Source: Elusimicrobiota bacterium (GTDB lineage: Bacteria; Elusimicrobiota; Elusimicrobia; FEN-1173). Taken from it: a stretch of 64,000 nt of DNA. This document shows positions 1 to 64,000 of the stretch, one piece after another. The DNA lies in assembly GCA_016721625.1 (NCBI GenBank), contig JADKHR010000001.1, forward strand, positions 1,967,225 to 2,031,224. Reading direction: 5' to 3'. Under the pieces are notes generated by a model that had not been told where the DNA came from, made no database searches, and saw nothing but the letters and a program-made list of their open reading frames with translations. Within the stretch, counting starts at the first letter, position 1. Every line of letters starts with the position of its first letter. The translations under genes and the position numbers were made by a program.

Positions 1-268
1 GGAAGGCCGCGGCACCGGGCGCCTCTTTTTAAACTATTTGTTTTCCGATTCAACGATCCAACCCGGCGACGAGGTGGCGACTTCGGGCCTGGGCGAGGTT
101 TATCCTGCCAATATCTCCGTGGGCTGGGTCTCCGACGTGCTGGATGCGGCGGGAGCCAGTTCCAAACGCGCCGCGGTGATTCCTTTCGCTCGGTTGGGTT
201 ACGTGCGCGAAGTGCTGATCCTGACCCGCACCGCCGGACCCGCCGCCGTGGAGAACCCTGTCCCATGA
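1..268 (+). CDS. mreC: rod shape-determining protein MreC, C-terminal part (5' end outside window)
   Basis: Frame open from window edge to stop at 266-268; translation ...TSGLGEVYPANISVGWVSDV... resembles the conserved MreC C-terminal region; followed by mreD-mrdA-rodA in the canonical order. Confidence 0.7.
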   Translation, partial: EGRGTGRLFLNYLFSDSTIQPGDEVATSGLGEVYPANISVGWVSDVLDAAGASSKRAAVIPFARLGYVREVLILTRTAGPAAVENPVP

Positions 269-774
269 AACGGCGCATTTTATTTTTCGTTCTGACGGCG
301 ATCCTGGGCTGGTCGTTCCAGCTGGTTTTCCTCTATTGGGCGCCGCCCGCCCTCCCGACCCCCCATTGGCTTCTTTTGGTGGTTCTGGCTCTCGGGGCCC
401 GGGGGCGGGTCCACCTAGCCATGGGGCTTGGTTTTCTCTGGGGGTTGGCCCTGGACGCCCATGGGATAACCGCTTTTGGGGTTCAGGGTTGGCTTCTGGC
501 CCTGGCGGGTTACGCTTCCGGAACCCTGTCCAAAAATCTGAACGCCAACGAGTTGGTGACCCAGGAATCTCTTGCGGTGGGTGGGACACTTCTTTTATGG
601 GCCGGGGTGTGGGGGTTGTCGCGGTTTTTCCAACCGGCCCTGGTGGGCCATCCCGGCGTGGGCCTGGCCCTGGGCCAAGTGGTTTTAAACGCGCTGACCG
701 CTCCCGCGGTTTTTTGGGCCACCGAGGTTTGGATCGGGCACTCGGTTCCCCGGTCCGAAACGCCCCATGCTTAA
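265..774 (+). CDS. mreD: rod shape-determining protein MreD
   Basis: 169-aa hydrophobic polytopic membrane ORF (MKRRILFFVLTAILGWSFQLVFLYW...); ATG overlaps mreC stop (ATGA); position between mreC and mrdA; call by synteny and composition. Confidence 0.65.
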   Translation: MKRRILFFVLTAILGWSFQLVFLYWAPPALPTPHWLLLVVLALGARGRVHLAMGLGFLWGLALDAHGITAFGVQGWLLALAGYASGTLSKNLNANELVTQESLAVGGTLLLWAGVWGLSRFFQPALVGHPGVGLALGQVVLNALTAPAVFWATEVWIGHSVPRSETPHA

Positions 775-2536
775 TCAGGAAAGCACGCCGTTCACAACCC
801 GGGACGACCGGCGCCTTTTTATTCTCTCTTCCCTAGCCACGGCGGCGTTCGTCACTCTGGTGTTCCGGCTCTTCTATCTCCAAGTTGTTTGCGGTTCGGA
901 CATGGCCCGCCGGGCCGAAATGAACAGCACTCAAATCCTTCCGCTCCTGGCCCCGCGGGGTCTCGTTTACGCCCGGGACGGCGCGGGGGAAGAAGTCCTT
1001 TTGGACAACGCCCCGCGGTTTTCCCTTTTCTACGCCCACAACCCCAAGGGCAGCGTCCCGCTGGAAAAAATGGAAAAAGAACTGGCGAGCCGACTGCCCC
1101 ACGCCGGAGCGGCGCTGATTCGGAAAATGGGGGAAGCCCGGAAGTCCGGAAAGATGACGCGGATCCTGACCAACATCCCGCGGGAGACCGCCCTGGCGCT
1201 CATGGAACGGCGGATCTTCCTGCCCGGTGTGAACGTTTTAGTCGAACCCCAACGCCGGGCGCGTTACGGCCAGCTGGCCTGCCATCTCTTGGGCTACGCG
1301 GGGGAGGTGGACGAAGGGGAACTTCGGCGCGCTCGGGATCAGGCCCTCCGTCCCGGCCAATGGGTCGGCAAAAACGGACTCGAAAAAATGTACGACCCTG
1401 ATCTGCGCGGCACCGACGGAGGCCTGCAGTTCGAAATGGACGCCGCCGGCCGCCACGTCCAGGTGGTTCGCCGAATTCCGTCGGTTCCAGGAGCCGACAT
1501 CCATCTCACGCTGGACCGACGGCTCCAATCCGTGGCCGAGGCCGGGTTGGGGGGATCTTCCACGGGGCGGGGGGCCGCCGTGGCGCTGGATCCCCGCACG
1601 GGGGCCGTGCTCGCCTTCGCCAGCGCGCCGGGCTACGATCCATCCCAAAATCTGGGCGATTACCTGGGGGATCCGGACCTGCCATTTTTTAATCGCGCGC
1701 TCCAGGGCATCTATCCGCCCGGCTCGATCTTCAAGATCGTGACGGCGGCCGCCGTCCTGAAAGACACCACGTGGAACACCCGGCAAAGCATTCTCTGCAC
1801 GGGTTCCTACGATCTGGGCACAAAAAAGTTCGGTTGCTGGAAACGCCACGGGGTTCTGGATTTTTTCGGGGCCGTGGCCTGGTCCTGCAACGTTTACTTC
1901 TACAACCTGGGCCGGACGGCGGGGCCCGATTCCATTGAAACCTACGCCAAAGCGTTTGGATTCGGTGAAAAGTCCGGACTGGATTTGCCTGGAGAGTCTC
2001 CCGGCCTCGTGCCGGGCCGGGACTGGAAAAGGCGCATCCAAAAGCAAGGGTGGTATGAAGGGGACACGTTGAATTTCTGCATCGGGCAAGGGGCCATGAC
2101 GGCGACGCCGCTCCAGGCGGCTGTTCTGCTGGCGGCCATCGCCAACGGCGGAACGGTGTGGCGGCCCTACGCGGTTTCCCACGCGGTGGGGCCGGACAAG
2201 AAAATCCTTTATCGGCGAGAGCCCGAGGCCCGCCGCCGGGTTGTTTTGGACGAACGCGTATGGTCTATTCTGCACCGGGCGCTGGAGGGCGTGGTCACCC
2301 AGGGGTCGGGCCGGGGCGTCTATCGGCCGGACCTGGTGATCGGGGCCAAAACCGGAACGGCGCAAAACCCCCATGGGGAGGACCACTCATGGTTCTCGGC
2401 TTACGCGGGTCGGCCGGGGGAACCGGCGGGGTTGGCGTTGGCCGTATTCGTCGAAAACGGCGGCCAGGGCTCGGTGGCGGCGGGCCCGATTGCCAAAGCG
2501 ATGATCGAGGCTTATTACCCGAGGCCGACCCCGTGA
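767..2536 (+). CDS. mrdA: penicillin-binding protein 2 (elongasome transpeptidase)
   Basis: 589-aa ORF with N-terminal membrane anchor and class B PBP motifs SxxK (GSIFKIV), SxN (SCNVYFY), KTG (KTGTAQ); followed by rodA. Confidence 0.9.
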   Translation: MLNQESTPFTTRDDRRLFILSSLATAAFVTLVFRLFYLQVVCGSDMARRAEMNSTQILPLLAPRGLVYARDGAGEEVLLDNAPRFSLFYAHNPKGSVPLEKMEKELASRLPHAGAALIRKMGEARKSGKMTRILTNIPRETALALMERRIFLPGVNVLVEPQRRARYGQLACHLLGYAGEVDEGELRRARDQALRPGQWVGKNGLEKMYDPDLRGTDGGLQFEMDAAGRHVQVVRRIPSVPGADIHLTLDRRLQSVAEAGLGGSSTGRGAAVALDPRTGAVLAFASAPGYDPSQNLGDYLGDPDLPFFNRALQGIYPPGSIFKIVTAAAVLKDTTWNTRQSILCTGSYDLGTKKFGCWKRHGVLDFFGAVAWSCNVYFYNLGRTAGPDSIETYAKAFGFGEKSGLDLPGESPGLVPGRDWKRRIQKQGWYEGDTLNFCIGQGAMTATPLQAAVLLAAIANGGTVWRPYAVSHAVGPDKKILYRREPEARRRVVLDERVWSILHRALEGVVTQGSGRGVYRPDLVIGAKTGTAQNPHGEDHSWFSAYAGRPGEPAGLALAVFVENGGQGSVAAGPIAKAMIEAYYPRPTP

Positions 2537-3906
2537 GAGTCGAAATCGTTCCGCGTTTTTTTCGCGCGGGGGAAACCACGGGCGGGCTCCGGGTGTTGGC
2601 CCGGCTGGATTGGAGCCTTCTGGCGTCGGTGATCGCGCTTTCCACCATGGGCCTGCTTTTTATTTTTTCCGCCACGATCCAGGGAGGCCACGCCTCGGCC
2701 TATTTGTCCCGCCAGGGGTTGGGCCTGGGGGTCGGGTTCCTGGCCATGTCGGTATTGGCCCTGATCCCCTACCAAGTGTTTCAGACGTACGCCAAAGGCG
2801 TATACCTCGCGAGTTTATTTCTCTTAGTGTTCACTCTCGTGGTGGGGACGCGGTTGAGGGGAAGCCGGTCCTGGATCGATTTGGGCGGCATCTATTTTCA
2901 ACCCGTGGAAGTCACGCGGCTCGCCCTGGCGGTGGCGCTGGCCGCTTATGTGGACGCCCGAAGCCGGGACGTCCGCCACTGGGACGGGGCCATCCCCCCC
3001 ATGCTCTTGGCGGCGGTTCATTTCGGGTTGGTGCTTCTTCAGCCGGACCTTTCCAGCACGCTGGTGATGGGGCCCATGACGTTGGCGGTCCTGTTCGCCG
3101 CGGGGGCTCCTTTGGGTTTGTTGGTGGCCACGCTGGCTTGCGCCGGTCTGGCGCTGGGCATTCCGCTCACCGGGACCTATTTTTCCATCGTTGGAGATCG
3201 TTGGGCCGACAGCCGGGCCATGACCTGGATCGCGCGGGCGTTCCAGGAGCCCGGGCCTCTTTTGCTGATGTGGTCCGGGGTTTCGGCGGCGGTGGTTTTC
3301 GGCTGGTGGTTCCTGCGGAAGTGGCGGGTCCATTTGTCGGGTTTCGTTTTGGCTGTTTCCTTGGGGGTGATCGCCGCGGGCGTGGCGGGATCGTTCGTGG
3401 TGGACCGCGCGCTCAAACCCTACCAGCGAAAACGCCTCATCGCTTTCGTGGATGCCGCCGTGGATCCGTTGGGGGCGGGGTACAATATTCTGCAGTCGGA
3501 AATCGCCGTGGGGTCCGGGCGATTGATCGGCAAGGGGTATCTCTCGGGAAGCCAGACTCAGCTGGGTTTCTTGCCGGAGAAACACACGGACTTTATTTTT
3601 TCCTTGGTGGGGGAGGAGACGGGTTTCGCCGGAGCGCTTTTTCTTTTGGCGATCTATTTCTGGGTGGCCTGGCGCGCTTTCGACATTGCCTTCACCGCCC
3701 GGGACCATTTCGGGCGGTACCTGGCGTCGGCGCTGGGCGCCTTTTTCGCTTTTTCAGGGCTCGTCAATATCGGCATGGCCATGGGGCTCATGCCCGTGAC
3801 GGGGGTACCCCTGCCCTTTCTCTCGTACGGGGGATCGGGCCTGGTGGGGTCCTTCATGGCCATCGGGTTGTTGTTGTCCATCCATTTGCGTCGTTACATT
3901 TTGTAA
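2533..3906 (+). CDS. rodA: SEDS-family peptidoglycan glycosyltransferase RodA
   Basis: In-frame GTG at 2533 overlaps mrdA stop (GTGA); polytopic membrane protein with conserved segments ...EKHTDFIFSLVGEETGF... and ...PLPFLSYGGSGL...; the ORF-track start at 2158 overlaps mrdA out of frame and is not used; alternative ATG at 2647. Confidence 0.85.
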   Translation: MRVEIVPRFFRAGETTGGLRVLARLDWSLLASVIALSTMGLLFIFSATIQGGHASAYLSRQGLGLGVGFLAMSVLALIPYQVFQTYAKGVYLASLFLLVFTLVVGTRLRGSRSWIDLGGIYFQPVEVTRLALAVALAAYVDARSRDVRHWDGAIPPMLLAAVHFGLVLLQPDLSSTLVMGPMTLAVLFAAGAPLGLLVATLACAGLALGIPLTGTYFSIVGDRWADSRAMTWIARAFQEPGPLLLMWSGVSAAVVFGWWFLRKWRVHLSGFVLAVSLGVIAAGVAGSFVVDRALKPYQRKRLIAFVDAAVDPLGAGYNILQSEIAVGSGRLIGKGYLSGSQTQLGFLPEKHTDFIFSLVGEETGFAGALFLLAIYFWVAWRAFDIAFTARDHFGRYLASALGAFFAFSGLVNIGMAMGLMPVTGVPLPFLSYGGSGLVGSFMAIGLLLSIHLRRYIL

Positions 3907-3926
3907 ACATTGAAAGGGAGTCACCT

Positions 3927-5354
3927 ATGAAAAGAGAAATTATCGCCAACGTTTTACCGGAAGAAACGCGGATCGCCGTTTTAGAGGAAGGGCATCTGGC
4001 GGAGTTCATGATCGAGCGCCCCGCGCTCGGCATGGCGAAACTGGTGGGCAACATCTACAAGGGGCGGCTGGAAAACGTTCTTCCCGGCATCTCCAGCGCC
4101 TTCGTGAGCACGGGGTTCGAAAAAAACGCCTACCTGTACGTGACGGACGTCGTCAGTTCGTCAAAGGACCGCCACATCGAGAAGATGCTCCGGCGGGGGG
4201 AAGAGCTGATGGTTCAGGTGGCCAAGGAAGCCATCAGCACCAAGGGGATGAAAGTGACCATGGACATTTCCATTCCAGGCCGCTATCTGATCTACATGCC
4301 GAAAAGCGAACACGTGGGCGTCTCCAAAAACATCGAGGACACCGAGGAGCGGGAACGACTGCGGCGCATCATTGACGAGGGGAATTTGCCGGGCGGCATG
4401 ATCGTCCGCACCGAAGCCGAGGGCGCCGACGAGGGCGAGCTGAAGGCCGAAATGAAATATTTGGCCAAACTGTGGGAAACCATTCAAAGGAAATACGAGA
4501 GTTCCCAACCCGGCACCTTGATCCACCGAGAACTGGGCCTGACGTTTCAGGTGGCGCGGGACCTGTTGACCAACGACGCGGCGATTTTTTTGATCGACGA
4601 CAAGGAGGAATACAAAGACGTCAAAAAGTTCGTGGAAACCCTGGCGCCGGAGTTCGCCGACCGCGTCCAGCACTACACCGGGAAAACGCCGATTTTCCAA
4701 GCCTTCGGCGTGGACCGAGAGTTGTCCCACATCCGCCAGCAAAGGATCGATCTCCCCTCGGGCGGTTACATCATCATCCAGGAGGCCGAGTCCCTCTGCG
4801 CCATCGACGTCAACACCGGCAAATTCGTCGGCCACAAATCCCAGGAAGAAACCGTCACGGCCACCAACCTGGAAGCCGCCGAGGAAGTGGCCAAACAGCT
4901 CCGGATCCGAAACATCGGCGGCATCATCGTGATCGATTTCATCGACATGCGGAGGAAACGGAACCAAATCAAAGTGGTGGAGGTCTTGGAGGAAGCCACG
5001 CGGAACGACCGGGCGAAAATTAAAATCCTACCCATCACGCGCCTGGGCTTAGTCGAGATGACCCGGGAACGCCGCCGGGAATCGCTGTTGTCCCTTCTCT
5101 CCGAACCCTGCGCCGAATGTGCCGGTTCGGGCAACGTCCTCTCCCGGGAGTCGATGTACCTAAAACTCCAGAAAGAAATCTTGGAAATGACCCAAGGCCG
5201 CTCGGAAGGCCGTCTCCAAATCACGCTCCCGCCCATCGTGGGCGACTTCGTCCGCGAACGCCAAGACCGCCTGGAAAAAATCATCAAACGCCCGCTCACC
5301 ATCGCCATCGACCCCACCCTCCCCTGGGAAGACTACCGCATCGTGATTGATTGA
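3927..5354 (+). CDS. rng: ribonuclease G (RNase E/G family)
   Basis: ATG at 3927 preceded by GGGAG ribosome-binding site; 475 aa; N-terminus MKREIIANVLPEETRIAVLEEG... typical of RNase E/G catalytic domain; size fits RNase G; the upstream 440 aa of ORF 2610..5354 is an out-of-frame shadow of rodA. Confidence 0.85.
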   Translation: MKREIIANVLPEETRIAVLEEGHLAEFMIERPALGMAKLVGNIYKGRLENVLPGISSAFVSTGFEKNAYLYVTDVVSSSKDRHIEKMLRRGEELMVQVAKEAISTKGMKVTMDISIPGRYLIYMPKSEHVGVSKNIEDTEERERLRRIIDEGNLPGGMIVRTEAEGADEGELKAEMKYLAKLWETIQRKYESSQPGTLIHRELGLTFQVARDLLTNDAAIFLIDDKEEYKDVKKFVETLAPEFADRVQHYTGKTPIFQAFGVDRELSHIRQQRIDLPSGGYIIIQEAESLCAIDVNTGKFVGHKSQEETVTATNLEAAEEVAKQLRIRNIGGIIVIDFIDMRRKRNQIKVVEVLEEATRNDRAKIKILPITRLGLVEMTRERRRESLLSLLSEPCAECAGSGNVLSRESMYLKLQKEILEMTQGRSEGRLQITLPPIVGDFVRERQDRLEKIIKRPLTIAIDPTLPWEDYRIVID

Positions 5355-5382
5355 CCGGGATCATAGGCGATTTTTTATGTCG

Positions 5383-5863
5383 AATAGGGGACGGTGATAA
5401 CTTTATAACTTAAAGAAGTTTTCATCCAACCGTCTTTCTTCTCGAAGAATGGCTTTTGATAACGTCGGTGGAAAAAGGAGAGAATTTGTTGGATTTCCGT
5501 GGCGGGGAATCCCATTTTTTCCCTTCCGACAAATACAACCAAATCCCTTCCACTGCGAGAATCGTCCGGGCTCAATGCTTCGGACGATGACGTCGTATAA
5601 CCCTCCAGGAACACGGAGACGTGGCTGGCGCGGCATTTTGGAAATAATAGAAATTCGTGTCTCTTTAGCCGCTTGGTTCATCCGATGACGCATGCATTTT
5701 GTAGTGGCCCCATGGAGGGGGCCACCTTTTTCCAGGACAAGGTCTTCTGACGGAAAATCGCCCGATAAATCGGGCCACTACAAAAATCGCTTCAGAGCGC
5801 TAAACTGACACAGAAATTCAATGGAGGGGGCCACTAAGTTATTAAATTATCACCGTCCTATTT
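5383..5863. mobile_element. MITE-like non-coding element bounded by ~28-bp imperfect terminal inverted repeats
   Basis: Left end aataggggacggtgataactttataactt (5383-5411) is the near reverse complement of right end aagttattaaattatcaccgtcctattt (5836-5863), sharing a 10-bp identical core ACGGTGATAA; internal 10-bp inverted pair gtagtggccc (5701-5710) / gggccactac (5772-5781) and 14-bp direct repeat atggagggggccac (5712-5725, 5821-5834); no protein-like ORF inside. Confidence 0.35.
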
Positions 5864-6185
5864 CTCTGCAACCGGCCATATGGTAGTATGTACCATGGTG
5901 GTTTGTGCGTTTTAAAACGGCCGGTTATTTTATCGCCCGGGACGTTTGATTTTTTTATTTGCACACCAACTGGGACGTTATCGGCGTGTGGGCTTGGTTA
6001 TGGAAAGTCAGGCGGCGCGGTTTGGCCGGCGTTACCGACAGGAATGGCCAGGTTTCAATTGGCTTCATTCTTAACATTTTTCCTTAAGAGCGAGTCATTG
6101 TGTTGCATGTAAGGAAACCGACAGGACAAAATTGTTTCATTGCTTTTTCTTCCTTTTGGGGTTATGCTCAATGAGGGGGTCATAA

Positions 6186-7910
6186 ATGCATACGTTATCG
6201 AATCGCTTTCGAGGTTCTTTTTGGAGGGGTATCGGGGTGTTGGGCGGGGGTATTCTGCTCGCTTTCCCGGTGCGGGCCGATTTATTTGAAACGATTGATT
6301 TTACCGGAACGGGCGCCGGGTATGACATGACCGCGGCTTCTTTTTCCTTCTTAAGCCTTCATGGCGCGGTTCAAGCGGGCGATATAAACGGAGACCAGTT
6401 AGCCGACGTCGTTATTCTGGCCGACGGCCGTGTCCAGGCGAACGATTTTCAAACCCCAGGGGGATGGATTCCTCCGACCCATTACCTGTACAATCCAATT
6501 AATCTCGCCGTCGCTGGCTCAAGTTCGCCCAACGTTTTGGCTGGGATTGTGGGAGCTCCCAACTCCACCTTTATCCAATATACCGGAGGGGACCTGGCCT
6601 GGTACCAAAACAATGGAAACGGGTATTTCGAACCTTGTTTTGTTAACCTCAACACCGGCAATCCCCCCGAAATTTACAACGGAAAAAATCTTCAAGTGGC
6701 GGATTTGGATGGCGACTCAGACAACGATATCGTTGTTTGGGCCAGTATGGAAACAACACAACCGACTTCGCTCTCGGCGCCGGGCGAGTGGCTTGGTTTG
6801 AAAGCATTCCTTTGACGACCAATAAAATACAGTTCAAACAATTCAATGCTGTTGATCCATGGAACACCCCAGGGCATTTTTCAGTGGGCTTAACTAGTTA
6901 CAGTGTCGATGATACGCAGGCGGGAACCTTGGTTAACATGAACTTGGACGGTAAATTAGACTTAGCCGTTTTGGCTCATGGCGGTGCCATTTTCGGGGAA
7001 TCAGGGCTATACGTTTTTAAAAACAATGGAGCCGGACCGGGTTTGTTCAGCCAAACAGTTGGGAATGTGGCTCCCGTCATAGTGGCCGGCGCCCCTATCG
7101 CGATCGGTTCGGCATTGTTATTTCGTCCGCCGACATCGATGGCGACACCTTTCCGGATCTGGTCATTGGCGAGGATGGCCCAACCGGCGGCAATGACCAG
7201 GAATTGTTTTACTTAAAGAATCCCAGCGGGGACATTTTTAGCGGCTTACCTTTCACCAAGGTCGTGGTCCATAACCAGTTCCCCGTCTTCCGCGCGGTGA
7301 CCGTCTCCGATGTGATTCCAGGCGGGTGCCAAGAGATCATCGCCGGGGGAAATCAGACCGGCTCGCCGATTTCCATTTTTTCCGGCAGTCTTCAGGGTGG
7401 CGCGAATTGCGTTAACTGGACCCAGACCCCGCTGGCCGGAGCGAACACCTTGGGCAATATACTCGACATCCGCGTGGCCGATTTCAATAACGACGGTTTG
7501 TTGGATATCGTTGCTTTTTCGGAGAGCGCTCCGAACCCCCTCCCCACTTTGCCGGCGGGAAAAAGCACGGTGACGACCCTCTGGCTGAACTCCGGATCGC
7601 TTCCCACGAACCCGATCACGGCCTGGAGATCCATCCCCTTGGTCGAAAACGGCGCTCTTCCGGCCATGAATATCACCCGGGGGGATTGGCTGTTAGTGAT
7701 TTTGACGGAGATGGGGATATGGATGTGGTGCGGTCCCACATTGAAACCAACCTCGCCTATTTCGAAAACAACTGGAACACGGAACGCCATGTGAAAGTCA
7801 TGACCACCATCGAGAAGAAGGGGTTCGTTCAGCGAGTGGTCTCCTTTCTGTACACTTTGCCGGACCGATCCGTGGGGCGGATCCTTGGGCAAGACGTGGG
7901 TGCCCCTTGA
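6186..7910 (+). pseudogene. FG-GAP/VCBS repeat beta-propeller protein with signal peptide, interrupted by at least three frame changes
   Basis: Four consecutive ORFs (6186-6815, 6737-7216, 7204-7794, 7686-7910) in frames 0,2,1,0 each carry FG-GAP-type motifs (DINGDQLADVVI, DLDGDSDNDIVV, NMNLDGKLDLAV, ADFNNDGLLDIV, SDFDGDGDMDVV); N-terminal signal peptide MHTLSNRFRGSFWRGIGVLGGGILLAFPVRA. Confidence 0.6.
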
Positions 7911-8601
7911 AAATCCTAAACGGGAAGGGCCGCCCCCGCGGCTTTACGCTCATTGAGATGGTGGTGGCTATTTCGTTGGTTTCCATTCTTGGCCTTTTTA
8001 TTTTCAAGATGATGCGGAATTTTGTCGATGGGTTAGGCGGGGTCCAGAGATCGATCCCTTTGCAAAGGGATCTGCAAATCGCCAAATACGTCATCGAAAA
8101 AGATCTTCTCTCGGCCCGCGCCATTCCATTGGAAACGCCGTCCCCAATTGCGGTTTTGAGGAAACGCCGACAGCGATGTCAACGACTTTGCCTCCTCCCC
8201 CGGGGGGATGGACGTGCGTCCCGTACCCGCCGACGATTTCAAACTCTCAATTTTCTTACCGAATAGGGTATATCAGCGGCCGTCCGGTCTCGGTGTTGAA
8301 TGGACATTACGGGCTGATCGTCTCTTTGGATGACAACAGGCAATTTGCCGCGCAATCGGCGACGTTTTCGTTGGTGGGCCAGAATATCTACCTGTTCGGG
8401 GTGGGGATCCGGACTTATAAATCAAATATCGGTCGGGGAGCGGACTCGGTGCTTCTAGGCGATCCCGTTCCCTGGCCTCCTCTTCTTTCCTCCGCACTGG
8501 CCATCACGCTCGCTTCTCCCCGCAAACATGGGTTTATCTTGTTTCCTCCTTTACGGCTGTTGGAACTTATAATTATCGGGTTGAAGCCGGAGCGTCCCTG
8601 A
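7907..8601 (+). CDS. prepilin-type N-terminal cleavage/methylation domain protein (type IV pilin-like pseudopilin), frame-shifted
   Basis: TTG start overlapping stop of FG-GAP gene; N-terminus MKILNGKGRPRGFTLIEMVVAISLVSIL has the canonical G/FTLIE prepilin motif followed by a hydrophobic helix; reading continues in another frame (8176-8601) with protein-like composition; C-terminal extent uncertain. Confidence 0.55.
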
Positions 8602-9061
8602 CGGATTCCTTTTACCCTCGACGCCGCGCATGACGACATTGTGGTGACGCCCCTCTCGTTGGACCTAACGACGACCAATGGGGTGACTTTCGAGTTCGAT
8701 CGATTTGAGGTGAGCGGCGCCACCAGTCGACGCGTACGGATACGATATCGTTTGGCGCCTCATGGAAATAGCGGGCAGTTGATCCGGGAACGGAGGCTGG
8801 TGCCCGGCAGCCCTTGGTCATCCCAAGGGTCGCTCAACAATATCCGGCGGCTTTGGGTGGGATGGGATTTTGGCCAGCCCAGGCCTGGGATCCTACCCAG
8901 CCCTCTCCCTTTCGGATTTTTCCAGAAAGGCATGAATTTTCCGCTCGTCATCTTTTTGGAATCGGGAGAGGTGGGGCCCCGCTCGGCGGATCGGTCGCGT
9001 CTCCGTCAACCACCCGGAACGCCCTCGAGTTGGTGTTTTCCGTTTTCCGGAGGCGCCTTAA

Positions 9062-9527
9062 ATGCGGTCCCGGGCCACTTCCAAGGGGCGTTCGTTCTCG
9101 CAAAGCGGTTTCACCTTTGGCGGAGATTGTGGTTTCCGTGATCATTCTGGTGCCGGTGATGATCCTTATCCTGTCCGTCTTCACGACGTCCATTCGCTCG
9201 GTGACGGATTCCTGGGACGTCACTCAAGTCCACCGCCGTGGCCCAGCGGTTGATCGACAAAATCCGTTCCATGAGGTGGGATGAAAATTTAAGTTCGGCT
9301 TCCTCCGTTTTGGGCCCGATAGCGGTGAATCGGGTCCTGGGGATTTCGATGACGTGGACGATTGGAATAACTTCAGCTTGCCGGACTCTTTAGCCTCCTC
9401 CGTGCGTTACGGAAGGCACGTGGATGGACTACGTGACCTCAACGCTTCCGGACAAGTGGTGTCATCTACCGCCCCAACGAATTGTAAAAGGGTGACTGTC
9501 CGGGTCACCAATGTGGTAGGAAAGTGA
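9062..9527 (+). pseudogene. second pilin-like pseudopilin, multiply frame-shifted
   Basis: ATG 9062 gives MRSRATSKGRSFSQSGFTF; adjacent frame continues AEIVVSVIILVPVMILILSVF (prepilin-like G-FT-x-x-E plus hydrophobic helix); downstream frames read ...GDFDDVDDWNNFSLPDSLASSVRYG...VTVRVTNVVGK to stop near 9525-9527. Confidence 0.4.
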
Positions 9528-10442
9528 CAGTCCTTTCCGTTCTCATCGTGAATACTTAGGATTGGCCATGAAAAAATCGATCCCTCAAGCATCAAAAAAA
9601 GCCGGGGCGGCGATCTTAATGATCGTGTTCTTGCTTTTAATCCTGTTGCCCTAACCATGATCCTCGTCAAATGGAGCGCCCTTCACCTGCGAGGAAGCAA
9701 CCGGGGCCGTATTCACATGGACGAATATTATTCCGGAATCACCGCTACCAACGCGGCACTCCTTAGTGCCAATAGCTGGACCTGGGATAATACACTACCC
9801 CAAACCAACAGCCAAGTTTTTTTGGGTAGCGGAACGGTGATTTCTGTGCAAATAACCCATGTCGGGACCCCCTAATCGGTACCCATTATCCGGGTTAACC
9901 CGAAAGGTGCAGTTGGTTCGCGGGAGTTGAAATTTGAGATGCGGTTCCTGTCGCGTCCCACCCATCGGGAACCAGTGCAATCTGCGTCGCCTATGGCGGT
10001 CGTTTTACTGTAAAATTGTCGACATGCGTAACAGATCGCTGTCGTTTCGAAAAAGGCGGGCCTTCCTGTCCGGCTCCCTTGAGTTTTCCGAACCTTTTAA
10101 ATCCAGAACCTATGGGCCCCTCTAAGAGGGTTCGTCCGTCTGATTCGAAGGCGGCGGGCCCCGCCGCTGATCGAATCCATTTTGTCGAGGCGGGGGGAGT
10201 GGCCGGCGTGCGGAAGACCTGCGAGGTTCGGCTGGACGACCTGCCTCCGGCGGCCCGGCGCGGGGTGCGGCACGCTTTTGCCTCATCCAGGGGGCGGGGC
10301 CTGGGCCGGGACCTGAAAACATGCCGTCTCTCTCCACCGCGGAGGCGAGGGATCCGGGACGTCCTTTTGGACGAAGCCTCGGTGCCTCTGGCCGCCCGGC
10401 CCTTGGTGAGATACCTTTCCCAACGCGCTTCCCCGGCTCGGC

Positions 10443-20117: not shown

Positions 20118-21576
20118 ATGCTTTTCAATTCTTGGGAATTCCTTTTTTTCTTTCCTACGGTGACCGCTTTGTATTTCATCCTGCCCCATCGCTCTCGCTG
20201 GTTCCTGCTTTTGTTGGCGAGTTGTTATTTTTATATGTCTTTTATCCCGATATACATATTGATCCTTGGAGTGACGATCCTGGTGGACTATTACGCCGGC
20301 CAATTTATTGAAATGTCGTCGGGCCGAAAAAAGAAATATTTTCTTGCCGGCAGTATTGTCGCCAATGTGGGTTTCCTGGCTTTTTTCAAGTACTTCATTT
20401 TTCTTAATGACAATATGGCGTTGATAGCAAAGGCGATCCATTGGAATTACCCTATCCCTTCTTTAAATATCATTCTTCCCATCGGGTTATCATTCCATAC
20501 TTTTCAAGCCATGAGTTACACGATTGAAATCTATCGGGGCCGTCAAAAGGCGGAGAAGCACTTCGGCCTATTTGCTTTGTACGTGATGTTTTATCCGCAG
20601 TTGGTGGCCGGACCCATCGAACGTCCTCAAAATTTAATACATCAGTTTTCCGAGGAGCATGAATTTGAATACGGGAGAGTGTCCGACGGATTAAAATTAA
20701 TGGCGTGGGGTTTTTAAAAGGTCGTTGTGGCGGACAGGTTGGCGCTCCTCGTCAATCAAGTCTATGACAATCCCACGCGGTACACGGGTTTACCGTTGAT
20801 CATCGCCACCGTCTTTTTTTCCTTCCAAATCTATTGTGATTTTTCCGGATACTCCGATATCGCCATTGGATCGGCTCAAATCATGGGATTCAAATTAATG
20901 AAAAACTTTAACAGGCCGTATTTTTCGAAATCAATTGCCGAATTTTGGAAAAGATGGCATATTTCTTTGTCTTCGTGGTTCAGAGACTATTTTTATATTC
21001 CACTTGGGGGAAGCAGGGTTTCAAAAGGGAGATGGCAGTTTAATCTGCTCCTCACATTCTTGATAAGCGGGCTGTGGCATGGAGCCCATTGGACTTACGT
21101 TGCCTGGGGAGGCCTGAACGGGCTTTATTTCATTTTTTCAATTTGGACGGAAGGGATCCGGAAAAGAATCACTGTATTTGCGAACCTCCATAAGTTTCCC
21201 ATGGTTCAACAATGCGGGCAAATCGTTATAACTTATTCACTTATTTGTTTTTCTTGGATTTTTTTTCGAGCCAAAAATCTAAAAGAATCTTTCTATATTA
21301 TAAGTCATCTTTTTAAAGGGTCGAATCTATTTTTAAATTCAAAGCCGTCATCTCCGGCATCGGTGGGTTAGGATTCGGAAAGAAGGATTATTTAGCTGCC
21401 ATCGTTTCCATGGTCTTTTTAGAAACCGTGGAATACGTTCAACGAAAGGAAAGCCTTAGGCCATGGATTTCAAAACAACCCGCCTATGTGAGATGGGGAT
21501 TATATTATTTACTGGTTTTTTGGATTTGTTCATTCGGGGTTTTTAGGAAATCGCAATTTATCTATTTTCAATTCTA
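20118..21576 (+). CDS. MBOAT-family membrane O-acyltransferase (AlgI/DltB-like), interrupted by an in-frame TAA and a frame change
   Basis: MBOAT signatures SFHTFQAMSYTIEIYRG, FWKRWHISLSSWFRDYFYIPLGGSR, WHGAHW; same-frame ORFs 20118-20717 and 20727-21371 separated by TAA at 20715-20717 (…LKLMAWGF*KVVVADRLA…); C-terminus continues in another frame to ~21576. Confidence 0.75.
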
Positions 21577-21581
21577 AAACC

Positions 21582-22712
21582 ATGAAAAGAAATGTCGGGG
21601 CATTGTTAATTAAAATATTCATTTTGTCGGTTCCCATCGCCCTCCTCTTCTTCATCATGTGTTGGGCGATGTGGACTTCTGGCGAATTGATGTCGGTGAA
21701 GGATATCCTCAGAAATGAAACACCGGCGACTTTGTTCGGATTGGCATACTCGGACCCTAAAGAACGCTACAAATTAAATAAGCTGATAAAGAAAAACCCC
21801 GTGATCATCGCGCTGGGATCCTCCCGGGTTATGCAGTTTCGGGAGATCTTCTTCAAGCCGAGTTTTTATAATGCCGGGGGGTGTGCGGGGCGAATAAAAA
21901 ACTTTTCACAGTTTATGGCACATCTTCCAAACGAAATGAAATGCACGACGATGATCGTGGGTTTAGACCAAAACTTTTTCAATCCGAATTGGGACGACTT
22001 CGGACCAGATCACTTTTTGGATTTGCTGGAAAAGGAGAGATCCCGAGGGCCGCTCCTGGTTTCATCTTTTCAAAAGTTTTGGTTTGATTTTATGACCAAA
22101 GGGATTTCTCTCTCAAAAATAGCGAACAACAGGTGGAGCGAGGCCATTGGCTTGAACGCCATTGTTCAAAGCAACGGTTTCCAGGACGACGGCGGATATC
22201 AGAGGGGGCCACCGGCGAATAATTTAATAAGGGAGATCCCGAATTTTGCCGCGGAGCCAGGATCGGATGCTATTTTGAAAGAAGGAAGTCGATTAGCGGC
22301 GTTTAAAGGCATAAATGTTAACGCGATAAATGAACTCGATCGTTTTTTAGCGGCATGCAAAATGCGAAACATTCATGTCATTGCTTTTTTCCCTCCCTTT
22401 CCGGAAGATGTGTATGACAAATTGCTGGAACTAAAACCGGATTTTACCGGTTTTTTCCAATTGCCTAAACTCGTATCCCCGCATTTAAAAACGTTTGGAT
22501 TTGAGTTTTATGATTTCACAAATCCCAGAACGTTGGGAGCCCAAAACATGGAGTTTTGCGACAGTATTCATGGTTCCGACACGGTGTATTTGAGAATCGT
22601 TATTGGTATGGCCTTGAGGGGATCTTCCATAAACCAGAGCATCGATTTAAATTCCCTTGCCAAAATGCTTAACGATTCAAAAGGTGGAAAATCGGTATTC
22701 CCTTTAAAATAA
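21582..22712 (+). CDS. DltD/AlgJ-like SGNH-type acyltransferase partner of MBOAT, membrane-anchored
   Basis: 376-aa ORF with N-terminal signal anchor (…ILSVPIALLFFIMCWAMW…), GSS-containing segment …VIIALGSSRVMQF… and …CDSIHGSDTVYL…; directly downstream of MBOAT gene. Confidence 0.5.
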   Translation: MKRNVGALLIKIFILSVPIALLFFIMCWAMWTSGELMSVKDILRNETPATLFGLAYSDPKERYKLNKLIKKNPVIIALGSSRVMQFREIFFKPSFYNAGGCAGRIKNFSQFMAHLPNEMKCTTMIVGLDQNFFNPNWDDFGPDHFLDLLEKERSRGPLLVSSFQKFWFDFMTKGISLSKIANNRWSEAIGLNAIVQSNGFQDDGGYQRGPPANNLIREIPNFAAEPGSDAILKEGSRLAAFKGINVNAINELDRFLAACKMRNIHVIAFFPPFPEDVYDKLLELKPDFTGFFQLPKLVSPHLKTFGFEFYDFTNPRTLGAQNMEFCDSIHGSDTVYLRIVIGMALRGSSINQSIDLNSLAKMLNDSKGGKSVFPLK

Positions 22713-22771
22713 CCGCCGGACCACGGGGGAAAGGGGGGCCGAAATTAAACCGTTGGATGCCATTTTAACTG

Positions 22772-22831
22772 TATAATAGGGGTCGGTTTCCTTTGATGGA
22801 GGCTTTCGTCTTAGCGTAAGACGATTGACAT
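22772..22831 (+). promoter_or_regulatory. candidate promoter/5' leader element upstream of radical SAM gene
   Basis: TATAAT hexamer at 22772-22777 preceded by TG; perfect 19-bp palindrome tcgtcttagcgtaagacga at 22807-22825; TTGACA at 22826-22831; -35/-10 spacing not canonical. Confidence 0.25.
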
Positions 22832-22874
22832 GGCGGGGCCGAAGCCGGTCCGGCAGTAAAGGGACGCGCGCCAT

Positions 22875-23903
22875 ATGGAAAAGTCTTTTGTTCCCTTGGG
22901 GTGGTTGCCTCAAGAACACGTCGTCCAAATCAGCGCGGATTACGTCGAGGTTCTTGGCACCGATCGAATCGATAACGTGGAAAAACGTCTAGGTCCGTCG
23001 TATCAGGCGTACCGCGCGAACTGGACGTCACGGCCGCGATCGCAAATCGTGGGCGATTATCCCCTCCATTTGGATGTGGAATGCACGGCCGTTTGCAACC
23101 TTCGTTGCACCATGTGTCAAATCCCCTTTGATACGATGCCCTCCGGGTTGATTTCCCCAGGCCTCTTCAAGAAGATCATGGACGAAATTAAGCTGAGCAA
23201 AGCCGACCTTCCCTCCGTGAAATTTAATTTTCGCGGGGAACCCACCCTCCATCCTCAGATAGCGGAATTTGTCCGCTTGGCTCGGGAGTCGGGAATTATG
23301 GATGTCCAGTTCAACACGAACGGGACCATGCTGAACGAAAAACTTTCCAAGGACCTTATCTCCGCCGGTCTGGTGCGCATCAAATTTTCTTTGGACAGCA
23401 TGAATCCTTCCCTCTACAACAGCGTTCGGAAAGGCGCCGACTACAAAAAAACGTTAGGGCACATCCTTGATTTTTTGAGAATTCGAAATGAGCTTGGATC
23501 GGCTTTTCCTTCCGTGATGGTCCAAATGGTTTTCATGTCCATGAACCAAAATGAACTCATGGATTACATCCATTTCTGGCAGGACAAGGTCAACCGGATT
23601 GGGATTTCACGCTACCGCTCCGGCAACAATGAGTCCGGAGAGGACGCCCAGGTGAATGTTCCAGTGCAAACCGAACGGTTCCCTTGCCCCCAGCTATGGC
23701 AAAGGCTGGTCATCCTTTTTGACGGCACGGTGCTGATGTGTTGCGGAGATCACCACAGCAAAAATCCTATCGGGGATATCAAAACCCGTTCAATCCGTGA
23801 CATTTGGCACAGTCCGGAGCTCTCCGCCATGAGACGATTACATTCGGAACACCGGTATGATGAAATAGAGGCGTGCAAGGGTTGTCAAATCAACTGTCGT
23901 TGA
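22875..23903 (+). CDS. radical SAM protein with C-terminal SPASM/twitch-like Cys cluster
   Basis: CxxxCxxC motif in ...ECTAVCNLRCTMCQ...; C-terminal cysteine-rich region ...CPQLWQRLVILFDGTVLMCCGDHH...ACKGCQINC. Confidence 0.8.
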   Translation: MEKSFVPLGWLPQEHVVQISADYVEVLGTDRIDNVEKRLGPSYQAYRANWTSRPRSQIVGDYPLHLDVECTAVCNLRCTMCQIPFDTMPSGLISPGLFKKIMDEIKLSKADLPSVKFNFRGEPTLHPQIAEFVRLARESGIMDVQFNTNGTMLNEKLSKDLISAGLVRIKFSLDSMNPSLYNSVRKGADYKKTLGHILDFLRIRNELGSAFPSVMVQMVFMSMNQNELMDYIHFWQDKVNRIGISRYRSGNNESGEDAQVNVPVQTERFPCPQLWQRLVILFDGTVLMCCGDHHSKNPIGDIKTRSIRDIWHSPELSAMRRLHSEHRYDEIEACKGCQINCR

Positions 23904-23999
23904 CGGCGGGTTTTCGGGCGGAGAGAATGAGGAAAAGGTCGACGAAACATCGGTCGGGCCGGGGGTGGTGATTTGAAATTGGCGAACAGGTCGGGGGCG

Positions 24000-24572
24000 A
24001 TGAAAACGAAATACCTGGTTGGCCGGCGCGTTACGCTCGGGCTGATTTCGCTCCGGGCCGATTTGTCCCACTACGCGGATTGGGTCAATGACCGCGAAAC
24101 GACCCAATTTATGGCGGTCGGGCGGTTCCCCGTGACGCTCGGCGAATTGCGGGCCTACGTCCGCCAGTATGCCGTCGACAAAACTGGCCTCTTGCTGGGT
24201 ATTTTTCTAAATAAATCAAAACGACACATTGGAAATATCACGTTGAACGACATACAATGGAAGGATCGGCGCGCGGAGGTCGGCGTTCTCATCGGGGAGA
24301 AGCCGTTCCGCGGCAAAGGTTACGGCCGGGAGGCCATCGAGCTCATTGTCGAGCATGCGTTCGGGTGGCTTAATTTACACAAGTTGTCTTGCGGGATGGT
24401 CGAGGGCAATGAGGCCTCTCGCCGGGCATTTATGCGGATCGGTTTTAAGGAGGAAGGGTTTTTGCGCCGTCATGTTTTTGTGGACGGTTCCTACCTGGGT
24501 TGTTACCGCCTGGGTTTATTGCGGGAAGAGTATGCAAAAACATTGCAACCAAAATTGAAACGAAGGGAATAA
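24000..24572 (+). CDS. GNAT-family N-acetyltransferase
   Basis: ATG 24000 in frame of ORF 23973-24572; acetyl-CoA binding-like segment …RGKGYGREAIELIVEHAFGWLNLHKL…. Confidence 0.65.
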   Translation: MKTKYLVGRRVTLGLISLRADLSHYADWVNDRETTQFMAVGRFPVTLGELRAYVRQYAVDKTGLLLGIFLNKSKRHIGNITLNDIQWKDRRAEVGVLIGEKPFRGKGYGREAIELIVEHAFGWLNLHKLSCGMVEGNEASRRAFMRIGFKEEGFLRRHVFVDGSYLGCYRLGLLREEYAKTLQPKLKRRE

Positions 24573-24576
24573 AACC

Positions 24577-26502
24577 ATGCGGAAAATGTTTATTGCCACC
24601 GGTGACCGTCGGCTCGATTTGGGTGTTTCGCTTGAACCCGTTACGGCCTTGCGCGGCGGGTCGAATTTGGTCGCGAGTCTTAAAACGGCCGATCATACGA
24701 TTTCTATCTCGGCCACGAAGAAAGCCTACATTTGGGGGGATTTGTTTTATTTCATTAACCCGGACGGTTCCGTCCTCCCGATGAATTCAAAGGGGCGGAT
24801 CCAAAACATTTTCCGGAAACATTCCTATCGGGATATTCATCACTCGATGGAAGGCCAGTTCGTGTGCCTGCTCGCGGATTCCGAAAAGAGAAATGCCGTT
24901 ATTTTTTCCGATCGATACTCGCGCCAAGATTATTTTTACGCGGAAGAAAATAATCAATTCTACCTCAGTTCCGATCTGGATTTGTTGTTCACGTTCATTC
25001 AACCGCGCTACGACCAGAAAATGATCGCCCACATGTTTTCGGTGTATGGGTGGTATGTCCCCAAGCCGCGAACCATGTATGTGGGAGTGAACCGTTTGGC
25101 CGTTGGAGAAATTAAACATTTGGACGGGGAGATTTCAACGGAACAGGTCGAATTCAAACCTCTGCCCATCCAAGATTACACTCAAAACCACCTGGCCACG
25201 TACGAGAGTTATTTGCGGAATTCCATCAGAACCCGGGCCAACCAAAAAGGGACCACATGGGTGTCCAGTTCAAGCGGTTGGGATTCGTCCAGCTTGGTCG
25301 GCCTGTTGGCGGATGAGTTCGGTTCTGGAAAAGTCAGGATGGTCACCGGCAGTATGCTGTACTCGAAGGCGACCCATGTCATCAATTCTTTTGAAATCGA
25401 GAAGATAAAGAAAATCGGCAAATTTTTTGGAATCCGCCCCGATATTGTTCCTTTCGATTTCAAAAACCGGGCCATCGTGGATTACTGGAAGAAGGTGCTT
25501 CCATTTTATAAATCGCGTCATGTCTACACGATCGTCACCCACAATTACTCCCGCTTGTCCGAACGGCTGACGGAGTCGAACGGAGGGTCGGAAGTGGTTT
25601 TCAATGGAGAGACCTCGGATTCTTTTCACAATTTCGGGTTTTCTCAATTTGTGACATTTTTTCATACCGTCAAATCATTCACCGAATACGCCGATAAAAT
25701 GAATTGCTATCTTTTCGGACCGACTTTCTTTAAGAAAGTCCTTGATGATTCATACCTGAGCGACAAAGTGTTCCAGATTTTTCAACGAATGAAACCCGAG
25801 GTCAAGTGGGCGGGGGCGGGGGCCTCCAAGGCGGAAAAGATGCGCGCCTATTTATCTCCGTTATTCCACGGCTCAACGAGGATTCCCTTTGCGAGAATCC
25901 CCGCCAATCCGGCCCTGAAACCGTCTGTTGAGGCCCAATCCGTCCATTACATGTTTGAGTGTTTTCGGAATTTGGAATCGATGACCCCGGAAACAATGTA
26001 TTCGTGGATAATTTATCTCTACCACAGCATGCATTCCCAGGGCTCCACGGTCAATGTTCAAAAACACGCCATGGCCATGAACGGCCACGGGTGGAGATCT
26101 CCTTTTAATGATTTACGATTAATCCAACTGCTTTCACAGGCTCCCGAGTCTTGGGGACGGGGCCTCGATCTCCATCACACAAAGTATCCGCTGAAATGGT
26201 TGTTGAAAAACCGTCTTAAATTTCCGTATGAATTGCTTGAAACGGGTCCCCATTCCTATCTCTATGACGTTCTCGAGGGATTTTCTTTGACCGAGGAGAT
26301 CGTCTACCGATCGGGAGTGAGTGAATTTTTCCGTCAAACCCTCCATTCAAAGCCGTATCGAGGGTTATTGGATGATCGCACCTTCAATGTCAAATACCTG
26401 GACTCCATTGCGGATGCGTATCTGCAAAAAAAGGAGACGAAAGGCCAAGATTTCAACAATCTTGTCAGTCTGATCACTTTGTGCATGACCGGGTGGTATT
26501 GA
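24577..26502 (+). CDS. asparagine synthetase-like PP-loop ATP pyrophosphatase lacking N-terminal Cys nucleophile (possible sugar amidotransferase)
   Basis: 641-aa ORF; PP-loop-like segment ...TTWVSSSSGWDSSSLVGLL...; N-terminus MRKMFIATGD has no Cys2. Confidence 0.55.
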   Translation: MRKMFIATGDRRLDLGVSLEPVTALRGGSNLVASLKTADHTISISATKKAYIWGDLFYFINPDGSVLPMNSKGRIQNIFRKHSYRDIHHSMEGQFVCLLADSEKRNAVIFSDRYSRQDYFYAEENNQFYLSSDLDLLFTFIQPRYDQKMIAHMFSVYGWYVPKPRTMYVGVNRLAVGEIKHLDGEISTEQVEFKPLPIQDYTQNHLATYESYLRNSIRTRANQKGTTWVSSSSGWDSSSLVGLLADEFGSGKVRMVTGSMLYSKATHVINSFEIEKIKKIGKFFGIRPDIVPFDFKNRAIVDYWKKVLPFYKSRHVYTIVTHNYSRLSERLTESNGGSEVVFNGETSDSFHNFGFSQFVTFFHTVKSFTEYADKMNCYLFGPTFFKKVLDDSYLSDKVFQIFQRMKPEVKWAGAGASKAEKMRAYLSPLFHGSTRIPFARIPANPALKPSVEAQSVHYMFECFRNLESMTPETMYSWIIYLYHSMHSQGSTVNVQKHAMAMNGHGWRSPFNDLRLIQLLSQAPESWGRGLDLHHTKYPLKWLLKNRLKFPYELLETGPHSYLYDVLEGFSLTEEIVYRSGVSEFFRQTLHSKPYRGLLDDRTFNVKYLDSIADAYLQKKETKGQDFNNLVSLITLCMTGWY

Positions 26503-26550
26503 TCCCTTGGAGGATTTAAAGGCTTCCATGGTGCAGGTTTCGGACGCGGT

Positions 26551-28053
26551 ATGGCCGGCATGGAAGTTGAAAAGAAGTTAATAACGAACTCGTTTTTCTA
26601 TGTTTTGCCGAAATTTGCCGGAATCGGCATTAACATAATGACGCTACCGATATTAACGAGGATTTTGAGCCCCCAGGATTTCGGGGCCGTGGCCATGGCC
26701 ACGGTGTTTTCAACCTTTGCCGTGGGGATTTTTTCATGGGGTTTGCCGATCGCGGTCCAGCGGTATTTTTTCGAATACCGAAGAGACCCCGTTCGGCTGG
26801 GTCGATATCTTTTCACGTGCCAATTTTTTCTGCACTTGGTCCTGCTCGTTTCTTCCGCGCCCATCTATATTTTCAGGAACGCCTTTTCAACGTTGTTCAT
26901 AGGAAACCCAGGGTACGGAAACGCATTTTTTACGTTTTACGTATCGACTTTTTTCTTCTTCATCCTCAACGTGTACTTAACGACGTTACAGAACTTTGAA
27001 AATGCGAAAGTCCATTCGTTTTTCACGATATTCCATGCCGTTGTTTTAGGCGGTCTCAATGTGACGTTAAGTTTTTCGTTTAAAGATTACACCGGCTTGA
27101 TGTACGCTTCAATCGCAAGTTCTTTTGGGGTCTCCGCCCTATGCACGTTATATTTTTTTAAATATTTTCGAAACGTTTTAAGTTTTGAAATGCTCAAAGA
27201 AAGTCTGGTTTACGGGGCCCAAAACATTCCGAAATCATTCACCGGTTTCATAGGGAGGTTTTTTGACAAGTACCTGATCAACAAAGTCCTCACGTTGCAG
27301 GCCGTGGGTGTTTATAACATCGGGCAGTCGCTTGGGAATTCATCGATTTCTTTATTAAACACCATATGGTCCTCTTTTCAACCCTTGTGTTATCGACAGG
27401 TGTTTGATCAGGGACCGAAGGCGAGCCGGCCCGTTGGACGATTGTTCTCCTATTTTCTCTTCGCCACCGCGAGCCCGTTGCTTCTTGTTCTATTGTTTTC
27501 TTCCGAAATCGTCCGTCTCCTGGCTCCCCCGGCCTACCAGCCCGCGGTGGACGTGATTATGATTTTTCTTTGCGCCATGTCGACGAACATATTTGGAATG
27601 TACGTAGGGGTTCAGTATGCCTACGCGAAAAAGCCGCTGTATATTGTTCTCGCCACAACGATGGGAACATTGGTCAATGTCGGCATGAATTTGTTGTTGA
27701 TTCCACGCTGGGGTTTGGTGGGGGCTTCTTTGGGGGCGTTGGTTTCCTACGCGACCATCAACGGACTGCTGACCGTTATTGGTCAGTCTCTTTATCGAAT
27801 ACATTACGAATGGGGGTTTGTGGCGTGCGTCTATGGAATCATCGGGCTCAGCACCTTGGCAGGCCTTCTAATGCGCGCCACGCAAATATCCTATGGCGTT
27901 CAACTCTGCCTTAAGATTTGCTTATTTGGTGCCTTGATCTTCGCGGGTTCCCGTTGGAAGGTCGCGACGATGGATACGGCACGAAAGATCGTCCGGTTGT
28001 TAAAACCTCAAAAGGGGCTCAGTCCGGAATTTCGCCCCGTCTCGCCTCATTAG
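26551..28053 (+). CDS. Wzx-type oligosaccharide flippase (polysaccharide biosynthesis protein, MOP superfamily)
   Basis: 500-aa very hydrophobic multi-pass membrane protein typical of Wzx/polysaccharide transporter family. Confidence 0.7.
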   Translation: MAGMEVEKKLITNSFFYVLPKFAGIGINIMTLPILTRILSPQDFGAVAMATVFSTFAVGIFSWGLPIAVQRYFFEYRRDPVRLGRYLFTCQFFLHLVLLVSSAPIYIFRNAFSTLFIGNPGYGNAFFTFYVSTFFFFILNVYLTTLQNFENAKVHSFFTIFHAVVLGGLNVTLSFSFKDYTGLMYASIASSFGVSALCTLYFFKYFRNVLSFEMLKESLVYGAQNIPKSFTGFIGRFFDKYLINKVLTLQAVGVYNIGQSLGNSSISLLNTIWSSFQPLCYRQVFDQGPKASRPVGRLFSYFLFATASPLLLVLLFSSEIVRLLAPPAYQPAVDVIMIFLCAMSTNIFGMYVGVQYAYAKKPLYIVLATTMGTLVNVGMNLLLIPRWGLVGASLGALVSYATINGLLTVIGQSLYRIHYEWGFVACVYGIIGLSTLAGLLMRATQISYGVQLCLKICLFGALIFAGSRWKVATMDTARKIVRLLKPQKGLSPEFRPVSPH

Positions 28054-28073
28054 ATGGAATAGGGAGAATCCCA

Positions 28074-29077
28074 TTGGGTCGTCAAAAATTTCAATTTCCG
28101 CTCCTCATCGCAGAGGTTGCCAATTCACACGGGGGTTCTCGTCCGTATCTTTTCCAACTGACCAAGAGGCTGCTGGCTACGAGCGTCCCTGCCGTTAAAT
28201 TTCAATGCATCGTGGCGGATGATTTTTTGACCCCCGCTCACCCCCAATACGAGCTATTCAAGTCCTTTGAATTTCCGCCGACCGTATTTTCCACGCTGGT
28301 GCGGCTCATCCATGGGGCAAGGAAAAAGGCGTATTTTGACGTTTTCGGCGACATCTCGTTGGCGGCGGCGGATCGGGTCGGCGCCGACGGTTTTAAAATC
28401 TATGCCAGCGACATCGGCAATAATCCTTTCATTGAAAAGGTCCTCTCGATCGGAAAGCCGGTCTTGATCTCAGTGGGGGAGCGACGCTGAGCGAAATCGA
28501 CGAGATTGTTAAAATATGTTCGGGAAAACAGTTCTGTCTCTTGGTGGGGTTTCAAGCGTTCCCTACTCCGATCGAGGAATCCAACGTGGGGAAAATTAAA
28601 TTCCTAAGAGAACGATACGGTTGTTCCGTCGGATACATGGATCATTCTCCGGCCATTGACCCTTTCTCGGAATTTGTCCCTTGTTTGGCGGTTGGGCAAG
28701 GGGCCTGTTGCATCGAAAAACACGCGTATCTTAAAGCCAGGAAGACCTTGTATGATTGGCAATCGGCGTTCGACCCCTCCCAGTTTGAAACGCTCGCTCA
28801 CCGCCTTAAGAAGGCTCAGTCCGCGTTGGGGACAACGTTCTTTCCCCTTTCTTCTTCTGAACAGGCTTACTCCCGCTCAAAGCGGAAAATCATTGTCGCG
28901 GCCGATCCGATCGACCAAGGAGTTCGGATCCTCCCCAAGAACATCATGGGCCGATGCGCCCATCTTTCTTCGAGGACCTCGTTTTTCACACTCAACCAGT
29001 CCGGCCACGTGGTCGGTCGAGTGGCTCGAAAAAATATCCAACGGTTCGAGGTGATCTCGCCGGACATTTTAAGATGA
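28074..29077 (+). CDS. NeuB-family nonulosonate/ulosonate synthase paralog 1 (one frame change)
   Basis: TTG 28074 after AGGGAGA RBS; N-terminal ...PLLIAEVANSHGGS...AVKFQ...; continues after a frame change at ~28470 (ISVG / GGATLSEIDEIVKICSGKQFCLLVGFQAFPTP...MDHS...IEKH...). Confidence 0.7.
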
Positions 29078-29811
29078 AAGAGATTATTGGGTTGGTCGCC
29101 GTGCGCATGGCTTCCAGGCGGCTCCCAAAAAAGGCTTTTCGGACCATCGCTGGAAAACCGATTCTTCGAATCCTCGTGGACCGGTTACGAACATCGGGAC
29201 TCGATGATTTTGTGGTTTGCACCACCACCGCGGACGAGGACAAAGAGATAGAATCATGGTGTTCCTCCAACGGGGTCCGCTGTTTTCGCGGTGATTCGGA
29301 CAATGTGCTGAGGCGGTTTGTCCGCTGTGTCTCGACAAACCCCGCCGCGTATATCGTCCGAATTACGGGAGACAATCCTTTTACCGATTTTCTGTCCATG
29401 CGGGAGATGTTCGTCGAGATGAAACAAAACAAGGCCGATTACGCCCGGCAGGTGGGTGTGCCCCTGGGGGCCGCCTGTGAAATCGTTCGGACCTCCGCCC
29501 TGGAAGAGCTTCACCGGCGCGCCCGCACGCCCGAACTAAGCGAGTTCATGACCTACTTTTTCGAGCTCGCTCCTTTTATACGGAAGCAGTTCTTCCATGT
29601 GCCGGAAAATATTCGGATGCCGCAATTGCGGCTGACCATCGATTATGAATCGGATGTCCAATTCGCGAACGCTCTCGTCGATCATTTTCATGGTCGGATT
29701 CCCTCGTTGGAGGAAATTGTTTCCCACTGCGTTCAACGGTCGGATTATCCGCTCGTGAAAGAAGATGCGGCGGCTTCGGATGAAATTAAAAAGAAGATAC
29801 TCATTGATTAA
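29074..29811 (+). CDS. cytidylyltransferase (CTP_transf_3 / SpsF-PseF-like CMP-sugar synthetase)
   Basis: ATG overlaps previous stop (ATGA); MKEIIGLVAVRMASRRLPKKAFRTIAGKPIL... and ...RITGDNPF... motifs. Confidence 0.7.
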   Translation: MKEIIGLVAVRMASRRLPKKAFRTIAGKPILRILVDRLRTSGLDDFVVCTTTADEDKEIESWCSSNGVRCFRGDSDNVLRRFVRCVSTNPAAYIVRITGDNPFTDFLSMREMFVEMKQNKADYARQVGVPLGAACEIVRTSALEELHRRARTPELSEFMTYFFELAPFIRKQFFHVPENIRMPQLRLTIDYESDVQFANALVDHFHGRIPSLEEIVSHCVQRSDYPLVKEDAAASDEIKKKILID

Positions 29812-29823
29812 TGGGGGAGCCTG

Positions 29824-30881
29824 ATGGGTGGAATTCGGTTCCAACACGGCGCCGCTATCGGCGACGGGGTTCACTGTTTCATCATGCTCGACGCGGGGGT
29901 CAATCACAACAACGATGTCGGGCGAGCCAAAGAACTTATTCGATCCGCCAAGGCCGGAGGCGCGGACGCTATTAAATTCCAGACCTACAGTGCGGAGGAG
30001 ATCAGCACGAAAAAAGCCGCTCGGTATTGGGATCCGAAACTGGACACGGACGGGGGGGGGACCCAATTCGAAATGTTCGCGCGGGTGGATGACTTGCCGA
30101 AAAAGCGTATTTTGGACTCAAAGAGTATGCCCAGGAACAAGGGATCCTTTTTTCTTCATCCCCTTTCGGCATGGACAGCGCCCGATTTTTGAAGAAACTG
30201 GGGGTCGATTTCTTTAAGATCGCCTCAGCGGAGATTACAAACTTGCACCTGATTGAATTCATCGCCGACTGCGGAAAGCCGATTGTTCTGTCGACGGGGG
30301 CGGCCTCCATTGGGGAAGTGGAGAAAGCCATTGACGTCATTCACCGGACAGGCCTTCGAGAGATCGCGCTTCAGCATTGCGTGCTGAGTTATCCGTGCAA
30401 GGATGATGACGCGAATCTGGCCAAAATGGTCCGGTTGAAGCAGATTTTTCCGGACATCCCCATCGGGTATTCCGACCATACCTTTGGGGCGGAAGTGCCG
30501 TTGGCTGCGGTGGCGTTGGGGGCGCGTTCGATTGAAAAGCATTACACCTTGGACAGCCGTCTCCCCGACAGTCCCGATCATAAATTCGCCCTGACGAGCG
30601 ACGAACTGGGGGATTTCGTAAAACGTTGTCGGAGGGTGGAAAAATCAATCGGCACCTACCGGAGCGGACATTACGCGGCGGAGGAGAAAGCCTATCAACT
30701 CGCACGCAAGAGCCTGGTGGCCGTCCGTCGAATTAAGAAGGGCGAAAGGATCACGGATCGAGCCGTTTCCTGCAAGCGGCCCGGGACCGGCATTTACCCC
30801 GAGTTTTTGGGGGTCATCGTGGGGAGAACGGCCAAAAAAAACATCGAACCGGACGAGCTACTCTCGTGGGACATGTTTTAG
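29824..30881 (+). CDS. NeuB-family nonulosonate/ulosonate synthase paralog 2 (one frame change)
   Basis: N-terminal ...CFIMLDAGVNHNNDVGRAKELIRSAKAGGADAIKFQTY...; frame change at ~30101 (A5 run; one more A gives ...LPKKAYFGLKEYAQEQGILFFSSPFGMDS...); middle ...GKPIVLSTGAASIGEVEKAIDVI...GYSDHT...IEKHYTLD... Confidence 0.7.
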
Positions 30882-30982
30882 AAGGATCCTCATGGGCTTT
30901 GGGTTCTCTCGTTCCGGCGGGATGGGTCGTTCGCGGCGTTTAAAATATTCAACGAATTCTAACGTTGCCTTTTGGAGCCAAA

Positions 30983-31978
30983 ATGAAAAACATGTTTGAG
31001 GGGAAAACCGTTTTGGTCACGGGGGGGACGGGATCTTTCGGGAAGATGTTTACGTCGATTTTCCTGAAGCGGTTTCGCCCCGAGAAACTGATTATCTTCA
31101 GTCGGGACGAGTACAAACAATCTGAAATGGCAAAAACGTTTCCCATCGAGAAGTTTCCCGTGAGGTATTTCATCGGAGACGTCCGGGATCACGACCGGTT
31201 ATTCCGCGCGTTCGATGGGGTGGATTATGTCGTGCATGCGGCGGCGCTTAAGCAAGTGCCGGCTCTTGAATACAATCCCACCGAGGCGGTGAAGACCAAC
31301 GTCACCGGGGCGGACAACATCGTCGAAGCGGCCGTGGATCGAGGGGTAAAAAAGGTGATCGCTCTCTCCACCGACAAGGCCGTCAACCCCATCAATCTTT
31401 ACGGGGCGACGAAACTTGTGGCGGAAAAGATTTTCGTCGCCGCCAACGCATACACCGGGAATAAGACCAAATTCTCGGTGGTGCGTTACGGGAACGTCGT
31501 CGGTTCCCGGGGAAGCGTTATTCCCTTGTTTGCCGATCTTAAGAAACGGGGCGTGAAGGAGTTCCCCATCACCGATGAGAAAATGACTCGATTTTGGATC
31601 GGTTTGGGGGCAGGGGTTGACCTCGTTTTGCGTGCGCTCGAAGAGGCCGAAGGCGGCGAACTTTTTGTGCCCCGCATCCCCTCCATGAGGATAACCGACT
31701 TGGCGCGGGCTGTGGATCCGGAGTGCACGTTTAAGAAGTTGGGCATACGTCCAGGGGAAAAACTGCATGAAACCCTCATTTCCGAAGACGAGGCGCGAAG
31801 CACAAAACAAGTCGGTGATTTCTACGTCGTTTTGCCGCAGTTCATGATCAGCGCCGCCCTCGATTCAAAATATGATCCGTTCGAATTCGTGAAAAATGTT
31901 TTTTCCTACCGGAGCGATACCAACGATCGGTGGCTCGATATCGCGTCTTTAACCGCGATGATTTCGCAGAATGAATAG
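30983..31978 (+). CDS. pseB: UDP-N-acetylglucosamine 4,6-dehydratase (inverting), PseB/FlaA1-type SDR
   Basis: MKNMFEGKTVLVTGGTGSFGK... N-terminus, YGATK catalytic motif, ~330 aa; followed by DegT aminotransferase. Confidence 0.8.
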   Translation: MKNMFEGKTVLVTGGTGSFGKMFTSIFLKRFRPEKLIIFSRDEYKQSEMAKTFPIEKFPVRYFIGDVRDHDRLFRAFDGVDYVVHAAALKQVPALEYNPTEAVKTNVTGADNIVEAAVDRGVKKVIALSTDKAVNPINLYGATKLVAEKIFVAANAYTGNKTKFSVVRYGNVVGSRGSVIPLFADLKKRGVKEFPITDEKMTRFWIGLGAGVDLVLRALEEAEGGELFVPRIPSMRITDLARAVDPECTFKKLGIRPGEKLHETLISEDEARSTKQVGDFYVVLPQFMISAALDSKYDPFEFVKNVFSYRSDTNDRWLDIASLTAMISQNE

Positions 31979-31990
31979 GGCCCTCTTTCC

Positions 31991-33133
31991 TTGATCCCTT
32001 ACGGAAAGCAATCGGTCACCCGTGCGGATGTGCAGGCGGTGGCCTCCGCCCTTCGTTCGGACTGGCTGACCCAGGGTCCTCGGGTGGGCGATTTTGAAAA
32101 AGCGTTGTGCCGCTACACCGGAGCGCGCCACGCCGTGGCGGTTTCAAGCGGCACCGCCGCGTTGCATCTCGCGATGCTTTCTCTGGGGGTCGGTCCCGGG
32201 GAAACCATCCTCACTTCCCCCATCACTTTTGCGGCGAGCGCCAACTGCGCGTGTTATGTCGGGGCGCGACCGCATTTTATCGATATTGACCCTAAAACCT
32301 ACCAGATGAGCGCGGAACGCCTGGAGGAGTATCTCCGGGTTGAATCTCGCAGGAGAAAAGTGCGAGTCATTATCCCTGTGCATTTTATGGGGACGGTTCC
32401 GGACGTCCGGGCGTATTCCCAAATCGGCGCGCGCTACGGCATTCCCGTTGTGGAAGATGCGGCACACGCTCTGGGGGCGGCCTATGAGCACAAAGGAGCC
32501 CAGGTTCGCGTTGGTTCTGGCTTTCATGCCGATGTGAGTATTTTAAGTTTCCATCCCATAAAACATATTACAACCGGTGAAGGCGGGGCCCTGCTCACCA
32601 ACAATAAGCGCATCTACGAACGGGCGCGTCGTATGAGGCATCATGGGATTACAAAGGACCCTTCTCGGCCGCGATGGTTTTACGATATCCCTGAGCTGGG
32701 TTACAACTATCGCCTAACGGATTTCCAGTGTGCGTTGGGGTTGTCTCAGTTGTCCCGCATTGAACAATTCCGCAAAGCGCGGTACGCGCTTGTTCAGAAA
32801 TATAATTCGGCGTTCAAAAGGATTCCGGAAATAATTCTCCCATTTGAAAGACCAGGGACAACCCCCTCTTATCATTTGTACGTCATTCAGGTCCCGCCCA
32901 AAAAGCGCCAGGCGTTGTACGACCATCTTTTTGGAAAGGGAATTGGAACGCAGGTCAACTATATCCCCGTTCACCTGTTTTCGTTTTACAAAAGACAATT
33001 CGGATATCGTCTTGGAGATTATCCGAACGCCGAGAGGTACTACCAGCGATGTTTAAGTCTGCCTTTGTTTCCTGGATTATCCTCTTCGGAACAGGAATAT
33101 ATCATCAAACAGGTCCAAGGATTTTTTCGATGA
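31991..33133 (+). CDS. pseC: DegT/DnrJ/EryC1/StrS-family sugar aminotransferase (PseC-like)
   Basis: 380-aa ORF with PLP-dependent sugar aminotransferase features (…AVSSGTAALHLAM…, …SFHPIKHITTGEGGAL…); immediately downstream of pseB. Confidence 0.7.
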   Translation: MIPYGKQSVTRADVQAVASALRSDWLTQGPRVGDFEKALCRYTGARHAVAVSSGTAALHLAMLSLGVGPGETILTSPITFAASANCACYVGARPHFIDIDPKTYQMSAERLEEYLRVESRRRKVRVIIPVHFMGTVPDVRAYSQIGARYGIPVVEDAAHALGAAYEHKGAQVRVGSGFHADVSILSFHPIKHITTGEGGALLTNNKRIYERARRMRHHGITKDPSRPRWFYDIPELGYNYRLTDFQCALGLSQLSRIEQFRKARYALVQKYNSAFKRIPEIILPFERPGTTPSYHLYVIQVPPKKRQALYDHLFGKGIGTQVNYIPVHLFSFYKRQFGYRLGDYPNAERYYQRCLSLPLFPGLSSSEQEYIIKQVQGFFR

Positions 33134-33137
33134 CGCG

Positions 33138-34016
33138 ATGTTGAACGCCGACAGGATCTGCCTCGGTACGGTCCAATTGGGTCTACCTTACGGGATCGCC
33201 AACCGGGGAGGACAACCCGACCTCCCCGCCGCTTTCTCGATCCTTGACGCCGCGCATCAAAGCGGGATCTCCCTGCTGGACACCAGCCGCGCCTACGGAA
33301 CCAGCGAGGAGGTCATTGGGTCCTTCGCCGAAAAGATGGGGAGGTCTTTCCAGGTCATTTCGAAATTGCCGCCCCATCCGAATTGTTCTCGTCTGAGCGT
33401 CTCGGGGTTTCTGAAGGAATCGTTAACCCGGTTGCGGGCCCCCTTTCTTCAAGGATACCTCATTCACGATTTCAAAACGTATCGCGACCACCCGGAAGTT
33501 TGGGATTTCCTGTTGGGACTGAAAAACGACCATCTGGTTAAACAAGTCGGTTTTTCCGTCTATTTCCCCAGAGAGGTTGAACTCTTTCTGGCGCAGGGGA
33601 TTTGCCCGGATATTGTCCAAATTCCGTTCAGTGTTTTGGATACCCGATTTGCGCCGCTCCTTTCGGAGTTGAAACAAAGGTCCGTGGAAGTTCACGCCCG
33701 ATCGGTCTTTTTGCAGGGCGCTGTATTCCTCCCGGAGGAGAAGCTGACGGGGGCTCTCCAAAAGGCGGCGGCCTCGATTCGAAGACTCCGTGAACTGTCT
33801 TCACAGACGGGGGTCCCGGTGCTCGATCTTTGCCTGCGGTTCGTGGTGGCGCACGAAACCATTGATCGGATCGTCCTGGGGGTCGATTCGGCGGCTCATT
33901 TGCGGACCAACGTCGCGGCGCTCGGAAACCCTTTTGAAGATTCCGCTCTATCGGCAGAATTACGACAACTGGCTGTGAATGAGGAGAAGGTCGTGGTTCC
34001 CTCCCTCTGGACCTGA
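33138..34016 (+). CDS. aldo/keto reductase family oxidoreductase
   Basis: 292-aa ORF; ...LGTVQLGLPYG... and ...LLDTSRAYGTSEEVIG... typical of AKR family. Confidence 0.7.
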   Translation: MLNADRICLGTVQLGLPYGIANRGGQPDLPAAFSILDAAHQSGISLLDTSRAYGTSEEVIGSFAEKMGRSFQVISKLPPHPNCSRLSVSGFLKESLTRLRAPFLQGYLIHDFKTYRDHPEVWDFLLGLKNDHLVKQVGFSVYFPREVELFLAQGICPDIVQIPFSVLDTRFAPLLSELKQRSVEVHARSVFLQGAVFLPEEKLTGALQKAAASIRRLRELSSQTGVPVLDLCLRFVVAHETIDRIVLGVDSAAHLRTNVAALGNPFEDSALSAELRQLAVNEEKVVVPSLWT

Positions 34017-34029
34017 TACAATTCGTCCC

Positions 34030-34803
34030 GTGAATACGGTCGCGATCGTCCAAGCCAGGATGTGTTCCACCCGTTTGCCGGGAAAAGTCTTATTGTCCTT
34101 GGGAGGAAAAAAGGTCTTGGAGCACGTGGTGGGAAGAATCCGCCGTGCCCGATTGGTCCGCGACGTGGTCGTCGCCACCACGATCCAGGAGGAGGATTTG
34201 GAGATCGTCAGGTTTTGCGCCGAAAACAAGATCCGCGTTTATGTGGGTTCGGAACAGGACGTTCTCGATCGTTACTATCAGGCGGCCCGGTTGTTCCACG
34301 TCGACCACGTGGTGAGAATCACGGCGGATTGTCCTGTTATCGACCCCCGCATTATCAATCGGGTGATCGCCCGCCATTTGGCCAGCCGCTCCGACCTGAC
34401 CGCCAACATACTTCGAGAAACCTTTCCCGACGGCCAGGATGTCGAGGTGTTCACTTTTTCGGCCTTATCGCGAGCATGGAAGGAGGCCAAGTTGGCCTCT
34501 CAGCGGGAGCACGTGACTCCCTACCTGAAGGACCATCCGACCCTCTTCAAGCTGACCAATGTCGCGTGCAGGGAAAACCTCGGAAAAATGAGATGGACTC
34601 TTGATAACAAGGAAGACTTTTTATTCTTGAAACATATTTTCAACGCTCTTTACGACAAAAAGAAAATATTCGGAATGGAGGATATACTCCGTTACTTGAG
34701 AACACATCCCGAAGTGGAAAAGATCAACGGACTCCTTGAGCGAAACGAGGGTTATAAGAAATCCCTCCGGCAAGACCGTCCGGTGGGAACGGAATGGCGA
34801 TAA
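34030..34803 (+). CDS. cytidylyltransferase (CTP_transf_3 family), second copy
   Basis: GTG 34030; ...NTVAIVQARMCSTRLPGKVL... and ...RITADCPVIDP... motifs. Confidence 0.7.
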   Translation: MNTVAIVQARMCSTRLPGKVLLSLGGKKVLEHVVGRIRRARLVRDVVVATTIQEEDLEIVRFCAENKIRVYVGSEQDVLDRYYQAARLFHVDHVVRITADCPVIDPRIINRVIARHLASRSDLTANILRETFPDGQDVEVFTFSALSRAWKEAKLASQREHVTPYLKDHPTLFKLTNVACRENLGKMRWTLDNKEDFLFLKHIFNALYDKKKIFGMEDILRYLRTHPEVEKINGLLERNEGYKKSLRQDRPVGTEWR

Positions 34804-34825
34804 CGAAAAAGGATGATGGGGCCCT

Positions 34826-36136
34826 ATGAACAAAACCCAATCGTTGTATAAGAAGGCCAAGGAATTAATTCCGGGGGGAACCCAGCTGTTTTCAAAACGG
34901 CCGGAACTCTACTCTCCCGGTTTATGGCCGGCCTATTTTTCCAAGGCGCGCGGTTGTCTCGTTTGGGATCTTGATGGAAAATGCTACGTCGACATGGCGT
35001 CCATGGGAATCGGATCCTGTCTTCTGGGTTATGCAGATCCGGACGTAAATGCGGCCGTTTCCAGGGTGGTGCGCGCCGGGAACATGAGCACGCTGAACGC
35101 CCCGGAAGATGTGGAATTGGCCAAACTCTTGGTATCTTTGCACCCGTGGGCGGACATGGCGCGATTTGGGCGCGGCGGCGGCGAAGCCATGTCGATGGCC
35201 GTGCGGATTGCCCGCGCGAGGACGGGGCGCGACCGAGTATTGTTCTGCGGTTACCACGGATGGCATGATTGGTATTTGGCCGCCAATGTGGCTGATAAAA
35301 AATCTCTGGACGGACATCTCCTTCCCGGCTTGAACCCCGCGGGTGTCCCTCGCGCTCTTCGGGGAACGGCCGTTCCGTTCACCTACAATGACACCGTTGG
35401 TTTTAGGAAACTCATCAAAGATGGAAAACGAAAAATCGGCGCGGTTATTCTTGAATCCATTCGCGGAGTGAAACCCGAAGGCGGTTTCCTGGCCGCCGTT
35501 CAAGAGGAGACTCGCGCCATCGGCGCTGTGTTAATTGTGGATGAAATAACCGCCGGTTTTCGGCTGACCGTCGGCGGAGCGCACTTACTCTTTAAGCTTA
35601 AACCCGATTTAGCGGTGTTCGCCAAGGGGATGAGCAACGGGTACCCCATGTCCGCCGTGATCGGGGTCGCGGACGTTATGCAGGCCGCCCAGGATTCCTT
35701 TGTGAGCAGTACCTATTGGACGGAAAGAATAGGGCCGAGCGCGGCCATCGCGACCATAAACAAGATCAAACACCTCCACATCCCGGGAAGGCTCTGCCGG
35801 ATCGGCAGGGAAGTGCAGGCCGGATGGAAGACCGCGGCTCACCGGCACGGGGTGGATATCTCCGTGGCCGGAATGGATTCGCTTTGCCACTTCAGCTTTA
35901 ACCGGGGGGATCCTTTACTGCTGAAGACGCTTTTCACGCAATTCATGCTGGAAGAGGGATTCCTCGCATCGAACGCGTTCTATGCGAGTTTTGCGCATAA
36001 GGAAAAACATATCGGGAACTATTTGGCCTCCGCCGATAAAGCCTTTTTCAAAATAGGGAAAGCCTTGCGAAGCGGCACGGAACGCTCCCTGCTACGCGGT
36101 CCGATTTGCACGAGCGGTTTCAAACGGTTGACGTGA
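34826..36136 (+). CDS. class-III (glutamate-1-semialdehyde aminomutase-like) PLP-dependent aminotransferase
   Basis: 436-aa ORF; ...GGTQLFSKRP...; ...LIVDEITAGFRLTVGGAHLLFKLKPDLAVFAKGMSNGYPMSAV... Confidence 0.75.
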   Translation: MNKTQSLYKKAKELIPGGTQLFSKRPELYSPGLWPAYFSKARGCLVWDLDGKCYVDMASMGIGSCLLGYADPDVNAAVSRVVRAGNMSTLNAPEDVELAKLLVSLHPWADMARFGRGGGEAMSMAVRIARARTGRDRVLFCGYHGWHDWYLAANVADKKSLDGHLLPGLNPAGVPRALRGTAVPFTYNDTVGFRKLIKDGKRKIGAVILESIRGVKPEGGFLAAVQEETRAIGAVLIVDEITAGFRLTVGGAHLLFKLKPDLAVFAKGMSNGYPMSAVIGVADVMQAAQDSFVSSTYWTERIGPSAAIATINKIKHLHIPGRLCRIGREVQAGWKTAAHRHGVDISVAGMDSLCHFSFNRGDPLLLKTLFTQFMLEEGFLASNAFYASFAHKEKHIGNYLASADKAFFKIGKALRSGTERSLLRGPICTSGFKRLT

Positions 36137-36189
36137 GTTTGCCCGTGTCTATTGAAATTCCGGGCATCGCGTGGCAAGCGGGATAGCTG

Positions 36190-36547
36190 TTTTCCTTTAA
36201 AGGGGTTCCTATTGGCCGACCTCAATAAGCAACAATTTTGGGATGAAAAGATTATCGGTTGGAAAAGCGACAAATACGCCCTTCCGCGGGATGGTTCCGT
36301 CGTCTGGTGGATGTCAATCAATCCCTCAAGAACAGGCACCTCCTCGCGCAAAATGTCCTCCGCCAGGTGGTGAAGGGAAAGTCGGTATTGGAAATCGGCT
36401 GTGGGACGGCCCGATTGCTTCCTTCGATCATGAATGACGGCGCGACGAAATAGGTGGGCGTGGATAATTCAGATGTGGCGTTGAAAAGGACGGCGGGACG
36501 TCTCTTGGGAAAATACCCGAAGGCGAGGTCGGACGGTAACGGCTAAC
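36190..36547 (+). pseudogene. remnant of class I SAM-dependent methyltransferase (N-terminal part only, frame-shifted)
   Basis: Motif I ...VVKGKSVLEIGCGTARLLPSIM... followed in another frame by YVGVDNSDVALKRTAGRLLGKYPKARSDGNG then stop; remainder of fold absent. Confidence 0.3.
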
Positions 36548-36799
36548 GCCGTTGAGATCAAGCCTATCCCCGCTTTCAATCGATATAAATGAAGGGGTTA
36601 AACTGACGCTTTTGAAGAGGACCATTGTGTTAGGTCACGAGTTCGGCAGCGCGCAGCGCTGCTGAACGGGAGATATAGCTCGCGGCGGCGCGGACATTGA
36701 AGGGTTCATACTGGAGGCCGGGAAGAAATGTTAATGGGAGACTTCCCTTCTTCTGACGGATGGAAAATGAAATCCTAAGGCGGAACAAAAGGGAAACCA

Positions 36800-39013
36800 A
36801 TGAAAAACGAAAACGCAAATCCGGCGATCGTCGTTTATCTCGCTGAACTGGCCCATGATGGTTTTGGTTTGAGTCTTCGTACCTTCCCTCTGGGCCTCGG
36901 CGTCGTCGGGTCCTATGTGAAAGAAAAATTCTCCAACAGGGTGGACCTCCATCTTTTTAGAACCTATGGGGATCTGATGGCGGCCGTCAAAGAAAAAACG
37001 CCGGATATTGTGGGTTTCGGCTATTTCTCCTGGAATGATTATCTGACCTTGGTGGCGGCGAGAGCCATACGAGAATCCTGTCCCCGCGCGCTCATCGTTT
37101 TCGGCGGGGCGAATATCAGCCCCTTTGGCCAAGAAAAAACGAGCGGTTTCCCTTTCGCGGGGAAAACGGGAGGCGCTATTCCGATGGCCCCGGCCCCCCA
37201 GAACGAGGCCCTCCATTCGTTCACCTGGCCGGTCTATAACGACTATCAACTCCTGGCGGCTTATCCGAACATCGACGTGCTTATTCATGGCGACGGCGAG
37301 ATCCCGATGGCGGATTTAGTGGCGAAGTTTATCGAAACCGGGGATAAGGAGGCGGTGAAGAGCGCCGGGGTTCCGGGGTGCAGTTCAAGGGTGGGCGACG
37401 CCATCGTTTGCGGGCCCGCCCCGGAAATATTGTTTGACTTGGACCGAATTCCGTCCCCCTATTCGTCCGGCCTGTTCAAAGGGTTCATGGACAAATACAA
37501 CCTCCTTCCGCAGATCGAAACGACGAGAGGCTGTCCTTACAAATGCACGTTCTGCACGGTCGGATTGAATGAGGGAAAGATGCGCAAGCACTCCCTGGAG
37601 TATTCAAAAGACGAAATCCGCTACCTCATGAACCATTATCCGAACACCGTTTTGCGAATCGCCGACCCCAACTGGGGCATCGCCGAAAAAGACGTGGAAC
37701 TGGCCGAATTCATCCACGAATTGCGAAAGACCACGGGGTATCCCTCCAGCCTGAGGGTGTATTACTCCGCGGGGGGGCCTTTCAAAAATATCAAGACCAT
37801 GGCGCTTTTGATGAAAGACCTTTTACCCTTGAATATGAGCTTTCAATCGTTGAACGTGGAAACCCTGAAGAACATCAAACGGGGAAACATGCCCCTGAGC
37901 AAGGTCCAGGAAATGGTGGCCTACGCGCGCTCGAACGGCATCGCCTCCTCCACGGAGCTCATCTCGGGGCTTCCGAAAGAGTCCCTTTCGTCGTTCAAGA
38001 ACTCTTTCCTGATGGCCGTCACGCTTCGCCTGGACAGTGTATATGTGGGCGCGCTCTACCTGATCAAAGGTTCCGAGTTGTATACCGGGGAGGCTCGAGC
38101 CCAGTACAAGTTCCGGACCAAGTTCGCGCTCATCGAAAAAGACGTGACACGGATCGACGACCGATGGGTCTTTGAGATGGACGAGCTTGTGGTGGAGCAT
38201 TCGGAAATGACGGAAGCCGATTTCTACGAACTATACCGGTTTAAGATCTGGGGGATGGTGGGTTACGGTTCGGCCTACCTTAAGGAAATCATCATGCATG
38301 GCTTCAATTACGACGTGACGATTATCGAGATCTACGACGAACTGGTCGGAAACCCAGAGCGATACCCTTTCCACCGAACGATCCTCTCTGAATACGTGGA
38401 GAGTATTAAGCCGCTGTTTTTTGACACGCCCCAAGCCCTTGAAGAAAAACTGGTGCAACATATCGAAAAACACGGAAACGTGGATCGGTTCTATTGGAAC
38501 CGATACACCCAATTGACGATGGCGAAAGTTCTGGGGCGGGAAAGCAAGGTCGTTTTCGTCAACGAGGTCGCCGCCGCCGCCAAAAAGGTCTTTGACAGAA
38601 AGGTTCAAGGCGAAGCTCCTGCCGATCGAAAGAGTGATTTTTATTCGATTTTGGATGTTTTGTCCGGCCTCCAACCGGATTGTATCATCAGCCCGCTAGA
38701 GACTAATGAACGCGTGGTGAATGTGGAATTGCCGTTTGATGTAAAGGTTTGGGCCGACGAGAATTATGAGTTTCCGCTCTCCCGTTATCGATTGCCAAAA
38801 CCGAGAAGGTTCGGCCTGGTGATACGCAATATTCAGGAACATATCAACTTCATGAGAGATACGAAATCCTTTGATTCTACGGCCGACAAATATGAATACT
38901 ATTACAACGTTATGGTTTCTTCCAATATGCGGCGGTCCATCGCTTATGCTGAGGAGCACGGGTTGATCAACACGGAAGTCCCCGGGGTGGTTCATCCGAT
39001 GGAAAATAATTAG
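36800..39013 (+). CDS. B12-binding domain radical SAM protein (class B-like)
   Basis: 737-aa ORF; N-terminal cobalamin-binding-like Rossmann segment (...PDIVGFGYFSWNDYLTLV...LIVFGGANISP...) and radical SAM CxxxCxxC in ...TTRGCPYKCTFCTVG... Confidence 0.8.
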   Translation: MKNENANPAIVVYLAELAHDGFGLSLRTFPLGLGVVGSYVKEKFSNRVDLHLFRTYGDLMAAVKEKTPDIVGFGYFSWNDYLTLVAARAIRESCPRALIVFGGANISPFGQEKTSGFPFAGKTGGAIPMAPAPQNEALHSFTWPVYNDYQLLAAYPNIDVLIHGDGEIPMADLVAKFIETGDKEAVKSAGVPGCSSRVGDAIVCGPAPEILFDLDRIPSPYSSGLFKGFMDKYNLLPQIETTRGCPYKCTFCTVGLNEGKMRKHSLEYSKDEIRYLMNHYPNTVLRIADPNWGIAEKDVELAEFIHELRKTTGYPSSLRVYYSAGGPFKNIKTMALLMKDLLPLNMSFQSLNVETLKNIKRGNMPLSKVQEMVAYARSNGIASSTELISGLPKESLSSFKNSFLMAVTLRLDSVYVGALYLIKGSELYTGEARAQYKFRTKFALIEKDVTRIDDRWVFEMDELVVEHSEMTEADFYELYRFKIWGMVGYGSAYLKEIIMHGFNYDVTIIEIYDELVGNPERYPFHRTILSEYVESIKPLFFDTPQALEEKLVQHIEKHGNVDRFYWNRYTQLTMAKVLGRESKVVFVNEVAAAAKKVFDRKVQGEAPADRKSDFYSILDVLSGLQPDCIISPLETNERVVNVELPFDVKVWADENYEFPLSRYRLPKPRRFGLVIRNIQEHINFMRDTKSFDSTADKYEYYYNVMVSSNMRRSIAYAEEHGLINTEVPGVVHPMENN

Positions 39014-39024
39014 GGGTCGACCCG

Positions 39025-39897
39025 TTGATGACCCATGTATTCATCGTCAATGATTTAAAGGGGGTCCGAAAGATCGTTGAACAAAAAGCGGGCGGACCTT
39101 TCTCGTATTTTGTTTTCAGGGAACATGCCCATGGTCCAGAATCCAACGAGCTCAAAAAGGCCGGGGGAATTGAGATCAAGGCCGGAAAACTCTTTTCGGA
39201 GGTTAACGCGCATTTTCGGGACGATTTCGTTTCTTGGATGGGGGCGCTCAATAACGCCGGTCATTCCCCGTTCTGGGACGGATTGGACCTGGCCGGGAAA
39301 AGCGCCCTTTCCACGCGGGTCTGCGAACGCGTTTTTTATACGGACTGTTTGACCCGCCTTTTGAAATACGACGGCGAGGATTTGGTGATCGTCTTTGATG
39401 ATGCCGCTGTCCTCCGGCAAATAAAACGCAACTTTAAAAACAGGATCATCCGTGATTTCAGCGTCGGGAAACCGCTCGGACTAAGAATTCTCACGGATTT
39501 TCTTCCGGGAAAGGTCCTCCATCGATTCGTAGTTTCCGTTTTCCGAAAAACAACCGCTGGGCCAACCCCTTTTCCAACGGGCCTCCAGCGCCTGGTCGTT
39601 GTTAAGACAGTCCTCAGTGAGGGATCCTTTGACGTCGCGGGCGCTTATCGGGATCTCTACTTCGGGGATCTTCTCCCTTACCTGCAAGAGAGGCAAAAGA
39701 ATTTATTGGTCGTTGGCATCGTTCTAAACGCTTATCGACAAACGGTGGAATACCTGCGGCGAAGCGGGACCCTCCAGGTGTATTCCATCGAGCAGTTGCT
39801 GAGCGTGTTCGAATTGGTCGGGATTTTTATTCGCGCGGTGTGGATGTTTTATTCTCGCCTTTTTACGATCTCCGGGTTCCCCGTTTCCGAGGAATGA
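39025..39897 (+). CDS. hypothetical protein
   Basis: 290-aa ORF, protein-like composition, no recognised motif; stop overlaps next start (ATGA). Confidence 0.4.
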   Translation: MMTHVFIVNDLKGVRKIVEQKAGGPFSYFVFREHAHGPESNELKKAGGIEIKAGKLFSEVNAHFRDDFVSWMGALNNAGHSPFWDGLDLAGKSALSTRVCERVFYTDCLTRLLKYDGEDLVIVFDDAAVLRQIKRNFKNRIIRDFSVGKPLGLRILTDFLPGKVLHRFVVSVFRKTTAGPTPFPTGLQRLVVVKTVLSEGSFDVAGAYRDLYFGDLLPYLQERQKNLLVVGIVLNAYRQTVEYLRRSGTLQVYSIEQLLSVFELVGIFIRAVWMFYSRLFTISGFPVSEE

Positions 39898-40810
39898 GTC
39901 TGCAACGGATTGTGCAGGATTCGGTGATGGAGGAATTGAGGGCGAGCCTGAATATGGTCAAAATGATGAATTCGCTTACGACAAAGAAAATCGTCGAACA
40001 AAACGATGTGGAGCGGTTCATTCTGCCCTATGAAAACCGCGGTTGGGAACGAGCGGATATGATGGTTCTTCGCGCCCTCAGCAGGCAGACCCGCGTCATT
40101 GGATATCAGCACGCCGCCATCACCGGGAAGCACACCGAATATTGTCTTTCGGCGGCGGAAGCCCTTCCCCTCCCAGACGTCCTTGTTTCCATGGGAGAGG
40201 TAACCGCCCATATGCTCACCCATCGCGGGGGGTACCCCGAAGGGATCGTGAAAAGCGGGTGTGCCCTCCGACAGAAAGGCGGCGAAGTCAAAATCTTACC
40301 GCCCCGGCGACAGCCGGCCCATGTATTGGTGTTGCTTTCCACCAGTCCGGATTACTACGCACGGACTCTCTTTGCATTGAATAAGATCTTCAAGGCTCCC
40401 GGTGGTTATTCAATTCGTCTGCGCGCGCACCCGCTCATCCCGTTAAAAAACGATCTCCGCAAAACAATCGTCTTCCCTTATGGGGAGGATCATTCCTTGG
40501 AAGACGACGCGATCGACTGGGCGGACGTGGTTCTTTACAGTTCATCGACCACATTGGTTCTGAATTGTGTGCAACGCGGAAAACCTGTATTCTATGTTCC
40601 AGTCGATGATTATTTGGATTCGACCCCCTTTACGAGTCGGCGGACATTAAATGGGTGGTTCGCACCGCTGATGCGTTTCATCAGGCCATGGCGGAATTGG
40701 GTAGCATGGACCCAGCCCGATGGCAAGCGCGGGTGACCCAGGCTCAGGCATACGTCGGGCGTTATTTCGGACCCGTTTCTAAATCAGCGATGAACATATT
40801 CCTTGAATAG
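39894..40810 (+). CDS. hypothetical GT-B-like protein (TagF/capsule-biosynthesis-like C-terminal region), one frame change
   Basis: ATG 39894; ...DWADVVLYSSSTTLVLNCVQRGKPVFYVPVDDYLDS... resembles the donor-binding region of TagF-like glycosyl/glycerophosphotransferases; C-terminus continues in another frame from ~40625 to stop 40808-40810. Confidence 0.35.
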
Positions 40811-40819
40811 GATGTCCCG

Positions 40820-41740
40820 GTGAACTTTGGTTTCGTCGTGCCCACAAAAAATAGGCCCCAGGAAATGGGGAGGCTCCTCGCGAGCTTGGAGCGACAGTCG
40901 GTTTTGCCGGCGGCCATCGTCATCGTGGATGGGGGCTCCTACTCCCTTCAGGCCCTCCTCGAGCAACACACGACCATTCCCATTAAATACATCCGCGAAA
41001 AAACCTCCATCACCGAAGCGCGAAACAGAGGGATTGCCGAACTGGATCCCGCGATCGAGCACATTGGATTCCTCGATGACGATCTCGTGTTTGAACCGAG
41101 AGCGTTGGAAGCGTTGATGCGGTTTTGGTCCACGGCGGATGCGTTGGTGGGCGGAGCGGGCTTCAATATCGTTAACCACCCCGTCCGGAGAACCGGCAAC
41201 ATTCTCAAATGGCCCTTTTTCCTTGATTGCAAATCGGAGGGGAAAATATTGCGGTCAGGGTATAACACCACCTACTGCCCGGTGGAAACAACACAAAAGG
41301 TCAGTTGGTTGTACGGCGGAGCCACTATGTGGAAAAGGGAAGTTCTTTCGACTTTTAGGTTTGATGAGTGGTACGAAGGCTACGGCCTTATGGAAGACAT
41401 CGATTTTAGTTACAGCGTTTCAAAAAAATATGACCTTTACGTTGTCTCGGGAGCGGCCGTTCTTCATCTGCACGCTCCGGGTGATCGCGTTGCGGATTTC
41501 ACGTTTGGGCAAATGCAGATCATCAACCGATATAATTTCGTCAGGAAACATCCGGAATTGTCTTTCCCTCTTTTTTGGTGGGCCAGTTTTGGACAGGCAT
41601 TGGAAAATTTTGCCCGTTGGATCGTTTTCAAAAAGAGGTCGTTCATTTCGAAATGTTTTGGAAATGTGGCCGGGATGGTCCGGTTGCTTTTCAATTCACA
41701 GACAAAGATCCGGCTTAACGAGAGATCTCAAAAACGATGA
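40820..41740 (+). CDS. glycosyltransferase family 2
   Basis: GTG start; ...FGFVVPTKNRP..., ...IVIVDGGS..., DxD-like ...FLDDDL... Confidence 0.65.
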   Translation: MNFGFVVPTKNRPQEMGRLLASLERQSVLPAAIVIVDGGSYSLQALLEQHTTIPIKYIREKTSITEARNRGIAELDPAIEHIGFLDDDLVFEPRALEALMRFWSTADALVGGAGFNIVNHPVRRTGNILKWPFFLDCKSEGKILRSGYNTTYCPVETTQKVSWLYGGATMWKREVLSTFRFDEWYEGYGLMEDIDFSYSVSKKYDLYVVSGAAVLHLHAPGDRVADFTFGQMQIINRYNFVRKHPELSFPLFWWASFGQALENFARWIVFKKRSFISKCFGNVAGMVRLLFNSQTKIRLNERSQKR

Positions 41741-41761
41741 AAGCGCTGAACTCCTCCGCCC

Positions 41762-42793
41762 ATGGCGTCGCTGGGCGCCGTCCTCGTTAAGGGACCGATG
41801 CCCCCACCCAAGCCCCCTTTGTTTGGGGAATCCATCACGATGGCGGTGGTCATCCCGGCCTATAACGCGGAGGACTTTATTGCCCGTTGTTTGGAGAGCG
41901 TTTACTCTCAATCCCGGCCTCCTGACGAAATCATTGTGGTGGACGACGGGTCCACCGATCATACGCCCGATTTGCTTGAAAAGGGGGGAGGTCGAGTAAA
42001 AGTCCTTCGCACCCGAAACAACGGATTGGCGGCCGCGCGAAATGCGGGGTTTTCTCTAACCCAATGCCGATACGTGGCGTTCCTTGACGCCGATGACTAT
42101 TGGCCGTCTCATAAGTTGGAAGTTTACAATGATTACGCCCGCCGTTATCCCCGGGTGGGTTTGTTTTACAGCGATTATTATTGTTTTAGGTCAGAGAAAG
42201 TGTATCGCCGCGTTCGCGCGGGGGCTCCAGGCTCAAACCCCTTCTTCCAAATGTTAAAATACAATTGCGTGGCTTCCTCCGCCGCCATGGTCGACAGGGA
42301 TGTCTGGCAACGTGTGGGGGGGCTCCGAGGAGGCTTCTCTCATCCCGCCGGGGTGGTGGATTGGGATTTCTTTCTGAAAGCCGCGCAAGTGACGCCCTTT
42401 CAGTATATTCCCGAGCCCCTTATGTTCTACCGGGTGCACGAAAAAAGCGCGATGCAGACGAGGCAGGAAGCCATGTGGAAAGATTCCGTCCGCGTGGTCC
42501 TTTGGCATTCAAAAAACAATTCTGTTCCGCTCCAAGTGAAAAAGGAGGCCCTCGCGGCCCTCTTTTATCAAAGCGGTCTGCGGTGGTTGACGGCTGGATT
42601 TCCGAAAAAGGCCCGCGATCATTTTTTTCGCAGTCTGAGGTTTTCTTTTGGATCTTCCCCGAGCGCCGTTCTTTTTTTGGTTTCCCTGGGTGGGGCGAGA
42701 GTCATTTCTTCATTGTTGGCCCTCCGTCGTTACCTGTCTCGACTGTTCACTCTGGTTTCAAAATCCAACGATGGGTCACGGGGATGGAGTTGA
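41762..42793 (+). CDS. glycosyltransferase family 2
   Basis: ...MAVVIPAYNAEDFI..., ...IIVVDDGSTDHT..., ...FLDADD...; possible true start at ATG 41840. Confidence 0.75.
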   Translation: MASLGAVLVKGPMPPPKPPLFGESITMAVVIPAYNAEDFIARCLESVYSQSRPPDEIIVVDDGSTDHTPDLLEKGGGRVKVLRTRNNGLAAARNAGFSLTQCRYVAFLDADDYWPSHKLEVYNDYARRYPRVGLFYSDYYCFRSEKVYRRVRAGAPGSNPFFQMLKYNCVASSAAMVDRDVWQRVGGLRGGFSHPAGVVDWDFFLKAAQVTPFQYIPEPLMFYRVHEKSAMQTRQEAMWKDSVRVVLWHSKNNSVPLQVKKEALAALFYQSGLRWLTAGFPKKARDHFFRSLRFSFGSSPSAVLFLVSLGGARVISSLLALRRYLSRLFTLVSKSNDGSRGWS

Positions 42794-44321
42794 AGCCTTC
42801 CCCGCCTCCTTTGGCGGTTCGAGCGGATGCTGGGCCCGCCATGGGGACTGGGCATATGATGCGTTGTATCGCGCTGGGGCAGGCTTGGCGCGCTTTGGGA
42901 GGCCGGGTCGTTTTTCTAACGGCGAACAGCCTTCCCTCTCTTTTGTCTCGAATACCTGGAGGGATTTCGTCATTCCCCTTTTGACGGTTCGAGCCGGCGG
43001 CCGGTCGGACGCTGTCAAAACGGCGGACGCGGCGCGGAGGTTCGGGGCTCGCTGGGTCGTGGTCGATGGATATCATTTCGGGCCCGGCTATCGAGAGATT
43101 TTGCAAAAAAGCGGATTTCGCGTTTTGTGGGTTGACGATCTCGGCAGTTCCGAGAATTGTTTTTCAGACATTGTTGTGAATCAAAACCTTCACGCCAAGC
43201 CGAACCTTTATCCTCGCCGTGAGGCCCGCCCCCGGTTGATGTTAGGGTCCCGCTACGCGTTGTTGCGAAACGAGTTCTCCGCTTTCCAGCGGCGATCCGC
43301 TCGGCATTCAACAGTGAAACGAATATTGGTTTCGGGCGGGGGAACCGATCCTAAAAACATAACGAGAACCGTTCTGAAGGCCTTGGCGAATGTTCCGGCT
43401 CCTCGGTTTGAGATCGACGTCCTTCTTGGCGGAGGGTATCGTAAGGCGTGGTCCCTCGCCGGATGGGCACGCCGGGCGGGTGTTCATCGGGTTCACGTTC
43501 ACAAAAACCCAAGAAATATCGCTTTTCTGATGTCTCGTGCCGACCTGGGAATCCTGGCGGCCGGATCCACTTGTTTGGAAATCGCTCGATTGGGGCTTCC
43601 GGCTATTCTCGTGGCCCAATCTGACAACCAAACCAACATCGCCCATTCAATGCATCAAGAGGGTGCCGCCTGGAGCCTGGGGTCCATCGCTTCCTTGTCG
43701 GTAGGGGAAATCCGGGATCGAGTCGAATGGTTGGCGCGATCGCCATCGGTTCGTAAACGAATGTCTCTAAGAGGAAAACGGCTCGTTGATGGAAAAGGGG
43801 CCAAGCGCGTGGTGGCCATGATGCAGGACATGGCTTCGCCAAGGGTTCCCTTTGTTCTTCGACGCGTCCGTCCCTCCGACTGTCGAAGGTTGTGGAATTG
43901 GGCGAACGACCCGGCCGCCCGCGCGGCAAGTTTTTCTGAAACCCGTATTCCATGGGGGCCCCACCAGGCCTGGTTTAAGGAACGACTTAATAATTCCCAT
44001 TGTGTTATTTTCGTTGCCGTTCTTCGACAGGGGAAATCCATTGGAAGTGCGCGTTTTGAACGCCGAAAGATCGGTTGGGTGATTTCCGTTTTTGTCGAGA
44101 GGACCTATCGTGGGCAAGGGCTTGGATCCAGTCTCATCCGAACGGCGGCATGCGCGTTCATGAGGGACACCGGAGAAAAGGTTGTGAACGCTTATGTGAA
44201 GCCCACCAACGGCGCTTCTCTCCAAGCTTTCCTTCGAGCGGGGTTTCGTCAAAGGGCGAAAACGCGCATTTCAAACACTCCGGCCTATTGGTGTGTGTTA
44301 ACCACGGAAGATTGTCAATGA
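42784..44321 (+). CDS. pseG: bifunctional PseG-like UDP-sugar hydrolase / PseH-like GNAT acetyltransferase (one frame change)
   Basis: N-terminus ...LAVRADAGPAMGTGHMMRCIALGQAW... (PseG-like) in frame 1, continuing after a frame change at ~42950 in frame 0 (...WVVVDGYHFGPGYREILQKSGFRVLWVDDL...); C-terminal GNAT domain ...FVERTYRGQGLGSSLIRTAACAF... Confidence 0.65.
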
Positions 44322-45417
44322 ACGAACCCACAGCGATCCGCGATCGGAACGTTGGAGACGGGAACCCGGTCTACATCGTGGCGGAGATGTCGGCGAATCA
44401 CGGGGGGGACTATTCCAGGGCTGTGAGAATACTGCAGGAGGCCAAGACCGCCGGGGCTGACGCGGTCAAACTTCAGACCTACACGGCCGATACCCTCACG
44501 ATAAAATCCGAGCAGGACTGTTTTCGAATCGGCCATGGTTCTTTGTGGGAAGGAAAGCGGCTTTACGACCTCTATCAGGAGGCGTACACCCCTTGGGAGT
44601 GGCATCCGAAGCTGAAGGAAGTGGCCCGACGCTTGGGTTTGGATCTTTTCTCCTCGCCCTTTGACGCCACCGCCGTGGAATTTTTGGAAACAATGGATGT
44701 TCCTTGTTATAAGATTTCGTCATTCGAGATCATCGATATCCCGTTGATCCGGCGCGTGGCGCGAACCGGAAAGCCCATGATCCTGTCAACGGGAATGGCC
44801 ACCCGGGAGGAAATTGACGAAGCGGTGCGCGAAGCCCGCACCCACGGAGCCCGTGGGATCGTTCTTCTTAGTGTCAGCGCCTATCCGGCGCCGGCAGAGG
44901 AAATGAATCTTCGCGCCATTCCGCGCCTCTCCCATGATTTCGGCTTTCCGGTGGGATTATCGGACCATACGCTTGGATCGGCCGCCCCCGTGGCCGCCGT
45001 TGCGTTGGGGGCCTGTCTCATGAAAAACACTTTACGCTTTCCCGTTCGTTTGCCGGTCCGGATAGTTCGTTTTCAATGGAACCCACGGAGTTCAAGGCCA
45101 TGGTGGAAGCTGTTCGTGGAACGGAGAAAGCTCTCGGAAAATCTGATTACGTTTTGGGGGAGAAAGAGAAGGCGAGTCGCGCTCTCCGGCGCTCTCTGTT
45201 TGTGGTCCAAGAGATGGCGTCGGGCGACGTTTTCACCGAGACCAACGTCCGTTCCATTCGGCCGGCGAACGGGTTGCCTCCCCGTCATTACGCGGAGGTG
45301 TTGGGCCGCCGCTCGACGCGTGGGATACAACGCGGGACGCCGTTGACGTGGGACCTTGTGGAAAAAATAGGGGATGGAATGATCAAAGATACGGGGAAAT
45401 CCAGGAGCGAAAAATGA
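44318..45417 (+). CDS. pseI: pseudaminic acid synthase-like NeuB-family enzyme (PseI-like), one frame change
   Basis: ...VYIVAEMSANHGGDYSRAVRILQEAKTAGADAVKLQTY...GKPMILSTGMAT...GLSDHTLG...; frame change at ~45032 (ctcatgaaaaacac); then ...EKHFTLSRSFAGPDSSFSMEPTEFKAMVEAVRGTEKALG... with SAF-like C-terminus. Confidence 0.75.
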
Positions 45418-46391
45418 CCTTGTTTGTGACGGGAGCGGGAGGATTTATCGGGAGCCATGTCGTTGAGTCTCTCCTCGATCGGGGCCATCGGGTCCGGGCC
45501 TTGGTCCACTATAATGGGGCGGGGCGAAGAGGTTTTTTGGACGAGCTCGATTCGAGGGGACGGGGAAGGCTCGACATTGTCGTCGGGGATGTTCGAGACA
45601 GTTCTCAAATGAACGCCTTGGTCCAGGGGTGCGACAAGGTGATTCATTTGGCGGCGTTAATCGCGATCCCTTACTCTTACCAGGCGGCGGAGTCTTATGT
45701 GGAGACCAACGTCCGGGGGACCTTGAATATTTTAGAAGCGTGTCGGCGAAATAAAGTGCGCCGCGTGATCGTAACGTCCACCAGTGAGGTCTACGGGACG
45801 GCCCAGCGGATTCCCATGACGGAACTTCATCCTCTTCAGGCCCAATCGCCTTACGCGGCGACCAAGATGGGGGCGGACCAATTGGCTTTGTCGTATCACC
45901 GAAGCCACGGGCTTCCCGTTGTGGTTTTGCGGCCGTTTAATACGTACGGCCCGCGCCAGTCCGCTCGGGCGGTTTTGCCCACGATCCTGACTCAAATCCT
46001 TTCGGAGCGGAAAACCATCTCCCTGGGGAACCTCGCCCCTCGGAGGGACCTGACCTTTGTGACCGACACCGCCCGCGCGTTCGTTGCGGCGTTGGATCGG
46101 AAGGGATTGGAGGGAGAAGTGATTCATTTCGGCCAAGGGTCTGCGGTCAGCGTCAAGGAATTGGCGGAGCGGTGTTTTTCTGTCTTGAAGAGGAAGGCGC
46201 GGGTGACGACGGCCGGGGGGCGCGTGCGTCCGAGGCAAAGCGAGGTGGATCTCCTTGTATGCGACGCCGCGAAAGCGCGGGAGAAATTGGGGTGGGAGCC
46301 TCGCACGTCTTTAGACGAAGGCATTCGGCGAACGGCGGCCTATATTGAAAAGCATCTAGCGGCCTATCGCCCCGACGAGTACGCGCGATGA
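45414..46391 (+). CDS. NAD-dependent epimerase/dehydratase (SDR family)
   Basis: AGGAG RBS; ...MTLFVTGAGGFIGSH... and catalytic ...SPYAATK...; start overlaps pseI stop. Confidence 0.8.
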   Translation: MTLFVTGAGGFIGSHVVESLLDRGHRVRALVHYNGAGRRGFLDELDSRGRGRLDIVVGDVRDSSQMNALVQGCDKVIHLAALIAIPYSYQAAESYVETNVRGTLNILEACRRNKVRRVIVTSTSEVYGTAQRIPMTELHPLQAQSPYAATKMGADQLALSYHRSHGLPVVVLRPFNTYGPRQSARAVLPTILTQILSERKTISLGNLAPRRDLTFVTDTARAFVAALDRKGLEGEVIHFGQGSAVSVKELAERCFSVLKRKARVTTAGGRVRPRQSEVDLLVCDAAKAREKLGWEPRTSLDEGIRRTAAYIEKHLAAYRPDEYAR

Positions 46392-47137
46392 GTCCCCTGT
46401 CACCCGAAAAAAACCGGGGGCTTCGCGCCGTCATTTTGGCCGGCGGCCGCGGACGCGCTTGCATCCTTTTTACCATCAACTTTCCAAAACCTCTGATGCC
46501 TGTTGGGGATCGGCCCATTCTGGAGGTGTTGATGGAGCGATTGGCGGCCCATGGGATCACGGACATCACGATCTCCGTCGGTCACTTGGCCGAACTGATT
46601 AAAGCTTACTTCGACCAAAGGCCCTTCTGGAAAGAAAAAATAACTTTATCGTTCGTACAGGAGGAAAAACCTTTGGGGACGGCAGGGGCCCTGTCGTTGG
46701 TTCCCGACCTCAACCAAACCTTTATCGTCATGAACGGGGATCTTCTTACCGATTTGGACTTCAGCGCGCTGGTGAAATTCCATCGGGAGAGTTCCGCTTC
46801 TTTGACCATCGCCGCCCATCGGCGTGAAGTGAAGATTGATTTGGGGGTTTTGGAGGTGGACGGGGAGCGCCGGGTTCGCGGGTATAAAGAAAAACCCGTC
46901 TCCTCCCTGGAAGTCAGCATGGGGATCTACGTCTATGAACCCCGCGTTCTCCGATGGATCCCCCGGGGAGAGCGGTTGGACCTTCCGGATCTGGTTTTAA
47001 AATTGATCGCCGCCGGGGAGCCCGTCTGTGCGTTCCCCAGCCAATGTCAATGGTTGGACATCGGCCGGCCGGACGATTATCGACAGGCGCAGGATTTAGT
47101 TTTGGGAGTAAAAGAAGCGTCGGTCTCGACGTTCTAA
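46388..47137 (+). CDS. sugar-phosphate nucleotidyltransferase
   Basis: ...AVILAGGRG...KPLMPVGDRPILE... NTP-transferase signature; ATGA overlap with upstream gene. Confidence 0.75.
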   Translation: MSPLSPEKNRGLRAVILAGGRGRACILFTINFPKPLMPVGDRPILEVLMERLAAHGITDITISVGHLAELIKAYFDQRPFWKEKITLSFVQEEKPLGTAGALSLVPDLNQTFIVMNGDLLTDLDFSALVKFHRESSASLTIAAHRREVKIDLGVLEVDGERRVRGYKEKPVSSLEVSMGIYVYEPRVLRWIPRGERLDLPDLVLKLIAAGEPVCAFPSQCQWLDIGRPDDYRQAQDLVLGVKEASVSTF

Positions 47138-47143
47138 CCCATC

Positions 47144-48052
47144 GTGCGACTCTTGATCACGGGCAGTCGAGGGTATTTGGGATCTCGCCTTCTGGATTAT
47201 CTTCGGGCGCAGGATCCTCGCGCCTCGATCCTGGGAGTTTCCCGCCATTCCAGGCGCCAAGGGGAGTTGGCTTGCCAATTTGACAACGCCCTTTCTGTTA
47301 GGAAAACCCTTGTTTCCAACCGGCCGGATATTGTTTTCCATTGCGTTGGAACAACCCTGCCGGGGCCGTGGGAAGCGCTCGTTCGAGCGCACCTTCTTTC
47401 GACCATAAACGTGTTGGAGGCGGTGCGCGCCTTCCCGGGGAAGAAGCCCCGGGTGGTGATCATCGGGTCCGCCGCGGAATACGGAGCTGGGAAGCCGGGG
47501 GCGCGTTTTTCCGAGAAGGACACTCCCCGCCCGGAAACACCCTACGGTCTTTCCAAATACCTCCAAACCTCGTTGGCCATGGCCTATGCCAGGCTCGGGG
47601 TTCCGGTCGTAGCGGCGCGGTTGTTCAATTTGTTGGTGCCGGACGCTCCTCCTGCCTTTGCGGTTTCCCGCGTCATCGGTTTGCTTCGAGGGATTCCTCG
47701 GGGAGCTTCTTGTCATTTAAAAGTCGGGCCGATGAACGCGATCCGGGATTTCCTTCCCCTGGAAGAGGTGTTCCGGGCCCTGTATCTTTTGGGGAGGGAT
47801 GGAAAGCCGGGTGAAATTTATAACGTGTGTTCGGGTCAAGGGACCCGCATGGGAGATCTTTTTGATGCCCTGGCTGACGCGGCGGGGGTTCGCGTTGATT
47901 GGGGGATGGAGGGAAAAGGGTCCCAACGGTTCCACGCTTCCATCTCTGTCGGCAATGGGGCCAAGATCCGCCGCCACACCGGTTGGTTTCCGAAATCAAG
48001 CTTCTCAACTGCCGTGAAAACGTTGGTCCGCCCAATGGGAAAGAATAGGTGA
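47144..48052 (+). CDS. NAD-dependent epimerase/dehydratase or NDP-sugar reductase (SDR family)
   Basis: GTG start; ...RLLITGSRGYLGS... and ...TPYGLSKYL... motifs. Confidence 0.7.
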   Translation: MRLLITGSRGYLGSRLLDYLRAQDPRASILGVSRHSRRQGELACQFDNALSVRKTLVSNRPDIVFHCVGTTLPGPWEALVRAHLLSTINVLEAVRAFPGKKPRVVIIGSAAEYGAGKPGARFSEKDTPRPETPYGLSKYLQTSLAMAYARLGVPVVAARLFNLLVPDAPPAFAVSRVIGLLRGIPRGASCHLKVGPMNAIRDFLPLEEVFRALYLLGRDGKPGEIYNVCSGQGTRMGDLFDALADAAGVRVDWGMEGKGSQRFHASISVGNGAKIRRHTGWFPKSSFSTAVKTLVRPMGKNR

Positions 48053-48227
48053 CGGCCCCTCTGGTAAAAAAATGCGGCTCGGAATCTTTTATCCTTGGGC
48101 CCTCGAGTGAGTGGGGAAATGATGATCTGGGACCGACCCACCGCGTTCTCTTTGGGTTCGGGGGGTCGGTTTCCGAGGACCTATTCGATCGCAGAGCGAT
48201 CTTACGGAGACCGTTTTCGGAATCTGC

Positions 48228-49331
48228 GTGATGGGAAAAAAAATCCGAGTCCTCCATGTTACGGTGGGATTGAACATCGGCGGAACGGAAAAACTTCTTT
48301 CGAGATTGGCGGCCGCAATAAATCCCGAACGCTTTGATGTCTCGGTCCTCTGTCTGAAATCCTGGGGGATCGAAGCCGAATATTTGCGGCAACACGGCCT
48401 TCGTGTGTTTGCTCTGGAGGGGAGGGGGTGGTGGGATGTTCGTCTGGGATTCAGGCTCTTCAGATTTTTTCGTCATCACTCGTTCGAGGTCGTCCACTCT
48501 CATTTAGCCATCGCGAATGTGGTCGCGGCGATTTTTAAAAGCAAGGGTCGGTTGGTTTGGCATATCCATGAGATGGGCGAGGGAACCTCTTGGCTTTTTC
48601 GAAAGGCGGAAAGGTGTCTGGGGGCGCGGGCGGATGTGGTTTTGGCCGTCTCAAAAGCGGTGGCACGGGCCTTCTCTTCTCGGACGGGTAGGGAGGATTC
48701 GAGAGTGCGGGTCTTCCCAAACGCGATTCCGTCCGAGAAAAAAGGGAACCCACTCAAAGAAAAACTTCCCGTCCCTTGGCCCGAACCCCGCCAGGTCATT
48801 GGTTTTGTTGGGCGGCTGGACGACGAGATCAAGGGGATTCGTGTTCTTCTTCAGGCGGCGAAGCGGGTCGTTCAAAAAGCACCCACGGCGAGGTTTTTAA
48901 TTGTGGGGGATGGCCCCGATCGCCAGGTGCTGGAAAAAACTTCGGAAACATTAGGGTTGAAAGATTTTGTTTCCTTTACGGGTGAAATTCCAAACGCGGC
49001 CGGCCATTTCTCTGAGTTCGATCTCTTCGTTCTCCCCTCCCGGTTTGAAGGTTTCGGAATCGGTTTGCTAGAGGCCATGTGGGCCGGGTGCCCCGTGGTG
49101 GCCACAAGAACCGGAGGCATCCCGGAAGTCATCCTAGACGGCGAGACGGGTTTGTTGGTTCCCCCGGAAGACCCCAAGGCTCTTGCCGACGCCCTTCTTC
49201 TATTGCTGACGGATCCGGAAAAGCGGAGCGCCATGGGGCGGAAGGCTTCTTCCCACATTGAAACCCATTTCCGGTGGGAAAAGTTTGTCGAAGATACAGA
49301 ATCAATTTACGAGAATTCGTTTGTTCCATAA
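48228..49331 (+). CDS. glycosyltransferase family 4
   Basis: ...RVLHVTVGLNIGGTEKLL... N-terminus and ...LPSRFEGFGIGLLEAMWAGCPVVATRTGGIPEVI... donor-binding signature. Confidence 0.8.
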   Translation: MMGKKIRVLHVTVGLNIGGTEKLLSRLAAAINPERFDVSVLCLKSWGIEAEYLRQHGLRVFALEGRGWWDVRLGFRLFRFFRHHSFEVVHSHLAIANVVAAIFKSKGRLVWHIHEMGEGTSWLFRKAERCLGARADVVLAVSKAVARAFSSRTGREDSRVRVFPNAIPSEKKGNPLKEKLPVPWPEPRQVIGFVGRLDDEIKGIRVLLQAAKRVVQKAPTARFLIVGDGPDRQVLEKTSETLGLKDFVSFTGEIPNAAGHFSEFDLFVLPSRFEGFGIGLLEAMWAGCPVVATRTGGIPEVILDGETGLLVPPEDPKALADALLLLLTDPEKRSAMGRKASSHIETHFRWEKFVEDTESIYENSFVP

Positions 49332-49475
49332 GAATGTATTCGGAGATGGCTTCGACGAGGAAACCGGTTACAAAACCTTTTTCTCTTTCCGGATGGTTTC
49401 CCGCGGGTCCGGTTGTTTGGCCGAGGGTTTTGGACGGGTTGGCCCTCTGAATGGGAATTGCAAAGGAGGCCGGCC

Positions 49476-51360
49476 GTGTGCGGGATAGTGGGTCTTTATA
49501 GTCGAGAACAGGGCACCGCCTGTTTCCTTACTTGGGAAAATGGCGGATGCTTTGGCTCACCGGGGACCGGATGGGGGCGGCGCTTGGGTTTCGCCCGACG
49601 GTCGGGTGGGGTTGGCCATGCGGCGGTTGGCGATCATTGATGTGGCGGGGGGGCGACAGCCGATCTTCAATGAAGATGGGACGGTGGGGATTGTTTTTAA
49701 CGGGGAGATTTATAATTTCGAGGTTTTGCGGAAAGAGTTGGAGGCCAAGGGGCACCGGTTTAAAACCCATTCGGACACGGAAACCATTGTCCATCTGTAT
49801 GAGGAAGAAGGCGTGGAGTGCGTTCGGCGGCTTCGGGGGATGTTCGCTTTTTCCTTGTGGGACGAGAAACGCCAGCGGTTGTTTTTAGCTCGGGACCGGT
49901 TCGGGAAAAAGCCGCTCTTCTACATGGAACGGGGCGGCCGGCTGGCGTGGGCGTCTGAACTTCAGGCGCTTAAAAAGTTCCCGGACTTTGATCCGGAAAT
50001 GCACCCCGAGGCGCTGGATCTGTTTTTAAGTTTTCAGTATATCCCCAGCCCGTTCACCATCTACAAAAATGTTCGGAAACTTCCCCCGGCCCACCGTTTG
50101 ATCGTGGAGAAAGGCGCGGTGCGGGTGGAACGGTATTGGGACCTTCCGGTTAACCAACCGCCCTTATCGATCGGGTTGGAAGAGGCCAAGTTCGAGATCC
50201 GCCGACGATTGACCGAGGCGGTCAAAATGCGACTGATCTCCGAGGTTCCTTTGGGCGCGTTTCTTTCGGGCGGTATCGATTCCTCCGTCATCGTGGGGCT
50301 CATGAGCGAATTGTCGGACCAGCCCGTTAAAACCTTTTCCATTGGGTTCGACCATGAGGAATTTTCCGAACTCCCCTTCGCCAAGGAGGTGGCCCGGCGG
50401 TTCGGGACCGACCACACGGAGTTCGTGGTCAAGCCCGAGATGGCGGAAGTGCTTCCCCTTCTGGCCCGCCATTACGGCGAGCCTTTCGCGGACCCCTCCG
50501 CCCTGCCGACCTATTACGTGGCGCGGGAGACCCGGCGGCACGTCACCGTGGCCTTGAACGGCGACGGGGGGGACGAGAACTTCGCGGGATACCTTCGGCA
50601 CGTGGCGGCCCTGGGGGCCCACAGGGCGCGGGCCGTTCCCGGAGCGGTTTGGAAAGCGGGGGCCAAAACGCTTTCCCTACTCGGAGATCGCGGGGGTTCC
50701 AAGGGGTGGGTGTGGCGGGTTCGGCGCTTGATGGAGAGCGTGGGGGAATCGGACCCCGCGGCGCGCCATCTCGGGTTTTCTTGTTTTTTCCCGGACCCGC
50801 TCAAACGCGCGCTCTATACGGAAGCCTTCGCTTCCCGGGTTGCCGAGGGACGGGCGTTGCGCTATATTCGACAAGCCTTCGACCGGGCGCCCAGCGCCGA
50901 TGTCATCAACCGGACGCTCTACACGGATTTTTCGACCTATTTGCCGGAATGTTTGATGACGAAAGTCGACATCGCCTCCATGGCGGTTTCTTTGGAGGGA
51001 CGGTCGCCGCTCCTGGACCACGATTTCGCGGAGTTCGTGTTCCGACTGCCCGGCCGGTGGAAATTAAAGGGATGGTCCCAGACCAAATGGATTTTCAAAG
51101 AAACCTTCAAGGATCTCCTTCCCCCGTCGATCTTGAAGCGGAAAAAAATGGGGTTTGGGATTCCTTTGGGACCCTGGTTTCGGGGGCCGCTCCGTCCGAT
51201 GTTTCAGGAGACCGTGCTTTCTCCCGAGGCGCTCCAGCGGGGCTATTTCCGGCCCGAGGTTCTTCAGGGATTATGGGACGAGCACCAATCGGGCCGACGG
51301 GACCACGGGTATCGCCTGTGGGCTCTCCTCATGCTGGAAATGTGGCAACGCCATGGGTGA
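49476..51360 (+). CDS. asnB: asparagine synthetase (glutamine-hydrolysing), N-terminal frame change
   Basis: GTG-TGC at 49476 gives (M)CGIVGLYSREQG... with catalytic Cys2; frame changes by +1 near 49500 into ORF 49540-51360 (...MADALAHRGPDG...NGEIYN...); PP-loop ...LSGGIDSSVIVGLM... Confidence 0.8.
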
Positions 51361-52438
51361 ACCTTTGACCCTGGCGGCGGAGGCGTGGGATCGGACGACG
51401 GCCACGGCCGTTAAGCACCATGTGTTTCAAACCGCGGGTTGGTCCGAGGTTAAAGCCCCGTCGGGCTGGCGGGCGCACCGTCTTTGTGTGGAACGGGACG
51501 GCGTTTTCCGGGTGGGGCTCCAGGTTTTGGAGCGGGATTTTCCAAAAATTCGGTACCGTTTTTTTTACGCGCCCCGGGGCCCGGTTCTCTCGGAGGGATG
51601 GACGGCGGAGGATTTGGCGGAACTGTTCCGTCGAGTGGAAAAGCTGGCGCGGGAACGTAAAGCGGTTTTTCTTAAGATCGATCCCGATGTCTCAAAAACG
51701 ATGGACTGGATTTCGGGGCCTCTTTTGCAAAACGGGTTTCGGCGGGCGCCGGAGACGGGCGGGTTTTCGGGGGTTCAGCCTCGGCTGGTGTTTCGCTTGG
51801 ATATTTCGAAGAGCGAAGAGGATCTTCTGAAGGGGATGGATCAGAAGACCCGCTACAACATTCGTTTGGCGGAAAAGAAGGGCGTGACCATCCGCCCGGT
51901 CGCTTCCCGCGAAGAGATTGAAACCTTCTACCGCATCCTCGTCGATACGGCCCGCCGGGACGGATTTTTGATTCGGCCGGCGGGGTATTTTTTGGACATT
52001 CAAAAGCGGTTGGGCGCGCAGGGGAAGGCTCAATTTTTCCTGGCCGAGCGCGAGGGGAAACCGATTTCCGGGGCCCTGGCGCTCACCCATGGGAAAACAA
52101 CCTGGTATGCTTACGGCGCCAGCGCCAACACCGACCGTCAATACATGCCCAACCATCTGATGCAATGGACCATGATCCGCTGGGCGAAATCCAACGCCTG
52201 CACGCTCTACGATTTCCGCGCCGTGCCGAGCAACCCGAAACCGGAGGATCCGCTGTACGGGTTGTATCGGTTCAAGAAAGGCTTTGGGGCGGAACTGACG
52301 GAGTTTGTGGGGGAATACGACCGCGTGTATGTCCCTTGGCTCTATTTCCTGTGGGTTCATGGGTGGCCGATCTTTAAGAAAATCCGGCGGGCGATCCTCC
52401 TTCGTCCGTCCCGTTCGACTCGTCCCGAGGCCGACTGA
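51353..52438 (+). CDS. FemAB-family aminoacyltransferase (peptidoglycan branch formation-like)
   Basis: ATG 51353 overlapping asnB end; ...WYAYGASANTDRQYMPNHLMQWTMIRWAKSNACTLYDFRAV... characteristic of FemAB/FemX family. Confidence 0.65.
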   Translation: MGEPLTLAAEAWDRTTATAVKHHVFQTAGWSEVKAPSGWRAHRLCVERDGVFRVGLQVLERDFPKIRYRFFYAPRGPVLSEGWTAEDLAELFRRVEKLARERKAVFLKIDPDVSKTMDWISGPLLQNGFRRAPETGGFSGVQPRLVFRLDISKSEEDLLKGMDQKTRYNIRLAEKKGVTIRPVASREEIETFYRILVDTARRDGFLIRPAGYFLDIQKRLGAQGKAQFFLAEREGKPISGALALTHGKTTWYAYGASANTDRQYMPNHLMQWTMIRWAKSNACTLYDFRAVPSNPKPEDPLYGLYRFKKGFGAELTEFVGEYDRVYVPWLYFLWVHGWPIFKKIRRAILLRPSRSTRPEAD

Positions 52439-53506
52439 TGTCGTCAATGGACCACGCTCTGCGCTGGGTGGAGGTGAATCTGGCCGCCATCGCCCACAAC
52501 GTGCGGGCGGTGAGGCGGGGAAATCGGGCCGGGCCTTGGCTTCGCCGCGGTCGTCAAGGCCGACGGGTATGGCCACGGAGCGCCGGCGGTGGCCCGGGTA
52601 GCCCTCGCCTCGGGCGCCGACTTGCTGGCCGTGACCGATCTGAACGAGGCCCTGGCCCTTCGCGCCGCTGGGCTCGGCGCTTCGATCCTGATCACCGGGC
52701 CGGTGAATCCCGCGCGGGCGGGCGTGGTGTCCGAAAACAAATTTTCTGTGATGGTGGACAACCCCCGCCTCCTTCGCGCCCTCTCGTCCTTGAACGCTCG
52801 GCGGCCTGTGTCGGTGCAGATCGAGGTCGACCTGGGACTGGGCCGGTGGGGGGTTGGGCTCCAGGATCTCCCAAAATTTTATCGTTTGGTGGAAAAAGCT
52901 CCTGGGGTTCGCTTAGATGGGATCTATGCCCATCCCGGCTATGTGGCCGGGAAAAACGGTCCTTTGATTCGAAAACGGTTGGCCGAGTTTTGCGCCGTGA
53001 CGGATCGGTTGTTCGCCGACGGCCGCGCCGTTCCGCGCCATGTGGCCAATAGTGCTCTCCTTCTGGATTTTCCAAAATACCGATGGGACGGAGTTCGGGT
53101 GGGGAACCTTCTCTACGGCATCCATTCGACTCCGGGGGTTCTCTCGCTCCAAAACCCCTGGCGGCCCTTGTCCAAGATTGTTCGGATCGGGCGCGTTCAG
53201 GCGGGTCAGCGGATCGGGTATGGGAGCGAGTCTATTTTCCCCCGCGCCATGACGGTGGGGACTATTCCCGTGGGCTACGGACACGGGTTGACGTTGGAAC
53301 CGGCGTCGGTCTTGAAGGGGCGCCGGCCCTCCTTCCATTATTGGGGAATGGTTCGCGGGGTTCGGTGCCCGTTCATCGGAAAACCTGGAATGAATCACGT
53401 CTTGGTGGATTTGAGCGGCGTGGCGAAACCCCGGGAGGGGGAAGAGATTCAGATGCCCCTTCGACGAACGGCCGCGGCCCACTGGCCCAAGGTCTATCTC
53501 CGTTAG
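52438..53506 (+). CDS. alr: alanine racemase, N-terminal frame change
   Basis: N-terminus MSSMDHALRWVEVNLAAIAHNVRAVRR... then frame change near 52510 into ...LGFAAVVKADGYGHGAPAVA... (PLP-lysine motif) and ORF 52589-53506. Confidence 0.75.
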
Positions 53507-53516
53507 GCCGTTCTCC

Positions 53517-54632
53517 GTGCAGGTTCTCGCCGCTCCCAACGCTTTCAAAGGATCGCTTTCCGCCCGCGCCGCGGCGCGGGCCCTGGCGAGGGGGGCGCGC
53601 GGGGTCGGCGTTCGCGTGGTTCAGTGTCCTCTGGCCGACGGCGGGGACGGGACGTTGGACGTGCTACGAGACCCTCTCGGCTTGACCCTCCGCCGGACGC
53701 GGGTCCTCGATCCGCTGGGGCGCCCCCTCCTGGCCGCATGGGGATACAATCCGAATTCCCGCCAGGCGGTGGTGGAGATGGCGCGCGCCTCGGGGCTGGC
53801 CCTGTTGTCTCCCCAGGAACACGACCCCATGAAGACCACCAGTTTCGGCACCGGCCAATTGATCGCCGCCGCCCTCCGGGCGGGGGCCCGGAATATTTGG
53901 GTGGGGTTGGGCGGGAGCGCCACCGTCGACGGCGGGTTAGGGATTCTTCAGGCGTTGGGGGCCCTGGTGTGGGTCCGCGCGGCAGGGCGGGTGGTCCCCT
54001 TGGACCGGCCCGCTACGGGAGCCGATTTAATTTCGCTTTGCGAGGTGGGCGTCGCGAAGACGCGCGGTGTGCGTTTGAGGGTTCTCTGTGATGTGCTCAA
54101 TCCCCTCTTGGGCTCGCGTGGGGCGGCCCGCGCTTTCGGGCCTCAAAAGGGGGCTTCTCCGTCAGGGATTCGCCGACTGGAAGGCGGGCTCAAAATCCTC
54201 CAGCGCCTGGCTCGGGCCCAGGGGCGACCGGTGTCTCCCTTGGTGGGTGCCGGCGCGGCGGGGGGCGCCGCGGCCGGATTGTTCGGCTTTGCCGGGGCCC
54301 CATGCGTCAGCGGCGTCGGCGCCATTTTTCGCCTCCTGGGTTTGGAGGAAAAGGTTAAACAGGCGGATTTAGTCTTGACCGGCGAAGGCCGGGTGGACCG
54401 GACCTCCTGGGAAGGGAAGGCCCTCGGGGAATTGGCTCGACTCTGTGGGCGATGGGGTAAACCGCTTTTTGTTTTGGCGGGCGAAACGGGTCCCGGCTAT
54501 CGGAGGCGGGGGGCGCCGGTGTTTCTCATCGGGTCCGCCGGCATGGGGAAGGAGGAAAAGATCCGTCGTGCCGCTTCGCTGGTTCAAGGGACGGCGGACC
54601 GAATCCTGAAAAAATGGAGAGGGGAAGAATGA
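53517..54632 (+). CDS. glxK: glycerate kinase
   Basis: ...VLAAPNAFKGSLSARAAARAL...CPLADGGDGT... N-terminal signature of glycerate kinase family. Confidence 0.75.
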   Translation: MQVLAAPNAFKGSLSARAAARALARGARGVGVRVVQCPLADGGDGTLDVLRDPLGLTLRRTRVLDPLGRPLLAAWGYNPNSRQAVVEMARASGLALLSPQEHDPMKTTSFGTGQLIAAALRAGARNIWVGLGGSATVDGGLGILQALGALVWVRAAGRVVPLDRPATGADLISLCEVGVAKTRGVRLRVLCDVLNPLLGSRGAARAFGPQKGASPSGIRRLEGGLKILQRLARAQGRPVSPLVGAGAAGGAAAGLFGFAGAPCVSGVGAIFRLLGLEEKVKQADLVLTGEGRVDRTSWEGKALGELARLCGRWGKPLFVLAGETGPGYRRRGAPVFLIGSAGMGKEEKIRRAASLVQGTADRILKKWRGEE

Positions 54633-55591
54633 AAAACCGAGTGCTCGTCACGCGTCGGATCCCTCCGGAGGGTCTGGCGGTTCTCCAGGACCATGGGTTC
54701 GCGGTGGAGTTGAACCCCGAGGATCGGCCCATGACCAAGCTCGAAATTATTGGTTCCTTAAACGGCGTCGATGCCCTGCTCACCCAACTGGTGGACCCCG
54801 TGAACCGCGAGGTGATCGAGGCCGGCAAGAGCCTGCGGGTCATTGCGGCCTATGCCGCGGGATACGACAACATCGACGTCCCCGCCGCGGCGGAGCGGGG
54901 CATCGTGGTGACGAACACTCCCCGGGTATTAACGGAGGCCACGGCGGAAATGGCCTGGTCTCTCCTTCTCTCCGCCGCTCGCCGGGTGGCGGAGGGGGAC
55001 CGCTTGACGCGGTCCGGGGGGTTTCGGGGCTGGGCGCCCCTGTTTCATCTCGGGCAAGGAATCACCGGAAAGGTTCTTGGGATCGTGGGGGCGGGGCGTA
55101 TCGGTACGGCGGTGGCGCGGATGTCCCGAGGGTTCCAGATGAAGATCCTCTATTGGGGACGAACCCGGAACGAGGAGATCGAAAAAGAGTTGGCCGGACG
55201 GAAGGTGGAACTGACGGAACTTTTGAAAGAAAGTGATTTCGTTTCGCTTCATGTGCCCCTTAGCGCGGAAACGCGGCACCTGATCGGAAAAAAAGAGTTG
55301 GAACTCATGAAACCCACTTCGGTTTTGGTGAATACCGCCCGGGGCCCGGTGATCGATGAAGCGGCTCTGGTCCTCGCGCTTCGGGCCGGGCGGCCCTTCG
55401 CGGCGGGGCTCGATGTTTACGAGAAGGAGCCGTTGCTCTCCCCGGGATTAGCCGATTTACCGAACGTTGTTCTGGCGCCTCATGCGGGGTCGGCCACCGT
55501 GGAAACGCGGGCCCGCATGGCGGTCTTGGCGGCGGAAAATATTGCGGCGGTCTTGGAGGGGCGGCCGCCCCTCACTCCGGTCGGGGGTTGA
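54629..55591 (+). CDS. D-isomer-specific 2-hydroxyacid dehydrogenase (glyoxylate/hydroxypyruvate reductase-like)
   Basis: ATG 54629 overlaps glxK stop; NAD-binding ...VLGIVGAGRIGTAVARM...; ...VNTARGPVIDEAAL... Confidence 0.8.
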   Translation: MKNRVLVTRRIPPEGLAVLQDHGFAVELNPEDRPMTKLEIIGSLNGVDALLTQLVDPVNREVIEAGKSLRVIAAYAAGYDNIDVPAAAERGIVVTNTPRVLTEATAEMAWSLLLSAARRVAEGDRLTRSGGFRGWAPLFHLGQGITGKVLGIVGAGRIGTAVARMSRGFQMKILYWGRTRNEEIEKELAGRKVELTELLKESDFVSLHVPLSAETRHLIGKKELELMKPTSVLVNTARGPVIDEAALVLALRAGRPFAAGLDVYEKEPLLSPGLADLPNVVLAPHAGSATVETRARMAVLAAENIAAVLEGRPPLTPVGG

Positions 55592-55600
55592 CCGGGATCG

Positions 55601-57811
55601 TTATTCGGTAATTTCTTCCTCGGGAGGCGCCTCTTCGGTTTCGTGGTCCACGGGGCAAAACTCCGTGGGGACGGCGCCCTCCCGAAAGGATTCAAGGACG
55701 ACGTTCGGGCAGGTGGGGAGTGCCAAGAATCCCGTGTCCCGATCAATCTTGGCGAAGGCGATCCCGGTGGGCATGGCGAAGTCCCGGTTCGGAACGTATT
55801 TCACCGCCTGGGCCATGTACTCAGTCCAGAGGGGCACGGTGGTTCCCGCGCTGGTCAGGTTCTTCCCCAGGGACGTGAAATCGTCATAGCCGATCCAAAC
55901 CCCCGTCACTAAATCCGGAACGAAACCGATAAACCAAAGGTCGCGCATGTCTTGGGTGGTCCCCGTTTTTCCGGCCGCAGGCCGGCCCAGGGTTCGGGCG
56001 TAGGAGCCGGTGCCTTCCTGGACCACGGCCTGCATGAGCCGGGTGATGAGATACGCGCTTTGGGGGGAAACGCCCGGCGACCCCTGCCCGACGTTTTCTT
56101 CCAACACCTTCCCGTTTCGGTCGATGACGCGGACGACGGTGTAAGGTTTCATGTGAACGCCTGCGTTGGCAAAGGAGCCGATGGCGCTCACCATCTCCAG
56201 CGGCGTCACCACCGAGGACCCGAGTCCCAGGGCCAACACGGGATCCAGGTTGCTGGTGATCCCGGCGCTGTGGGCCACGTTGACCACGGCTTTCGGTCCC
56301 ACACGGTCGATCAATCGAACGGACACCAAGTTCCGGGAGAAAGCCAATCCTCGCCGCAGGGTCACGGGTCCCAGAAATTTGTTGTCCCAGTTTTGGGGGG
56401 ACCAGATCGGGTCCGGTGCGTCCGGTTCCCGAGGGACGGTGTAGTATCCCGTCACCATCTCCCTTAAGGTCGCGTAGTCCGTGGCCTCGGCCACGAGGCG
56501 AGGACGGTGTTCCACATCTGTGTAGGCGATGGGAAGGTCGTCCACGATGGTGGCGGCGGTCATCCCCGCGTCCAGCGCCGCCAACCACACGAAGGGTTTA
56601 AAGGTCGAGCCTGGCTGGCGCTTGGCCTGGAGCGCGCGGTTGAATTGGCTTTCTTGAAAATCTCGACCGCCCACCAAAGCGCGGATGCCGCCCGTGTGCG
56701 GATCCAAAGACACCAACGCCCCTTGAACCGGGATCGGTTCCGGAACGTCCTCGGGCTCCTCGTTCTTAAGCGGGTCGGCTTTCCACTTTTTCCAGCGGGC
56801 GACGAAATCTTCGCTGATCTTTTTGTTTTTGAGGAGCGCAATCAGTCGTTGCTCCGCGTAACGATCGTCGAAAGCCGCCCAATGTTTTTGGGCCGTTTCT
56901 TCCGCCGCCCGTTGCATCCGCACGTCCATGGTGGTGTAGATGGACAGGCCGCCTTTATAAAGAGCTTCGGCGCCATAGGTGGGTTCCAACTGAATCCGCA
57001 CGCTTTCGACGAAATAGGAGGCGTTCACCTTTTCCGGCGGTTTTTTACGGAAATTGTGCGCCATGGCCATGGCGTGCAACTGTTCCTGTTCGGTGATGTA
57101 GCCCTCCTCCCGCATGCGGCGGAGCACGAGGTTTCGACGGCGGATGGCGCGGTCCGGCCGCCGAAAGGGAGAAAAACGTTCGGGTCCTTTCGGCAGGCCG
57201 GCCAAAAGAGCGCATTCCGGCAGAGTCAATTCCTGGGCGGACTTTCCGAAAAACGTGCGGGCGGCGCTTTCGATCCCGTAGGCCCCGTGACCAAAATAAA
57301 TTTGGTTGATGTAAAGTTGAAGAATTTCGTCCTTGCTTAGACTGCGCTCGATTTGAAGGGTTAACAACATTTCTTTCACTTTGCGGGAGAGCGTTCTCTC
57401 CCGCGTCAGGAAGATGTTCTTGGCGAGTTGTTGGGTGACGGTGGAGGCGCCTTGCACCATGCGACGGGCGCGGAAATTGGCCCACATGGCCCGGGCGATT
57501 CCCCGTGGATCGATGCCCATGTGTTTATAAAAGTCATTGTCTTCGATGGCCAGCACCGCGCGTTGCATGTCCATCGGGATGAGCGGGAGCGGGAGGATGC
57601 TCCGCTTTTCAACGAAAAGCTCGGTCACCAGTTCTCCCCGAACGTCGTATATTTTAGTGACGAGCGAAGGAGTGTAATGGTCTAAATTCTGAACGGTGGG
57701 GAGGTCCCCCAAAAAGCGTTTCAAGAAGAGCCCGAGCCCCAACACCCCGATCGTGAAAAGCACCAGGAGGGTCGCCAGGGTGCGACGGAAGCGAACGAAA
57801 GGATTGATCAT
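55601..57811 (-). CDS. class A penicillin-binding protein (PBP1A, bifunctional transglycosylase/transpeptidase)
   Basis: 736-aa minus-strand ORF; N-terminal anchor, transglycosylase motifs (...AIEDNDFYKHMGIDPRG..., ...TVTQQLAKNIFL...), transpeptidase region downstream. Confidence 0.9.
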   Translation of the reverse strand: MINPFVRFRRTLATLLVLFTIGVLGLGLFLKRFLGDLPTVQNLDHYTPSLVTKIYDVRGELVTELFVEKRSILPLPLIPMDMQRAVLAIEDNDFYKHMGIDPRGIARAMWANFRARRMVQGASTVTQQLAKNIFLTRERTLSRKVKEMLLTLQIERSLSKDEILQLYINQIYFGHGAYGIESAARTFFGKSAQELTLPECALLAGLPKGPERFSPFRRPDRAIRRRNLVLRRMREEGYITEQEQLHAMAMAHNFRKKPPEKVNASYFVESVRIQLEPTYGAEALYKGGLSIYTTMDVRMQRAAEETAQKHWAAFDDRYAEQRLIALLKNKKISEDFVARWKKWKADPLKNEEPEDVPEPIPVQGALVSLDPHTGGIRALVGGRDFQESQFNRALQAKRQPGSTFKPFVWLAALDAGMTAATIVDDLPIAYTDVEHRPRLVAEATDYATLREMVTGYYTVPREPDAPDPIWSPQNWDNKFLGPVTLRRGLAFSRNLVSVRLIDRVGPKAVVNVAHSAGITSNLDPVLALGLGSSVVTPLEMVSAIGSFANAGVHMKPYTVVRVIDRNGKVLEENVGQGSPGVSPQSAYLITRLMQAVVQEGTGSYARTLGRPAAGKTGTTQDMRDLWFIGFVPDLVTGVWIGYDDFTSLGKNLTSAGTTVPLWTEYMAQAVKYVPNRDFAMPTGIAFAKIDRDTGFLALPTCPNVVLESFREGAVPTEFCPVDHETEEAPPEEEITE

Positions 57812-57939
57812 GGGACCCCATCCTACGTTTTTGGGGAGCCCCCTTCAATAGTTTATCGACGGAATAACGGCCCACTTCATCCTTGCGAAGCCAGCCCTGG
57901 GATGCTAAAATCGCCTCTATTATCCGTCCTTTTTATTTT

Positions 57940-58011
57940 TCCCCGGTAGCTCAATGGTGGAGCGGTCGGCTGTTAACCGACAGGATGTTGGTTCGAGTCC
58001 AACCCGGGGAG
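57940..58011 (+). tRNA. tRNA-Asn (anticodon GTT)
   Basis: Cloverleaf folded by hand: acceptor TCCCCGG/CCGGGGA, D-arm GCTC/GAGC, anticodon stem GTCGG/CCGAC with loop CTGTTAA (anticodon GTT), T-arm GTTGG/TTCGAGT/CCAAC; CCA not encoded. Confidence 0.85.
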
Positions 58012-58019
58012 CTTTTGGT

Positions 58020-58078
58020 GTCCGGCTTTTCGTCGGGGCACGCTCGCGCGTGGCGACGGGAGGCCGGACTCTTTTTTT
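58020..58078 (+). terminator. putative rho-independent terminator after tRNA-Asn
   Basis: GTCCGGC (58020-58026) pairs with GCCGGAC (58063-58069) around a structured loop, followed by TCTTTTTTT. Confidence 0.4.
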
Positions 58079-58142
58079 GTTCAATCCGGTCGATGGGGAC
58101 ATCCATGAAAAATGATCGGCGGGGAAGAAGGGGCGTCTTTTT

Positions 58143-59387
58143 GTGGAAATGAAAAATCCGGGGAACGGGCCTCTCCGCGTGGTGGTTGTCGGTGGCGGGG
58201 CGGCGGGGTTTTTTGGCGCCATTGTTTGCGCGGAGGCGAACCCTGGGGCTCGGGTGACCGTTTTGGAGAAGGGGGAGGGGGTTTTGCGGAAGGTCCTTCT
58301 CTCCGGCGGGGGGCGCTGCAATGTCACCCATGCCTGTTTTGAGCCGAGGGCGCTCGTGGGACATTACCCGCGGGGGCATCGAGAACTTTTGGGGGCGTTT
58401 CAACGGTTTCAGCCTCGGGACACGATGGAGTGGTTTGAGTCTCGGGGAGTGGAGCTTAAAACGGAGGAAGACGGCCGGGTTTTTCCGGTCAGCGACCGAG
58501 CCGGGAGCATCGTGGATGCGTTGTTGAACGCGGCTCAAGCCGCGGGCGTGGGCGTCCGAACCGGAGCGGGCCCTCGGGCGGTGGAGCGTTCAGAGCCATC
58601 GGGTTTTAAGCTTGTCTTGGAAGGAGGCGAATCCCTCCACGCCGACCGGCTCCTTTTGGCCACAGGAAGCGGACGGCAGGGATACGCCTGGGCCCGGCGG
58701 TTGGGCCATTCCCTTGTGCCTCCGGTACCCTCCCTCTTTACATTTTCGATCTCCGACAAACGGTTGGAAGGCTTGGCGGGCGTGGCGGTGGAAAACGCTC
58801 TTCTTTATTTGGAGGACACCGCGCTTTCTCAATCGGGGCCCGTTCTCATTACCCATGGGGGATTGAGCGGGCCCGCCGTCTTAAAATTATCGGCCTGGGG
58901 CGCGCGCGAGCTGAGCGAACGGGGGTATGTGGCGAAACTCCGGATCCATTGGGCCGGGGGCTCAACGGAGGAAGTCCAGGCTCGGTTCCAGGAGATGCGG
59001 AACATCGCGGGCCCAAAAACCGTAGGGGGGCGTTCGCCCCTGGGGATTCCTCAACGTTTGTGGGAGCGGCTGGTTCAGTCGGCCGGCGTGGGCCGTGAAC
59101 GGAGATGGGCGGATCTTTCCATGGCCGAGCGAGCGCGTCTGGTGGGGGAAATCACCGGGGGAATTTTTGAAATGACAGGAAAGGGAGCGTTTAAGGAAGA
59201 GTTCGTGACCGCGGGCGGCGTGCCGCTAAATGAGGTAAACTTCAAAACCATGGAAAGCCGCCGGTCTCCCCATCTCTTCTTTGCGGGCGAAATTTTGGAC
59301 ATCGACGGCGTCACCGGGGGTTTCAACTTCCAAAGCGCCTGGACCACCGGATGGCAGGCGGGCCGGGCCATGGCGAAGGAACCTTAA
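58143..59387 (+). CDS. HI0933-family NAD(P)/FAD-dependent flavoprotein
   Basis: GTG start; FAD-binding ...RVVVVGGGAAGFFGA...; ...LLSGGGRCNVTH... Confidence 0.75.
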   Translation: MEMKNPGNGPLRVVVVGGGAAGFFGAIVCAEANPGARVTVLEKGEGVLRKVLLSGGGRCNVTHACFEPRALVGHYPRGHRELLGAFQRFQPRDTMEWFESRGVELKTEEDGRVFPVSDRAGSIVDALLNAAQAAGVGVRTGAGPRAVERSEPSGFKLVLEGGESLHADRLLLATGSGRQGYAWARRLGHSLVPPVPSLFTFSISDKRLEGLAGVAVENALLYLEDTALSQSGPVLITHGGLSGPAVLKLSAWGARELSERGYVAKLRIHWAGGSTEEVQARFQEMRNIAGPKTVGGRSPLGIPQRLWERLVQSAGVGRERRWADLSMAERARLVGEITGGIFEMTGKGAFKEEFVTAGGVPLNEVNFKTMESRRSPHLFFAGEILDIDGVTGGFNFQSAWTTGWQAGRAMAKEP

Positions 59388-60806
59388 ATGGAACACGAAC
59401 CCCTGAATTTTTCCATTCGATTCCACGGCGGGGCCGAGGAGGTCACGGGTTCGCGCCATTTAATTGAGTATGGGTCTTCGCGGATCCTCTTGGACTGCGG
59501 GCTCTATCAAGGCCATCGCCAGGAGGCCCTGGCCAAAACCCGTTCCTTTCCCGCCGATCCGAAAACGATATCCTCCGTCATGCTTTCCCACGCCCACATC
59601 GACCATTCGGGCGGTCTTCCTCTTCTGGTCAAAGAAGGTTACAGCGGTGTGATCCATTGCACCGCGCCCACCGCAGACCTCCTTCGTATTATGTTGATGG
59701 ATTCCGCCATGTTGCAGGAAGAAGACGCGAAATTTTTCAATAAAATTCACGCCGCTGAGGGCCTGCGCATTGAACCCCTGTATGACCAAGCGGACGTGGA
59801 GAAAACTTTGCAAGCGCTGAAGGCTCACCCCTACGATGAATCTTTCCCGGTGGTGGAAGGAGTGGAGGGGTCCTTCTTAAACGCGGGACACGTTTTGGGG
59901 TCCGCCATGGTGCATCTGGGGCTTAAAACCTTGAAACGGAAACGCCACGTTCTCTTCACGGGCGACCTGGGGCGGAGGGAAAGCATTCTGATGACGCCGC
60001 CCAAGATCCCCGCCCACGTGGACTACCTCATCACCGAAAGCACCTACGGCGGCCGATTTCATCCGCCCGTCCATGAGGCGGAATCCTTCCTGGCCAACGT
60101 GATCAATCGCTCGGAAAAGGAAGCCGGTCCTATCCTGATCCCCAGCTTTGCCCTGGAACGCACCCAGGAACTTGTGGTCATTTTGGAAAAACTTCTTCGC
60201 CAGAAACGGATCCAGCCCATCCATATCTATGTGGACAGCCCCATGGCCGCCAACATCACGGAGATTTTCCAAAAGAATTTGACCCATGTCAGTCTTTCCC
60301 AGGAATTTCGGGATTTCGCCGTTAAGGACGGAGACCCCTTTGGGCTCGGCTCGGTGCGATACGTGCGTTCGGTGGAGGATTCCAAGCGGCTGATGAACAC
60401 CCCCGGGCGGAAAATTATTATGGCCGGGTCCGGCATGTGCGAAGGGGGGCGAATTCTGCACCATTTGCGGAACTTGGTCGGTTTTTCAACCACGACTCTG
60501 CTCATCGTGGGGCACCAAGCCACGGGGACCTTGGGTCGGCGGCTTGTGGAAGGATGGAAGAAGGTGAAAATTTTCGGACTCATGCACGATGTCGCCGCCG
60601 AGGTCCACGTGCTCACGCACCTTTCCTCCCACGCGGACCAAGAAGACCTGGCCTGGTTCATCCGCAGTCTTTCCCCGCGGCCGGCCCAGACGTTCCTGGT
60701 TCACGGAGACCAGACCCAACGGGAGGCGCTGAAGGAAAAACTGAAGGGGGAGGGCATTCTCCGTGTGATCACCCCCCATTTCGGCGAAGTTTTTGAGTTG
60801 GACTGA
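59388..60806 (+). CDS. MBL-fold beta-CASP family ribonuclease (RNase J / CPSF-like)
   Basis: Metallo-beta-lactamase motif ...MLSHAHIDHSGGLPLL...; 472 aa. Confidence 0.7.
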   Translation: MEHEPLNFSIRFHGGAEEVTGSRHLIEYGSSRILLDCGLYQGHRQEALAKTRSFPADPKTISSVMLSHAHIDHSGGLPLLVKEGYSGVIHCTAPTADLLRIMLMDSAMLQEEDAKFFNKIHAAEGLRIEPLYDQADVEKTLQALKAHPYDESFPVVEGVEGSFLNAGHVLGSAMVHLGLKTLKRKRHVLFTGDLGRRESILMTPPKIPAHVDYLITESTYGGRFHPPVHEAESFLANVINRSEKEAGPILIPSFALERTQELVVILEKLLRQKRIQPIHIYVDSPMAANITEIFQKNLTHVSLSQEFRDFAVKDGDPFGLGSVRYVRSVEDSKRLMNTPGRKIIMAGSGMCEGGRILHHLRNLVGFSTTTLLIVGHQATGTLGRRLVEGWKKVKIFGLMHDVAAEVHVLTHLSSHADQEDLAWFIRSLSPRPAQTFLVHGDQTQREALKEKLKGEGILRVITPHFGEVFELD

Positions 60807-60890
60807 CCTCGACTCCATTGACCCGGGCTTCCGGTAAGGTTAAAATTCACTTTTCCAATCTACGATGTTGACCCAGGAGGTCCTTTTCCC

Positions 60891-63224
60891 ATGCATGGTT
60901 TAACCTTGTTTGAACAGAGCGCGATTTGGTGCGTTCTGGGCGTTGCGATTCTTGGTTTGTGGTATGCCGTTTTTCTCCGGAGACAGATTATGCGGGAGGA
61001 CGCCGGAACTCCCAAGATGAAAGAGGTGTGGACGGCCATTAAGGACGGCGCCGACGCCTACTTGGGTCAGCAGTTGAAGTCCATCCTCCCTCTCATTGGG
61101 GTGTTAACGGTGGCGCTTTTCTTCTCGGTGTACATCGTTCCGCCGTCGGAAGAGGCCATGGAACGTTTTTCGGGGATGACCGAAGAACGGGTCCGGATGA
61201 TCATCGGTTTTGCCCGCTCCGGCGCGTTCATCATGGGCGCCTTCTTCAGCTTACTGGTGGGCCGGATCGGAATGCGGATGGCGGTTCAAGCCAATGTTCG
61301 GGTGGCCTCTGCGGCCCGGCGGTCTTTTGGCGACGCCTTGCGGATTGCTTACCGGGCAGGAACCGTGACCGGAATGTTGACGGACGGGCTCGGCCTCCTG
61401 GGCGGGACGGTCATCTTCATTATTTTGGGCATCGCCGCTCCCGACGCGCTGTTGGGTTTCGGTTTTGGCGGGACGCTCCTGGCGCTCTTCATGCGGGTGG
61501 GCGGCGGGATTTTCACCAAGGCGGCGGATGTGGGAGCCGACTTGGTGGGCAAGGTGGAAGCGGGCATCCCCGAGGATGATCCTCGTAACCCCGCCGTCAT
61601 CGCGGACCTGGTGGGCGATAATGTCGGCGATTGCGCCGGCATGGCCGCCGATATTTTTGAATCCTATGAAGTCACCATCGTCGCCGGATTGATCCTGGGT
61701 TTGGCCCTCATGCACATCACCGGACGAATGGAATGGATCGTTTTCCCCTTGATCGTTCGGGGCATCGGCGTTATTTCCTCCATCATCGGGACCTATGTGG
61801 TGAAGGGCGGCCCCGGAAATTCCGGGAACGCCATGAAAGCCATTTTCAAGGGGTTCCTGTCCTCCGCGGCCATCAGCGCGGCGCTCTTCTTTATCGCGGG
61901 GTTTTTCTACCTCAACACGAGCGCCATGGACGCCTGGGGTGGTTGGTGGCGGACACCCATGGCGGTGGCCGCCGGCGTCCTGCTGGCCATCCTGATCGAC
62001 CGTTTGACGGAACATTTCACCGGGACGGAAGGTTCTCCGGTGAAGGAGATCAAGGCGTCCGCGGATACGGGGCCGGCGACCTTGATCCTTCAAGGGGTCT
62101 CGGCGGGTTTTGAAAGTTCGGTCTGGTCCGTGTTGGTGATCGCGGTGACGATCGTTTCGTCCATCGCGATTTTCGGCACCATCCCCGGGTTGACCCCGGG
62201 CCAACGGGTGACGTTCATCCTTTACGGCGTGGCCATGACGGGTATCGGCATGTTGACCCTGACGGGCAACAACGTCGCCATGGATTCTTTCGGGCCCATC
62301 GCGGACAACGCCAACGGAATCGGCGAAATGTCCTGGTCCGGAATGACGGATCCGGAAACCAAATCCGCCCAGCGCATCATGGCGGACCTGGACGGAGTGG
62401 GCAACACCACGAAAGCCATCACCAAAGGAGTGGCGATTGGTTCCGCCGTGATCGCGGCGGTGGCCCTCTTCGGTTCGTTCCTGGTGGACGTGGGCCGAGC
62501 CCAGGCCTCCATGGGGGTGGAAGCTTCCCAGCAAATTTCCGCCCTGGGCATCCGAGTGGACGTGCCCATCGTGTTCGTCGGCATGTTGATCGGCGGGGCG
62601 CTTCCCTGGCTATTCTCCTCCTTCGCCATTCAAGCCGTCAGCCGCGCGGCGGCATTGATCGTGCAGGAGTGTCGCCGGCAGTTCCGGTTGGGCGTTCTGG
62701 AGGGCAAGGTTCCGCCGGATTATCGCCAGGCGGTTGCCATCTCGACCACGGCGGCCCAGAAAGAGTTGGTGAGCTTGGCTCTCTTGGGCGTTCTCACCCC
62801 GATCCTGGTGGGGTTGGTGTTTCAGGTGGAGGCGTTGGGTGGGTTCTTGGCCGGTCTTATCTTGTCCGGCCAGCTCCTGGCGGTTTTCATGAACAACGCC
62901 GGGGGGGCCTGGGACAACGCCAAGAAACTCTTGGAAGAAGAGCCCAAGGACATTGCCGGGAACACGGGGAAAGGGTCCGAACGGCATAAGGCCACGGTGG
63001 TGGGAGATACGGTGGGCGACCCCCTGAAAGACACCTCGGGGCCCGCGCTGAACCCCATGATCAAGGTGGTGAACTTGGTTTCCGTCATCATTGCGCCCAT
63101 TGTGGTCCACTACCAAAACTTGGGCGCCAAGGGATGGACGGTGGCGGCTCTTCTCCTCGCGGCCTTGATTTGGGCGGTCCGCCGGTCGAAGAAACCCGTG
63201 GAAAAATTGGTGGCCGCGGCGTAA
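60891..63224 (+). CDS. hppA: membrane-bound proton-translocating pyrophosphatase
   Basis: AGGAGG RBS; 777-aa polytopic ORF with V-PPase signatures ...GGIFTKAADVGADLVGKVEAGIPEDDPRNPAVIADLVGDNVGDCAGMAAD... Confidence 0.9.
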   Translation: MHGLTLFEQSAIWCVLGVAILGLWYAVFLRRQIMREDAGTPKMKEVWTAIKDGADAYLGQQLKSILPLIGVLTVALFFSVYIVPPSEEAMERFSGMTEERVRMIIGFARSGAFIMGAFFSLLVGRIGMRMAVQANVRVASAARRSFGDALRIAYRAGTVTGMLTDGLGLLGGTVIFIILGIAAPDALLGFGFGGTLLALFMRVGGGIFTKAADVGADLVGKVEAGIPEDDPRNPAVIADLVGDNVGDCAGMAADIFESYEVTIVAGLILGLALMHITGRMEWIVFPLIVRGIGVISSIIGTYVVKGGPGNSGNAMKAIFKGFLSSAAISAALFFIAGFFYLNTSAMDAWGGWWRTPMAVAAGVLLAILIDRLTEHFTGTEGSPVKEIKASADTGPATLILQGVSAGFESSVWSVLVIAVTIVSSIAIFGTIPGLTPGQRVTFILYGVAMTGIGMLTLTGNNVAMDSFGPIADNANGIGEMSWSGMTDPETKSAQRIMADLDGVGNTTKAITKGVAIGSAVIAAVALFGSFLVDVGRAQASMGVEASQQISALGIRVDVPIVFVGMLIGGALPWLFSSFAIQAVSRAAALIVQECRRQFRLGVLEGKVPPDYRQAVAISTTAAQKELVSLALLGVLTPILVGLVFQVEALGGFLAGLILSGQLLAVFMNNAGGAWDNAKKLLEEEPKDIAGNTGKGSERHKATVVGDTVGDPLKDTSGPALNPMIKVVNLVSVIIAPIVVHYQNLGAKGWTVAALLLAALIWAVRRSKKPVEKLVAAA

Positions 63225-63251
63225 CGCGTTTCTTTAAAGAAGATCTTTTCG

Positions 63252-63296
63252 AAGAGGGCAGGTCTCCGCTCGGGGGCCTGCCCTCTTTCTTTTTGG
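63252..63296 (+). terminator. putative bidirectional rho-independent terminator between hppA and convergent OMP gene
   Basis: Inverted repeat agagggcagg ... cctgccctct followed by ttctttttg; coordinates approximate (+/-1). Confidence 0.4.
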
Positions 63297-63301
63297 GCGG
63301 G

Positions 63302-64000
63302 TTAGAAGAAGTATTTTAGGGCGAGGTAGGCTTGATCGTTGTTTCCAAAAAATCCCGTTTGACTGTAGGACGGGCCGCCGTAGATGTCGACCCCGACCTC
63401 TATCCCGATATTCGGGATGTAGCCGATATTGACCTTGGGGTTGTGGTAATAACTTTTGTCGGTGACGTTCATGTAGCCAAGATAGGAGAGTTTGACATTT
63501 CCGCTCATGAGTTCCAGGGAAAACTGTGCGCTGAGGGTGGTGGTTTTCTCTTCTGTTGGAGCGAGGATCGGGTCGTAATCCCGAATTTGGGTTTGGCTGA
63601 CGGACACATTGATGTAGGATCCCGCGGGGCCGCTGTAGTCCATGCCCCCCACGGCGGTGATCACCGGTTTCCACTGCTCTTGAAGGTTCTGGGTGGTAAA
63701 ACTTTGGCTGGAAACGTAGCTGAGGTCTCCCCGCAAACCAAAACTTCCCGCCGTGGTCTCGAACTCGAAACCGTACCGTTCTTCGCGGTCGTATCGGAAC
63801 TGAATGGGTTGGGGAGGGATAAATGGGGGGAACCCGAACTTGGAGAATTTTACCAGGTCCTCAATGCCCCCCACTTGGCCAGGCACGACGGGTGGCCCAA
63901 TGGGGAAACCCACGAGGGTCGGGATGTCCCGCCGGTGGTTCAGGTAGCTGAAGGCCAAGTCAAAACGTCCCAGGGCGCCGGAAAGGCGTCCTCCGTAGCC
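63302..64000 (-). CDS. putative outer-membrane beta-barrel protein (N-terminal part beyond window)
   Basis: Minus-strand ORF ending ...AYLALKYFF (C-terminal aromatic residue typical of OMP beta-barrels); alternating hydrophobic pattern; frame open to window edge. Confidence 0.45.
   Translation of the reverse strand, partial: GYGGRLSGALGRFDLAFSYLNHRRDIPTLVGFPIGPPVVPGQVGGIEDLVKFSKFGFPPFIPPQPIQFRYDREERYGFEFETTAGSFGLRGDLSYVSSQSFTTQNLQEQWKPVITAVGGMDYSGPAGSYINVSVSQTQIRDYDPILAPTEEKTTTLSAQFSLELMSGNVKLSYLGYMNVTDKSYYHNPKVNIGYIPNIGIEVGVDIYGGPSYSQTGFFGNNDQAYLALKYFF

Follow-up and report, generated by a model that had tools for sequence, protein, structure and literature searches.

The window analysed here is a stretch of 64 kb (64,000 nucleotides) from an Elusimicrobiota bacterium, and the segment under study (481 bp, positions 5383-5863) lies downstream of the RNase G gene, rng, where the G+C content falls from ca. 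0.58 in rng to ca. 0.45. The closest protein on record to the rng product is 91% identical, and the named best matches are all from Elusimicrobiota. We compared this region with seven orthologous loci (L019-L026), in which RNase G is 87-91% identical and the gene order is mreC-mreD-PBP2-rodA-rng, then (emfourin)-marR-like-peptidase M4. The gap between rng and the marR-like and peptidase M4 genes in these relatives is of 0.05-0.9 kb, with the emfourin gene either present or absent; there is no counterpart of the segment downstream of their rng genes, and none of the seven loci contains the repeat that bounds it. Nucleotide similarity to the window ends at 5354-5357 and resumes at 11924, leaving a lineage-specific block of 6.6 kb (5355-11923) between rng and the marR-like and peptidase M4 genes. 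Besides the segment, which marks its left edge, this block contains an FG-GAP repeat protein gene split over three reading frames (6186-7794) and probably a pseudogene, a prepilin-type N-methyl ORF (7907-8266), an emfourin homologue (ca. 10109-10438) and a PLD-like gene (10443-11501).

An earlier note on this DNA had described the segment as a MITE-like, non-coding element with imperfect terminal inverted repeats. An inverted-repeat search did locate two terminal arms of 24 nt (5389-5412 and 5835-5858), which are 92% complementary and separated by a gap of 422 nt. They are not a product of chance, as a degenerate 24-nt pattern spanning both arms had no match in the 64 kb besides these two sites, even at a tolerance of three mismatches, and matched in none of 100 shuffled sequences. 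The 481-bp element as a whole occurs once in the 64-kb window. The consensus of the repeat family to which these arms belong (20 copies, see below) refined their limits to 5385-5413 and 5834-5860; hereafter, we designate them the gene-3′ and the gene-5′ terminal inverted repeat (TIR), respectively. The minus strand of the gene-3′ TIR reads TTAAGTTATAAAGTTATCACCGTCCCCTA and its GGGGACG tip, at 5387-5393 in plus-strand coordinates, is intact. The minus strand of the gene-5′ TIR reads TAGGACGGTGATAATTTAATAACTTAG, with 27 nt instead of 29 because the conserved GGGG run is cut to GG. This run is GGGG in 18 of the 20 copies of the repeat, with AGGG in one (L003, minus strand) and GG only in the gene-5′ arm of the window. 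No target-site duplication was evident at the ends of the element, whose flanks (..tgtcgaa and tttctct..) have no direct repeat in common.

The internal repeats listed in the earlier note are likewise real. The perfect 10-bp inverted pair lies within a longer perfect pair of 14 bp, TTTTGTAGTGGCCC (5697-5710) and GGGCCACTACAAAA (5772-5785), that can be extended to 26-nt arms with 81% complementarity. The perfect 14-nt direct repeat, ATGGAGGGGGCCAC, is found on the plus strand at 5712-5725, where it forms the 3′ half of a plus-strand hairpin, and at 5821-5834, where it abuts the gene-5′ TIR; there is no third copy anywhere in the 64-kb window.

A scan of one genome per species with GGACGGTGATAANTTNATAAC identified five loci, which belong to two Elusimicrobiota MAGs, and two unrelated single matches. 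In locus L006, from MAG EBPR_ori4bin.9, the motif is inverted at both ends of an ORF of 332 aa (511-1509) starting MPRQPRLHVPGGLYHV. The same arrangement, with the repeat inverted at both ends, occurs in L015, L016/L017 and L018, and the proteins of this group are 69-100% identical to that of L006 (69-77% for those of L015-L018). The 20 copies of the repeat, from nine loci of related Elusimicrobiota, yield a consensus of ca. 29 nt, wTAGGGGACGnTGATAAtTTaATAACTTAA (in short form, wTAGGGGACGnTGAT...ATAACTTAA), and there are three to four strict matches per genome. Its position with respect to the gene is also conserved: the gene-5′ repeat leads straight into a promoter with a TTGAC sequence (-35) and a TAATAT-like box about 17-18 nt later, whereas the gene-3′ repeat encodes the last two codons of the gene (KL) and its stop. 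Six of the seven elements have 60-62 nt between the repeat tip and the ATG, and the remaining one has 68 nt. Other Elusimicrobia and Chlamydiota have genes whose products are ca. 50% identical and which are likewise framed by inverted repeats of this type, of 29-40 nt, that start with (TA)GGGGACG and end in TTGAC. The termini are therefore conserved, and the refuting condition named in the earlier note, a lack of such conservation, does not apply. The invariant part across the whole repeat family is the GGGGACG tip. A separate scan of JGI metagenomes with a 19-base TIR pattern retrieved seven loci, all without the TAGGGG prefix and the CTTAA suffix, that we discarded as chance matches.

The L006 protein matches the Pfam family Y1_Tnp (E = 9.7e-11) and, at its C-terminus, the helix-turn-helix (HTH) family Bac_DnaA_C (32.3 bits, with a cutoff of 31.5). 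It also matches the NCBIfam model for the REP-associated tyrosine transposases (NF047646, E = 1.3e-21), where its 77.1 bits fall just under the 80-bit cutoff, and does not match the NCBIfam IS200 model NF033573 (E = 0.15). Residues H60 and H62, which form the HUH motif, and Y119 are invariant in 15 aligned homologues. More than 7000 homologues, of about 334 aa, were found in Elusimicrobiota, Omnitrophota, Chlamydiota, Desulfobacterales and others, and some are labelled at their source as 'REP element-mobilizing transposase RayT' or as transposase. A search with the single protein sequence found nothing in the PDB, and a profile of the family gave a weak match to DnaA domain IV among known structures (E = 0.004). 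Units of this kind have been described previously: Di Nocera, De Gregorio and Rocco (2013) defined TIRtrons as RAYT-like genes, designated TIRYTs, that are flanked by TIRs and not by REPs (PMC3733652). A TIRYT is a TIR-associated Y1 (HUH) tyrosine transposase, with a RAYT-like catalytic domain and a C-terminal HTH similar to DnaA domain IV.

The segment itself retains parts of such a gene. With the 332-aa protein of L006 as query, tblastn found only two significant matches in the whole window, both on the minus strand, colinear and situated between the TIRs, where this strand reads MPRQPRLRVPGGLYDV; there is no other TIRYT-like sequence in the 64 kb. The first match (5571-5636, minus strand) is the N-terminus, aa 1-22, with sequence MPRQPRLRVPGGLYDVIVRSIE, 77% identity (E = 1e-5) and a start codon at 5636-5634; its identity rises to 82% with P0002 and P0004. 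The second (5474-5548, minus strand), RDLVVFVGREKMGFPATEIQQILSF, corresponds to aa 285-309 of 332, in the DnaA-C-like HTH, with 56% identity (E = 9e-5), its best match being P0004 (70% over 20 aa), and aligns to the same Bac_DnaA_C-type domain that is present in the L006 protein. The two remnants are separated by a deletion junction (5549-5570, minus strand) from which codons ca. 23-284 are absent, that is, about 790 bp that take in the HUH motif (H60, H62) and the catalytic Tyr119. After the HTH remnant there is a degenerate, frameshifted tail of the C-terminal domain (5414-5473, minus strand), the HTH and the final KL* being in different frames: a 96-aa ORF (5403-5693) ends in FFKL*, and the HTH remnant sits in the frame of the ORF at 5375-5614. 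As in intact elements, the stop codon (5403-5405) and the last codons of the remnant ORF lie within the gene-3′ TIR. The window copy therefore keeps the first 22 codons and about 25-48 of the C-terminal ones, having lost about 80% of the gene, and its alignment with the 1.09-kb element of L006 shows an internal deletion. At 22 and 25 aa the remnants are short, and their identity is persuasive because of their colinearity, their orientation and their position with respect to the TIRs, and not for the E-values alone. Because they are so short, scans of the three longest ORFs of the segment with Pfam and NCBIfam gave no matches, and the homology becomes visible only when an intact relative is used as query. 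The description of the segment as non-coding thus holds only in half, since its minus strand carries remnants of a transposase-like gene.

Both termini and both gene remnants are homologous to those of intact TIRtrons, and on these grounds we consider it very probable that the segment is a decayed, internally deleted and non-autonomous copy of a TIRtron, in which a TIRYT gene was framed by TIRs of ca. 29 nt. The HUH motif and the catalytic tyrosine, both present in the intact relatives, are not encoded by the window copy, which is therefore a TIRtron remnant and not a functional member of the class.

By analogy with RAYT/TnpA(REP) and with the Y1 enzymes of IS200/IS605, the TIRYT enzyme would recognise the repeats, with the GGGGACG tip as their invariant part, and would use Tyr119 and the HUH metal site to nick and rejoin single-stranded DNA, leaving no target-site duplication. 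The HUH Y1 chemistry of IS200/IS605 is not expected to produce such duplications, and their absence from the window element fits this chemistry, without proving it. In a short derivative, the two inverted repeats could pair in single-stranded DNA to form one long hairpin, as in REPINs, and doublets or deletion derivatives might be mobilised in trans. A full-length copy would have landed, or been duplicated, just downstream of rng in the lineage of the window only; its arrival could be due to duplication or recombination instead of transposition. The loss of codons ca. 23-284 would then have followed, together with a frameshift, the gain of a foreign leader of about 160 nt that contains two facing terminator-like hairpins, and a 2-nt loss in the GGGG tip of one of the repeats. 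In its present state the copy could at best be mobilised in trans, if another locus of the genome encodes a TIRYT, and is most likely inert, because it encodes no enzyme and one of its tips is damaged.

The architecture of the elements described here matches that of the published TIRtrons. Many published TIRs share the motif GGGGWSAS; the TIRs keep a similar distance to the gene, overlap its 3′ end in some cases, and occur as single, dimeric or grouped repeats in modest numbers (PMC3733652). Additionally, Quentin et al. (2018) placed most TIRYTs in subclass 2.1, with members of 2.1.2 having Bac_DnaA_C, HTH_23 or HTH_28 C-termini (PMC6006769). Likewise, the proteins of our relatives are Y1 HUH proteins longer than classical RAYTs, with a C-terminal HTH of the Bac_DnaA_C type, and their genes are framed by long inverted repeats (L006, L015, L016 and L018, and the arms in the window) and not by REP-type palindromes. 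The distance between repeat and gene is constant in the intact relatives, the gene-3′ repeat overlaps the end of the gene, also in the window, and the repeats are single, dimeric or grouped, with a low copy number. The tip, GGGGACGG, agrees with GGGGWSAS in seven of eight positions (G for A), although one of the window arms has only GG. The differences are that the window contains only the wreck of a TIRtron, which has lost some 80% of its gene and has a 5′ distance of 222 nt; that the host is here an Elusimicrobiota bacterium, the published TIRYT examples numbering 26; and that two of the observations, a -35 box at the gene-5′ repeat and a stop codon in the gene-3′ repeat, come from the present analysis. 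Similarity to IS200/IS605 is confined to the catalytic domain, which belongs to Pfam Y1_Tnp: the ends of those elements are asymmetric subterminal hairpins without TIRs, whereas TIRs are present here, and the match to NF033573 has an E-value of only 0.15.

Two other properties of the repeat were considered. A weak hairpin formed by a single TIR (GTGAT/ATAAC) was ruled out, because the predicted minimum free energy (MFE) is 0 and the first position of the putative stem can be A, C, G or T without compensation; the single repeat has, therefore, no self-structure, and its consensus begins TAGGGGACG, without a GTAG tag. The TTATCAC sequence contained in the repeat was considered as a DnaA-box-like site (TTATNCACA) for the DnaA-C-like HTH. 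This does not hold in general, since the homologues with ca. 50% identity have TIRs that do not conserve TGATAA. In agreement, Quentin et al. found the TIR consensus to be unlike a DnaA box (PMC6006769).

The window copy also differs in its leader, which runs from the gene-5′ TIR to the ATG (5637-5833, minus strand). Its tip-to-ATG distance is 222 nt, whereas intact elements have 60-62 nt (six cases) or 68 nt (one case); with ca. 62 nt as reference, the window leader has about 160 extra nucleotides, and the TIRtron model gives no account of their origin. They include the second copy of the 14-nt direct repeat and a nested palindromic unit of 89 nt (5697-5785) with a perfect 14-bp outer stem and two facing, GC-rich, terminator-like hairpins, which folds better than shuffled sequences (z = -3.9). 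The plus-strand hairpin (5704-5725) is followed by CTTTTT and preceded by GTAG (tagged span 5701-5725), and the minus-strand hairpin (5775-5760) is followed by GATTTT and also preceded by GTAG (tagged span 5785-5760). These GTAG-tagged hairpins, examined for a REP-type tag, are unique to the window element, and the inner hairpin motif, GTAGTGGCCC, has no further copy in the window, nor in related loci totalling 227 kb.

Gene-less elements also occur among the relatives. L001, L003 and L004 contain doublets of 87-100 bp, made of two facing repeats, that can form long hairpins in single-stranded DNA (z = -5.5 to -9.3); they show no consistent target-site duplication, and none has an interior like that of the window element. 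In each of these three doublets, one arm has G at the variable position of GACG[N]TGAT and its partner has T or A, and the predicted single-stranded hairpin therefore always contains one mismatch there; in full-length elements, the two arms can either agree or differ at this position.

REPIN/RAYT systems are reportedly dealt with by Nunvar in 2010, by Bertels and Rainey in 2011 and by Ton-Hoang in 2012. As in these systems, also called REPtrons and known from Pseudomonas and Enterobacteria (PMC3116915, PMC8266576), one Y1 gene lies between inverted repeats, gene-less inverted doublets can form long single-stranded hairpins (L001, L003 and L004), and a master gene appears at a conserved chromosomal position across genomes, suggesting vertical inheritance. 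In contrast, a REP unit is an imperfect palindrome with a tag, whereas the TIR alone forms no hairpin (MFE 0) and has no GTAG or GTGG tag; there are a handful of copies per genome here, and not hundreds; and the protein has an extra HTH domain and reaches 77.1 bits against the 80 of the NCBIfam RAYT model. In a broader and, to our judgement, unlikely reading, the TIRYT/TIR system of Elusimicrobiota would be a living, low-copy analogue of REPIN-RAYT, with doublets arising by internal deletion of secondary TIRtrons, the window element as an intermediate between the 1.09-kb and the ca. 90-bp forms, and its nested pair of GTAG-tagged hairpins as a REP-type substrate inserted in a TIR-type element. 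If true, a REP-type substrate inside a TIR-type element would point to cross-talk between two Y1 systems.

That the segment is a true MITE, belonging to an amplified family of short non-autonomous elements moved in trans and inserted recently as a unit of 481 bp, appears improbable to us. It is, as DDE-derived MITEs are, a short and TIR-bounded element without an intact gene, and a non-autonomous internal-deletion derivative of a gene-carrying element; gene-less TIR doublets do exist in related genomes, and the element is absent from the orthologous locus in seven relatives. Nevertheless, it lacks a second copy in the window, its interior is unmatched in all the related loci examined (227 kb), and no other copy of the 481-bp type was found in species-representative genomes or in JGI metagenomes; none of the loci from the species-representative scan has two matches spaced about 446 bp apart, as the window does. 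Moreover, there is no target-site duplication, the short doublets of the relatives have a different interior, the partner enzyme would be an HUH Y1 protein and not a DDE transposase, and there is no sign that this derivative was amplified. The damaged tip, the frameshift and the foreign DNA in the interior form a pattern typical of decay in place. The designation MITE-like is thus correct for a small, non-autonomous element with genuine, conserved TIRs, and membership in a classical MITE family is not supported.

We consider very improbable that the segment is a structured non-coding RNA, or a regulatory or terminator module for rng and the downstream FG-GAP and prepilin genes, whose repeats would serve RNA structure and not DNA mobility. 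The two facing hairpins at 5704-5725 (plus strand) and 5775-5760 (minus strand) are indeed terminator-like, and may terminate read-through from rng as a side effect; in addition, the inner region folds somewhat better on its minus strand than shuffled sequences do (z = -3.4), although the plus strand only reaches z = -1.7. However, terminator-like sites are not enriched in the region (four versus 1.6 +/- 1.2 expected). A search of the window against Rfam at the gathering level only identified a tRNA-Asn at 57940 and, with a permissive threshold, the best hit near the element (E = 0.86) was outside it. The outer repeats are accounted for by their homology to the ends of TIRtrons, there is no counterpart downstream of rng in the relatives, and no homologues of the inner part that could be used for covariation were found in the 227 kb. 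The strong folding of the whole unit as single-stranded DNA (z = -7.2) occurs because the two TIRs pair with each other, so that the only strong fold signal is that of the DNA repeats, and the suggestion of a structured RNA locus made in the earlier note was not upheld. Finally, a coincidental palindrome in an AT-rich intergenic spacer has only the single occurrence of the element in the window in its favour and is next to impossible, given that no matches are expected by chance in shuffled sequences and that related genomes contain 20 copies of the 29-nt sequence, whose placement relative to a homologous gene never varies.

As a TIRtron remnant, the window element is probably one dead copy of an already described class, ordinary and of little importance by itself. 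It illustrates, nonetheless, that new sites in the chromosome do receive TIRtron copies, which are then eroded by internal deletion, and gene-less TIR doublets could arise by this route. Also of use is the architecture common to elements from several phyla, with a GGGGACG tip, a fixed distance of ca. 62 nt to the ATG, one repeat whose inner edge carries the -35 box and another that includes the stop codon. The literature that we searched contained no report of biochemistry (binding, cutting or moving of the repeats) on any TIRYT, and this conserved architecture offers concrete substrates for the first biochemical test of one of these enzymes.

The chromosomal context of the intact elements was also compared. 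The TIRtrons of L006 (449-1525) and L018 (105-1181), whose proteins are 77% identical, are both directly upstream of an rsmD-like methyltransferase gene (MSMRVQSG...), and L016/L017 have a downstream spacer similar to that of L006 and L018. A site shared by at least two genomes suggests a conserved chromosomal position and a vertically inherited master copy, which therefore looks more like a vertically inherited, domesticated gene than like an active transposon; the rsmD-like gene was not found in the 64-kb window. RAYTs have likewise been described as single-copy and vertically inherited (PMC5581495), and the likeness is a caution against supposing that transposition is frequent.

The gene-3′ end, comprising the last ca. 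25 nt of the gene and the repeat, is present as tandem direct copies, 53-91 nt apart, in L006 (1501-1590), L016/L017 (L016 2276-2355) and L007 (2582-2705), and L007 has these two gene-3′ ends alone, without a gene. Next to the TIR copies of L006 (157-400) and L007 (2767-3070) are genes for tRNA-Ala(GGC) and tRNA-Gly(UCC), respectively, each followed by at least two repeated tRNA 3′ ends that look like integration scars of tRNA-targeting elements. Additional GGGGACG tips are located 13-15 nt outside the gene-5′ repeat in L001 (3420/3434), L027 (1425/1440) and L031 (1420/1433), and L003 has an inverted tip 48 nt outside this repeat (position 1305), with a background of 0.7 GGGGAC per kb. These extra tips may have been left by cleavage and rejoining, or may serve as an auxiliary recognition site. 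The window contains, 17 nt outside its intact arm (start at 5385), the sequence ATAGGCGA (5360-5368), which resembles the tip ATAGGGGA in seven of eight positions and may be due to chance or represent a degenerate extra tip such as those of L001, L027 and L031.

Follow-up and report, generated by a model that had tools for sequence, protein, structure and literature searches.

A secreted propeller gene followed by prepilin-type genes, all of them apparently interrupted by frame changes, raises the question of whether this Elusimicrobiota locus encodes a working filament-tip complex or the remains of one. A previous description made from the letters alone (the sequence-only reading) had placed the module at 6186-9527 of the window, which is the whole 64-kb stretch of DNA analysed. 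Its start at 6186 was correct, but its end was not: the stop at 9525-9527 is a frameshift artefact, the true stop of the third gene (g3) is the TAG at 9557-9559, and the unit continues into a fourth gene (g4, 9568-9875). Both g4 and a predicted carbohydrate-binding module inside g2 had been missed. We estimate a probability of roughly 60% that the locus is an intact, functional four-gene operon with a role at a pilus tip, and that its broken appearance stems from uncorrected homopolymer-length errors.

Results

Extent and layout of the operon

The four genes lie on the plus strand at 6186-9875, in the order g1-g2-g3-g4, and are followed by a candidate terminator:

6186-7910, plus strand: g1, secreted FG-GAP (integrin-alpha-type) seven-bladed beta-propeller, about 574 residues after frame correction
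7907-9061, plus strand: g2, large modular pseudopilin of 385 residues with a CBM_4_9-like jelly-roll module
9062-9559, plus strand: g3, probable PilV/GspI-type minor pseudopilin of about 165 residues
9568-9875, plus strand: g4, small pilin-like protein of about 102 residues, without Glu5
9986-10010, plus strand: terminator-like hairpin followed by a T tract, from a consensus scan, about 110 nt past the g4 stop

The overlapping stop and start that had been noticed after the FG-GAP gene is present, with the TTG start of g2 at 7907 running into the g1 stop at 7908-7910, and translational coupling of g1-g4 is supported. The hairpin is likely to mark the end of the operon, in a region where such sites are as numerous as shuffled sequences predict.

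Origin of the frame changes

Frame changes had been reported in all three genes then recognised, and they are indeed there (three in g1, five in g2, four in g3), with one more in g4. In total, at least 13 one-base frameshifts fall within the 3.7 kb of the operon, alongside one compensated pair:

near 6747 (G run), 7091 (C4) and 7678 (G6): three 1-nt deletions in g1
near 8114, 8518, 8610, 8971 and 9042: five frameshifts in g2
9116-9118, about 9225, about 9310 and about 9525: four frameshifts in g3
near 9432-9450: compensated indel pair in g3
about 9650 (C run): one frameshift in g4

Deletions account for 10 of these 13 indels of +/-1 nt, and 10 of the 13 fall inside runs of at least three bases, which make up 23.8% of the sequence (P = 8e-5); no in-frame stop occurs in g1-g4. 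Intact orthologues with 96-97% identity, found in an NCBI Elusimicrobia MAG and in ENA and Logan assemblies, bear out the corrected reading at eight junctions in g2 and g3. Corrected g2 and the intact protein P0012 are two substitutions apart once the stretch scrambled in P0012 itself is set aside, and 12 substitutions separate corrected g2 from P0026; corrected g3 matches P0135 (intact, 96% identical) at all four junctions, as it does P0136 and P0137. Elsewhere in the window, an M4 peptidase gene, two NeuB-like genes and a GbsR-like gene are also broken at homopolymers. Because intact, near-identical orthologues exist and neighbouring genes are equally broken, the pattern points to assembly error and not to decay or phase variation; together with the +/-1 homopolymer indels and the lack of nonsense codons, this overturns the earlier suggestion that the module is decaying or phase-variable.

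The frame changes are thus almost certainly errors of sequencing or assembly, although for this strain the strong case stops short of proof. That they are instead real, as part of a recent pseudogene cluster or through slipped-strand phase variation, strikes us as highly improbable. Natural indels favour homopolymers too, one of the sites is a G6 run (7678), and an MBOAT gene elsewhere in the window has an in-frame stop (20715); however, at least 13 frameshifts without a nonsense codon at 96-99% protein identity would be extraordinary for neutral decay, phase variation would need longer runs than most of those present (2-5 nt), genes with no relation to the module suffer in the same manner across the window, and the near-identical gene in the NCBI MAG has its own, different compensated frameshift, which argues for error-prone assemblies of this population. 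Given the density of homopolymer indels in this assembly, apparent pseudogenes in the window are not to be trusted as such.

An FG-GAP propeller outside the PilC/PilY1 family

The description of g1 as a signal-peptide-bearing FG-GAP protein was borne out by a Pfam profile search, which found FG-GAP repeats in every ORF piece of 6186-7910 (PF13517 at 3e-10 and PF01839 at 6.5e-6 in the window pieces; 6.5e-28 and 7.7e-16, respectively, in the intact homologue P0001). By inspection, the N-terminus, MHTLSNRFRGSFWRGIGVLGGGILLAFPVRA followed by DLF, reads as a Sec signal peptide. The frame-corrected protein aligns end to end with intact homologues of 555-588 residues and is 74% identical to P0001. 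Seven FG-GAP repeat motifs are readable in the sequence, the Ca-binding-like D/N-x-D/N-x-D loops number six clear and one degenerate, and Ca2+ binding is probable. Behind the propeller lies a semi-conserved C-terminal beta extension, FENxWNTER...KNGxxQ+V, whose strand and tail are of low confidence in the structural model.

AF2 monomer models were of moderate confidence (pLDDT 70-72) and were built on shallow alignments of 6 and 14 sequences; the g1 model reached a pTM of 0.76. Its top Foldseek matches are the propellers and headpieces of CRTAC1 and integrin-alpha (E 1e-9 to 1e-7), and PilY1 is absent from the top 50 PDB matches. Likewise, neither the window pieces nor six intact homologues matched the PilC/PilY1 domain (PF05567/IPR008707) at E <= 1. 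An FG-GAP profile scan of genome contigs, which relies on generic motifs, returned only distant proteins (21-38% identity) among the matches listed. The family-specific pattern TNLxxxENxWNTER is present in the window and in all fetched cassettes, and had 0 matches in the metagenome contig collection scanned. By analogy, a function of g1 as a PilY1-like tip adhesin is plausible.

Three pilin-like proteins

At least two prepilin-type genes had been predicted downstream, and two are supported as such: g2 by PF07963/TIGR02532, and g3 by an invariant Gly and Glu5. The GFTLIEMVV prepilin N-terminus that had been spotted lies at 7940 in g2; it matches PF07963 at 1.5e-7 (31.1 bits, where 21.2 is the cut-off) and TIGR02532 at 3.2e-7, and matches to these profiles occur in 11 of the 14 g2 family members. 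The class III signal peptide is RG/FTLIEMVV, with Glu5. In the AF2 model, an alpha1 helix of roughly 54 residues (15-68) precedes beta domains, giving a layout of alpha1, a CBM_4_9-like jelly-roll (about residues 95-255) and a C-terminal beta domain. None of the 14 members matched PF02018 directly; when the g2 family profile was run against 1.84 billion proteins, it hit proteins in which the stretches matched were PF02018 domains (E 1e-7 to 1e-4). The profile also matched CBM16/22 chains weakly (E 0.015). Fold and remote homology together suggest that g2 may bind carbohydrate. Its N-terminus is nearest to the GspJ and PpdC models (GspJ at 17-20 bits against a cut-off of 64.85), and we propose that g2 holds a GspJ/PilW-like position with a grafted CBM_4_9-type module.

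In g3, the two motifs that had been seen on either side of a frame change, SGFTF and AEIVVSV, belong together as SGFT-LAEIVV, which one surplus T in the run at 9116-9118 breaks apart. The resulting class III signal peptide, SG/FTLAEIVV, has a Gly(-1) and a Glu5 that are invariant in eight orthologues. The orthologue in contig L042 matches TIGR02523 (PilV) at 1.1e-13, with 51.9 bits against a cut-off of 52.2; other orthologues match at 8e-5 to 9e-4, those nearer the window's at 20-23 bits, and the match spans only the N-terminal 55-60 residues. The next-best families after PilV are XpsI and GspI (GspI at 19.9 bits against a cut-off of 44.35). For PF07963, the L042 orthologue exceeds the cut-off (26.9 bits) and the window's lineage falls short of it, and NCBI labels a g3 orthologue "type II secretion system protein".

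The N-terminus of g4 consists of a Gly followed by a hydrophobic helix (AG, then AAILMIVFLLLILLPLTMILV) and lacks Glu5, and the protein ends in a conserved beta-strand, GSGTVxxVQIxxxGTP. It is the fourth gene in every full cassette. As a family, g4 yields one weak PilX_N match among nine members, and neither an NCBIfam search nor the GspK models gave a match. GspK likewise lacks Glu5, and on the basis of position, size, hydrophobic N-terminus and absence of Glu5, we propose that g4 is a cap subunit of the GspK/PilX type.

Conservation and genomic context

The claim of a pilus-like module was sound, in that the propeller and prepilin-type genes are both coupled and co-conserved: in 11 independent contigs, from metagenomes or MAGs, g1-g4 are all unbroken and keep this order. 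MAGs that bear the cassette include GCA_041917295.1, GCA_018057525.1, GCA_018060765.1 and the one containing MBL0059866.1. Among the carriers (L001, L002/L003, L004, L036/L037, L038, L039/L040, L041 and L042/L043), gene ends overlap or abut, L038 holds two tandem copies of the cassette, and the flanks are unrelated from contig to contig. Two further short, distant contigs retain the adjacency of g1 and g2; even in g2 relatives as remote as E 4.5e-26 and 1.3e-11, the FG-GAP gene sits directly upstream.

Minor-pilin operons, such as fimU-pilVWXY1E, are normally unlinked to machinery genes. In the 64-kb window and in the related contigs we found no assembly ATPase, platform, secretin, prepilin peptidase or major pilin; nor was there a GspH/FimU-type subunit, every cassette having three pilin-like genes only. 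For Elusimicrobia, PilD, PulG-like pilins, type IV pilins and Tad systems have all been reported (PMC8809381, PMC6668835).

The gene order of L001 had suggested that 10-58 kb might form a genomic island between the cassette and an HI0933-like gene, an idea that we dropped because the two HI0933-like proteins share only 29% identity. A minus-strand ORF at 5403-5693, considered as a RAYT/IS200 remnant, was rejected for lack of Pfam support. The region of this ORF is bounded by 24-nt inverted repeats.

Discussion

Comparison with known systems

The PilC/PilY1 protein is a non-pilin propeller; its C-terminal plug fastens it to the minor-pilin cap by augmenting a strand of PilK (bioRxiv 10.64898/2026.09.18.752573). 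The cassette resembles this protein and its partners PilHIJK (FimU-PilV-PilW-PilX) in combining a Sec-exported, non-pilin propeller of Ca-binding type with core minor pilins in one operon, in having one probable PilV-type pilin, one large pilin (the PilW/J position) and one without Glu5 (the K/PilX position), and in lectin-like ligand-binding modules, predicted in the case of the cassette; the tail of g1 behind its propeller may be the equivalent of the plug. The two differ, however, in several respects: the g1 propeller is of the FG-GAP/integrin-alpha and not the IPR008707/PF05567 type, a large N-terminal adhesin domain is missing from g1, with the predicted lectin module placed on the pilin g2 instead, the propeller gene comes first in the operon, the K-like subunit has only about 100 residues, and there are three pilins in place of the core four (H, I, J, K), the FimU/PilH type being the one that is missing. 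We read the cassette as a probable tip or priming complex of minor pilins joined by a non-pilin propeller, analogous to the PilY1 system, with g1 not a member of the PilY1 family.

The type II secretion system (T2SS) trio GspI-GspJ-GspK likewise consists of pseudopilins of which two have Glu5 and one does not, and the N-terminal helices of the cassette are nearest to the GspJ/PpdC and GspI/XpsI models, although the cut-offs of the GspI/J/K equivalogs (TIGR01707, TIGR01711 and the GspK models) were not reached. Unlike GspJ, g2 is of twice the size and carries a predicted CBM; unlike GspK, g4 has no alpha-domain and is one third as large; and unlike T2SS loci, the cassette has no gspG, gspH or neighbouring gsp genes. 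We know of no described T2SS that includes an FG-GAP partner.

A parallel for the module on g2 is offered by the modular pilins of Streptococcus sanguinis, PilB with a vWA module and PilC with a lectin module, carbohydrate-binding modules being among the known grafts (PMC8179133, PMC9934059). As in these type IV pilins, g2 is a pilin with a putative grafted ligand-binding module and a predicted place at the filament tip, but its module would be a divergent CBM_4_9 missed by domain signatures and sits between alpha1 and the C-terminal beta domain, not after a complete pilin; moreover, the cassette comes from a diderm and adds a non-pilin propeller. The Verru_Chthon cassette (Verrucomicrobia, Chthoniobacter) is similar in being a small, repeated, stand-alone prepilin-type cassette away from assembly genes; it differs in comprising four pilin-like proteins and no FG-GAP propeller. 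Its models (TIGR02596-TIGR02599) gave best E values of 0.03-0.07, at the N-terminus, with 12-14 bits against cut-offs of 51-256, which places the present proteins outside these families.

A possible tip complex and its alternatives

We envisage that prepilin peptidase would cleave the pilin-like proteins after the conserved Gly, and that the alpha1 helices of g2, g3 and g4 would join in a heterotrimeric cap, both primer and tip of a type IV filament (T4aP or T2SS-like) whose ATPase, platform, secretin and major pilin would be encoded elsewhere. Exported by Sec and made in fixed stoichiometry via the overlapping stop and start, g1 would dock on this g2-g4 cap as PilC/PilY1 does on PilHIJK, possibly through strand augmentation of the conserved end strand of g4 by its C-terminal beta extension or tail. 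Two ligand-binding surfaces, the propeller and the lectin-like CBM, would thereby be exposed at the filament tip for adhesion to glycans or surfaces. To our knowledge, only two solutions to tip presentation have been recognised so far, the modular pilin and the IPR008707 domain with its plug. We offer, tentatively and as somewhat doubtful in its full form, a third solution, which would have evolved independently and be restricted so far to Elusimicrobiota-like lineages: an FG-GAP propeller would have taken the place of that of PilC/PilY1 as non-pilin carrier on the tip of a type IV filament, docked by C-terminal strand augmentation on a minimal three-pilin cap, with a K-type subunit of about 85 mature residues and the lectin function moved to the J-type pilin.

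Two other arrangements would account for the same genes, and we regard both as unlikely. In the first, g2-g4 would make up a GspJ-I-K-like tip on a secretion pseudopilus, and the FG-GAP protein would be the dedicated cargo that this pseudopilus pushes out and not a tip-bound adhesin; the number of pilins fits that trio, g2 and g3 have their GspJ/PpdC and XpsI/GspI resemblances, NCBI's name for the g3 orthologue agrees, and the Sec signal peptide of g1 is of the ordinary kind found on T2SS substrates. Yet all T2SS model scores are far under their cut-offs and cover the alpha1 helix alone, the best family for g3 is PilV, which belongs to T4aP, gspCDEFGLM genes adjoin no copy of the cassette, a strict 1:1 operon coupling of cargo and tip pilins would be unusual, and a CBM on the J-type subunit suits an exposed tip better than a periplasmic piston. 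Alternatively, there may be no filament at all, and the pilin-like N-termini may only anchor a periplasmic or surface glycan-binding complex of propeller and CBM to the inner membrane or cell surface, a role that has been proposed for many N_methyl proteins in some PVC-group and Elusimicrobia genomes. The absence of assembly genes near the cassette in every context, the tiny, family-less g4, and the lack of a GspH/FimU-type adaptor or a major pilin are in keeping with such an anchor; but minor-pilin operons are usually separate from machinery genes in any case, and the retention of Gly(-1) and Glu5 in g2 and g3, with Glu5 missing in g4, is what one would expect of a stacked I-J-K-type cap and not of simple anchors.

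If the tip-complex reading is true, a little-studied phylum would have arrived afresh at the logic of a propeller plus a minor-pilin cap, using an unrelated propeller fold, and a single diderm would unite both known strategies for functionalising a filament tip, the modular lectin pilin and the non-pilin partner. The four small genes would offer a compact, testable system for the loading of non-pilin proteins onto filament tips, and glycan adhesion would be suggested as a trait of these uncultured bacteria.

A four-gene string in broken frames

The plus strand of the window carries, from 6186 to 9875, a single gene string that is broken into many overlapping ORFs across all three frames. Every ORF piece within 6186-7910 matches FG-GAP repeats (PF13517 3e-10; PF01839 6.5e-6), and the piece starting at 7907 scores significantly for the prepilin N-terminal methylation motif (PF07963 1.5e-7; TIGR02532 3.2e-7), so that profile searches bear out the sequence-only reading of an FG-GAP protein followed by prepilins. 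With frames corrected, the string comprises four genes, hereafter the cassette:

6186-7910, plus strand: g1, FG-GAP seven-bladed propeller
7907-9061, plus strand: g2, large pseudopilin
9062-9559, plus strand: g3, PilV/GspI-type minor pseudopilin
9568-9875, plus strand: g4, small pilin-like protein

Frameshift-aware alignment of the window with the proteins of L001 (a cassette-bearing metagenome or MAG contig), followed by inspection, located 13 frameshifts (three in g1, five in g2, four in g3 and one in g4), all of ±1 nt and 10 of the 13 deletions. Runs of at least three identical bases account for 23.8% of the region and hold 10 of the 13 (binomial P = 8e-5); for example, C5 is read as C4 at 7091 and G7 as G6 at 7678. 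The four corrected reading frames contain no in-frame stop codon. Corrected g2 is 97% identical to the intact proteins MBL0059866.1 (P0012, from an NCBI Elusimicrobia MAG) and P0026 (from a Logan assembly), and its residues inferred at the junctions match the intact proteins exactly; it differs from P0012 by two substitutions, excluding a short stretch that is frame-scrambled in P0012 itself. This stretch, residues 321-341, has undergone its own compensated double frameshift (WILASPGLGPASPLPFGFSK, as against WDFGQPRPGILPSPLPFGFFQK in the window and P0026), so the deposited MBL0059866.1 protein is locally wrong. Corrected g3 agrees at all four junctions with intact P0135 (from P0012's NCBI contig), P0136 (ENA) and P0137 (Logan); an additional compensated indel pair in the window gives VDGLRDL where these three proteins have VDVDYVTL.

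Assemblies from long-read or flow-based sequencing typically miscall homopolymer lengths. Apart from its 13 independent frameshifts, the cassette shares 96-99% identity with intact orthologues and has no nonsense mutation, which argues strongly, if short of proof, that the frameshifts are miscalls of this kind. The same pattern makes real pseudogenisation or phase variation unlikely: frame changes had led the sequence-only reading to call the module "decaying or phase-variable", but most of the frameshifted runs are too short for slipped-strand switching, and what that reading saw is better explained as an assembly artefact. As a consequence of the correction, the stop at 9525-9527, which had been taken as the module's end, is artefactual; g3 continues to 9559, and g4 lies wholly beyond the earlier limit.

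Similar breakage affects other genes in the window:

12080 (approximate): GbsR-like regulator, single-base frameshift
12386-13957: thermolysin-type M4 peptidase, in at least three ORF pieces (Peptidase_M4; M4_C positions 1-65; M4_C positions 70-164)
20112-21371: MBOAT/AlgI-like gene, in-frame TAA at 20715-20717 inside a G4T5A4 tract (MAWGF*KVVVAD)
28470 (approximate): NeuB-like gene (nonulosonic acid synthase), single-base frameshift, G5 where G6 is needed
45005 (approximate): second NeuB-like gene, single-base frameshift

The HELTH zinc motif of the M4 peptidase is severed by a C3-to-C2 change near 12908, and the MBOAT stop probably reflects several adjacent homopolymer miscalls rather than a true nonsense mutation. 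Because both NeuB-like genes and the GbsR-like gene are also frameshifted, assembly errors extend window-wide, beyond the cassette.

Predicted products

By inspection, g1 has a Sec-type signal peptide, followed by seven FG-GAP repeats with clear D/N-x-D/N-x-D Ca-binding-like loops in six and a degenerate loop in one. In the PDB its predicted model (pTM 0.76) best matches the propellers of CRTAC1 and integrin-alpha (E about 1e-9). No PilY1 chain is among the top 50 structural matches, and domain searches of the window pieces and intact homologues returned no PilC/PilY1 domain. Conservation within the family peaks after the last blade, at the motif ETNLxxFENxWNTER, and beyond it the model predicts a beta extension and then a low-confidence tail.

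The class III signal peptide of g2 is canonical (RG|FTLIEMVV), and its model has an alpha1 helix of 54 residues, then beta domains. Fold, profile and weak direct matches together indicate that the middle module (about residues 95-255) is probably a divergent CBM_4_9-type jelly roll: Foldseek aligns the predicted module with CBM4-2 at TMt 0.73; a g2-family profile, run over 1.84 billion representatives, matches large multidomain proteins precisely along this stretch, and the parts matched are Pfam CBM_4_9 domains; and CBM16/22 chains are hit directly, though weakly. No Pfam model detects it directly. The g2 family is small, with 41 clusters at E <= 1e-10 in the profile search.

Across g3 orthologues Gly(-1) and Glu5 are invariant, and the best family is PilV (TIGR02523), with XpsI and GspI next; the orthologue on contig L042 scores 51.9 bits against the TIGR02523 cut-off of 52.2. 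The g4 product has the Gly and then a hydrophobic helix, lacks Glu5 and retains a conserved C-terminal strand; family searches gave no match. In GspI-J-K and PilV-W-X caps the top subunit is without Glu5, and the cassette pilins resemble such caps because two have Glu5 and one does not; g4 would thus be the top subunit.

Conservation of the cassette

Searching 5.8 billion clusters with the frame-corrected g1 protein (574 aa) recovered only six full-length homologues, all intact (541-588 aa, the best 74% identical), which align with it end to end and without gaps at the inferred frame junctions. Contigs encoding g1 and g2 homologues all carry these four genes in unchanged order (FG-GAP protein, 555-606 aa; pilin-like protein, 345-410 aa; then products of 134-180 and 89-113 aa), with stops and starts overlapping or abutting. 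Even for two very remote relatives of g2 (E 4.5e-26 and 1.3e-11, profile search), an FG-GAP gene lies immediately upstream. The flanks vary, one lineage having ileS-lspA-lgt-rluD upstream, and it is chiefly this strict co-conservation in differing surroundings that argues for the four products acting together.

Contig L038 bears two full copies in tandem (4076-7899 and 8298-11988) with g2 paralogues of 407 and 370 aa, which suggests diversification of the tip module inside one genome. In L002 the gene immediately after the cassette (13108-13653) encodes a PilZ-domain protein, and in L036 exbB-exbD-tonB lie immediately before it (6398-8264); either arrangement might provide a regulatory or energising link, but neither is conserved across the other contexts. 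In L004, L039, L040 and L041, all of one lineage, a convergent opposite-strand cluster always lies downstream, encoding a HAMP-domain protein, two ~535-aa proteins, a small CHU_C (T9SS-type C-terminal) protein and others.

Genomic surroundings

P0012 and P0135 come from sources whose names place the organism in Elusimicrobiota. Cell-wall genes and RNase G lie upstream of the cassette, a PLD-like gene and the M4 peptidase downstream, and PBP1A and an H+-pyrophosphatase elsewhere in the window. Between RNase G and the cassette, a ~470-bp element (5389-5858) ends in 24-nt inverted repeats (92% complementary) and contains GC-rich hairpins and a direct repeat of 14 nt, ATGGAGGGGGCCAC, present twice; none of its small ORFs has a Pfam match, and it looks like a MITE or other small non-autonomous element. 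Genes for polysaccharide and nonulosonic-acid biosynthesis form a large cluster at ~15000-52000 (glycosyltransferases, a Wzx-type flippase, NeuB-like and PseB-like proteins, aminotransferases, radical SAM/B12 enzymes, asparagine-synthase-like and FemAB-like proteins), part of which may have been horizontally acquired, given the low GC at about 16-28 kb (42-50%, against about 60% in the flanks).

Genes for type IV pilus or T2SS assembly are absent from the 64-kb window, as are further prepilin motifs, which is normal for minor-pilin operons. Published work on the phylum reports PilD, PulG-like and type IV pilins as well as Tad systems (PMC8809381; PMC6668835).

A putative filament-tip module

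The best-supported reading gives the cassette a role at the tip, or in the priming, of a type IV filament, in which J-like g2 with its lectin module, I/PilV-like g3 and small K-like g4 would form a cap, and the Sec-exported, co-translated propeller g1 would ride on it. The proposed mode of action is that of the PilC/PilY1-PilHIJK complex, in which a C-terminal plug of 12 residues keeps PilC on PilHIJK by augmenting a PilK beta-strand (preprint, 10.64898/2026.09.18.752573), and the sequence-only guess at a PilY1-like tip adhesin was reasonable. The cassette differs from that complex in its FG-GAP propeller fold, in having three pilins rather than four, in its very small K-like subunit and in carrying the lectin module on a pilin. 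The pilins could alternatively cap a T2SS-type pseudopilus with g1 as cargo, or anchor a glycan-binding complex that is not a filament; we consider both improbable, and to the same degree. Membership tests for the PilY1 family, the GspI/J/K equivalogs and the Verru_Chthon cassette were all negative.

Two carriers for tip presentation are known, a pilin module and an IPR008707 domain with a plug (10.64898/2026.09.18.752573), as are modular pilins with carbohydrate-binding grafts (PMC8179133); our literature search found no paper connecting FG-GAP proteins to minor pilins or prepilins. The module is a rare, uncharacterised and well-conserved version of a type of system already known, and would serve as a compact test case for the way in which filament tips come to carry non-pilin proteins.

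Follow-up and report, generated by a model that had tools for sequence, protein, structure and literature searches.

Frame breaks in an accessory glycosylation region of an Elusimicrobiota contig are very probably single-base errors of a long-read metagenome assembly

Assemblies obtained from Oxford Nanopore R9.4.1 reads are known to retain homopolymer indels, which frameshift the gene calls; this has been described for MAGs (PMC9262707). In the pipeline of Singleton et al. 2021, Nanopore reads were assembled with CANU and polished with Racon and two rounds of Medaka (r941_flip213), the last step being a single round of Racon with Illumina reads and the --include-unpolished option (PMC8012365). 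The frame breaks described here, located in a 64,000-nucleotide stretch of an Elusimicrobiota bacterium contig (JADKHR010000001.1; hereafter, the window), resemble such residual indels in being single-base lesions with an excess of missing bases, enriched at homopolymers, patchily distributed, and accompanied by fragmented gene calls. Lesions of this type also occur in MAGs of the same phylum belonging to the probable source project, whose pipeline is the one just described. The window differs from the described cases in that many of its sites lie in runs of 2–3 nt or in no run at all, and in that its sequencing platform is one that we infer. Two biological classes of interrupted genes also share features with the window, namely frameshift pseudogenes (one-base indel frame breaks in an accessory region only) and contingency loci (breaks at mononucleotide runs in surface glycosylation genes). 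Contingency tracts in surface-structure genes are established for Campylobacter and Neisseria.

A preliminary description of the window had listed ten positions at which the reading frame appeared to change, and all ten proved genuine, each being a frame change within a single gene. Their number exceeds that list: at least 24 bases are miscounted between 6.6 and 52.5 kb, the further breaks being located in an M4 protease (eight, not three), a GT1 glycosyltransferase (two), an MBOAT O-acyltransferase (a stop and a C-terminal shift), and an FG-GAP repeat protein (three). The breaks are given below with their positions in the window and their strand.

6647–6813 (+), FG-GAP repeat protein, break 1: frame 2 to 1, one base missing; bounded by stop codons only
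7021–7214 (+), FG-GAP repeat protein, break 2: frame 1 to 0, one base missing; bounded by stop codons only
7679–7684 (+), FG-GAP repeat protein, break 3: frame 0 to 2; likely the G6 run, where G7 gives NITRGGLAVSDFDGDGDMDVV
12425–12436 (+), M4 protease, break 1: one base missing; best at TTT 12433–12435
12656–12658 (+), M4 protease, break 2: one base missing; GG to GGG gives back RSEG
12661–12668 (+), M4 protease, break 3: one base too few, in either the AAA or the GGGG run
12909–12910 (+), M4 protease, break 4: one base missing; CC to CCC gives back the zinc-binding HELTHG
13106–13110 (+), M4 protease, break 5: one base missing; CCCC to C5 or GG to GGG gives back APGTAY
13129–13138 (+), M4 protease, break 6: one base missing; top repairs outside runs, the CC option scoring 3.5 bits lower
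13147–13150 (+), M4 protease, break 7: one base missing; CCCC to C5 gives back DPQPAHM
13427–13432 (+), M4 protease, break 8: one base missing; GGGG to G5 gives the natural end AWKSVGVK-stop; weak, about +3 bits
16430–16441 (+), 677-aa conserved protein: one extra base, in the T5 run, in the T3 run, or at the G separating the two
18825–18833 (+), GT1 glycosyltransferase N-terminus, site 1: one extra base, TTT or CC
18859–18864 (+), GT1 glycosyltransferase N-terminus, site 2: one missing base, TT to TTT
20708–20718 (+), MBOAT O-acyltransferase: TAA in frame at 20715–20717, within WGF*KVVVAD
21317–21368 (+), MBOAT C-terminus: frame 2 to 1, one base missing; conserved end FIYFQF in frame 1
28470–28479 (+), NeuB paralog 1: one base missing; G5 run 28475–28479 among the best repairs (ISVGGATLSEID)
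30096–30105 (+), NeuB paralog 2: one base missing, frame 0 to 2; A5 to A6 or the adjoining G to GG
42951–42964 (+), PseG/PseH fusion: one base missing; several runs of 2–3 nt in the interval
45017–45022 (+), PseI: one base missing in ctcat-g, directly 5' of an A5 run; the site itself without a homopolymer
49502–49525 (+), AsnB: MCGIVGLYS in frame 2, LLGKMADALAHRGPDG in frame 0; break within a 24-nt variable stretch
52517–52523 (+), alanine racemase (alr): one extra base, best in the G4 run 52517–52520; G3 gives NVRAVRREIGPG

Approximately 20 bases are missing and three are extra (16430–16441, 18825–18833, and 52517–52520), with AsnB being undecided between a single extra base and two missing bases. 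The earlier statement that the affected runs are one base too short therefore applies to about 85% of the miscounted bases and fails at the three sites carrying an extra base. Among these are the T-run near 16440 and the alr site near 52510, where breaks are indeed present, but the T5 run and the G4 run, respectively, are one base too long. The lesions are single-base indels with an excess of deletions, the sole two-base event being a T7 read as T5, and no large deletions were found among them. The only in-frame stop, the TAA in the MBOAT gene, is explained by T7A5 having been read as T5A4; the best repair, from T5A4 to T7A5, supplies three missing bases, and WGFFKK was found in three reference MBOAT genes.

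The density of the breaks is patchy, being high between 6.6 and 14.7 kb, low between 16 and 52.5 kb, and zero in 17.6 kb of flanking core genes (MreD, PBP2, RodA, and RNase G at 1–6 kb; glycerate kinase through HppA at 53.5–64 kb). The broken region from 6.6 to 52.5 kb is an accessory glycosylation region, and this confinement is also the expected look of island decay, in which a glycosylation and adhesin region would degenerate by slippage at short runs while the core flanks stay under selection. Homopolymer slippage is also a real mutational process. Nevertheless, real pseudogenisation of this kind is very unlikely, in view of the state of the M4 protease and of the comparison with orthologs presented below. 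Several further positions were rejected as shifts: the one at ~17834, proposed by a codon-usage Viterbi path, is a gene boundary, as are those at 24561, 29057, 33110, 42776, 44247, 46383, and 52403. For an overlapping ORF pair at 39.0–40.7 kb, neither a Pfam match nor a homolog in the plasmid collection was found.

In the M4 protease, the Pfam N-domain can be followed in frame 2 as far as 12912 and the C-domain in frame 1 from 12932 onwards, and the breaks were placed by scanning candidate repairs against an HMM of 38 homologs. The scan located the HELTHG break, expected near 12908, at 12909–12910, where CC needs to be CCC, as had been proposed. The break announced near 12424 is present as well, but the CCCC run is not its best site, since repairs about 10 nt away, at 12433–12436, score higher (470.5 bits for TTT 12433–12435 and 472.3 bits for a G at 12434, compared to 466.7 bits for CCCC 12425–12428). 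Breaks 2 and 3, treated as two deletions, reach 473–474 bits, compared to 467 bits if a single base is removed instead. The break in the gggg run near 13431 was recovered at 13428–13431, on weak evidence of about +3 bits; the repaired end can be compared with the C-terminus of homolog P0001 (...AWKAVGL).

The repaired protease, corrected for eight one-base deletions within 1 kb, contains zero stops and matches all 99 columns with a conservation of at least 90% among the 38 homologs, whose own median is 97. Its score of 478 bits compares to a median of 293 bits for held-out homologs. Neutral decay producing eight indels would also leave many substitutions and several stops, so the protease argues against pseudogenisation. 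Unlike frameshift pseudogenes, the window shows no substitutions of conserved residues, no larger deletions, and no stops beyond the run-explained TAA. Furthermore, alr is among the broken genes, and this gene is normally essential for cell-wall synthesis.

Comparison with relatives points in the same direction. The identity of the broken genes to their orthologs on contig L088 ranges between 61% and 73%, compared to 62–74% for intact neighbours; the broken genes are thus no more diverged, apart from one poorly conserved part of the 677-aa protein, its first two-thirds (40%). This protein is split into two ORFs (14995–16443 and 16463–17068), while an intact 677-aa ortholog (P0242) is encoded on L088. 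Intact orthologs of NeuB1, NeuB2, and GT1 were also found on L088, and one of Alr on L082. At the break sites, the orthologs are single ORFs with other codons, and the tracts do not appear to be kept at the DNA level, where the relatives are too diverged for the runs to be compared. The repaired NeuB paralog 2 reads DDLPKKAYF, identical to its ortholog; its frame change at 30096–30105 agrees with the A5 run announced near 30101, or with the adjoining G. The NeuB paralog 1 break, reported near 28470, was likewise recovered at 28470–28479 with its G5 run. In the PseG/PseH fusion, where a break had been noted near 42950, frame 0 encodes the first ~55 residues and frame 2 the remainder; a one-base repair raises the HMM score from 60 to 259 bits, and 145 homologs have the N-terminus. 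A comparison of the PseG sequence with the PDB yielded no match. For PseI, a break exists, but 10–15 nt upstream of the position near 45032 given earlier and at a site with no run of 2 nt or more. For AsnB, the frame change near 49500 stands, whereas 49502–49525 is the finest placement obtained.

In sister MAG L085, breaks of this kind occur in housekeeping genes whose counterparts in the window are intact, which also argues against decay of an accessory island: an HI0933-like gene is spread over three frames and a beta-CASP gene over two. In addition, a C6 run of L085 is one C short compared to two MAGs of the same species, and a 402-aa gene is thereby split. A cluster of one-base gaps between L087 and L086 was dropped as evidence, as it borders on a structural difference. 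Exact-protein look-ups gave no match for three intact window ORFs and P0241, and a scan of the genome collection with the 737-aa radical-SAM protein yielded no relative. The HppA scan returned relatives of at most 81% amino acid identity from other phyla only, useless for DNA comparison, and a metagenome scan returned two short contigs, one being the Alr reference L082.

The FG-GAP repeats are distributed over four consecutive frame segments, and the joined protein scores 91 bits, compared to 41, 18, 33, and 19 bits for the pieces, with an FG-GAP_3 match at residues 235–311 crossing the junction of break 2. From this sequence pattern, we infer one broken gene; it is without a close homolog, and site 3 was placed from the repeat motif.

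The association of the breaks with homopolymers is genuine yet partial. Runs of at least 4 nt are touched by 10 out of the 17 resolved intervals, compared to 4.5 expected from random intervals of matched lengths (P about 0.005). With the minimum run length lowered to 3 nt, 13 of these 17 intervals were counted against 9.9 expected (P 0.09); with it raised to 5 nt, 4 were counted against 1.7 (P 0.08). The window itself is homopolymer-rich, with runs of at least 4 nt holding 11% of the bases. Accordingly, the earlier claim that the breaks coincide with homopolymers is borne out as an enrichment, but about 40% of the resolved sites fall outside runs of at least 4 nt, and for at least two of them (13129–13138 and 45017–45022) the best repairs include no run option, so a pure homopolymer model is insufficient. 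Neither the methylation motifs GATC, CCWGG, CCGG, and CATG nor any other short motif tested was enriched at the break sites.

The run lengths also bear on phase variation, in which some runs would be length-polymorphic in the population and the consensus would represent the OFF variant of surface-glycan genes. The broken genes do include surface-structure genes, a class with contingency tracts in some pathogens, and several sites lie within runs of 5–6 nt. However, the assembled runs at the break sites measure 1–6 nt and their deduced true lengths 2–7 nt, mostly below the length of high slippage; slippage rates are high from 7–8 nt or more. Compared to contingency loci, the tracts are too short, scattered through the genes instead of being placed in 5' switch regions, and apparently not conserved at the DNA level in the orthologs; alr, asnB, and the protease (eight times) are broken likewise, and housekeeping genes are affected too. 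Phase variation is therefore highly improbable. That a minority of the breaks in the surface-glycan genes, namely the NeuB2 A5/A6, NeuB1 G5/G6, MBOAT T/A, and FG-GAP G6/G7 differences, are genuine run-length polymorphisms of the population is similarly hard to credit; if true, glycosylation would be switched ON and OFF in a primitive manner, and the consensus would show the OFF state.

Some breaks are located at A- or T-rich runs (16437–16441 and 30100–30104), as might be expected if programmed ribosomal frameshifting or transcriptional slippage expressed the broken genes. Since the sites share no slippery motif, shift in both directions, number up to eight in one gene (M4), are uninterrupted at the same positions in orthologs, and include one in the essential alr, the chance of this is exceedingly small. 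The preliminary description had held that pseudogenisation and slippage cannot be excluded from sequence alone; given the 99 of 99 conserved protease columns, the lack of a shared motif, and the intact orthologs, both are now largely excluded. The indel-error reading it preferred is the best supported, the repaired proteins being undamaged and the orthologs uninterrupted.

Taken site by site from the reading frames, the broken frames are thus very probably single-base sequencing or assembly errors in a long-read metagenome assembly. Basecaller and consensus step would have miscounted bases, mostly dropping one, preferably but not solely in runs, and each miscount would shift the frame of an otherwise functional gene. 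Short-read polishing would then have repaired these errors only partly, and, if carried out window by window under uneven short-read support, would leave the errors patchy. The ORF at 14995–16443 is 100% identical to MBL0059160.1 (IPP35_08650), a hypothetical protein of an Elusimicrobia bacterium MAG, which is encoded on a single MAG contig of 2,758,065 bp, a length that points to long reads. The nearest AsnB relatives (73% amino acid identity over the aligned gene, 75% in a second comparison) are from Elusimicrobia MAGs, and one such close relative, JADJIN, appears in the supplement of Singleton et al. 2021 (PMC8012365). The contig would be tied to this Nanopore project by the style of its locus tags and accessions and by the sister MAGs; the platform was most likely Oxford Nanopore R9.4.1, with the corresponding polishing history.

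The frame breaks are almost certainly an artefact and not a real feature, and the finding amounts to a quality warning only, with the gene calls on this contig being fragmented. For this Elusimicrobia lineage, it would be misleading to deduce from the record that genes have become pseudogenes, that pseudaminic-acid synthesis has been lost, or that phase variation occurs, and the repaired coordinates can be used for correcting the annotation. Public databases already list truncated products as ordinary proteins, including the 482-aa MBL0059160.1 and a 446-aa PseG/H without its first ~55 residues.

Frame breaks were located with reference proteins comprising 120 M4 proteases, 120 AsnB proteins, and 150 PseG/H relatives, solved structures of PseI, NeuB, AsnB, Alr, and DltB, three plasmid genes for the MBOAT family, and two syntenic metagenome contigs, namely L088 (JGI contig Ga0613648_000398; window 15–31 kb) and L082 (FemAB and Alr). 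For each candidate break, all single-base repairs were enumerated across the surrounding interval, and the repaired translations were scored against the homolog HMM or against the ortholog. By this scoring, all ten frame changes (6186–52520) listed in the preliminary description proved to be real and to lie inside one gene each. Nearly all genes of the window are located on the plus strand, and its content can be listed as follows:

1–6 kb: core cell-wall genes encoding MreD, PBP2, RodA, and RNase G
6–14.7 kb: accessory block with an FG-GAP repeat protein, pilin-like genes, an emfourin-like ORF, and a protealysin-like M4 protease
15–52 kb, after the accessory block: large nonulosonic-acid/polysaccharide island with glycosyltransferases, an MBOAT acyltransferase, radical-SAM enzymes, two NeuB paralogs with a cytidylyltransferase, PseB, PseC, a PseG/H fusion, PseI, AsnB, and FemAB
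Window end: core genes encoding Alr, glycerate kinase, 2-hydroxyacid dehydrogenase, PBP1A (minus strand), tRNA-Asn, and HppA

Positions 10001–22034 of L088 are syntenic with 15000–30900 of the window, representing the first half of the glycosylation island, at 60–74% amino acid identity. The common genes encode a 677-aa unknown protein, a 229-aa protein, GT1, an acetyltransferase, a 647-aa AsnB-like protein, a flippase, NeuB, a cytidylyltransferase, and NeuB+SAF, and each of them is unbroken on L088.

The preliminary description was partly confirmed: its preferred reading, indel errors, is supported by the conservation of the M4 protease, by ortholog identity, and by lesions in a sister MAG, and the link to homopolymers is real but only partial, with several details requiring correction. 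The break assigned to a CCCC run near 12424 scored best at TTT 12433–35, and those at the T5 run near 16440 and at the G4 run 52517–20 (alr) represent one base extra instead of one missing. The pseI break was placed at 45017–22 in ctcat|g, adjoining an A5 run and not inside it, and the asnB break, for which the finest placement is 49502–25, may be due to one additional base or to the loss of two.

Moreover, the breaks exceed the listed number. The M4 protease gene carries eight one-base deletions, compared to the three listed, three of them inside 45 nt (13106–13150). One extra and one missing base were found at the N-terminus of GT1. The MBOAT gene features an in-frame TAA within WGF*KVVVAD, where the three references have WGFFKK; its best repair, T5A4 to T7A5, corresponds to three missing bases, and the C-terminus shifts to the frame with the conserved end FIYFQF. 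The FG-GAP protein is distributed over four successive frame segments, and the simplest explanation for the last change is a G7 run miscounted as G6 (7679–84). A shift proposed near 17834 was rejected, as this position is the boundary between two genes. At 39025–40736, two ORFs of ~290 aa each (frames 0 and 2, overlapping at 39633–39894) lack Pfam matches as well as homologs in the plasmid collection; they may represent a single gene with a further frameshift.

The association of the breaks with homopolymers partly goes beyond chance. Runs of ≥4 nt, containing 11% of the window bases, were touched by 10 out of the 17 resolved intervals, compared to 4.5 for random intervals of the same length (P ~0.005); for runs of ≥3 nt or ≥5 nt, the excess at these 17 intervals was not significant. 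Among the miscounted bases, ~20 were missing and 3 were extra. For 13129–38 and 45017–22, the best repairs include no run, and short methylation-type motifs were not enriched at the break sites. Homopolymers of ≥5 nt occur at 8.3 per kb in the window, roughly estimated at three times the random-sequence expectation. On the plus strand of the whole window, G runs outnumber C runs (G5 112 vs. C5 40; G6 28 vs. C6 7), an asymmetry that probably reflects coding direction, as this strand carries nearly all genes.

The decisive test against real decay of the affected genes was provided by the M4 protease. Drift sufficient for eight indels should have led to the loss of conserved residues and the gain of stop codons, but the repaired protein (eight frameshifts in 1 kb) matched all 99 columns that are ≥90% conserved among 38 homologs, the median among these homologs themselves being 97. 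It contains no stop codon, and its score with the family HMM was 478 bits, the median of 82 held-out homologs being 293. The identity of the broken genes to their L088 orthologs (61–73%), being as high as that of the intact neighbours (62–74%), also argues against pseudogenisation; the exception is the 677-aa protein, whose first two-thirds are poorly conserved (40%). In addition, the broken genes include alr, which is normally essential for peptidoglycan synthesis. At all tested sites, the orthologs are uninterrupted and have different codons, and a conserved programmed frameshift was therefore ruled out.

The only feature that decay would predict is the patchy distribution of the breaks. No breaks were detected in 1–6.2 kb and 52.6–64 kb; their density was greatest at 6.6–14.7 kb, with eight in the M4 protease and three in the FG-GAP protein, and lower across 16–52.5 kb. 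For 6.6–14.7 kb, the codon-usage Viterbi analysis suggested further frame changes, five in 13440–14730 and three in 9938–11940; both stretches are GC-rich, one holding a lipoprotein-like, coiled-coil ORF and the other an ORF with a PLD-like domain. Such patchiness would be consistent with window-wise polishing where short-read support varies, as may occur in a strain-variable island.

Very probably, the breaks are assembly artefacts. The ORF at 14995–16443 is 100% identical to NCBI MBL0059160.1 ('MAG: hypothetical protein IPP35_08650 [Elusimicrobia bacterium]'), which is encoded on one contig of 2,758,065 bp, and a single 2.76-Mb contig in a MAG indicates long reads. The closest AsnB homologs (73–80% amino acid identity) belong to Elusimicrobia MAGs, among them those of the contigs L085, L086, and L087. 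The MAG of L087 (WGS prefix JADJIN), containing one of the closest AsnB relatives, is listed in the supplement to Singleton et al. 2021. L085 and L086 encode the identical AsnB and originate from MAGs with neighbouring accession numbers; neither their WGS prefixes nor the window's contig were found in the part of the supplement that was searched. From the style of locus tags and accessions, we infer that the window's contig originates from the same project. The MAGs of Singleton et al. were assembled with CANU from Nanopore R9.4.1 reads and polished with Racon, followed by two Medaka rounds (model r941_flip213) and one Racon round with Illumina reads using --include-unpolished (PMC8012365), so that windows without short-read support remain uncorrected. 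Residual homopolymer indels fragmenting gene calls are the documented weakness of R9.4.1 assemblies (PMC9262707).

L085, from sister MAG GCA_016722605, carries frame breaks of the same kind at 1429–2636 and 18208–20731. Relative to L086 and L087, from two other MAGs of the same species, a C6 run is short of one C, which splits a 402-aa gene. In addition, the HI0933-like gene of L085 is spread over three frames and the beta-CASP gene over two; both genes are unbroken in the window. Between L087 (~5790–5920) and L086 (5785–5906), 16 gapped positions were observed (12 one-base gaps and one 4-base gap). This cluster borders on a 1.7-kb structural difference by which a B12/radical-SAM gene is truncated, and it may reflect either noise in the alignment or misassembly at this site.

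The breaks are assigned to long-read consensus indel errors, a well-known class, and hold no biological novelty. For pseudogenes, contingency loci, and programmed frameshifts, one defining feature or more was tested and found absent from these breaks, which therefore fall outside all three classes. The result is of use in that the record is flagged and repair coordinates are supplied. Public protein collections contain truncated products of the broken genes as ordinary proteins, namely P0241 (482 aa, MBL0059160.1; 14995–16443) and P0244 (446 aa; 42981–44321), the latter being PseG/H stored without its first ~55 residues. The emfourin-like ORF (Pfam PF20242, a protealysin inhibitor family; 10190–10417, frame 1) is located ~2 kb upstream of the M4 protease gene (12399–13439), and the two possibly form an inhibitor/protease pair in an Elusimicrobia MAG.

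Follow-up and report, generated by a model that had tools for sequence, protein, structure and literature searches.

The known systems nearest to the locus studied here are the glycan O-acylation modules DltB–DltD, AlgI–AlgJ/X and PatA–PatB, each of which couples an MBOAT O-acyltransferase to an SGNH-type partner, and MBOAT–SGNH pairs of this kind act together in acyl transfer. The window (the whole stretch of 64,000 nucleotides of Elusimicrobia DNA that we analysed) carries on its plus strand a gene for an AlgI/DltB-type MBOAT O-acyltransferase (20118–21577) and, immediately downstream, an intact gene for an N-terminally anchored SGNH-fold, DltD-like protein of 376 aa (21582–22712). Like the described modules, the locus combines an MBOAT domain, histidines that align with those of DltB and a length of ~487 aa with an adjacent membrane-anchored SGNH partner. 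By analogy with these systems, the MBOAT protein would carry an acyl group through the membrane, and transfer to the polymer would fall to the SGNH partner; in the cell, the pair would thereby acylate a cell-surface glycan and form an ordinary glycan O-acylation module. Two features set it apart from DltB–DltD: the MBOAT protein falls below the cut-off of the DltB family model TIGR04091, and the partner matches neither the DltD nor the ALGX model of Pfam. No dltA or dltC gene was seen in the window, and the pair falls outside the Dlt system. Because it sits in a nonulosonic-acid and glycan cluster of an Elusimicrobia genome, its substrate is probably a different glycan. Unlike the MBOAT genes of the AlgI, DltB and PatA modules, the gene in the window is interrupted twice as written.

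Repair of both interruptions yields an MBOAT product of 486 aa. This translation scores 97.4 bits against PF03062 (MBOAT, Pfam; gathering cut-off 27), which places it in the superfamily, and 146.8 bits against the NCBIfam equivalog for DltB, TIGR04091 (cut-off 375), which leaves it outside DltB proper. Among 5.8 billion proteins searched, 8000 are homologs at E ≤ 1e-20; thousands of these are full length at ~487 aa, and the best is 69% identical to the repaired product over 100% coverage. Because homologs of ~487 aa align end to end with the repaired product, we regard the MBOAT gene as full length but interrupted twice. Comparison of the family profile with solved structures recovers DltB (6BUG and 8JEM, E = 6e-33), with DltB 6BUG the nearest. 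The histidines of the catalytic funnel are present in their 'RWH' and 'WHG' motifs: H281 (RWHISLS) and H321 (GLWHGA) are invariant in the homolog alignment, match RWHMSLS and FWHG of DltB 6BUG and are both encoded downstream of the first interruption. At 169 columns conserved in at least 95% of homologs, the window protein deviates five times, always conservatively (I/V, V/I, I/V, Y/F and S/A); intact homologs deviate at the same columns 1.8 times on average and 8 times at most, and five falls in the upper tenth of their distribution. Judged from its sequence, the gene is of the ordinary AlgI/DltB type and, outside its two lesions, well preserved. As written, no single uninterrupted open reading frame (ORF) of ~480–500 aa is found, the reading being broken by a stop at 20715–20717 and a frameshift within 21321–21364; the full transmembrane core is absent from every MBOAT fragment, and a working enzyme is impossible from any of them.

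The partner gene starts 5 nt past the MBOAT stop. Its product shares 38% identity over its full length with the protein encoded after an MBOAT ortholog in a Margulisbacteria contig, and the two-gene arrangement recurs, with a more distant version of the partner following another ortholog at a second locus. Searches of the partner sequence against Pfam and the PDB gave no match, and some of its homologs match DUF1574. Fold comparison identified an SGNH-type fold with DltD as the longest and best full-length structural match, and the Ser...Asp-x-x-His triad of this fold is encoded directly beside an MBOAT gene. The protein is 100% identical to MBL0059165.1, deposited as 'MAG: hypothetical protein IPP35_08680 [Elusimicrobia bacterium]'. 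With respect to fold and gene arrangement, the designation DltD-like is valid. The initial annotation, made from the letters of the DNA, had described the interrupted gene as an MBOAT acyltransferase and its downstream DltD-like partner as intact; the former description agrees with the PF03062 score of 97 bits and with DltB 6BUG as the nearest structure, the latter with the 38% end-to-end relative and the SGNH fold.

Both genes lie within an island of 42–50% GC at ~15–28 kb of a window that otherwise has 55–64% GC. The low-GC island opens a ~35-kb glycan-biosynthesis region, which encodes GT4 and GT2 glycosyltransferases, a Wzx-type flippase, DegT- and PseB-like enzymes, cytidylyltransferases and three NeuB paralogs. 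AsnB-like amidotransferases and SPASM and B12-type radical SAM enzymes are encoded in the same region.

The first lesion is a TAA at 20715–20717 that shares its frame (start coordinate mod 3 = 0) with the ORFs on either side of it, 20118–20717 and 20727–21371. The upstream ORF begins with an ATG (MLFNSWEF...) and terminates after 199 aa in this TAA; beyond it, frame 0 continues as ...KVVVADRLA... until a TAG at 21369–21371, and translation across the stop reads ...LKLMAWGF(stop)KVVVADRLA.... We aligned homologs across the lesions, using 21 sequences and then 115, and the column of the stop is Lys in 115/115. The surrounding motif, W-G-[L/M/F]-F-K-K, is present in 116/116 homologs in which it could be located (WGFFKK in 12); compared with each of these, the W-G-F-stop-K of the window lacks one residue. 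Because the motif is one residue short of all homologs, the lesion is read as a 3-nt deletion and not as a point change. The DNA at this site, GGT TTT TAA AAG, forms a T5A4 tract (20711–20719, plus strand) that contains the TAA in frame, and contiguous removal of TTA from GGT TTT TTT AAA AAG (T7A5) reproduces it exactly. From the alignment, a single 3-nt loss at a homopolymer junction would explain both the missing residue and the stop. We infer the T7A5 codons as ancestral, and with them the true tract lengths; homologs carry TTT AAG AAG and TTT AAA AAA at the site and no long tract, and exact patterns spanning the tract, with variable tract length allowed, found no match in genome contigs or metagenome contigs. 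A miscalled boundary, T4A5 read as T5A4, would be the less parsimonious explanation: the protein would still lack a residue that all homologs have.

The second lesion is a 1-nt deletion within 21321–21364 (plus strand), placed with three-frame translations, at which the reading changes from frame 0 to the −1 frame. The C-terminal 86 residues, which end in the family-invariant FIYFQF, are encoded in this other frame, open from 21317 to a TAA at 21575–21577. The interval is bounded by the Gly of 'HLFKG', which is still in frame 0, and by 'GLGF' (from 21365), which is already in the other frame, and one added base restores exactly the spacing between HxxxG and GLGF seen in homologs. T5A3 (21330–21337) and A3 runs dominate the interval. 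The missing base probably lies within the T5A3 run, its exact position being obscured by the poor conservation of the segment. Much of what the initial annotation had said about the interruptions stands: its same-frame ORFs do flank the TAA by coordinates and translation, its claim that the motif is normally continuous is borne out by an unbroken WG[LMF]FKK in homologs, and the frame change it had suspected near the C terminus (~21330–21370) falls in the interval 21321–21364. Its proposal of a nonsense mutation or substitution error does not survive, as three bases are missing where the T and A homopolymers meet; comparison with orthologs thus upholds the continuous motif and replaces simple nonsense with a 3-nt deletion.

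Frame breaks extend well beyond the MBOAT gene. We combined Pfam domain splits, three-frame reading and ortholog-anchored ungapped tblastn, with candidates from per-ORF codon-usage scoring checked by Pfam and orthologs, and counted at least 25 breaks in ~11 of the ~55 genes of the window (~1 in 5). A self-trained codon-usage frame plot proved too noisy for a clean frameshift count. Each of the three NeuB paralogs carries one single-base frameshift, at 28471–28483, 30094–30107 and 45017–45030, respectively. Pfam splits the first between 27915–28487 (profile positions 13–121) and 28436–29074 (120–238) and the third between 44060–45343 (2–198) and 44938–45414 (196–239 and the SAF domain); in the second, positions 1–66 match within 29812–30189, and the rest was recognized by eye in the neighbouring frame at 30093–30881. 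Breakage of 3/3 NeuB (nonulosonic-acid synthase) paralogs is above the prediction of a uniform error rate. The longest homopolymer of the window, a G9 run at 30052–30060, is in frame within the second paralog, ~40 nt upstream of its frameshift. An FG-GAP/VCBS repeat gene (6186–7900) contains at least three frame hops, at 6777–6791, at 7106–7117 and at a G6 run (7675–7689), and the pseudopilin-like ORFs downstream of it (7907–9284) also look fragmented. A gene of ~690 aa is divided between ORFs 14983–16443 and 16463–17068 at a T5 run (16433–16445); it has no Pfam match, and at the run one frame reads ...NFILCF followed by two stops and the next ...FVFDENSSD. The densest damage affects three adjacent genes (11979–14356) that together hold ~15 hops in 2.5 kb: a MarR-like gene with ~6 hops in 465 nt, a thermolysin-type M4 peptidase gene with 5, whose HEXXH motif is split where ACCAC stands in place of the expected ACCCAC (12903–12917), and a gene for a 303-aa protein (p303) with 4.

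Nearly all readable lesions are one-base changes in the length of runs of G, C, T or A (for example G6 to G5, G7 to G6, G4 to G3, G3 to G2, C3 to C2 and, twice, C5 to C4), with a few sites ambiguous or not clearly at a run. The direction of the frame changes points to an excess of missing over extra bases of ~2:1. We found no nonsense substitution among the at least 25 lesions of the window, apparent in-frame stops being the products of paired or triple frame hops. Lesion density is ~6 per kb at 11.9–14.4 kb versus ~0.1 per kb elsewhere in the window. Several short runs of 2–4 nt are affected while some runs of 7–9 nt stay in frame, and other genes hold many long homopolymers (G7, T8 and G9) in frame.

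Relatives of the genome allow error and evolution to be compared. RNase G places the window in Elusimicrobiota and yields syntenic contigs that share the order MreB–MreC–MreD–PBP2–RodA–RNase G–...–MarR-like–M4–.... The window and two of these contigs, L084 and L087, are about equidistant, and we compared the stitched window proteins with their intact orthologs in L084 and L087, against the comparison of L084 with L087. The M4 peptidase is 79.6% and 79.0% identical to its L084 and L087 orthologs, which are 78.3% identical to each other; the corresponding values are 76.6% and 72.9% versus 79.5% for the MarR-like protein and 65.5% and 66.4% versus 68.3% for p303. Control proteins gave 90.9% and 89.5% versus 91.4% (RNase G), 77.5% and 74.7% versus 72.2% (RodA) and 68.7% and 67.8% versus 67.4% (PBP2). 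The stitched products of the MarR-like, M4 and p303 genes match their intact orthologs as closely as these match each other; the three genes carry indels without substitution decay, a pattern unlike that of decaying pseudogenes and like that of an indel-prone consensus. An independent assembly, L089 (GCA_054403255.1), aligns to positions 50890–64000 with 92.2% nucleotide identity and four gaps over 13.1 kb of core genes, and the sole frame-breaking gap reads GGCGGGGAAATC in the window and GGCGGG-AAATC in the relative. The alanine racemase break at 52513–52525 is G4 in the window versus G3 in L089, whose intact gene encodes 355 aa. The racemase ORF of the window begins at Pfam profile position 23 with the N terminus in another frame, and its first usable start codon lies downstream of the PLP-binding Lys. 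What an artefact predicts, namely homopolymer indels in many genes, with no excess of substitutions and with genes expected to be functional among them, is therefore what the window contains. Both comparisons ran on other genes of the window, the MBOAT gene having no close ortholog (best 69%), and because they were feasible only there, the case for an artefact in the MBOAT gene is partly one by association. We dropped an argument against error from homopolymers in intact genes (159 of at least 5 nt in long housekeeping genes), because these genes were chosen for being intact and the test was thus biased.

The relatives also differ from the window in gene content. The relatives place the MarR-like and M4 genes no more than ~1 kb beyond RNase G, with an Emfourin gene intervening in L084; the corresponding stretch of the window (5400–11900) measures ~6.5 kb and holds an Emfourin homolog at ~10109–10435 as well as genes of FG-GAP, pseudopilin-like and PLD-like type. 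A 451-aa gene that follows M4 in L084 is absent from the window. In JGI contigs of related Elusimicrobia (155–753 kb), PBP2, infA and rodA are split (L085, 957–1457; L087, 562–781; L088, 8614–9988), and these splits in long assemblies suggest the same kind of indel error elsewhere in the lineage.

Deposited records point to the origin of the assembly. The intact window proteins MBL0059165.1, MBL0059166.1, MBL0059181.1, MBL0059191.1 and MBL0059199.1 belong to one contig of 2,758,065 bp in a metagenome-assembled genome (MAG); such a length (2.76 Mb) in a MAG implies that it was assembled from long reads. No protein record exists for either MBOAT fragment, which is consistent with annotation as a pseudogene by the depositors. 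Locus tag and accession series presumably point to the Nanopore MAGs that Singleton et al. 2021 obtained from activated sludge. The pipeline of that study used CANU, Racon, medaka twice and Racon with Illumina reads once (PMC8012365). Published descriptions of gene-fragmenting homopolymer indels in long-read (Nanopore) assemblies match the lesions of the window (PMC9262707, PMC12007338).

We consider it most likely that the TAA and the C-terminal frameshift are uncorrected homopolymer-length consensus errors of a long-read metagenome assembly and are not present in the DNA of the organism. This explanation leads because similar homopolymer indels run across the genes of the window and because the DNA comes from a MAG whose contig is 2.76 Mb long. 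Under it, three bases would have been under-called at T7A5 to create the TAA, and one base under-called at the T/A run near 21330 would have caused the C-terminal frameshift; a Nanopore-type platform is what we infer as the cause. The lesions resemble known long-read indel artefacts in that homopolymers change by one to few bases, many genes are hit, missing bases exceed extra ones and substitution decay is lacking. They differ in that their density is very patchy and that runs of 2–4 nt are hit while some of 7–9 nt are in frame, a distribution unlike that of a uniform error process. The artefact reading needs the assumption that short-read polishing was itself patchy, which would account for the uneven density. 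That replication slippage in vivo leaves lesions of this kind likewise counts against an artefact. Slippage underlies the main alternative, namely that the MBOAT gene is a genuine and recent pseudogene, in which a 3-nt loss at T7A5 created the TAA and a 1-nt loss near the 3′ end followed, and this may have been part of a wider loss of surface-glycan decoration that also struck the NeuB paralogs. Such an origin agrees with slipped-strand bacterial pseudogenes in lesion type, homopolymer context and position in an accessory low-GC island, and accessory islands often decay; another gene of the same glycan region is broken together with the three NeuB paralogs, the five deviations at conserved columns exceed the homolog mean of 1.8, and many long homopolymers elsewhere are in frame. 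We nevertheless judge it unlikely. Neighbouring genes with 4–6 hops each show no extra amino-acid divergence and hence no signal of relaxed selection, which neutral decay cannot give; a lesion of this type also affects alanine racemase, an apparently housekeeping gene that a 92%-identical relative keeps whole; not one nonsense substitution was found among the at least 25 lesions; and the source is a MAG with a contig of megabase size.

Explanations in which the lesions serve a function fare worse. Surface-modifying genes are classic targets of homopolymer phase variation, and the first lesion does sit at a homopolymer junction, where frequent changes in the length of the T/A tract might toggle glycan O-acylation. 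We regard such a contingency switch as very improbable, for its tracts are short and mixed (T5A4 and T5A3), repair of the frame needs a 3-nt change over two runs, homologs have no long tract at the site, and genes unrelated to the surface (alanine racemase and the MarR-like gene) carry the same lesions. A contingency locus has one long simple tract that alone toggles the frame; here both lesions must revert, and the independent second frameshift keeps the gene off whatever the state of the first tract. Programmed recoding would instead have the TAA read through or reassigned and a −1 frameshift near 21330 restore the C terminus of a full-length enzyme. The TAA has conserved flanks that share a frame, the C terminus is encoded one base back, and the interval contains a U-rich stretch, CUA UUU UUA AAU; read in frame 0, however, this stretch does not form a canonical X XXY YYZ heptamer, and the initial suggestion of a read-through stop conflicts with the use of TAA as a normal stop, which ends 12/38 confident genes of the window including the MBOAT and partner genes. 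All homologs are continuous through both lesion sites, the position of the stop is Lys in 115/115 of them and the window lacks a residue there, so that no recoding signal is conserved; bypass of the second, independent frameshift would be needed as well, and identical-looking lesions occur in ~10 unrelated genes. Within the window we found no suppressor tRNA, the only tRNA being tRNA-Asn, and no Rfam recoding element. Recoding is accordingly an exceedingly improbable account. We give equally little credence to real lesions across which the enzyme is still made, by read-through of the TAA and a one-base slip back near 21330, as a doubly recoded MBOAT protein; a milder version has the lesions real and marking a strain-specific switch-off of glycan O-acylation.

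As consensus errors, the two lesions matter mainly for quality control: stops, split genes and frameshifts flagged in this genome are to be presumed artefactual until reads say otherwise. Were they real, they would make a routine pseudogene in an accessory island, and they would be of wider interest only if a doubly recoded product were functional, which nothing supports. Taxonomic placement of the window also depended on the choice of marker. An H+/Na+-pyrophosphatase encoded at 60891–63224 is misleading in this role, and it was RNase G that gave Elusimicrobiota and the syntenic relatives. The pyrophosphatase is up to 81% identical to proteins of Chloroflexota and Omnitrophota, with no gene order shared between the window and their loci (L001–L080), and may have been horizontally transferred. 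Among the same loci, PBP1A lies beside the pyrophosphatase only in the Elusimicrobium locus L048.

Follow-up and report, generated by a model that had tools for sequence, protein, structure and literature searches.

The radical SAM gene that occupies positions 22875 to 23903 on the plus strand of the 64,000-nucleotide stretch of Elusimicrobiota DNA analysed here (hereafter the window) very probably encodes a sugar-tailoring enzyme of an ulosonic-acid pathway, and not a maturase of peptides, proteins or cofactors. More tentatively, and with slightly less than even confidence, we read the protein (hereafter rSAM) as a two-cluster enzyme of the BtrN/Twitch type that tailors a sialic-acid-like sugar, either a nonulosonic or another 2-keto-3-deoxy ulosonic acid, in a surface-glycan pathway. 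The best reading of its substrate is a free or CMP-bound ulosonic acid. A previous sequence-only reading, which had pointed to an uncharacterised radical sugar-tailoring enzyme, is supported by the linkage of rSAM to NeuB and CTP_transf_3 genes, by natural gene fusions and by the lack of signs of a maturase or a RiPP system; the reaction itself we infer.

The open reading frame was recovered with exactly the coordinates and the translation called previously. It starts with ATG and encodes 342 amino acids, which match the Pfam models Radical_SAM (PF04055, residues 69-227, 63.6 bits at a cutoff of 29.5) and, over the full model length, SPASM (PF13186, residues 271-338, 56.4 bits at a cutoff of 21.5). 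NCBI holds an identical protein, named 'radical SAM protein', on a 2.76 Mb contig of an Elusimicrobia MAG, and an ortholog with 82 % identity (P0002), which served as the reference for the comparison of its locus with the window, likewise comprises 342 amino acids; we therefore consider the gene intact. The CxxxCxxC motif noted before, CNLRCTMC, is present as C74-x3-C78-x2-C81 (ligand codons at 23094..23117, plus strand) and is invariant in 42 family members. This CX3CX2C motif, the conserved R-G121-E122-P123, the match to PF04055 and the radical SAM fold of an AF2 model (pLDDT 94.9) place the protein in the radical SAM superfamily. An N-terminal extension of approximately 60 residues (22875..23054, plus strand), for which the model indicates a hairpin and two helices, is conserved, including G28-T29-D30, Y46, R47 and W50, and possibly represents a substrate-binding element. 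Around the gene, neither promoter-like sites (7, compared with 3.6 ± 2.0 in shuffled sequences) nor terminator-like sites (6, compared with 5.2 ± 2.6) were in clear excess, and no match to Rfam was obtained.

As judged from the alignments, the C-terminal domain of rSAM (residues 271-341; 23685..23897, plus strand) is a BtrN-type Twitch domain with one auxiliary cluster and predicted Cys4 ligation. In the family alignment A1, comprising 42 homologs, only three plus four cysteines are invariant over the whole protein, and the C-terminal ones are C271, C289, C334 and C337, spaced C-x17-C-x44-C-x2-C. In a residue-by-residue alignment these four residues correspond one-to-one to C169, C187, C232 and C235 of BtrN, with identical spacing. 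The domain of rSAM contains six cysteines, including a C-x2-C-x3-C arrangement at its extreme C-terminus; C290 and C341 lack conservation across the family. The former adjoins the ligand C289 and is invariant in a close subfamily set of 17 sequences, but is replaced in many members of the 42-member family. The seven-Cys SPASM motif (CX9-15GX4C ... CX2CX5CX3C ... C) is absent, and with six cysteines in the domain, four of them invariant, there are too few to ligate a second auxiliary cluster. Of the earlier description as SPASM/Twitch-like, the Twitch part stands, in line with the four invariant cysteines, whereas a full SPASM domain has to be dropped. In BtrN the auxiliary cluster is ligated by four cysteines, and its proposed role is electron transfer (PMC10337720).

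BtrN, the 2-deoxy-scyllo-inosamine dehydrogenase of butirosin synthesis (PDB 4M7T/4M7S) and the founding Twitch-domain radical SAM enzyme, was the top match of rSAM both in a sequence-profile search of the PDB (E 2.4e-31, 112 bits; next match 72 bits) and in a Foldseek search with the model (E 3.6e-15, TM 0.73 normalised to BtrN, identity approximately 20 %). The two proteins have in common the CX3CX2C cluster and one Cys4 auxiliary site of the same spacing, and the substrate of BtrN is small and carbohydrate-like. In the butirosin pathway the keto product of BtrN is transaminated, which parallels the pairs of rSAM and DegT genes in the rSAM family. However, BtrN lacks the conserved N-terminal segment of about 60 amino acids, the core of rSAM is longer than that of BtrN in the model (342 versus about 250 amino acids), and BtrN belongs to aminoglycoside biosynthesis, whereas rSAM is found among NeuB, CMP-sugar and Pse glycan genes. 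The substrate of rSAM almost certainly differs from that of BtrN, and orthology with BtrN was ruled out by the low identity, the extra N-terminal segment and the non-aminoglycoside neighbourhood.

None of the curated NCBIfam subfamily models matched rSAM above its cutoff. In line with this, the HMM classification suggested along with the sequence-only reading did not return any known maturase model at cutoff, the best matches being TIGR04317 with 111 bits (cutoff 380) and TIGR04321 with 94 bits (cutoff 250). The latter describes spiro-SPASM, an uncharacterised fusion of a cytidylyltransferase and a radical SAM/SPASM protein, and is the sole curated model that spans both the core and the C-terminal domain of rSAM (profile positions 222-502 of 510). 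A CTP_transf_3 gene of the window is matched by the N-terminal half of this model, and spiro-SPASM and the rSAM family exhibit the same functional pairing of a CMP-transferase with this type of radical SAM protein. Nevertheless, rSAM was not assigned to spiro-SPASM, given 94.1 bits against the required 250 and a CTP_transf domain that is not fused but encoded by a separate gene approximately 5 kb downstream. Moreover, the CTP_transf_3-rSAM fusion P0139 is not a member of TIGR04321, and the fusions in the two families are consequently independent. A literature search retrieved no paper on spiro-SPASM. Membership in N_Twi_rSAM (NF033640) was likewise rejected (66.8 bits, cutoff 170).

DesII, BlsE and viperin were among the fold and sequence matches of rSAM, with scores below that of BtrN; in the PDB search, BlsE reached 55, DesII 46, MoaA 67 and anSME 46 bits, as compared to 112 bits for BtrN. 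In DesII, BlsE and viperin the 5'-deoxyadenosyl radical abstracts hydrogen from a sugar or nucleotide sugar, as proposed for rSAM, and HygY, NeoN and AprD4 represent further radical SAM enzymes that tailor sugars. In the literature, we found no paper that places any of these six enzymes on nonulosonic or ulosonic acids, or in operons with NeuB and CMP-synthetase genes.

The conserved partners of rSAM are NeuB and a cytidylyltransferase, and not the MBOAT and 'DltD-like' genes that precede it in the window. We define here a NeuB-linked Twitch rSAM subfamily by a score of at least 245 bits to the A2 HMM together with NeuB and/or CTP_transf_3 in a same-strand cluster, to which rSAM of the window belongs with 554 bits. 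Genomes were scanned with the 17 closer sequences as query, and co-occurrence was counted in 27 GTDB-species loci of the subfamily. Of these, 18 encode NeuB within 10 kb, 12 of them directly next to rSAM, and 20 contain CTP_transf_3. When the count is restricted to loci whose flanks extend for at least 3 kb in either direction, NeuB was found in 14/18; among the nine loci without NeuB within reach, five are contigs cut within 3 kb. A more remotely related paralog group, used as outgroup, has NeuB in none of its 53 loci. The co-occurrence with NeuB that had been proposed as a check on the sugar-tailoring idea was thus observed, and we regard the link to sugar biosynthesis as strong.

The arrangement of these loci varies. 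The order rSAM, NeuB paralog, CTP_transf_3 and NeuB+SAF, with the NeuB paralog directly behind rSAM, occurs in Margulisbacteria and in three further loci (one Actinomycetota MAG and two unassigned metagenome contigs), and in some loci the genes for rSAM and the NeuB paralog overlap by 4 nucleotides. CTP_transf_3 is located directly upstream of rSAM in loci L001, L090 and L091. Aminotransferase genes recur as well: Aminotran_1_2 lies directly 3' of rSAM in L090, on the plasmid of the deltaproteobacterium Smac51 rSAM and a DegT gene overlap at the stop codon of rSAM, with AsnB following DegT, and in L092 PseB-like and DegT genes downstream of the rSAM homolog belong to a PseB-like-DegT-AKR-SDR-CTP_transf_3 block that begins directly 3' of it. 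In addition, we observed natural fusions of NeuB+SAF with rSAM (P0216, 703 amino acids), of CTP_transf_3 with rSAM (P0139) and of 2-Hacid_dh, a 2-hydroxyacid dehydrogenase, with rSAM (P0174). Such linkage and fusions with NeuB and CTP_transf_3 genes occur in phyla of both bacteria and archaea, mostly uncultured. The subfamily comprises at most about 980 representative clusters (50 % identity) at E<=1e-30. A further match lies on a Rhizobium plasmid, in a record without annotation.

The glycan context claimed for the window was confirmed by the presence of genes for a GT4 enzyme, an MBOAT protein, a Wzx-type flippase, three NeuB-family proteins and two CTP_transf_3 proteins. PseB and PseC exceeded the respective equivalog cutoffs, and with 139 bits a fusion of PseG and GNAT fell just short of the PseG cutoff of 153.55. 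The genes described here that lie downstream of rSAM are encoded on the plus strand. Directly downstream of rSAM a GNAT N-acetyltransferase (23973..24572; Acetyltransf_3, 83.9 bits; weak PseH similarity) is encoded, followed by a divergent asparagine-synthase-like amidotransferase of 641 amino acids (24577..26502), and both genes follow rSAM in the locus of the 82 % ortholog as well. Of the order 'DltD-like, rSAM, GNAT' that had been described, the GNAT position stands, whereas the DltD label lacks profile support: the upstream gene (21582-22712) yielded no Pfam match at E<=10, no NCBIfam match and no PDB sequence match. The label relies on the location of this gene behind a DltB-like MBOAT gene, an N-terminal membrane helix and SGNH-like LGSSRV and DSIH motifs noted by eye. 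The MBOAT and 'DltD-like' genes are missing from the locus of the 82 % ortholog.

Further downstream, the window encodes a Wzx-type polysaccharide flippase (26551..28053; profile match, conserved in L001) and NeuB-adj (27915..29077), a frameshifted, divergent NeuB paralog whose counterparts directly follow rSAM in most relatives; its ortholog in L004 keeps the catalytic His motifs. Next comes the CTP_transf_3 cytidylyltransferase that also matches the N-terminal half of spiro-SPASM (28954..29811), a CMP-ulosonic acid synthetase for which a start near 29080 is probable. A NeuB+SAF synthase (NeuB_NnaB-like; 29812..30881), split by a frameshift in the homopolymer-rich stretch 30093-30189, follows. 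Model matches further identify PseB, PseC, an aldo-keto reductase and the second CTP_transf_3 (30965..34803), a block comparable to that of L092. The NeuB paralogs are located 4.0-6.2 kb and CTP_transf_3 5 kb downstream of rSAM on the same strand. The lack of direct adjacency of rSAM and NeuB, which are 4-6 kb apart both in the window and in the locus of the closest ortholog, counts against the proposed role.

All three NeuB genes of the window are frameshifted, and the MBOAT gene and a gene of 660 amino acids are likewise interrupted. The sites of the interruptions are 16411-16441, 20715, 28475, 30093-30189 and 44938-45030. However, each overlap zone of the interrupted genes contains runs of at least five bases, and a single G added to the G5 run at 28475 in NeuB-adj restores the conserved SVGGATLSE motif. 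On these grounds the frameshifts were judged to be homopolymer errors of long-read sequencing, and decay of the island was rejected as their explanation. If the frameshifts were real, the pathway would be decaying in this organism.

By analogy to BtrN, the step catalysed by rSAM would most likely be oxygen-independent, with the enzyme acting as a dehydrogenase that feeds amination and N-acylation. We put forward this dehydrogenase mechanism, including substrate, attacked position and outcome, tentatively and with somewhat less than even confidence. The cluster ligated by C74, C78 and C81 would reductively cleave SAM to the 5'-deoxyadenosyl radical, which in turn would attack the ulosonic acid at a carbinol carbon and remove hydrogen there. 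The acid would be either the free NeuB product or, more likely, the CMP form provided by the adjacent cytidylyltransferase. The substrate radical would then be oxidised by electron transfer into the auxiliary cluster (C271/C289/C334/C337), yielding a keto-sugar as in BtrN. The ketone could be transaminated and N-acylated, for which GNAT and the AsnB-like protein downstream of rSAM as well as DegT or other aminotransferases of the island are candidates, or alternatively be reduced with inversion by an AKR or SDR. Finally, a TagF/Capsule_synth-like transferase may attach the sugar to a glycan on a lipid carrier, and Wzx would flip this glycan. It is important to note that Twitch enzymes perform several chemistries, including epimerisation, C-C and C-S bond formation and substrate ligation, and hence the fold does not fix the reaction of rSAM. 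Likewise, the proximity of aminotransferases and acetyltransferases is weak evidence, since such genes are common in any glycan island of this kind.

The main rival to the dehydrogenase, which we regard as rather unlikely, is a sugar epimerase that removes hydrogen from a stereocentre of a (CMP-)nonulosonic acid and has it returned to the opposite face by a Cys or Tyr residue of the protein, so that a stereoisomer, for example 4-epi or 8-epi, would arise independently of NAD and O2. Carbohydrate epimerases that employ a cysteine as hydrogen donor include HygY, a Twitch enzyme, and NeoN, an aminoglycoside enzyme, and a single Cys mutation reportedly converts HygY to a dehydrogenase. Such a reaction would be consistent with the Twitch architecture that rSAM shares with BtrN, with the nearly invariant Y46, and with C290, which lies next to ligand C289 and is invariant in the 17-sequence set. 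Moreover, nonulosonic acids exist in numerous stereoisomeric forms, and only part of the routes to them is known. However, none of the non-ligand cysteines is invariant in the 42-member family, in which C290 is often replaced, the recurrent adjacency of aminotransferases suits a keto product better, and HygY and NeoN are absent among the PDB sequence and fold matches. An unlikely alternative is another transformation of a sugar acid, namely dehydration or deamination, as by DesII and AprD4, decarboxylation, as by BlsE on cytosylglucuronic acid, or generation of a reactive carbonyl or radical for condensation with PEP by the closely linked, divergent NeuB paralog, building an unusual, possibly longer-chain, ulosonic acid. 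BlsE and DesII are indeed among the fold and sequence matches, although their scores (55 and 46 bits) are far below that of BtrN. The translational coupling of rSAM to a distinct NeuB paralog with catalytic His motifs, in addition to a canonical NeuB+SAF, would fit the condensation. Module islands also carry complete Pse- or Leg-type sets, and the module itself therefore seems to produce an additional acid of another kind. On the other hand, only one NeuB is present in L021, L026-L029 and L032, which argues against two synthases as a general scheme, and the fully Cys-ligated auxiliary cluster is of the BtrN type, for which electron transfer has been proposed (PMC10337720).

A peptide or protein maturase, be it a SPASM enzyme of a RiPP system or a formylglycine generator akin to anSME, whose gene just happens to reside in a glycan island, is very unlikely. 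The Pfam SPASM match, weak partial matches to the ScmE/F, WgkB, PqqE and mycofactocin models, and the presence of SuiB, anSME and CteB among the fold matches would be in line with it; these models, however, scored far below cutoff, most of them covering the core only. SPASM maturases (anSME, PqqE, SuiB, CteB, SkfB) have the core in common with rSAM, along with the first half of its C-terminal Fe-S domain, but rSAM lacks the cysteines for a second cluster, an RRE domain (no Pfam match to PqqD/RRE), a precursor peptide and RiPP neighbours. In the 162-nucleotide gap upstream of rSAM no plus-strand ORF of at least 20 amino acids is wholly contained; the sole candidate nearby is a 55-amino-acid ORF with a TTG start (22825-22992), which runs across the start of rSAM in another reading frame. 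The earlier statement that a precursor peptide is missing holds, as we found neither a precursor gene nor a RiPP-type neighbour, the neighbours being enzymes; no protease, ABC exporter or sulfatase adjoins rSAM in the window. Assignment to anSME was rejected, since it is absent among the best 25 of 45 NCBIfam matches, rSAM has cysteines for one auxiliary cluster only and the PDB search gave 46 versus 112 bits; no sulfatase was found in the annotated island (13-49 kb). Furthermore, a maturase is at odds with the linkage to NeuB and CTP_transf_3 and the fusions with them, which are conserved between phyla and in bacteria as well as archaea. Extremely unlikely is an enzyme of cofactor biosynthesis, MoaA-like or maturing a tungsten-cofactor oxidoreductase. 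TIGR04317 gave the best NCBIfam E-value, several MoaA models matched, and a homolog with 33 % identity is annotated as 'molybdenum cofactor biosynthesis protein', yet these matches span only residues ~66-246 with 59-111 bits at cutoffs of 231-380, MoaA scored 67 bits versus 112 for BtrN in the PDB search, and no Moco or tungstoenzyme genes occur in the neighbourhoods examined.

Nonulosonic acids, comprising sialic, pseudaminic and legionaminic acids and their derivatives, shape the recognition of microbial surfaces by hosts and phages, and their known biosynthesis employs NAD-, PLP- and acyl-CoA-dependent enzymes. A literature search revealed no paper tying radical SAM enzymes to this pathway. 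It is conceivable, though distinctly unlikely, that rSAM, the coupled NeuB paralog and the dedicated cytidylyltransferase make an undescribed class of CMP-activated ulosonic acid that is widespread in surface glycans of uncultured anaerobic bacteria and DPANN archaea. An acid with an extra keto-derived amino or acylamino group, installed without oxygen or NAD, would fit this idea, as would a chain-extended acid arising when the carbonyl made by rSAM accepts a second PEP condensation. The present analysis delimits a sizeable subfamily of radical SAM proteins that is genetically tied to NeuB and CMP-sugar synthetases. If the reaction were worked out, the repertoire of nonulosonic acids would gain a tailoring step that does not depend on oxygen and, probably, a new sugar. 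It would also lengthen the short list of Twitch enzymes for which a small-molecule substrate is known, and provide a functional handle for annotations reading 'radical SAM/SPASM protein' in glycan loci.

The radical SAM gene at positions 22875-23903 (+) of the window is an ATG-initiated open reading frame of 342 codons. Its product carries the CxxxCxxC SAM-cluster motif C74-NLR-C78-TM-C81 and matches Pfam Radical_SAM over residues 69-227 (63.6 bits) and, along the full length of the model, Pfam SPASM over residues 271-338 (56.4 bits), confirming the gene call of the sequence-only reading. An identical protein from an Elusimicrobia MAG (2.76 Mb contig) is deposited as 'radical SAM protein', and a second Elusimicrobia MAG encodes an 82 %-identical ortholog of equal length; thus, the gene is real and intact. 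The 162-nt gap upstream contains no free-standing + strand open reading frame of at least 20 aa, in line with the earlier observation that no plausible precursor peptide could be seen there. Likewise, the gap yielded no Rfam match, and a promoter/terminator scan of it gave nothing convincing.

When compared with the NCBIfam subfamily models, the protein reached the cutoff of none, in agreement with the earlier view of an uncharacterised tailoring step. The best E-values (TIGR04317, TIGR04311 and MoaA models) cover the radical SAM core alone. Only spiro-SPASM (TIGR04321) extends from the core into the C-terminal domain; it does so with its C-terminal half, at 94 bits versus a cutoff of 250, and its N-terminal half matches the cytidylyltransferase gene of the window. 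Across 42 aligned homologs (27-82 % identity), the three SAM-cluster cysteines and exactly four others, C271, C289, C334 and C337, are invariant; the latter are spaced C-x17-C-x44-C-x2-C and, judging from the alignment, can ligate one auxiliary cluster. C290 and C341 vary, C290 being invariant only within the closest 17 sequences. The seven-cysteine SPASM motif is absent from this alignment. The SPASM/twitch-like region proposed from the sequence does match Pfam SPASM, but the domain is Twitch-like, with cysteines for a single auxiliary cluster, as in BtrN.

A profile search of all PDB sequences gave the radical SAM dehydrogenase BtrN as clearly the best match (E 2.4e-31, 112 bits), followed by GDGT synthase (72 bits), MoaA (67), SkfB (66), BlsE (55), anSME (46) and DesII (46). 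The entire Twitch domain aligns, and BtrN C169, C187, C232 and C235 correspond to the four invariant cysteines with equal spacing. A confident AlphaFold2 model built from the family alignment (pLDDT 94.9, pTM 0.92) likewise retrieved BtrN with AdoMet and substrate as the top Foldseek match in the PDB (E 3.6e-15, TM 0.73 normalised to BtrN). However, the identity to BtrN is only about 20 %, and BtrN lacks the conserved N-terminal extension of this protein, which is about 60 residues long (G28-T29-D30, Y46, R47, W50).

Homologs of 40-55 % identity from a Margulisbacteria contig, a contig of an Actinomycetota MAG and two metagenome contigs of unassigned origin share a recurring module in their Pfam-annotated surroundings: the radical SAM gene is directly followed by a NeuB-family gene, at some loci with a 4-nt overlap, then by a CTP_transf_3 cytidylyltransferase and a second NeuB+SAF gene; at one locus, the next gene is a NeuB-SAF-CTP_transf_3 fusion. 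The order around the 82 % ortholog is CTP_transf_3, radical SAM, GNAT, AsnB-like, a 592-aa protein, flippase, NeuB, CTP_transf_3, NeuB+SAF and another radical SAM gene. We searched 80 loci from species-representative genomes with HMMs derived from annotated NeuB and cytidylyltransferase genes. At 27 loci, the radical SAM protein scores 245 bits or more against the family HMM, our threshold for the subfamily. These loci stem from bacteria (Elusimicrobia, Margulisbacteria, Saganbacteria, WOR-1, Clostridia, Actinomycetota, Parcubacteria, Omnitrophota, Acidobacteriota, Pirellulales, Geobacter, Chromatiales) and archaea (Aenigmarchaeota, Woesearchaeota, Hadarchaeota, Nanobdellati, Methanosarcinales). 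A same-strand NeuB gene lies within 10 kb at 18 of the 27 (within 150 nt at 12), and CTP_transf_3 was found at 20; five of the nine NeuB-less loci are contigs cut within 3 kb, and NeuB is present at 14 of the 18 loci with at least 3 kb on each side. In contrast, NeuB is missing from all 53 outgroup loci, which belong to a more distantly related paralog group of Acidobacteriota/Vicinamibacteria with scores of about 160 bits. The linkage is thus specific to the subfamily rather than general to radical SAM/SPASM genes, and the co-occurrence check proposed earlier gives a positive result for NeuB.

Unbiased ORF clustering of 30 family loci recovered the NeuB/cytidylyltransferase group at 27. Further recurrent partners are 4,6-dehydratase-type SDRs (22 loci), DegT aminotransferases (10 loci), methyltransferases, B12-radical SAM enzymes and a number of proteins of about 600 aa that resemble transferases, among them Glyphos_transf/Epimerase_2/Capsule_synth-like ones. 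Proteins of 500-690 aa with no or faint Pfam matches lie beside the radical SAM-NeuB module at many loci (L004 4413-8011, L005 6170-7987, L006 6499-8004, L008 13600-15663, window 14983-17068); their archaeal versions resemble Glyphos_transf/Epimerase_2/Capsule_synth, and they are probably unrecognised CMP-ulosonic-acid transferases. The NeuB paralog adjacent to the radical SAM gene is divergent (Pfam NeuB 120 bits versus 264 for the canonical copy), but it is probably an active synthase, since it retains the motifs AE..N.HGG, GY.DH and EKH known from structurally solved NeuB/PseI enzymes.

Distant members (31-37 % identity) have CTP_transf_3 directly upstream (loci L090, L091) or nearby, along with NeuB (at times with HAD phosphatase), 2-hydroxyacid dehydrogenases, aminotransferases and Capsule_synth-like transferases. 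At locus L092, the PseB-like, DegT, AKR, (SDR), CTP_transf_3 block of the window recurs directly after the radical SAM gene. The cultured deltaproteobacterium Smac51 has a plasmid on which the gene of a 33 % homolog overlaps that of a DegT 'perosamine synthetase'; AsnB and a methyltransferase come next. Plasmids also carry more distant relatives (26-28 % identity) in several copies, namely NC_012226.1 of Brachyspira hyodysenteriae WA1 (36 kb, 6 places) and plasmids of Lawsonia intracellularis. Searched exhaustively with HMMER, 1.84 billion representatives yielded 980 at E<=1e-30, an upper bound on subfamily size. The best 150 of these include fusions of the radical SAM enzyme with full-length NeuB+SAF and SPASM (P0216, 703 aa), CTP_transf_3 and SPASM (P0139), D-2-hydroxyacid dehydrogenase (P0174) and FkbM methyltransferase (P0136). 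P0139 is not a TIGR04321 member; therefore, the cytidylyltransferase-radical SAM fusion arose more than once. D-2-hydroxyacid dehydrogenase and PF04199 'cyclase' genes recur by CTP_transf_3-radical SAM pairs (L090, L091), which, together with P0174, suggests a further conserved partner.

In the window, the gene belongs to an island of low GC content (42-55 % versus about 62 % in the flanks) that extends from about 14 to 50 kb and comprises two methyltransferases, GT4, a DltB-like MBOAT, GNAT, an AsnB-like amidotransferase, Wzx flippase, three NeuB-family genes, two CTP_transf_3 genes, a LegB-like dehydratase, GT2s and one B12-radical SAM gene. PseB and PseC each exceed their equivalog cutoffs, and the PseG match of a PseG+GNAT fusion falls just short. 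GNAT and AsnB-like genes lie directly 3′ of the radical SAM gene; the NeuB genes are 4-6 kb away and not adjacent in this genome. Upstream, a stop codon splits the MBOAT gene (20118-21371, +); the next gene (21582-22712, +) encodes a membrane-anchored 376-aa protein without Pfam, NCBIfam or PDB match, so that its earlier 'DltD-like' label found no support. Given its SGNH-like motifs LGSSRV and DSIH, the pair may form an O-acylation system resembling DltB/DltD or AlgI/AlgJ. The 82 % ortholog has an HMGL-like gene and a cytidylyltransferase in their place; hence, these upstream genes are not conserved partners. An M4 (thermolysin-like) peptidase gene precedes the island in both Elusimicrobia genomes; the gene content of the island differs (MBOAT/GT4 in the window; HMGL-like, extra cytidylyltransferase and additional radical SAM genes in the relative), a pattern seen in hypervariable loci for surface glycans. 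A single tRNA-Asn (GTT) lies at 57940-58012 (+), about 8 kb past the island.

Many island genes are interrupted by frameshifts or otherwise disrupted: all three NeuB genes (27915-29077, 29812-30881, 44060-45414), an uncharacterised gene of about 660 aa (14983-17068) and MBOAT (in-frame TAA at 20715-20717); the M4 peptidase (13163-13957) is without its N-terminal domain. Homopolymers of 5 or more bases occur in all of the frameshift zones, and with one G inserted into the G5 run at 28475, the conserved NeuB motif SVGGATLSE is recovered. Long-read homopolymer indel errors rather than decay are therefore the likely, though unproven, cause of the frameshifts.

Starting from the observed architecture, closest relative, synteny and fusions, we infer substrate and reaction from homology and context. 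The enzyme combines the one-auxiliary-cluster design of BtrN with a place among the enzymes of an ulosonic-acid pathway, either between the synthase and the enzyme that attaches CMP or immediately following them. The simplest model is a radical dehydrogenase that would oxidise a secondary alcohol of a free or CMP-bound sugar acid to the ketone, with the auxiliary cluster as electron acceptor. The ketone would then be aminated and N-acylated, for which GNAT and AsnB-like enzymes (window) and adjacent aminotransferases (L088, L090, L092) are candidates, or an AKR or SDR would reduce it with inversion. The chief competing model is direct epimerisation of the sugar through a protein H-donor, as in the Twitch enzyme HygY and in NeoN; within the close subfamily, C290 is a candidate for this donor, but the residue varies across the wider family. 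Dehydration, BlsE-like decarboxylation or supply of a carbonyl to the coupled NeuB paralog are further conceivable outcomes. A role as a peptide, protein or cofactor maturase is very unlikely, because there is neither a precursor gene nor an RRE domain, the cysteines allow only one auxiliary cluster, matches to maturase models are below cutoff and confined to the core, and the linkage to sugar pathways spans both prokaryotic domains. Taken together, these results support the sequence-only reading of a radical sugar-tailoring enzyme and refine its partners to NeuB and cytidylyltransferase.

The island also encodes a B12-binding-domain radical SAM enzyme of 737 aa (36800-39013, +), a KedN5-like C-methyltransferase (139.9 bits, below cutoff). 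Such genes recur with the Twitch enzyme at loci L005, L012, L017, L018, L022, L031, L034, L090 and one JGI locus, which hints that the glycans concerned contain C-methylated sugars. A full-text literature search found no paper linking radical SAM/SPASM enzymes with NeuB or nonulosonic, pseudaminic or legionaminic acid biosynthesis, and none describing spiro-SPASM. Radical SAM enzymes that tailor sugars are well established; among them, a BtrN-like subfamily devoted to CMP-ulosonic-acid pathways appears to be a hitherto undescribed branch.

Follow-up and report, generated by a model that had tools for sequence, protein, structure and literature searches.

A conserved asparagine synthetase relative without the N-terminal cysteine, encoded in nonulosonate loci, is a candidate amide synthetase

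Nonulosonic acids, which are sialic-acid-like sugars, shape the recognition of bacteria by phages, predators, and immune systems. Their variety comes mostly from tailoring enzymes that still await assignment. In the window, i.e., the whole stretch of 64,000 nucleotides from an Elusimicrobiota bacterium that was analysed here, a gene lying close to genes for such sugars encodes a relative of asparagine synthetase B (AsnB) that lacks the N-terminal cysteine. The protein of 641 amino acids begins with MRKMFIATGD, contains WVSSSSGWDSSSLVGLL, and carries a PP-loop-like segment, exactly as described in the initial annotation. The features of the window are listed in Table 1.

Table 1. Positions in the window of the genes, domains, and motifs discussed in the text (residue numbers refer to the Cys-less protein)
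Feature	Position	Strand	Description
~650-aa GT-B-like homologue of the family's usual downstream partner	14983..17068	+	No Pfam match
Radical SAM/SPASM gene, 5′ of the GNAT gene, two genes upstream of the Cys-less gene	22875..23903	+	Pfam
GNAT (Acetyltransf_3) gene	23973..24572	+	Pfam 83.9 bits; weak PseH-like match; same operon as the Cys-less gene
Gene for the Cys-less AsnB-superfamily protein	24577..26502	+	641 aa, ATG start
Degenerate N-terminal domain, residues 1 to ~190	24577..25146	+	Predicted class-II (Ntn) glutaminase fold without nucleophile
W53-G54-D55, opposite Asn-Gly-Glu (NGE) of AsnB/ASNS	24733..24741	+	Profile alignments, human ASNS and E. coli AsnB (1ct9)
PP-loop variant S232-S-G-W-D-S237 (canonical SGGxDS)	25270..25287	+	Alignment to SGGLDS of ASNS, TsnB9, and AsnB
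G344-ETSDSFHNFGFSQ357, equivalent of AsnB GEGSDE acidic motif	25606..25647	+	Aligns with SGEGSDE of ASNS and AsnB
R507-SPFND512, equivalent of AsnB RVPFLD	26095..26112	+	Alignment to ASNS, TsnB9, and AsnB
K536-YPLK540	26182..26196	+	K536, P538, L539, and K540 invariant (35 members)
Wzx-type flippase gene, directly 3′ of the Cys-less gene	26551..28053	+	Pfam Polysacc_synt
PseB and PseC genes	30965..33133	+	TIGR03589 485.6 bits (cut-off 407.75); TIGR03588 460.1 bits (cut-off 423.5)
Class-III aminotransferase gene	34826-36136
PseH-like GNAT domains	42648-44321
Canonical asnB, GTG-Cys-Gly-Ile-Val-Gly start	49476-51360		Remainder is ORF 49540-51360, in another frame

An in-frame stop codon was found six codons 5′ of the ATG (HCNQN-stop-NEGNKT-MRKMF), and the preceding DNA is filled by the GNAT gene, which is read in a different frame and ends 4 nt before the ATG. 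Because of this stop codon and this gene, an upstream extension of the open reading frame is impossible. A hidden upstream exon supplying the cysteine was ruled out on the same grounds, which settles the possibility, raised in the initial annotation, that an MCG N-terminus could be restored. A record identical to the protein exists from an Elusimicrobia metagenome-assembled genome (MAG). Homologues of 47-77% identity span 96-100% of its length, and all homologues agree with it in length (~640 aa) and in their start region. The gene is therefore real and intact, and not a chance open reading frame.

The family comprises approximately 115 clusters at 50% identity, with proteins of ~640 aa. Its members come nearly all from MAGs of many phyla and are annotated at their source as hypothetical proteins or, in the case of distant members, generically as asparagine synthetase B. 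Carriers also include some genomes of SAR11, Prochlorococcus, and Polynucleobacter, and two of the carriers, Kiloniella laminariae and Polynucleobacter bastaniensis, are cultured. The lengths of the longest members (695-820 aa) were an artefact of calling open reading frames from the earliest start, and gene fusions were thus rejected as their cause.

The two-domain fold of AsnB, consisting of an N-terminal Ntn-type domain and a C-terminal PP-loop ATP pyrophosphatase domain, was present in the protein, and hhalign aligned it with the canonical AsnB of the same window at 97.4% probability. The similarity is a distant one: PF00733 matched with 22.7 bits (cut-off, 21) and was matched at E ≤ 0.01 by 19 of 35 family members, GATase_7 reached 21.7 bits (cut-off, 25), and TIGR01536 gave 59.7 bits against an equivalog cut-off of 267. 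A direct phmmer search of the protein against PDB sequences returned chance matches only, so that a family profile was required. Judged from its sequence, the protein is a distant AsnB relative that appears to have kept the ATP-using active site and lost the glutamine-splitting machinery.

The loss concerns the N-terminal half. None of the 188 full-length homologues starts with MC or has an N-terminal cysteine. In the profile alignments, NGE is replaced by WGD, in which the Asn is lost and the Gly alone is conserved, and conservation along the protein is lowest in residues 1-90. Together with the upstream stop codon, these features indicate that the glutaminase site has been lost in the family, in agreement with the earlier statement that the protein does not hydrolyse glutamine in the canonical way. 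Equivalents of E. coli Arg49 and Asp98 were also missing, as no conserved Arg or Asp occurs in residues 1-90 of the family. The canonical asnB of the window, by contrast, carries the whole set of glutamine-site residues (Arg49, Asn74-Gly75-Glu76, and Asp98 in E. coli numbering).

The most conserved feature was the PP-loop-like segment, in which S232, G234, W235, and D236 were invariant among 35 diverse members. The pattern S[SG]G[WYF]D[ST] was found in 183 of the 188 full-length members, as SSGWDS in 151 and as SGGWDS in 20. The acidic GEGSDE motif of AsnB has a role in acyl-adenylate chemistry; in the corresponding region of the family, G344, D348, H351, N352, G354, F355, and Q357 were invariant among the 35 members and E345 was kept in at least 90% of them. 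P509 and D512 of the RSPFND motif were likewise invariant, and the lysines of K536-YPLK540 were placed by hhalign at what would be the region of the conserved catalytic Lys in AsnB and beta-lactam synthetase (BLS). Altogether, 34 of the 52 invariant columns fell within residues 341-400 and 471-565. Since PP-loop, GE(T)SD, RxPFxD, and KYPLK are invariant or nearly so, the synthetase site appears to be under selection. ATP binding is an assumption for this protein, because its PP-loop departs from SGGxDS, with Ser at the second Gly and Trp at x. The Tyr of the GGY motif of AsnB is Phe in this protein.

In comparison with AsnB and human ASNS (1ct9, 6gq3), the protein shared only 10-15% identity, lacked Cys1 and the Asn of NGE, contained SSGWDS as its PP-loop, and was encoded in a glycan locus rather than beside genes of amino acid metabolism. 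BLS (1jgt, 1mc1) and carbapenam synthetase (CarA; 1q15) likewise represent the AsnB fold without Cys1, and BLS was the top Foldseek match. However, the protein shared only 10-12% identity with BLS and CarA and was structurally no closer to them than to AsnB; these enzymes are ~500 aa long and are encoded in clavam or carbapenem clusters, whereas the 641-aa protein belongs to a family of nonulosonate loci. Identity to the hydroxyamidotransferase TsnB9 (7ylz) was 13%; TsnB9 keeps a functional glutaminase-type N-domain and acts in polyketide tailoring. Lasso-peptide and other macrolactam cyclases (McjC-like) are also Cys-less AsnB homologues and join an adenylated carboxylate to a substrate amine. 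AsnB homologues inside surface-glycan loci are thought to amidate sugar carboxylates (PMC6120980). Such AsnB-type uronamide amidotransferases (WbpS-like; Tannerella Tanf_01265), one of which is the canonical asnB of the window, with its Cys2, keep Cys1 and the full glutaminase motifs, in contrast to the present family, which has lost them.

In the window, PseB and PseC both exceeded their equivalog cut-offs, and the locus is on this basis assigned to the pseudaminic-acid (Pse) type. Of the 47 distinct loci in which the gene is flanked on each side by 6 kb or more, 39 contained a NeuB-family gene, and approximately 17% had no NeuB within 10 kb. Legionaminic acid (Leg)-type genes (NeuC-like, PglD-like, PtmE-like) occurred in other loci. 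Representatives of most of the recurrent neighbour families were annotated and included Pse/Leg enzymes, acetyl-, formyl-, and methyltransferases, radical SAM proteins, oxidoreductases, kinases, and phosphatases. By this consistent co-location, the family is a component of nonulosonate (Pse/Leg) loci, and the nonulosonate context proposed in the initial annotation is real and statistically strong.

The usual order downstream of the gene was a GT-B-like transferase followed by a Wzx flippase. The transferase, an unannotated protein of ~650 aa (clusters c6, c20, c41, and c60), has a GT-B fold similar to CMP/CDP-donor transferases; among the 56 loci whose downstream flank reaches 6 kb or more, it was the next gene in 28 and was located within four genes in 35. 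The window has its homologue of this partner 7.5 kb 5′ of the gene, with a frameshift near 16440 that divides it in two. The Wzx cluster was found within two genes in 20 loci. A gene of the GNAT cluster immediately preceded the family member in 12 loci and was present in 35 of 80, and a class-III aminotransferase occurred in 29 of 80, including this window. PIG-L de-N-acetylase and ATP-grasp genes were found in some loci. The radical SAM/SPASM gene was present in only eight loci, and a sister genome (L005) showed the same order of radical SAM/SPASM and GNAT genes. Mirror-tree (Mantel) correlations with the family were r = 0.26 for the GT-B-like partner, 0.21 for NeuB, 0.23 for GNAT, and 0.59 for Wzx; as the value for the partner was no better than those for NeuB and GNAT and worse than that for Wzx, the analysis was uninformative on co-evolution with the GT-B-like partner.

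Because the family adjoins genes that make nine-carbon acidic sugars, the protein probably adds an amide-type decoration to such surface sugars. More specifically, we see an even chance that, as a member of the AsnB superfamily, it catalyses ATP-dependent amide synthesis and tailors a pseudaminic-acid-type (nonulosonate) surface glycan. Following the chemistry of the family, the C-terminal PP-loop domain would bind ATP and adenylate a carboxylate with release of PPi, and the acyl-AMP would then be attacked by a nitrogen nucleophile to form an amide; the N-terminal Ntn domain would be a mere structural shell. With Cys1 absent and another residue in place of the Asn of NGE, the nitrogen could not be derived from glutamine hydrolysed by the protein, and would have to come from a substrate-borne or free amine, or from free ammonia. 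In BLS and carbapenam synthetase, the structurally known Cys-less AsnB homologues, the nucleophile is a substrate amine and not ammonia.

As the group to be activated, the C-1 carboxylate of the nonulosonate, on the free, CMP-linked, or lipid-linked sugar, is our preferred guess, because it is the sole acid group common to the Pse-type and Leg-type loci that carry the gene. The GT-B-like transferase inherited with the gene would then use the product, and Wzx would export the lipid-linked unit, although the order of the synthetase and the transferase is a guess. To our knowledge, amidation at C-1 is not described for any natural nonulosonate, and literature searches gave nothing on this family and no link between an enzyme of this type and nonulosonates. 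The full form of this proposal, in which the family converts the C-1 carboxylate of Pse/Leg into an amide (a primary carboxamide, the amide of an amino acid, or a lactam closed within the molecule as by BLS) and a new GT-B family handles the no-longer-acidic CMP-sugar, is rather unlikely. If true, it would represent an undescribed nonulosonate modification and a widespread surface-glycan chemistry of uncultured phyla and of the SAR11, Prochlorococcus, and Polynucleobacter carriers.

Other functions are also conceivable. The protein may be an N-acyl ligase: it would adenylate a free small acid, such as lactate or hydroxybutyrate, or an amino acid, such as alanine or glutamate, and pass the acyl group on to N5, N7, or an additional amine, either on the nonulosonate itself or on the hexosamine that precedes it, and the adjacent GNAT would acetylate the new aminoacyl group. 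N-acyl diversity is a hallmark of Pse/Leg sugars, an (R)-lactyl group joined to N5 through an amide is known from Pse (PMC7281560), and the frequent GNAT, the class-III aminotransferase, which could install an extra amine, and the PIG-L and ATP-grasp genes would all suit such a role. Nevertheless, this function is doubtful: the ATP-grasp ligases are themselves alternative candidates in some of the same loci, the window already contains PseH-like GNAT domains for N7, no deacetylase was found in the window, and the activated carboxylate would be that of a small acyl donor. The known enzymes of the AsnB superfamily (AsnB, BLS, CarA, TsnB9, and lasso cyclases) adenylate the carboxylate of the main scaffold substrate. 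A pseudoenzyme, acting as a non-catalytic structural or regulatory partner of the GT-B-like transferase, would fit the clear loss of one of the two ancestral active sites, the tight linkage to a single partner family, and the non-canonical PP-loop. It is nonetheless improbable, as conservation across phyla is strictest at the residues that perform adenylation in AsnB, which is not expected of a scaffold.

One of the roles suggested in the initial annotation, the formation of an acetamidino (acetimidoyl) group with direct use of ammonia, here at N5 or N7 of pseudaminic acid, is compatible with the nonulosonate context, and in Tannerella the Am group of Pse has been attributed, as an unproven proposal, to an AsnB homologue (PMC6120980). 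PseA, WbpG, and WbuX, which are known to catalyse this reaction, resemble the present protein in having a PP-loop and a similar genomic setting, and are ATP pyrophosphatases that add nitrogen to nonulosonates or amino sugars. They belong, however, to a different PP-loop family with a different architecture, and TIGR03573 did not match the protein at E ≤ 1. In addition, neither a HisH/HisF-like protein, the usual ammonia supplier of these enzymes, nor any other glutaminase or ammonia-supplying partner was found among the annotated recurrent neighbour families, and AsnB-type chemistry activates a carboxylate and not an amide carbonyl, which makes this role very unlikely. A secondary-metabolite or RiPP cyclase (of the lasso, beta-lactam, or carbapenam type) that merely lies beside glycan genes, possibly acting with the radical SAM/SPASM protein encoded two genes upstream, would share the absence of Cys1 with BLS, CarA, and lasso cyclases and would be in line with the Foldseek result. 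The match to the macrolactam cyclase model NF033561 was only 22 bits against a cut-off of 300, the recurrent neighbours across 77 loci were sugar-pathway genes with no lasso precursor, leader protease, clavam, or carbapenem genes among them, and the rarity of radical SAM/SPASM also argues against a cyclase, to which we give hardly any credence. Finally, a canonical asnB that lost its Cys N-terminus because of an indel in the assembly or a wrongly called start would be plausible in an assembly with frameshifted genes, but is practically refuted by the upstream stop codon and GNAT gene, and stands against the end-to-end alignment with same-length homologues, which come from many phyla and all lack Cys2. 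The gene product is neither a PseA/WbuX-type amidotransferase nor a lasso cyclase, and the gene is no truncated asnB.

The family represented by this gene forms a compact and strongly conserved branch of the asparagine synthetase superfamily that is uncharacterised throughout and is accompanied by an unannotated GT-B-like transferase. It appears to have made the same evolutionary move as BLS and lasso cyclases, keeping the adenylating half and dropping the glutaminase, here inside a sugar pathway. An active enzyme would point to an amide-type decoration, or even neutralisation of the carboxylate, that structural glycobiology has tied to no gene. An ordinary ammonia-dependent sugar amidotransferase would be no surprise, but would still give a useful annotation to several hundred hypothetical proteins. 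With two cultured carriers available, the question is experimentally approachable.

The canonical asnB with Cys2 reported earlier at 49476 was confirmed as far as its Cys start is concerned; as an intact gene it did not hold, since a frameshift in this assembly separates the start from the rest. The remainder carries HRGPD, RRLAIID, NGEIYN, and SDTE. A NeuB-like gene at 27918-29811 is split as well, like the GT-B-like homologue. Several genes in this assembly, including this asnB, are frameshifted.

The ORF encoding the target, a homologue of asparagine synthetase B (AsnB), was recovered from the window with the position, length, N-terminus and internal segment reported in the initial annotation (see the table). 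A stop codon was located in frame six codons 5' of its ATG (…HCNQN*NEGNKT-MRKMF), and the DNA upstream was occupied by a GNAT acetyltransferase gene in a different frame, whose stop codon ended at 24572, leaving four bases to the ATG. This stop and the GNAT gene leave no space in which a Met-Cys N-terminus could have been lost, and the upstream segment restoring MC(G), raised initially as a point to check, was not found. The identical protein has already been recorded in an Elusimicrobia MAG (contig of 2.76 Mb), and more than 100 proteins (626-661 aa) shared 47-77% identity with the target over 96-100% of its length. Given this record and these near-full-length homologues, the ORF is judged to be a real gene rather than a chance ORF, and the probability of an assembly artefact is negligible.

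Sequence searches placed the target on the margin of the asparagine synthetase family. The Pfam profile Asn_synthase scored 22.7 bits (cut-off 21; residues 211-621), GATase_7 scored 21.7 bits (cut-off 25; residues 78-137), and NCBIfam TIGR01536 scored 59.7 bits, falling far short of the 267 bits set as its equivalog cut-off. At E<=0.01, Asn_synthase matched 19 and GATase_7 matched 13 of 35 diverse family members. Among PDB sequences, the target-family profile retrieved human ASNS (1.8e-7), TsnB9 (2e-5) and E. coli AsnB (5e-4). Alignment with the canonical AsnB of the window by hhalign reached 97.4% probability, the 476 columns extending from the glutaminase domain's second half as far as the C-terminus. 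The AlphaFold2 model built from the family alignment was confident (mean pLDDT 90.3, pTM 0.90). Its structural matches dropped sharply to scores of about 10 for single-domain proteins, namely Ntn glutaminase domains (GlmS, PPAT) and PP-loop ATPases (LarE, NcsA, TtuA, NAD synthetase), and Foldseek left this picture unchanged. By these matches, both ancestral domains, Ntn glutaminase-type and PP-loop, persist in the target as folds. Fold and synthetase motifs together identify it as a member of the AsnB superfamily, in agreement with the identity first assigned.

In an alignment of 35 family members (32-77% identity), the motifs of the adenylation site were invariant or nearly so. They included S232-S-G234-W235-D236-S, the counterpart of canonical SGGxDS and the PP-loop recognized initially; G344-E-T-S-D348 followed by H351-N352-x-G354-F355-x-Q357 (GEGSDE…GGY in AsnB); R-x-P509-F-x-D512 (RVPFLD in AsnB); E524-x-W-G-R-G-L; and K536-x-P-L-K540. 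Residues 341-400 and 471-565 held 34 of the 52 invariant columns. Across 188 full-length homologues, SSGWDS was the PP-loop sequence of 151 and SGGWDS that of 20; the aromatic residue in place of 'x' is a signature of the family. The adenylating half has been retained under strong purifying selection.

In E. coli AsnB, Cys1 is the nucleophile, Arg49 and Asp98 bind glutamine, and Asn74 contributes to the oxyanion hole. None of the 188 full-length homologues of the target started with Met-Cys. The Asn-Gly-Glu motif of AsnB/ASNS aligned to W53-G54-D55, of which only Gly is conserved, and residues 1-90 were the least conserved stretch (majority-residue fraction 0.30-0.45, one invariant position). 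As an internal control, the canonical asnB of the window carried every glutaminase motif: VCGIVG at 49476, and HRGPD, RRLAIID, NGEIYN and SDTE onwards in the ORF 49540-51360, out of frame with that start. The glutaminase site of the target is dead and glutamine hydrolysis has been lost, as had been proposed from its N-terminus. Both hallmarks of a glutamine-hydrolysing asparagine synthetase, the nucleophile and the glutamine site, were looked for and proved absent, so the target is not such an enzyme.

Features of the window and their coordinates
Feature	Coordinates	Strand	Remarks
Partner homologue	14983-17068		Split into 14983-16443 and 16463-17068; frameshift near 16440
MBOAT, apparently broken	20118-20717 and 20727-21371		MBOAT shown for the second ORF only
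Target	24577-26502	+	641 aa; ATG start; N-terminus MRKMFIATGD; contains WVSSSSGWDSSSLVGLL
Divergent NeuB-like gene	27918-29811		N-part 27918-28490; C-part 28541-29077, overlapping cytidylyltransferase ORF 28954-29811
NeuB/PseI, N-terminus missing	30171-30881		Match begins at profile position ~80-100
Aldo/keto reductase, KdsB-like cytidylyltransferase, glutamate-1-semialdehyde-aminomutase-like class-III aminotransferase	33138-36136		Trio
PseG-like UDP-sugar hydrolase with C-terminal GNAT (PseH-like), fusion	42648-44321		TIGR03590 139 bits, just below 153.55
Canonical asnB	49476-51360		GTG-CGIVGLYSREQG at 49476 in one frame; remainder ORF 49540-51360 in another

The window locus is of the pseudaminic-acid (Pse) type, because PseB (485.6 bits, cut-off 407.75) and PseC (460.1 bits, cut-off 423.5) exceeded their cut-offs and a PseG domain, NeuB/PseI-like genes and two cytidylyltransferases were also present. 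The gene order was radical SAM/SPASM, GNAT, target and Wzx flippase; the sister genome had the same order, except that the partner, a GT-B-like protein of ~650 aa, lay between target and Wzx. The canonical asnB noted initially at 49476 does have the Cys start and glutaminase motifs, but a frameshift separates the start from the remainder, for which an assembly indel and a pseudogene are the two explanations. In other genomes, a single NeuB-cytidylyltransferase fusion (~590 aa) corresponds to the arrangement at the divergent NeuB-like gene, and it was often the gene immediately preceding a target-family member. The broken asnB, partner, NeuB-like, MBOAT and NeuB/PseI genes together suggest an indel-rich, probably long-read assembly. 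The G+C content of the glycan region (14000-30000) was 0.42-0.53, markedly below that of the flanks (0.59-0.64); such a drop typifies surface-polysaccharide islands that are hypervariable and exchanged horizontally.

When 1.84 billion cluster representatives were scanned exhaustively with HMMER, no more than 423 relatives emerged at a threshold of E<=1e-3, and 115 at one of E<=1e-30; the full-length ones all measured ~620-650 aa. Carriers amounted to 87 of 185,579 species-representative genomes, nearly all MAGs or SAGs, from Elusimicrobia, Omnitrophota, Planctomycetota (including Scalindua and Brocadiaceae), Nitrospirota, Saganbacteria, Ignavibacteria, Bacteroidota, Acidobacteriota, Dehalococcoidia, Pelagibacteraceae, one Prochlorococcus and one archaeon. 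The cultured carriers were two, Polynucleobacter bastaniensis and Kiloniella laminariae. All members were named 'hypothetical protein' or generic 'asparagine synthetase B' at source. Members were present in single-cell genomes of SAR11 (Pelagibacteraceae SAGs L043, L076 and L078) and of Prochlorococcus (L083), and the Prochlorococcus copy (531 aa) lacked most of the N-terminal domain.

Neighbourhoods were compared by calling ORFs in 83 fetched loci and the window (77 distinct loci) and clustering them by BLAST. A NeuB-family nonulosonate synthase was found in 39 of 47 distinct loci with >=6 kb on both sides, which, with the PseB and PseC of the window, upholds the nonulosonate context initially recognized. 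The partner superfamily (clusters c6, c20, c41 and c60) was the next gene in 28 of 56 loci with >=6 kb downstream and lay within four genes in 35 of them, usually followed by Wzx. Clusters c6 and c20 were homologous by hhalign (99.2%), c41 and c60 being more remote; neither c6 nor c20 had a Pfam match. The commonest direct upstream neighbours were GNAT (12 loci), NeuB (10), PseB-like dehydratase (7) and the NeuB-cytidylyltransferase fusion (6). The target family looks obligately linked to nonulosonate synthesis, to a GT-B-like transferase and to a flippase. Since Pse-type genes occur here and legionaminic-acid (Leg)-type genes elsewhere (NeuC-like epimerase, PglD-like acetyltransferase, PtmE-like nucleotidyltransferase), the family is not tied to a single nonulosonate stereochemistry.

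To our knowledge, all characterised AsnB-superfamily members perform adenylation and amide formation. The target may well be an active amide synthetase tailoring the glycan: it would adenylate a carboxylate with ATP, and a nitrogen nucleophile would then displace AMP to give an amide. The nucleophile would be an amine or, as suggested initially, free ammonia, because the target cannot release ammonia from glutamine and no glutaminase was found among its recurrent neighbour families. The favoured group would be the nonulosonate C-1 carboxylate, the only one common to Pse-type and Leg-type loci; this assignment is tentative. A pseudoenzyme role is improbable, as the conservation pattern speaks against it.

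The main rival, an unlikely one, is an N-acyl ligase in which a small acid or an amino acid would be activated and used to acylate the sugar nitrogen. The N-acyl variety of Pse/Leg sugars is well known, N5-(R)-lactyl-Pse being one example (PMC7281560); a GNAT gene adjoins the target, and a class-III aminotransferase cluster occurs at 29 of 80 loci. However, it is normally the scaffold substrate that superfamily members adenylate. The acetamidino formation suggested in the initial annotation found no support: PseA belongs to a different family, and the lack of a TIGR03573 match at E<=1 ruled out a PseA/WbuX amidotransferase identity, making PseA-like chemistry very unlikely. A cyclase of RiPP or beta-lactam type is even less credible, with NF033561 at 22 bits (cut-off 300) and with neither precursor nor protease found among the neighbours at target-family loci.

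Cys-bearing AsnB homologues of glycan loci, such as that of the window and the 'AsnB' of Tannerella (see PMC6120980), form a lineage separate from the target family. The literature search found no link between a Cys-less AsnB homologue and nonulosonates. The family is an uncharacterised branch of a known enzyme kind, not categorically new, and its conserved transferase partner is equally unannotated. For an amide-type modification of sialic-acid-like sugars that is unassigned, and possibly undescribed, the target nevertheless offers a clean candidate, one found widely among uncultured bacteria and open to testing in the two cultured species.

An additional amino group on the nonulosonate may be introduced by the trio that contains the class-III aminotransferase; the aldo/keto reductase of this trio recurred in 19 related loci. 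B12-binding radical SAM enzymes were frequent (18 of 80 loci, sometimes three in a row; 36800-39013 in the window, L001, L008, L017, L060 and others), hinting at C-/N-methylation or other radical chemistry on the sugars. In addition, L047, L060 and L062 encoded, at ~4.4-8 kb upstream of their homologue of the target, a conserved 797-aa protein in which a flavin amine-oxidase/UDP-galactopyranose-mutase-like domain is fused to NeuB. Next came an NAD-binding dehydrogenase and, immediately before the gene of the target family, a NeuB-cytidylyltransferase fusion; the module is unusual and undescribed.
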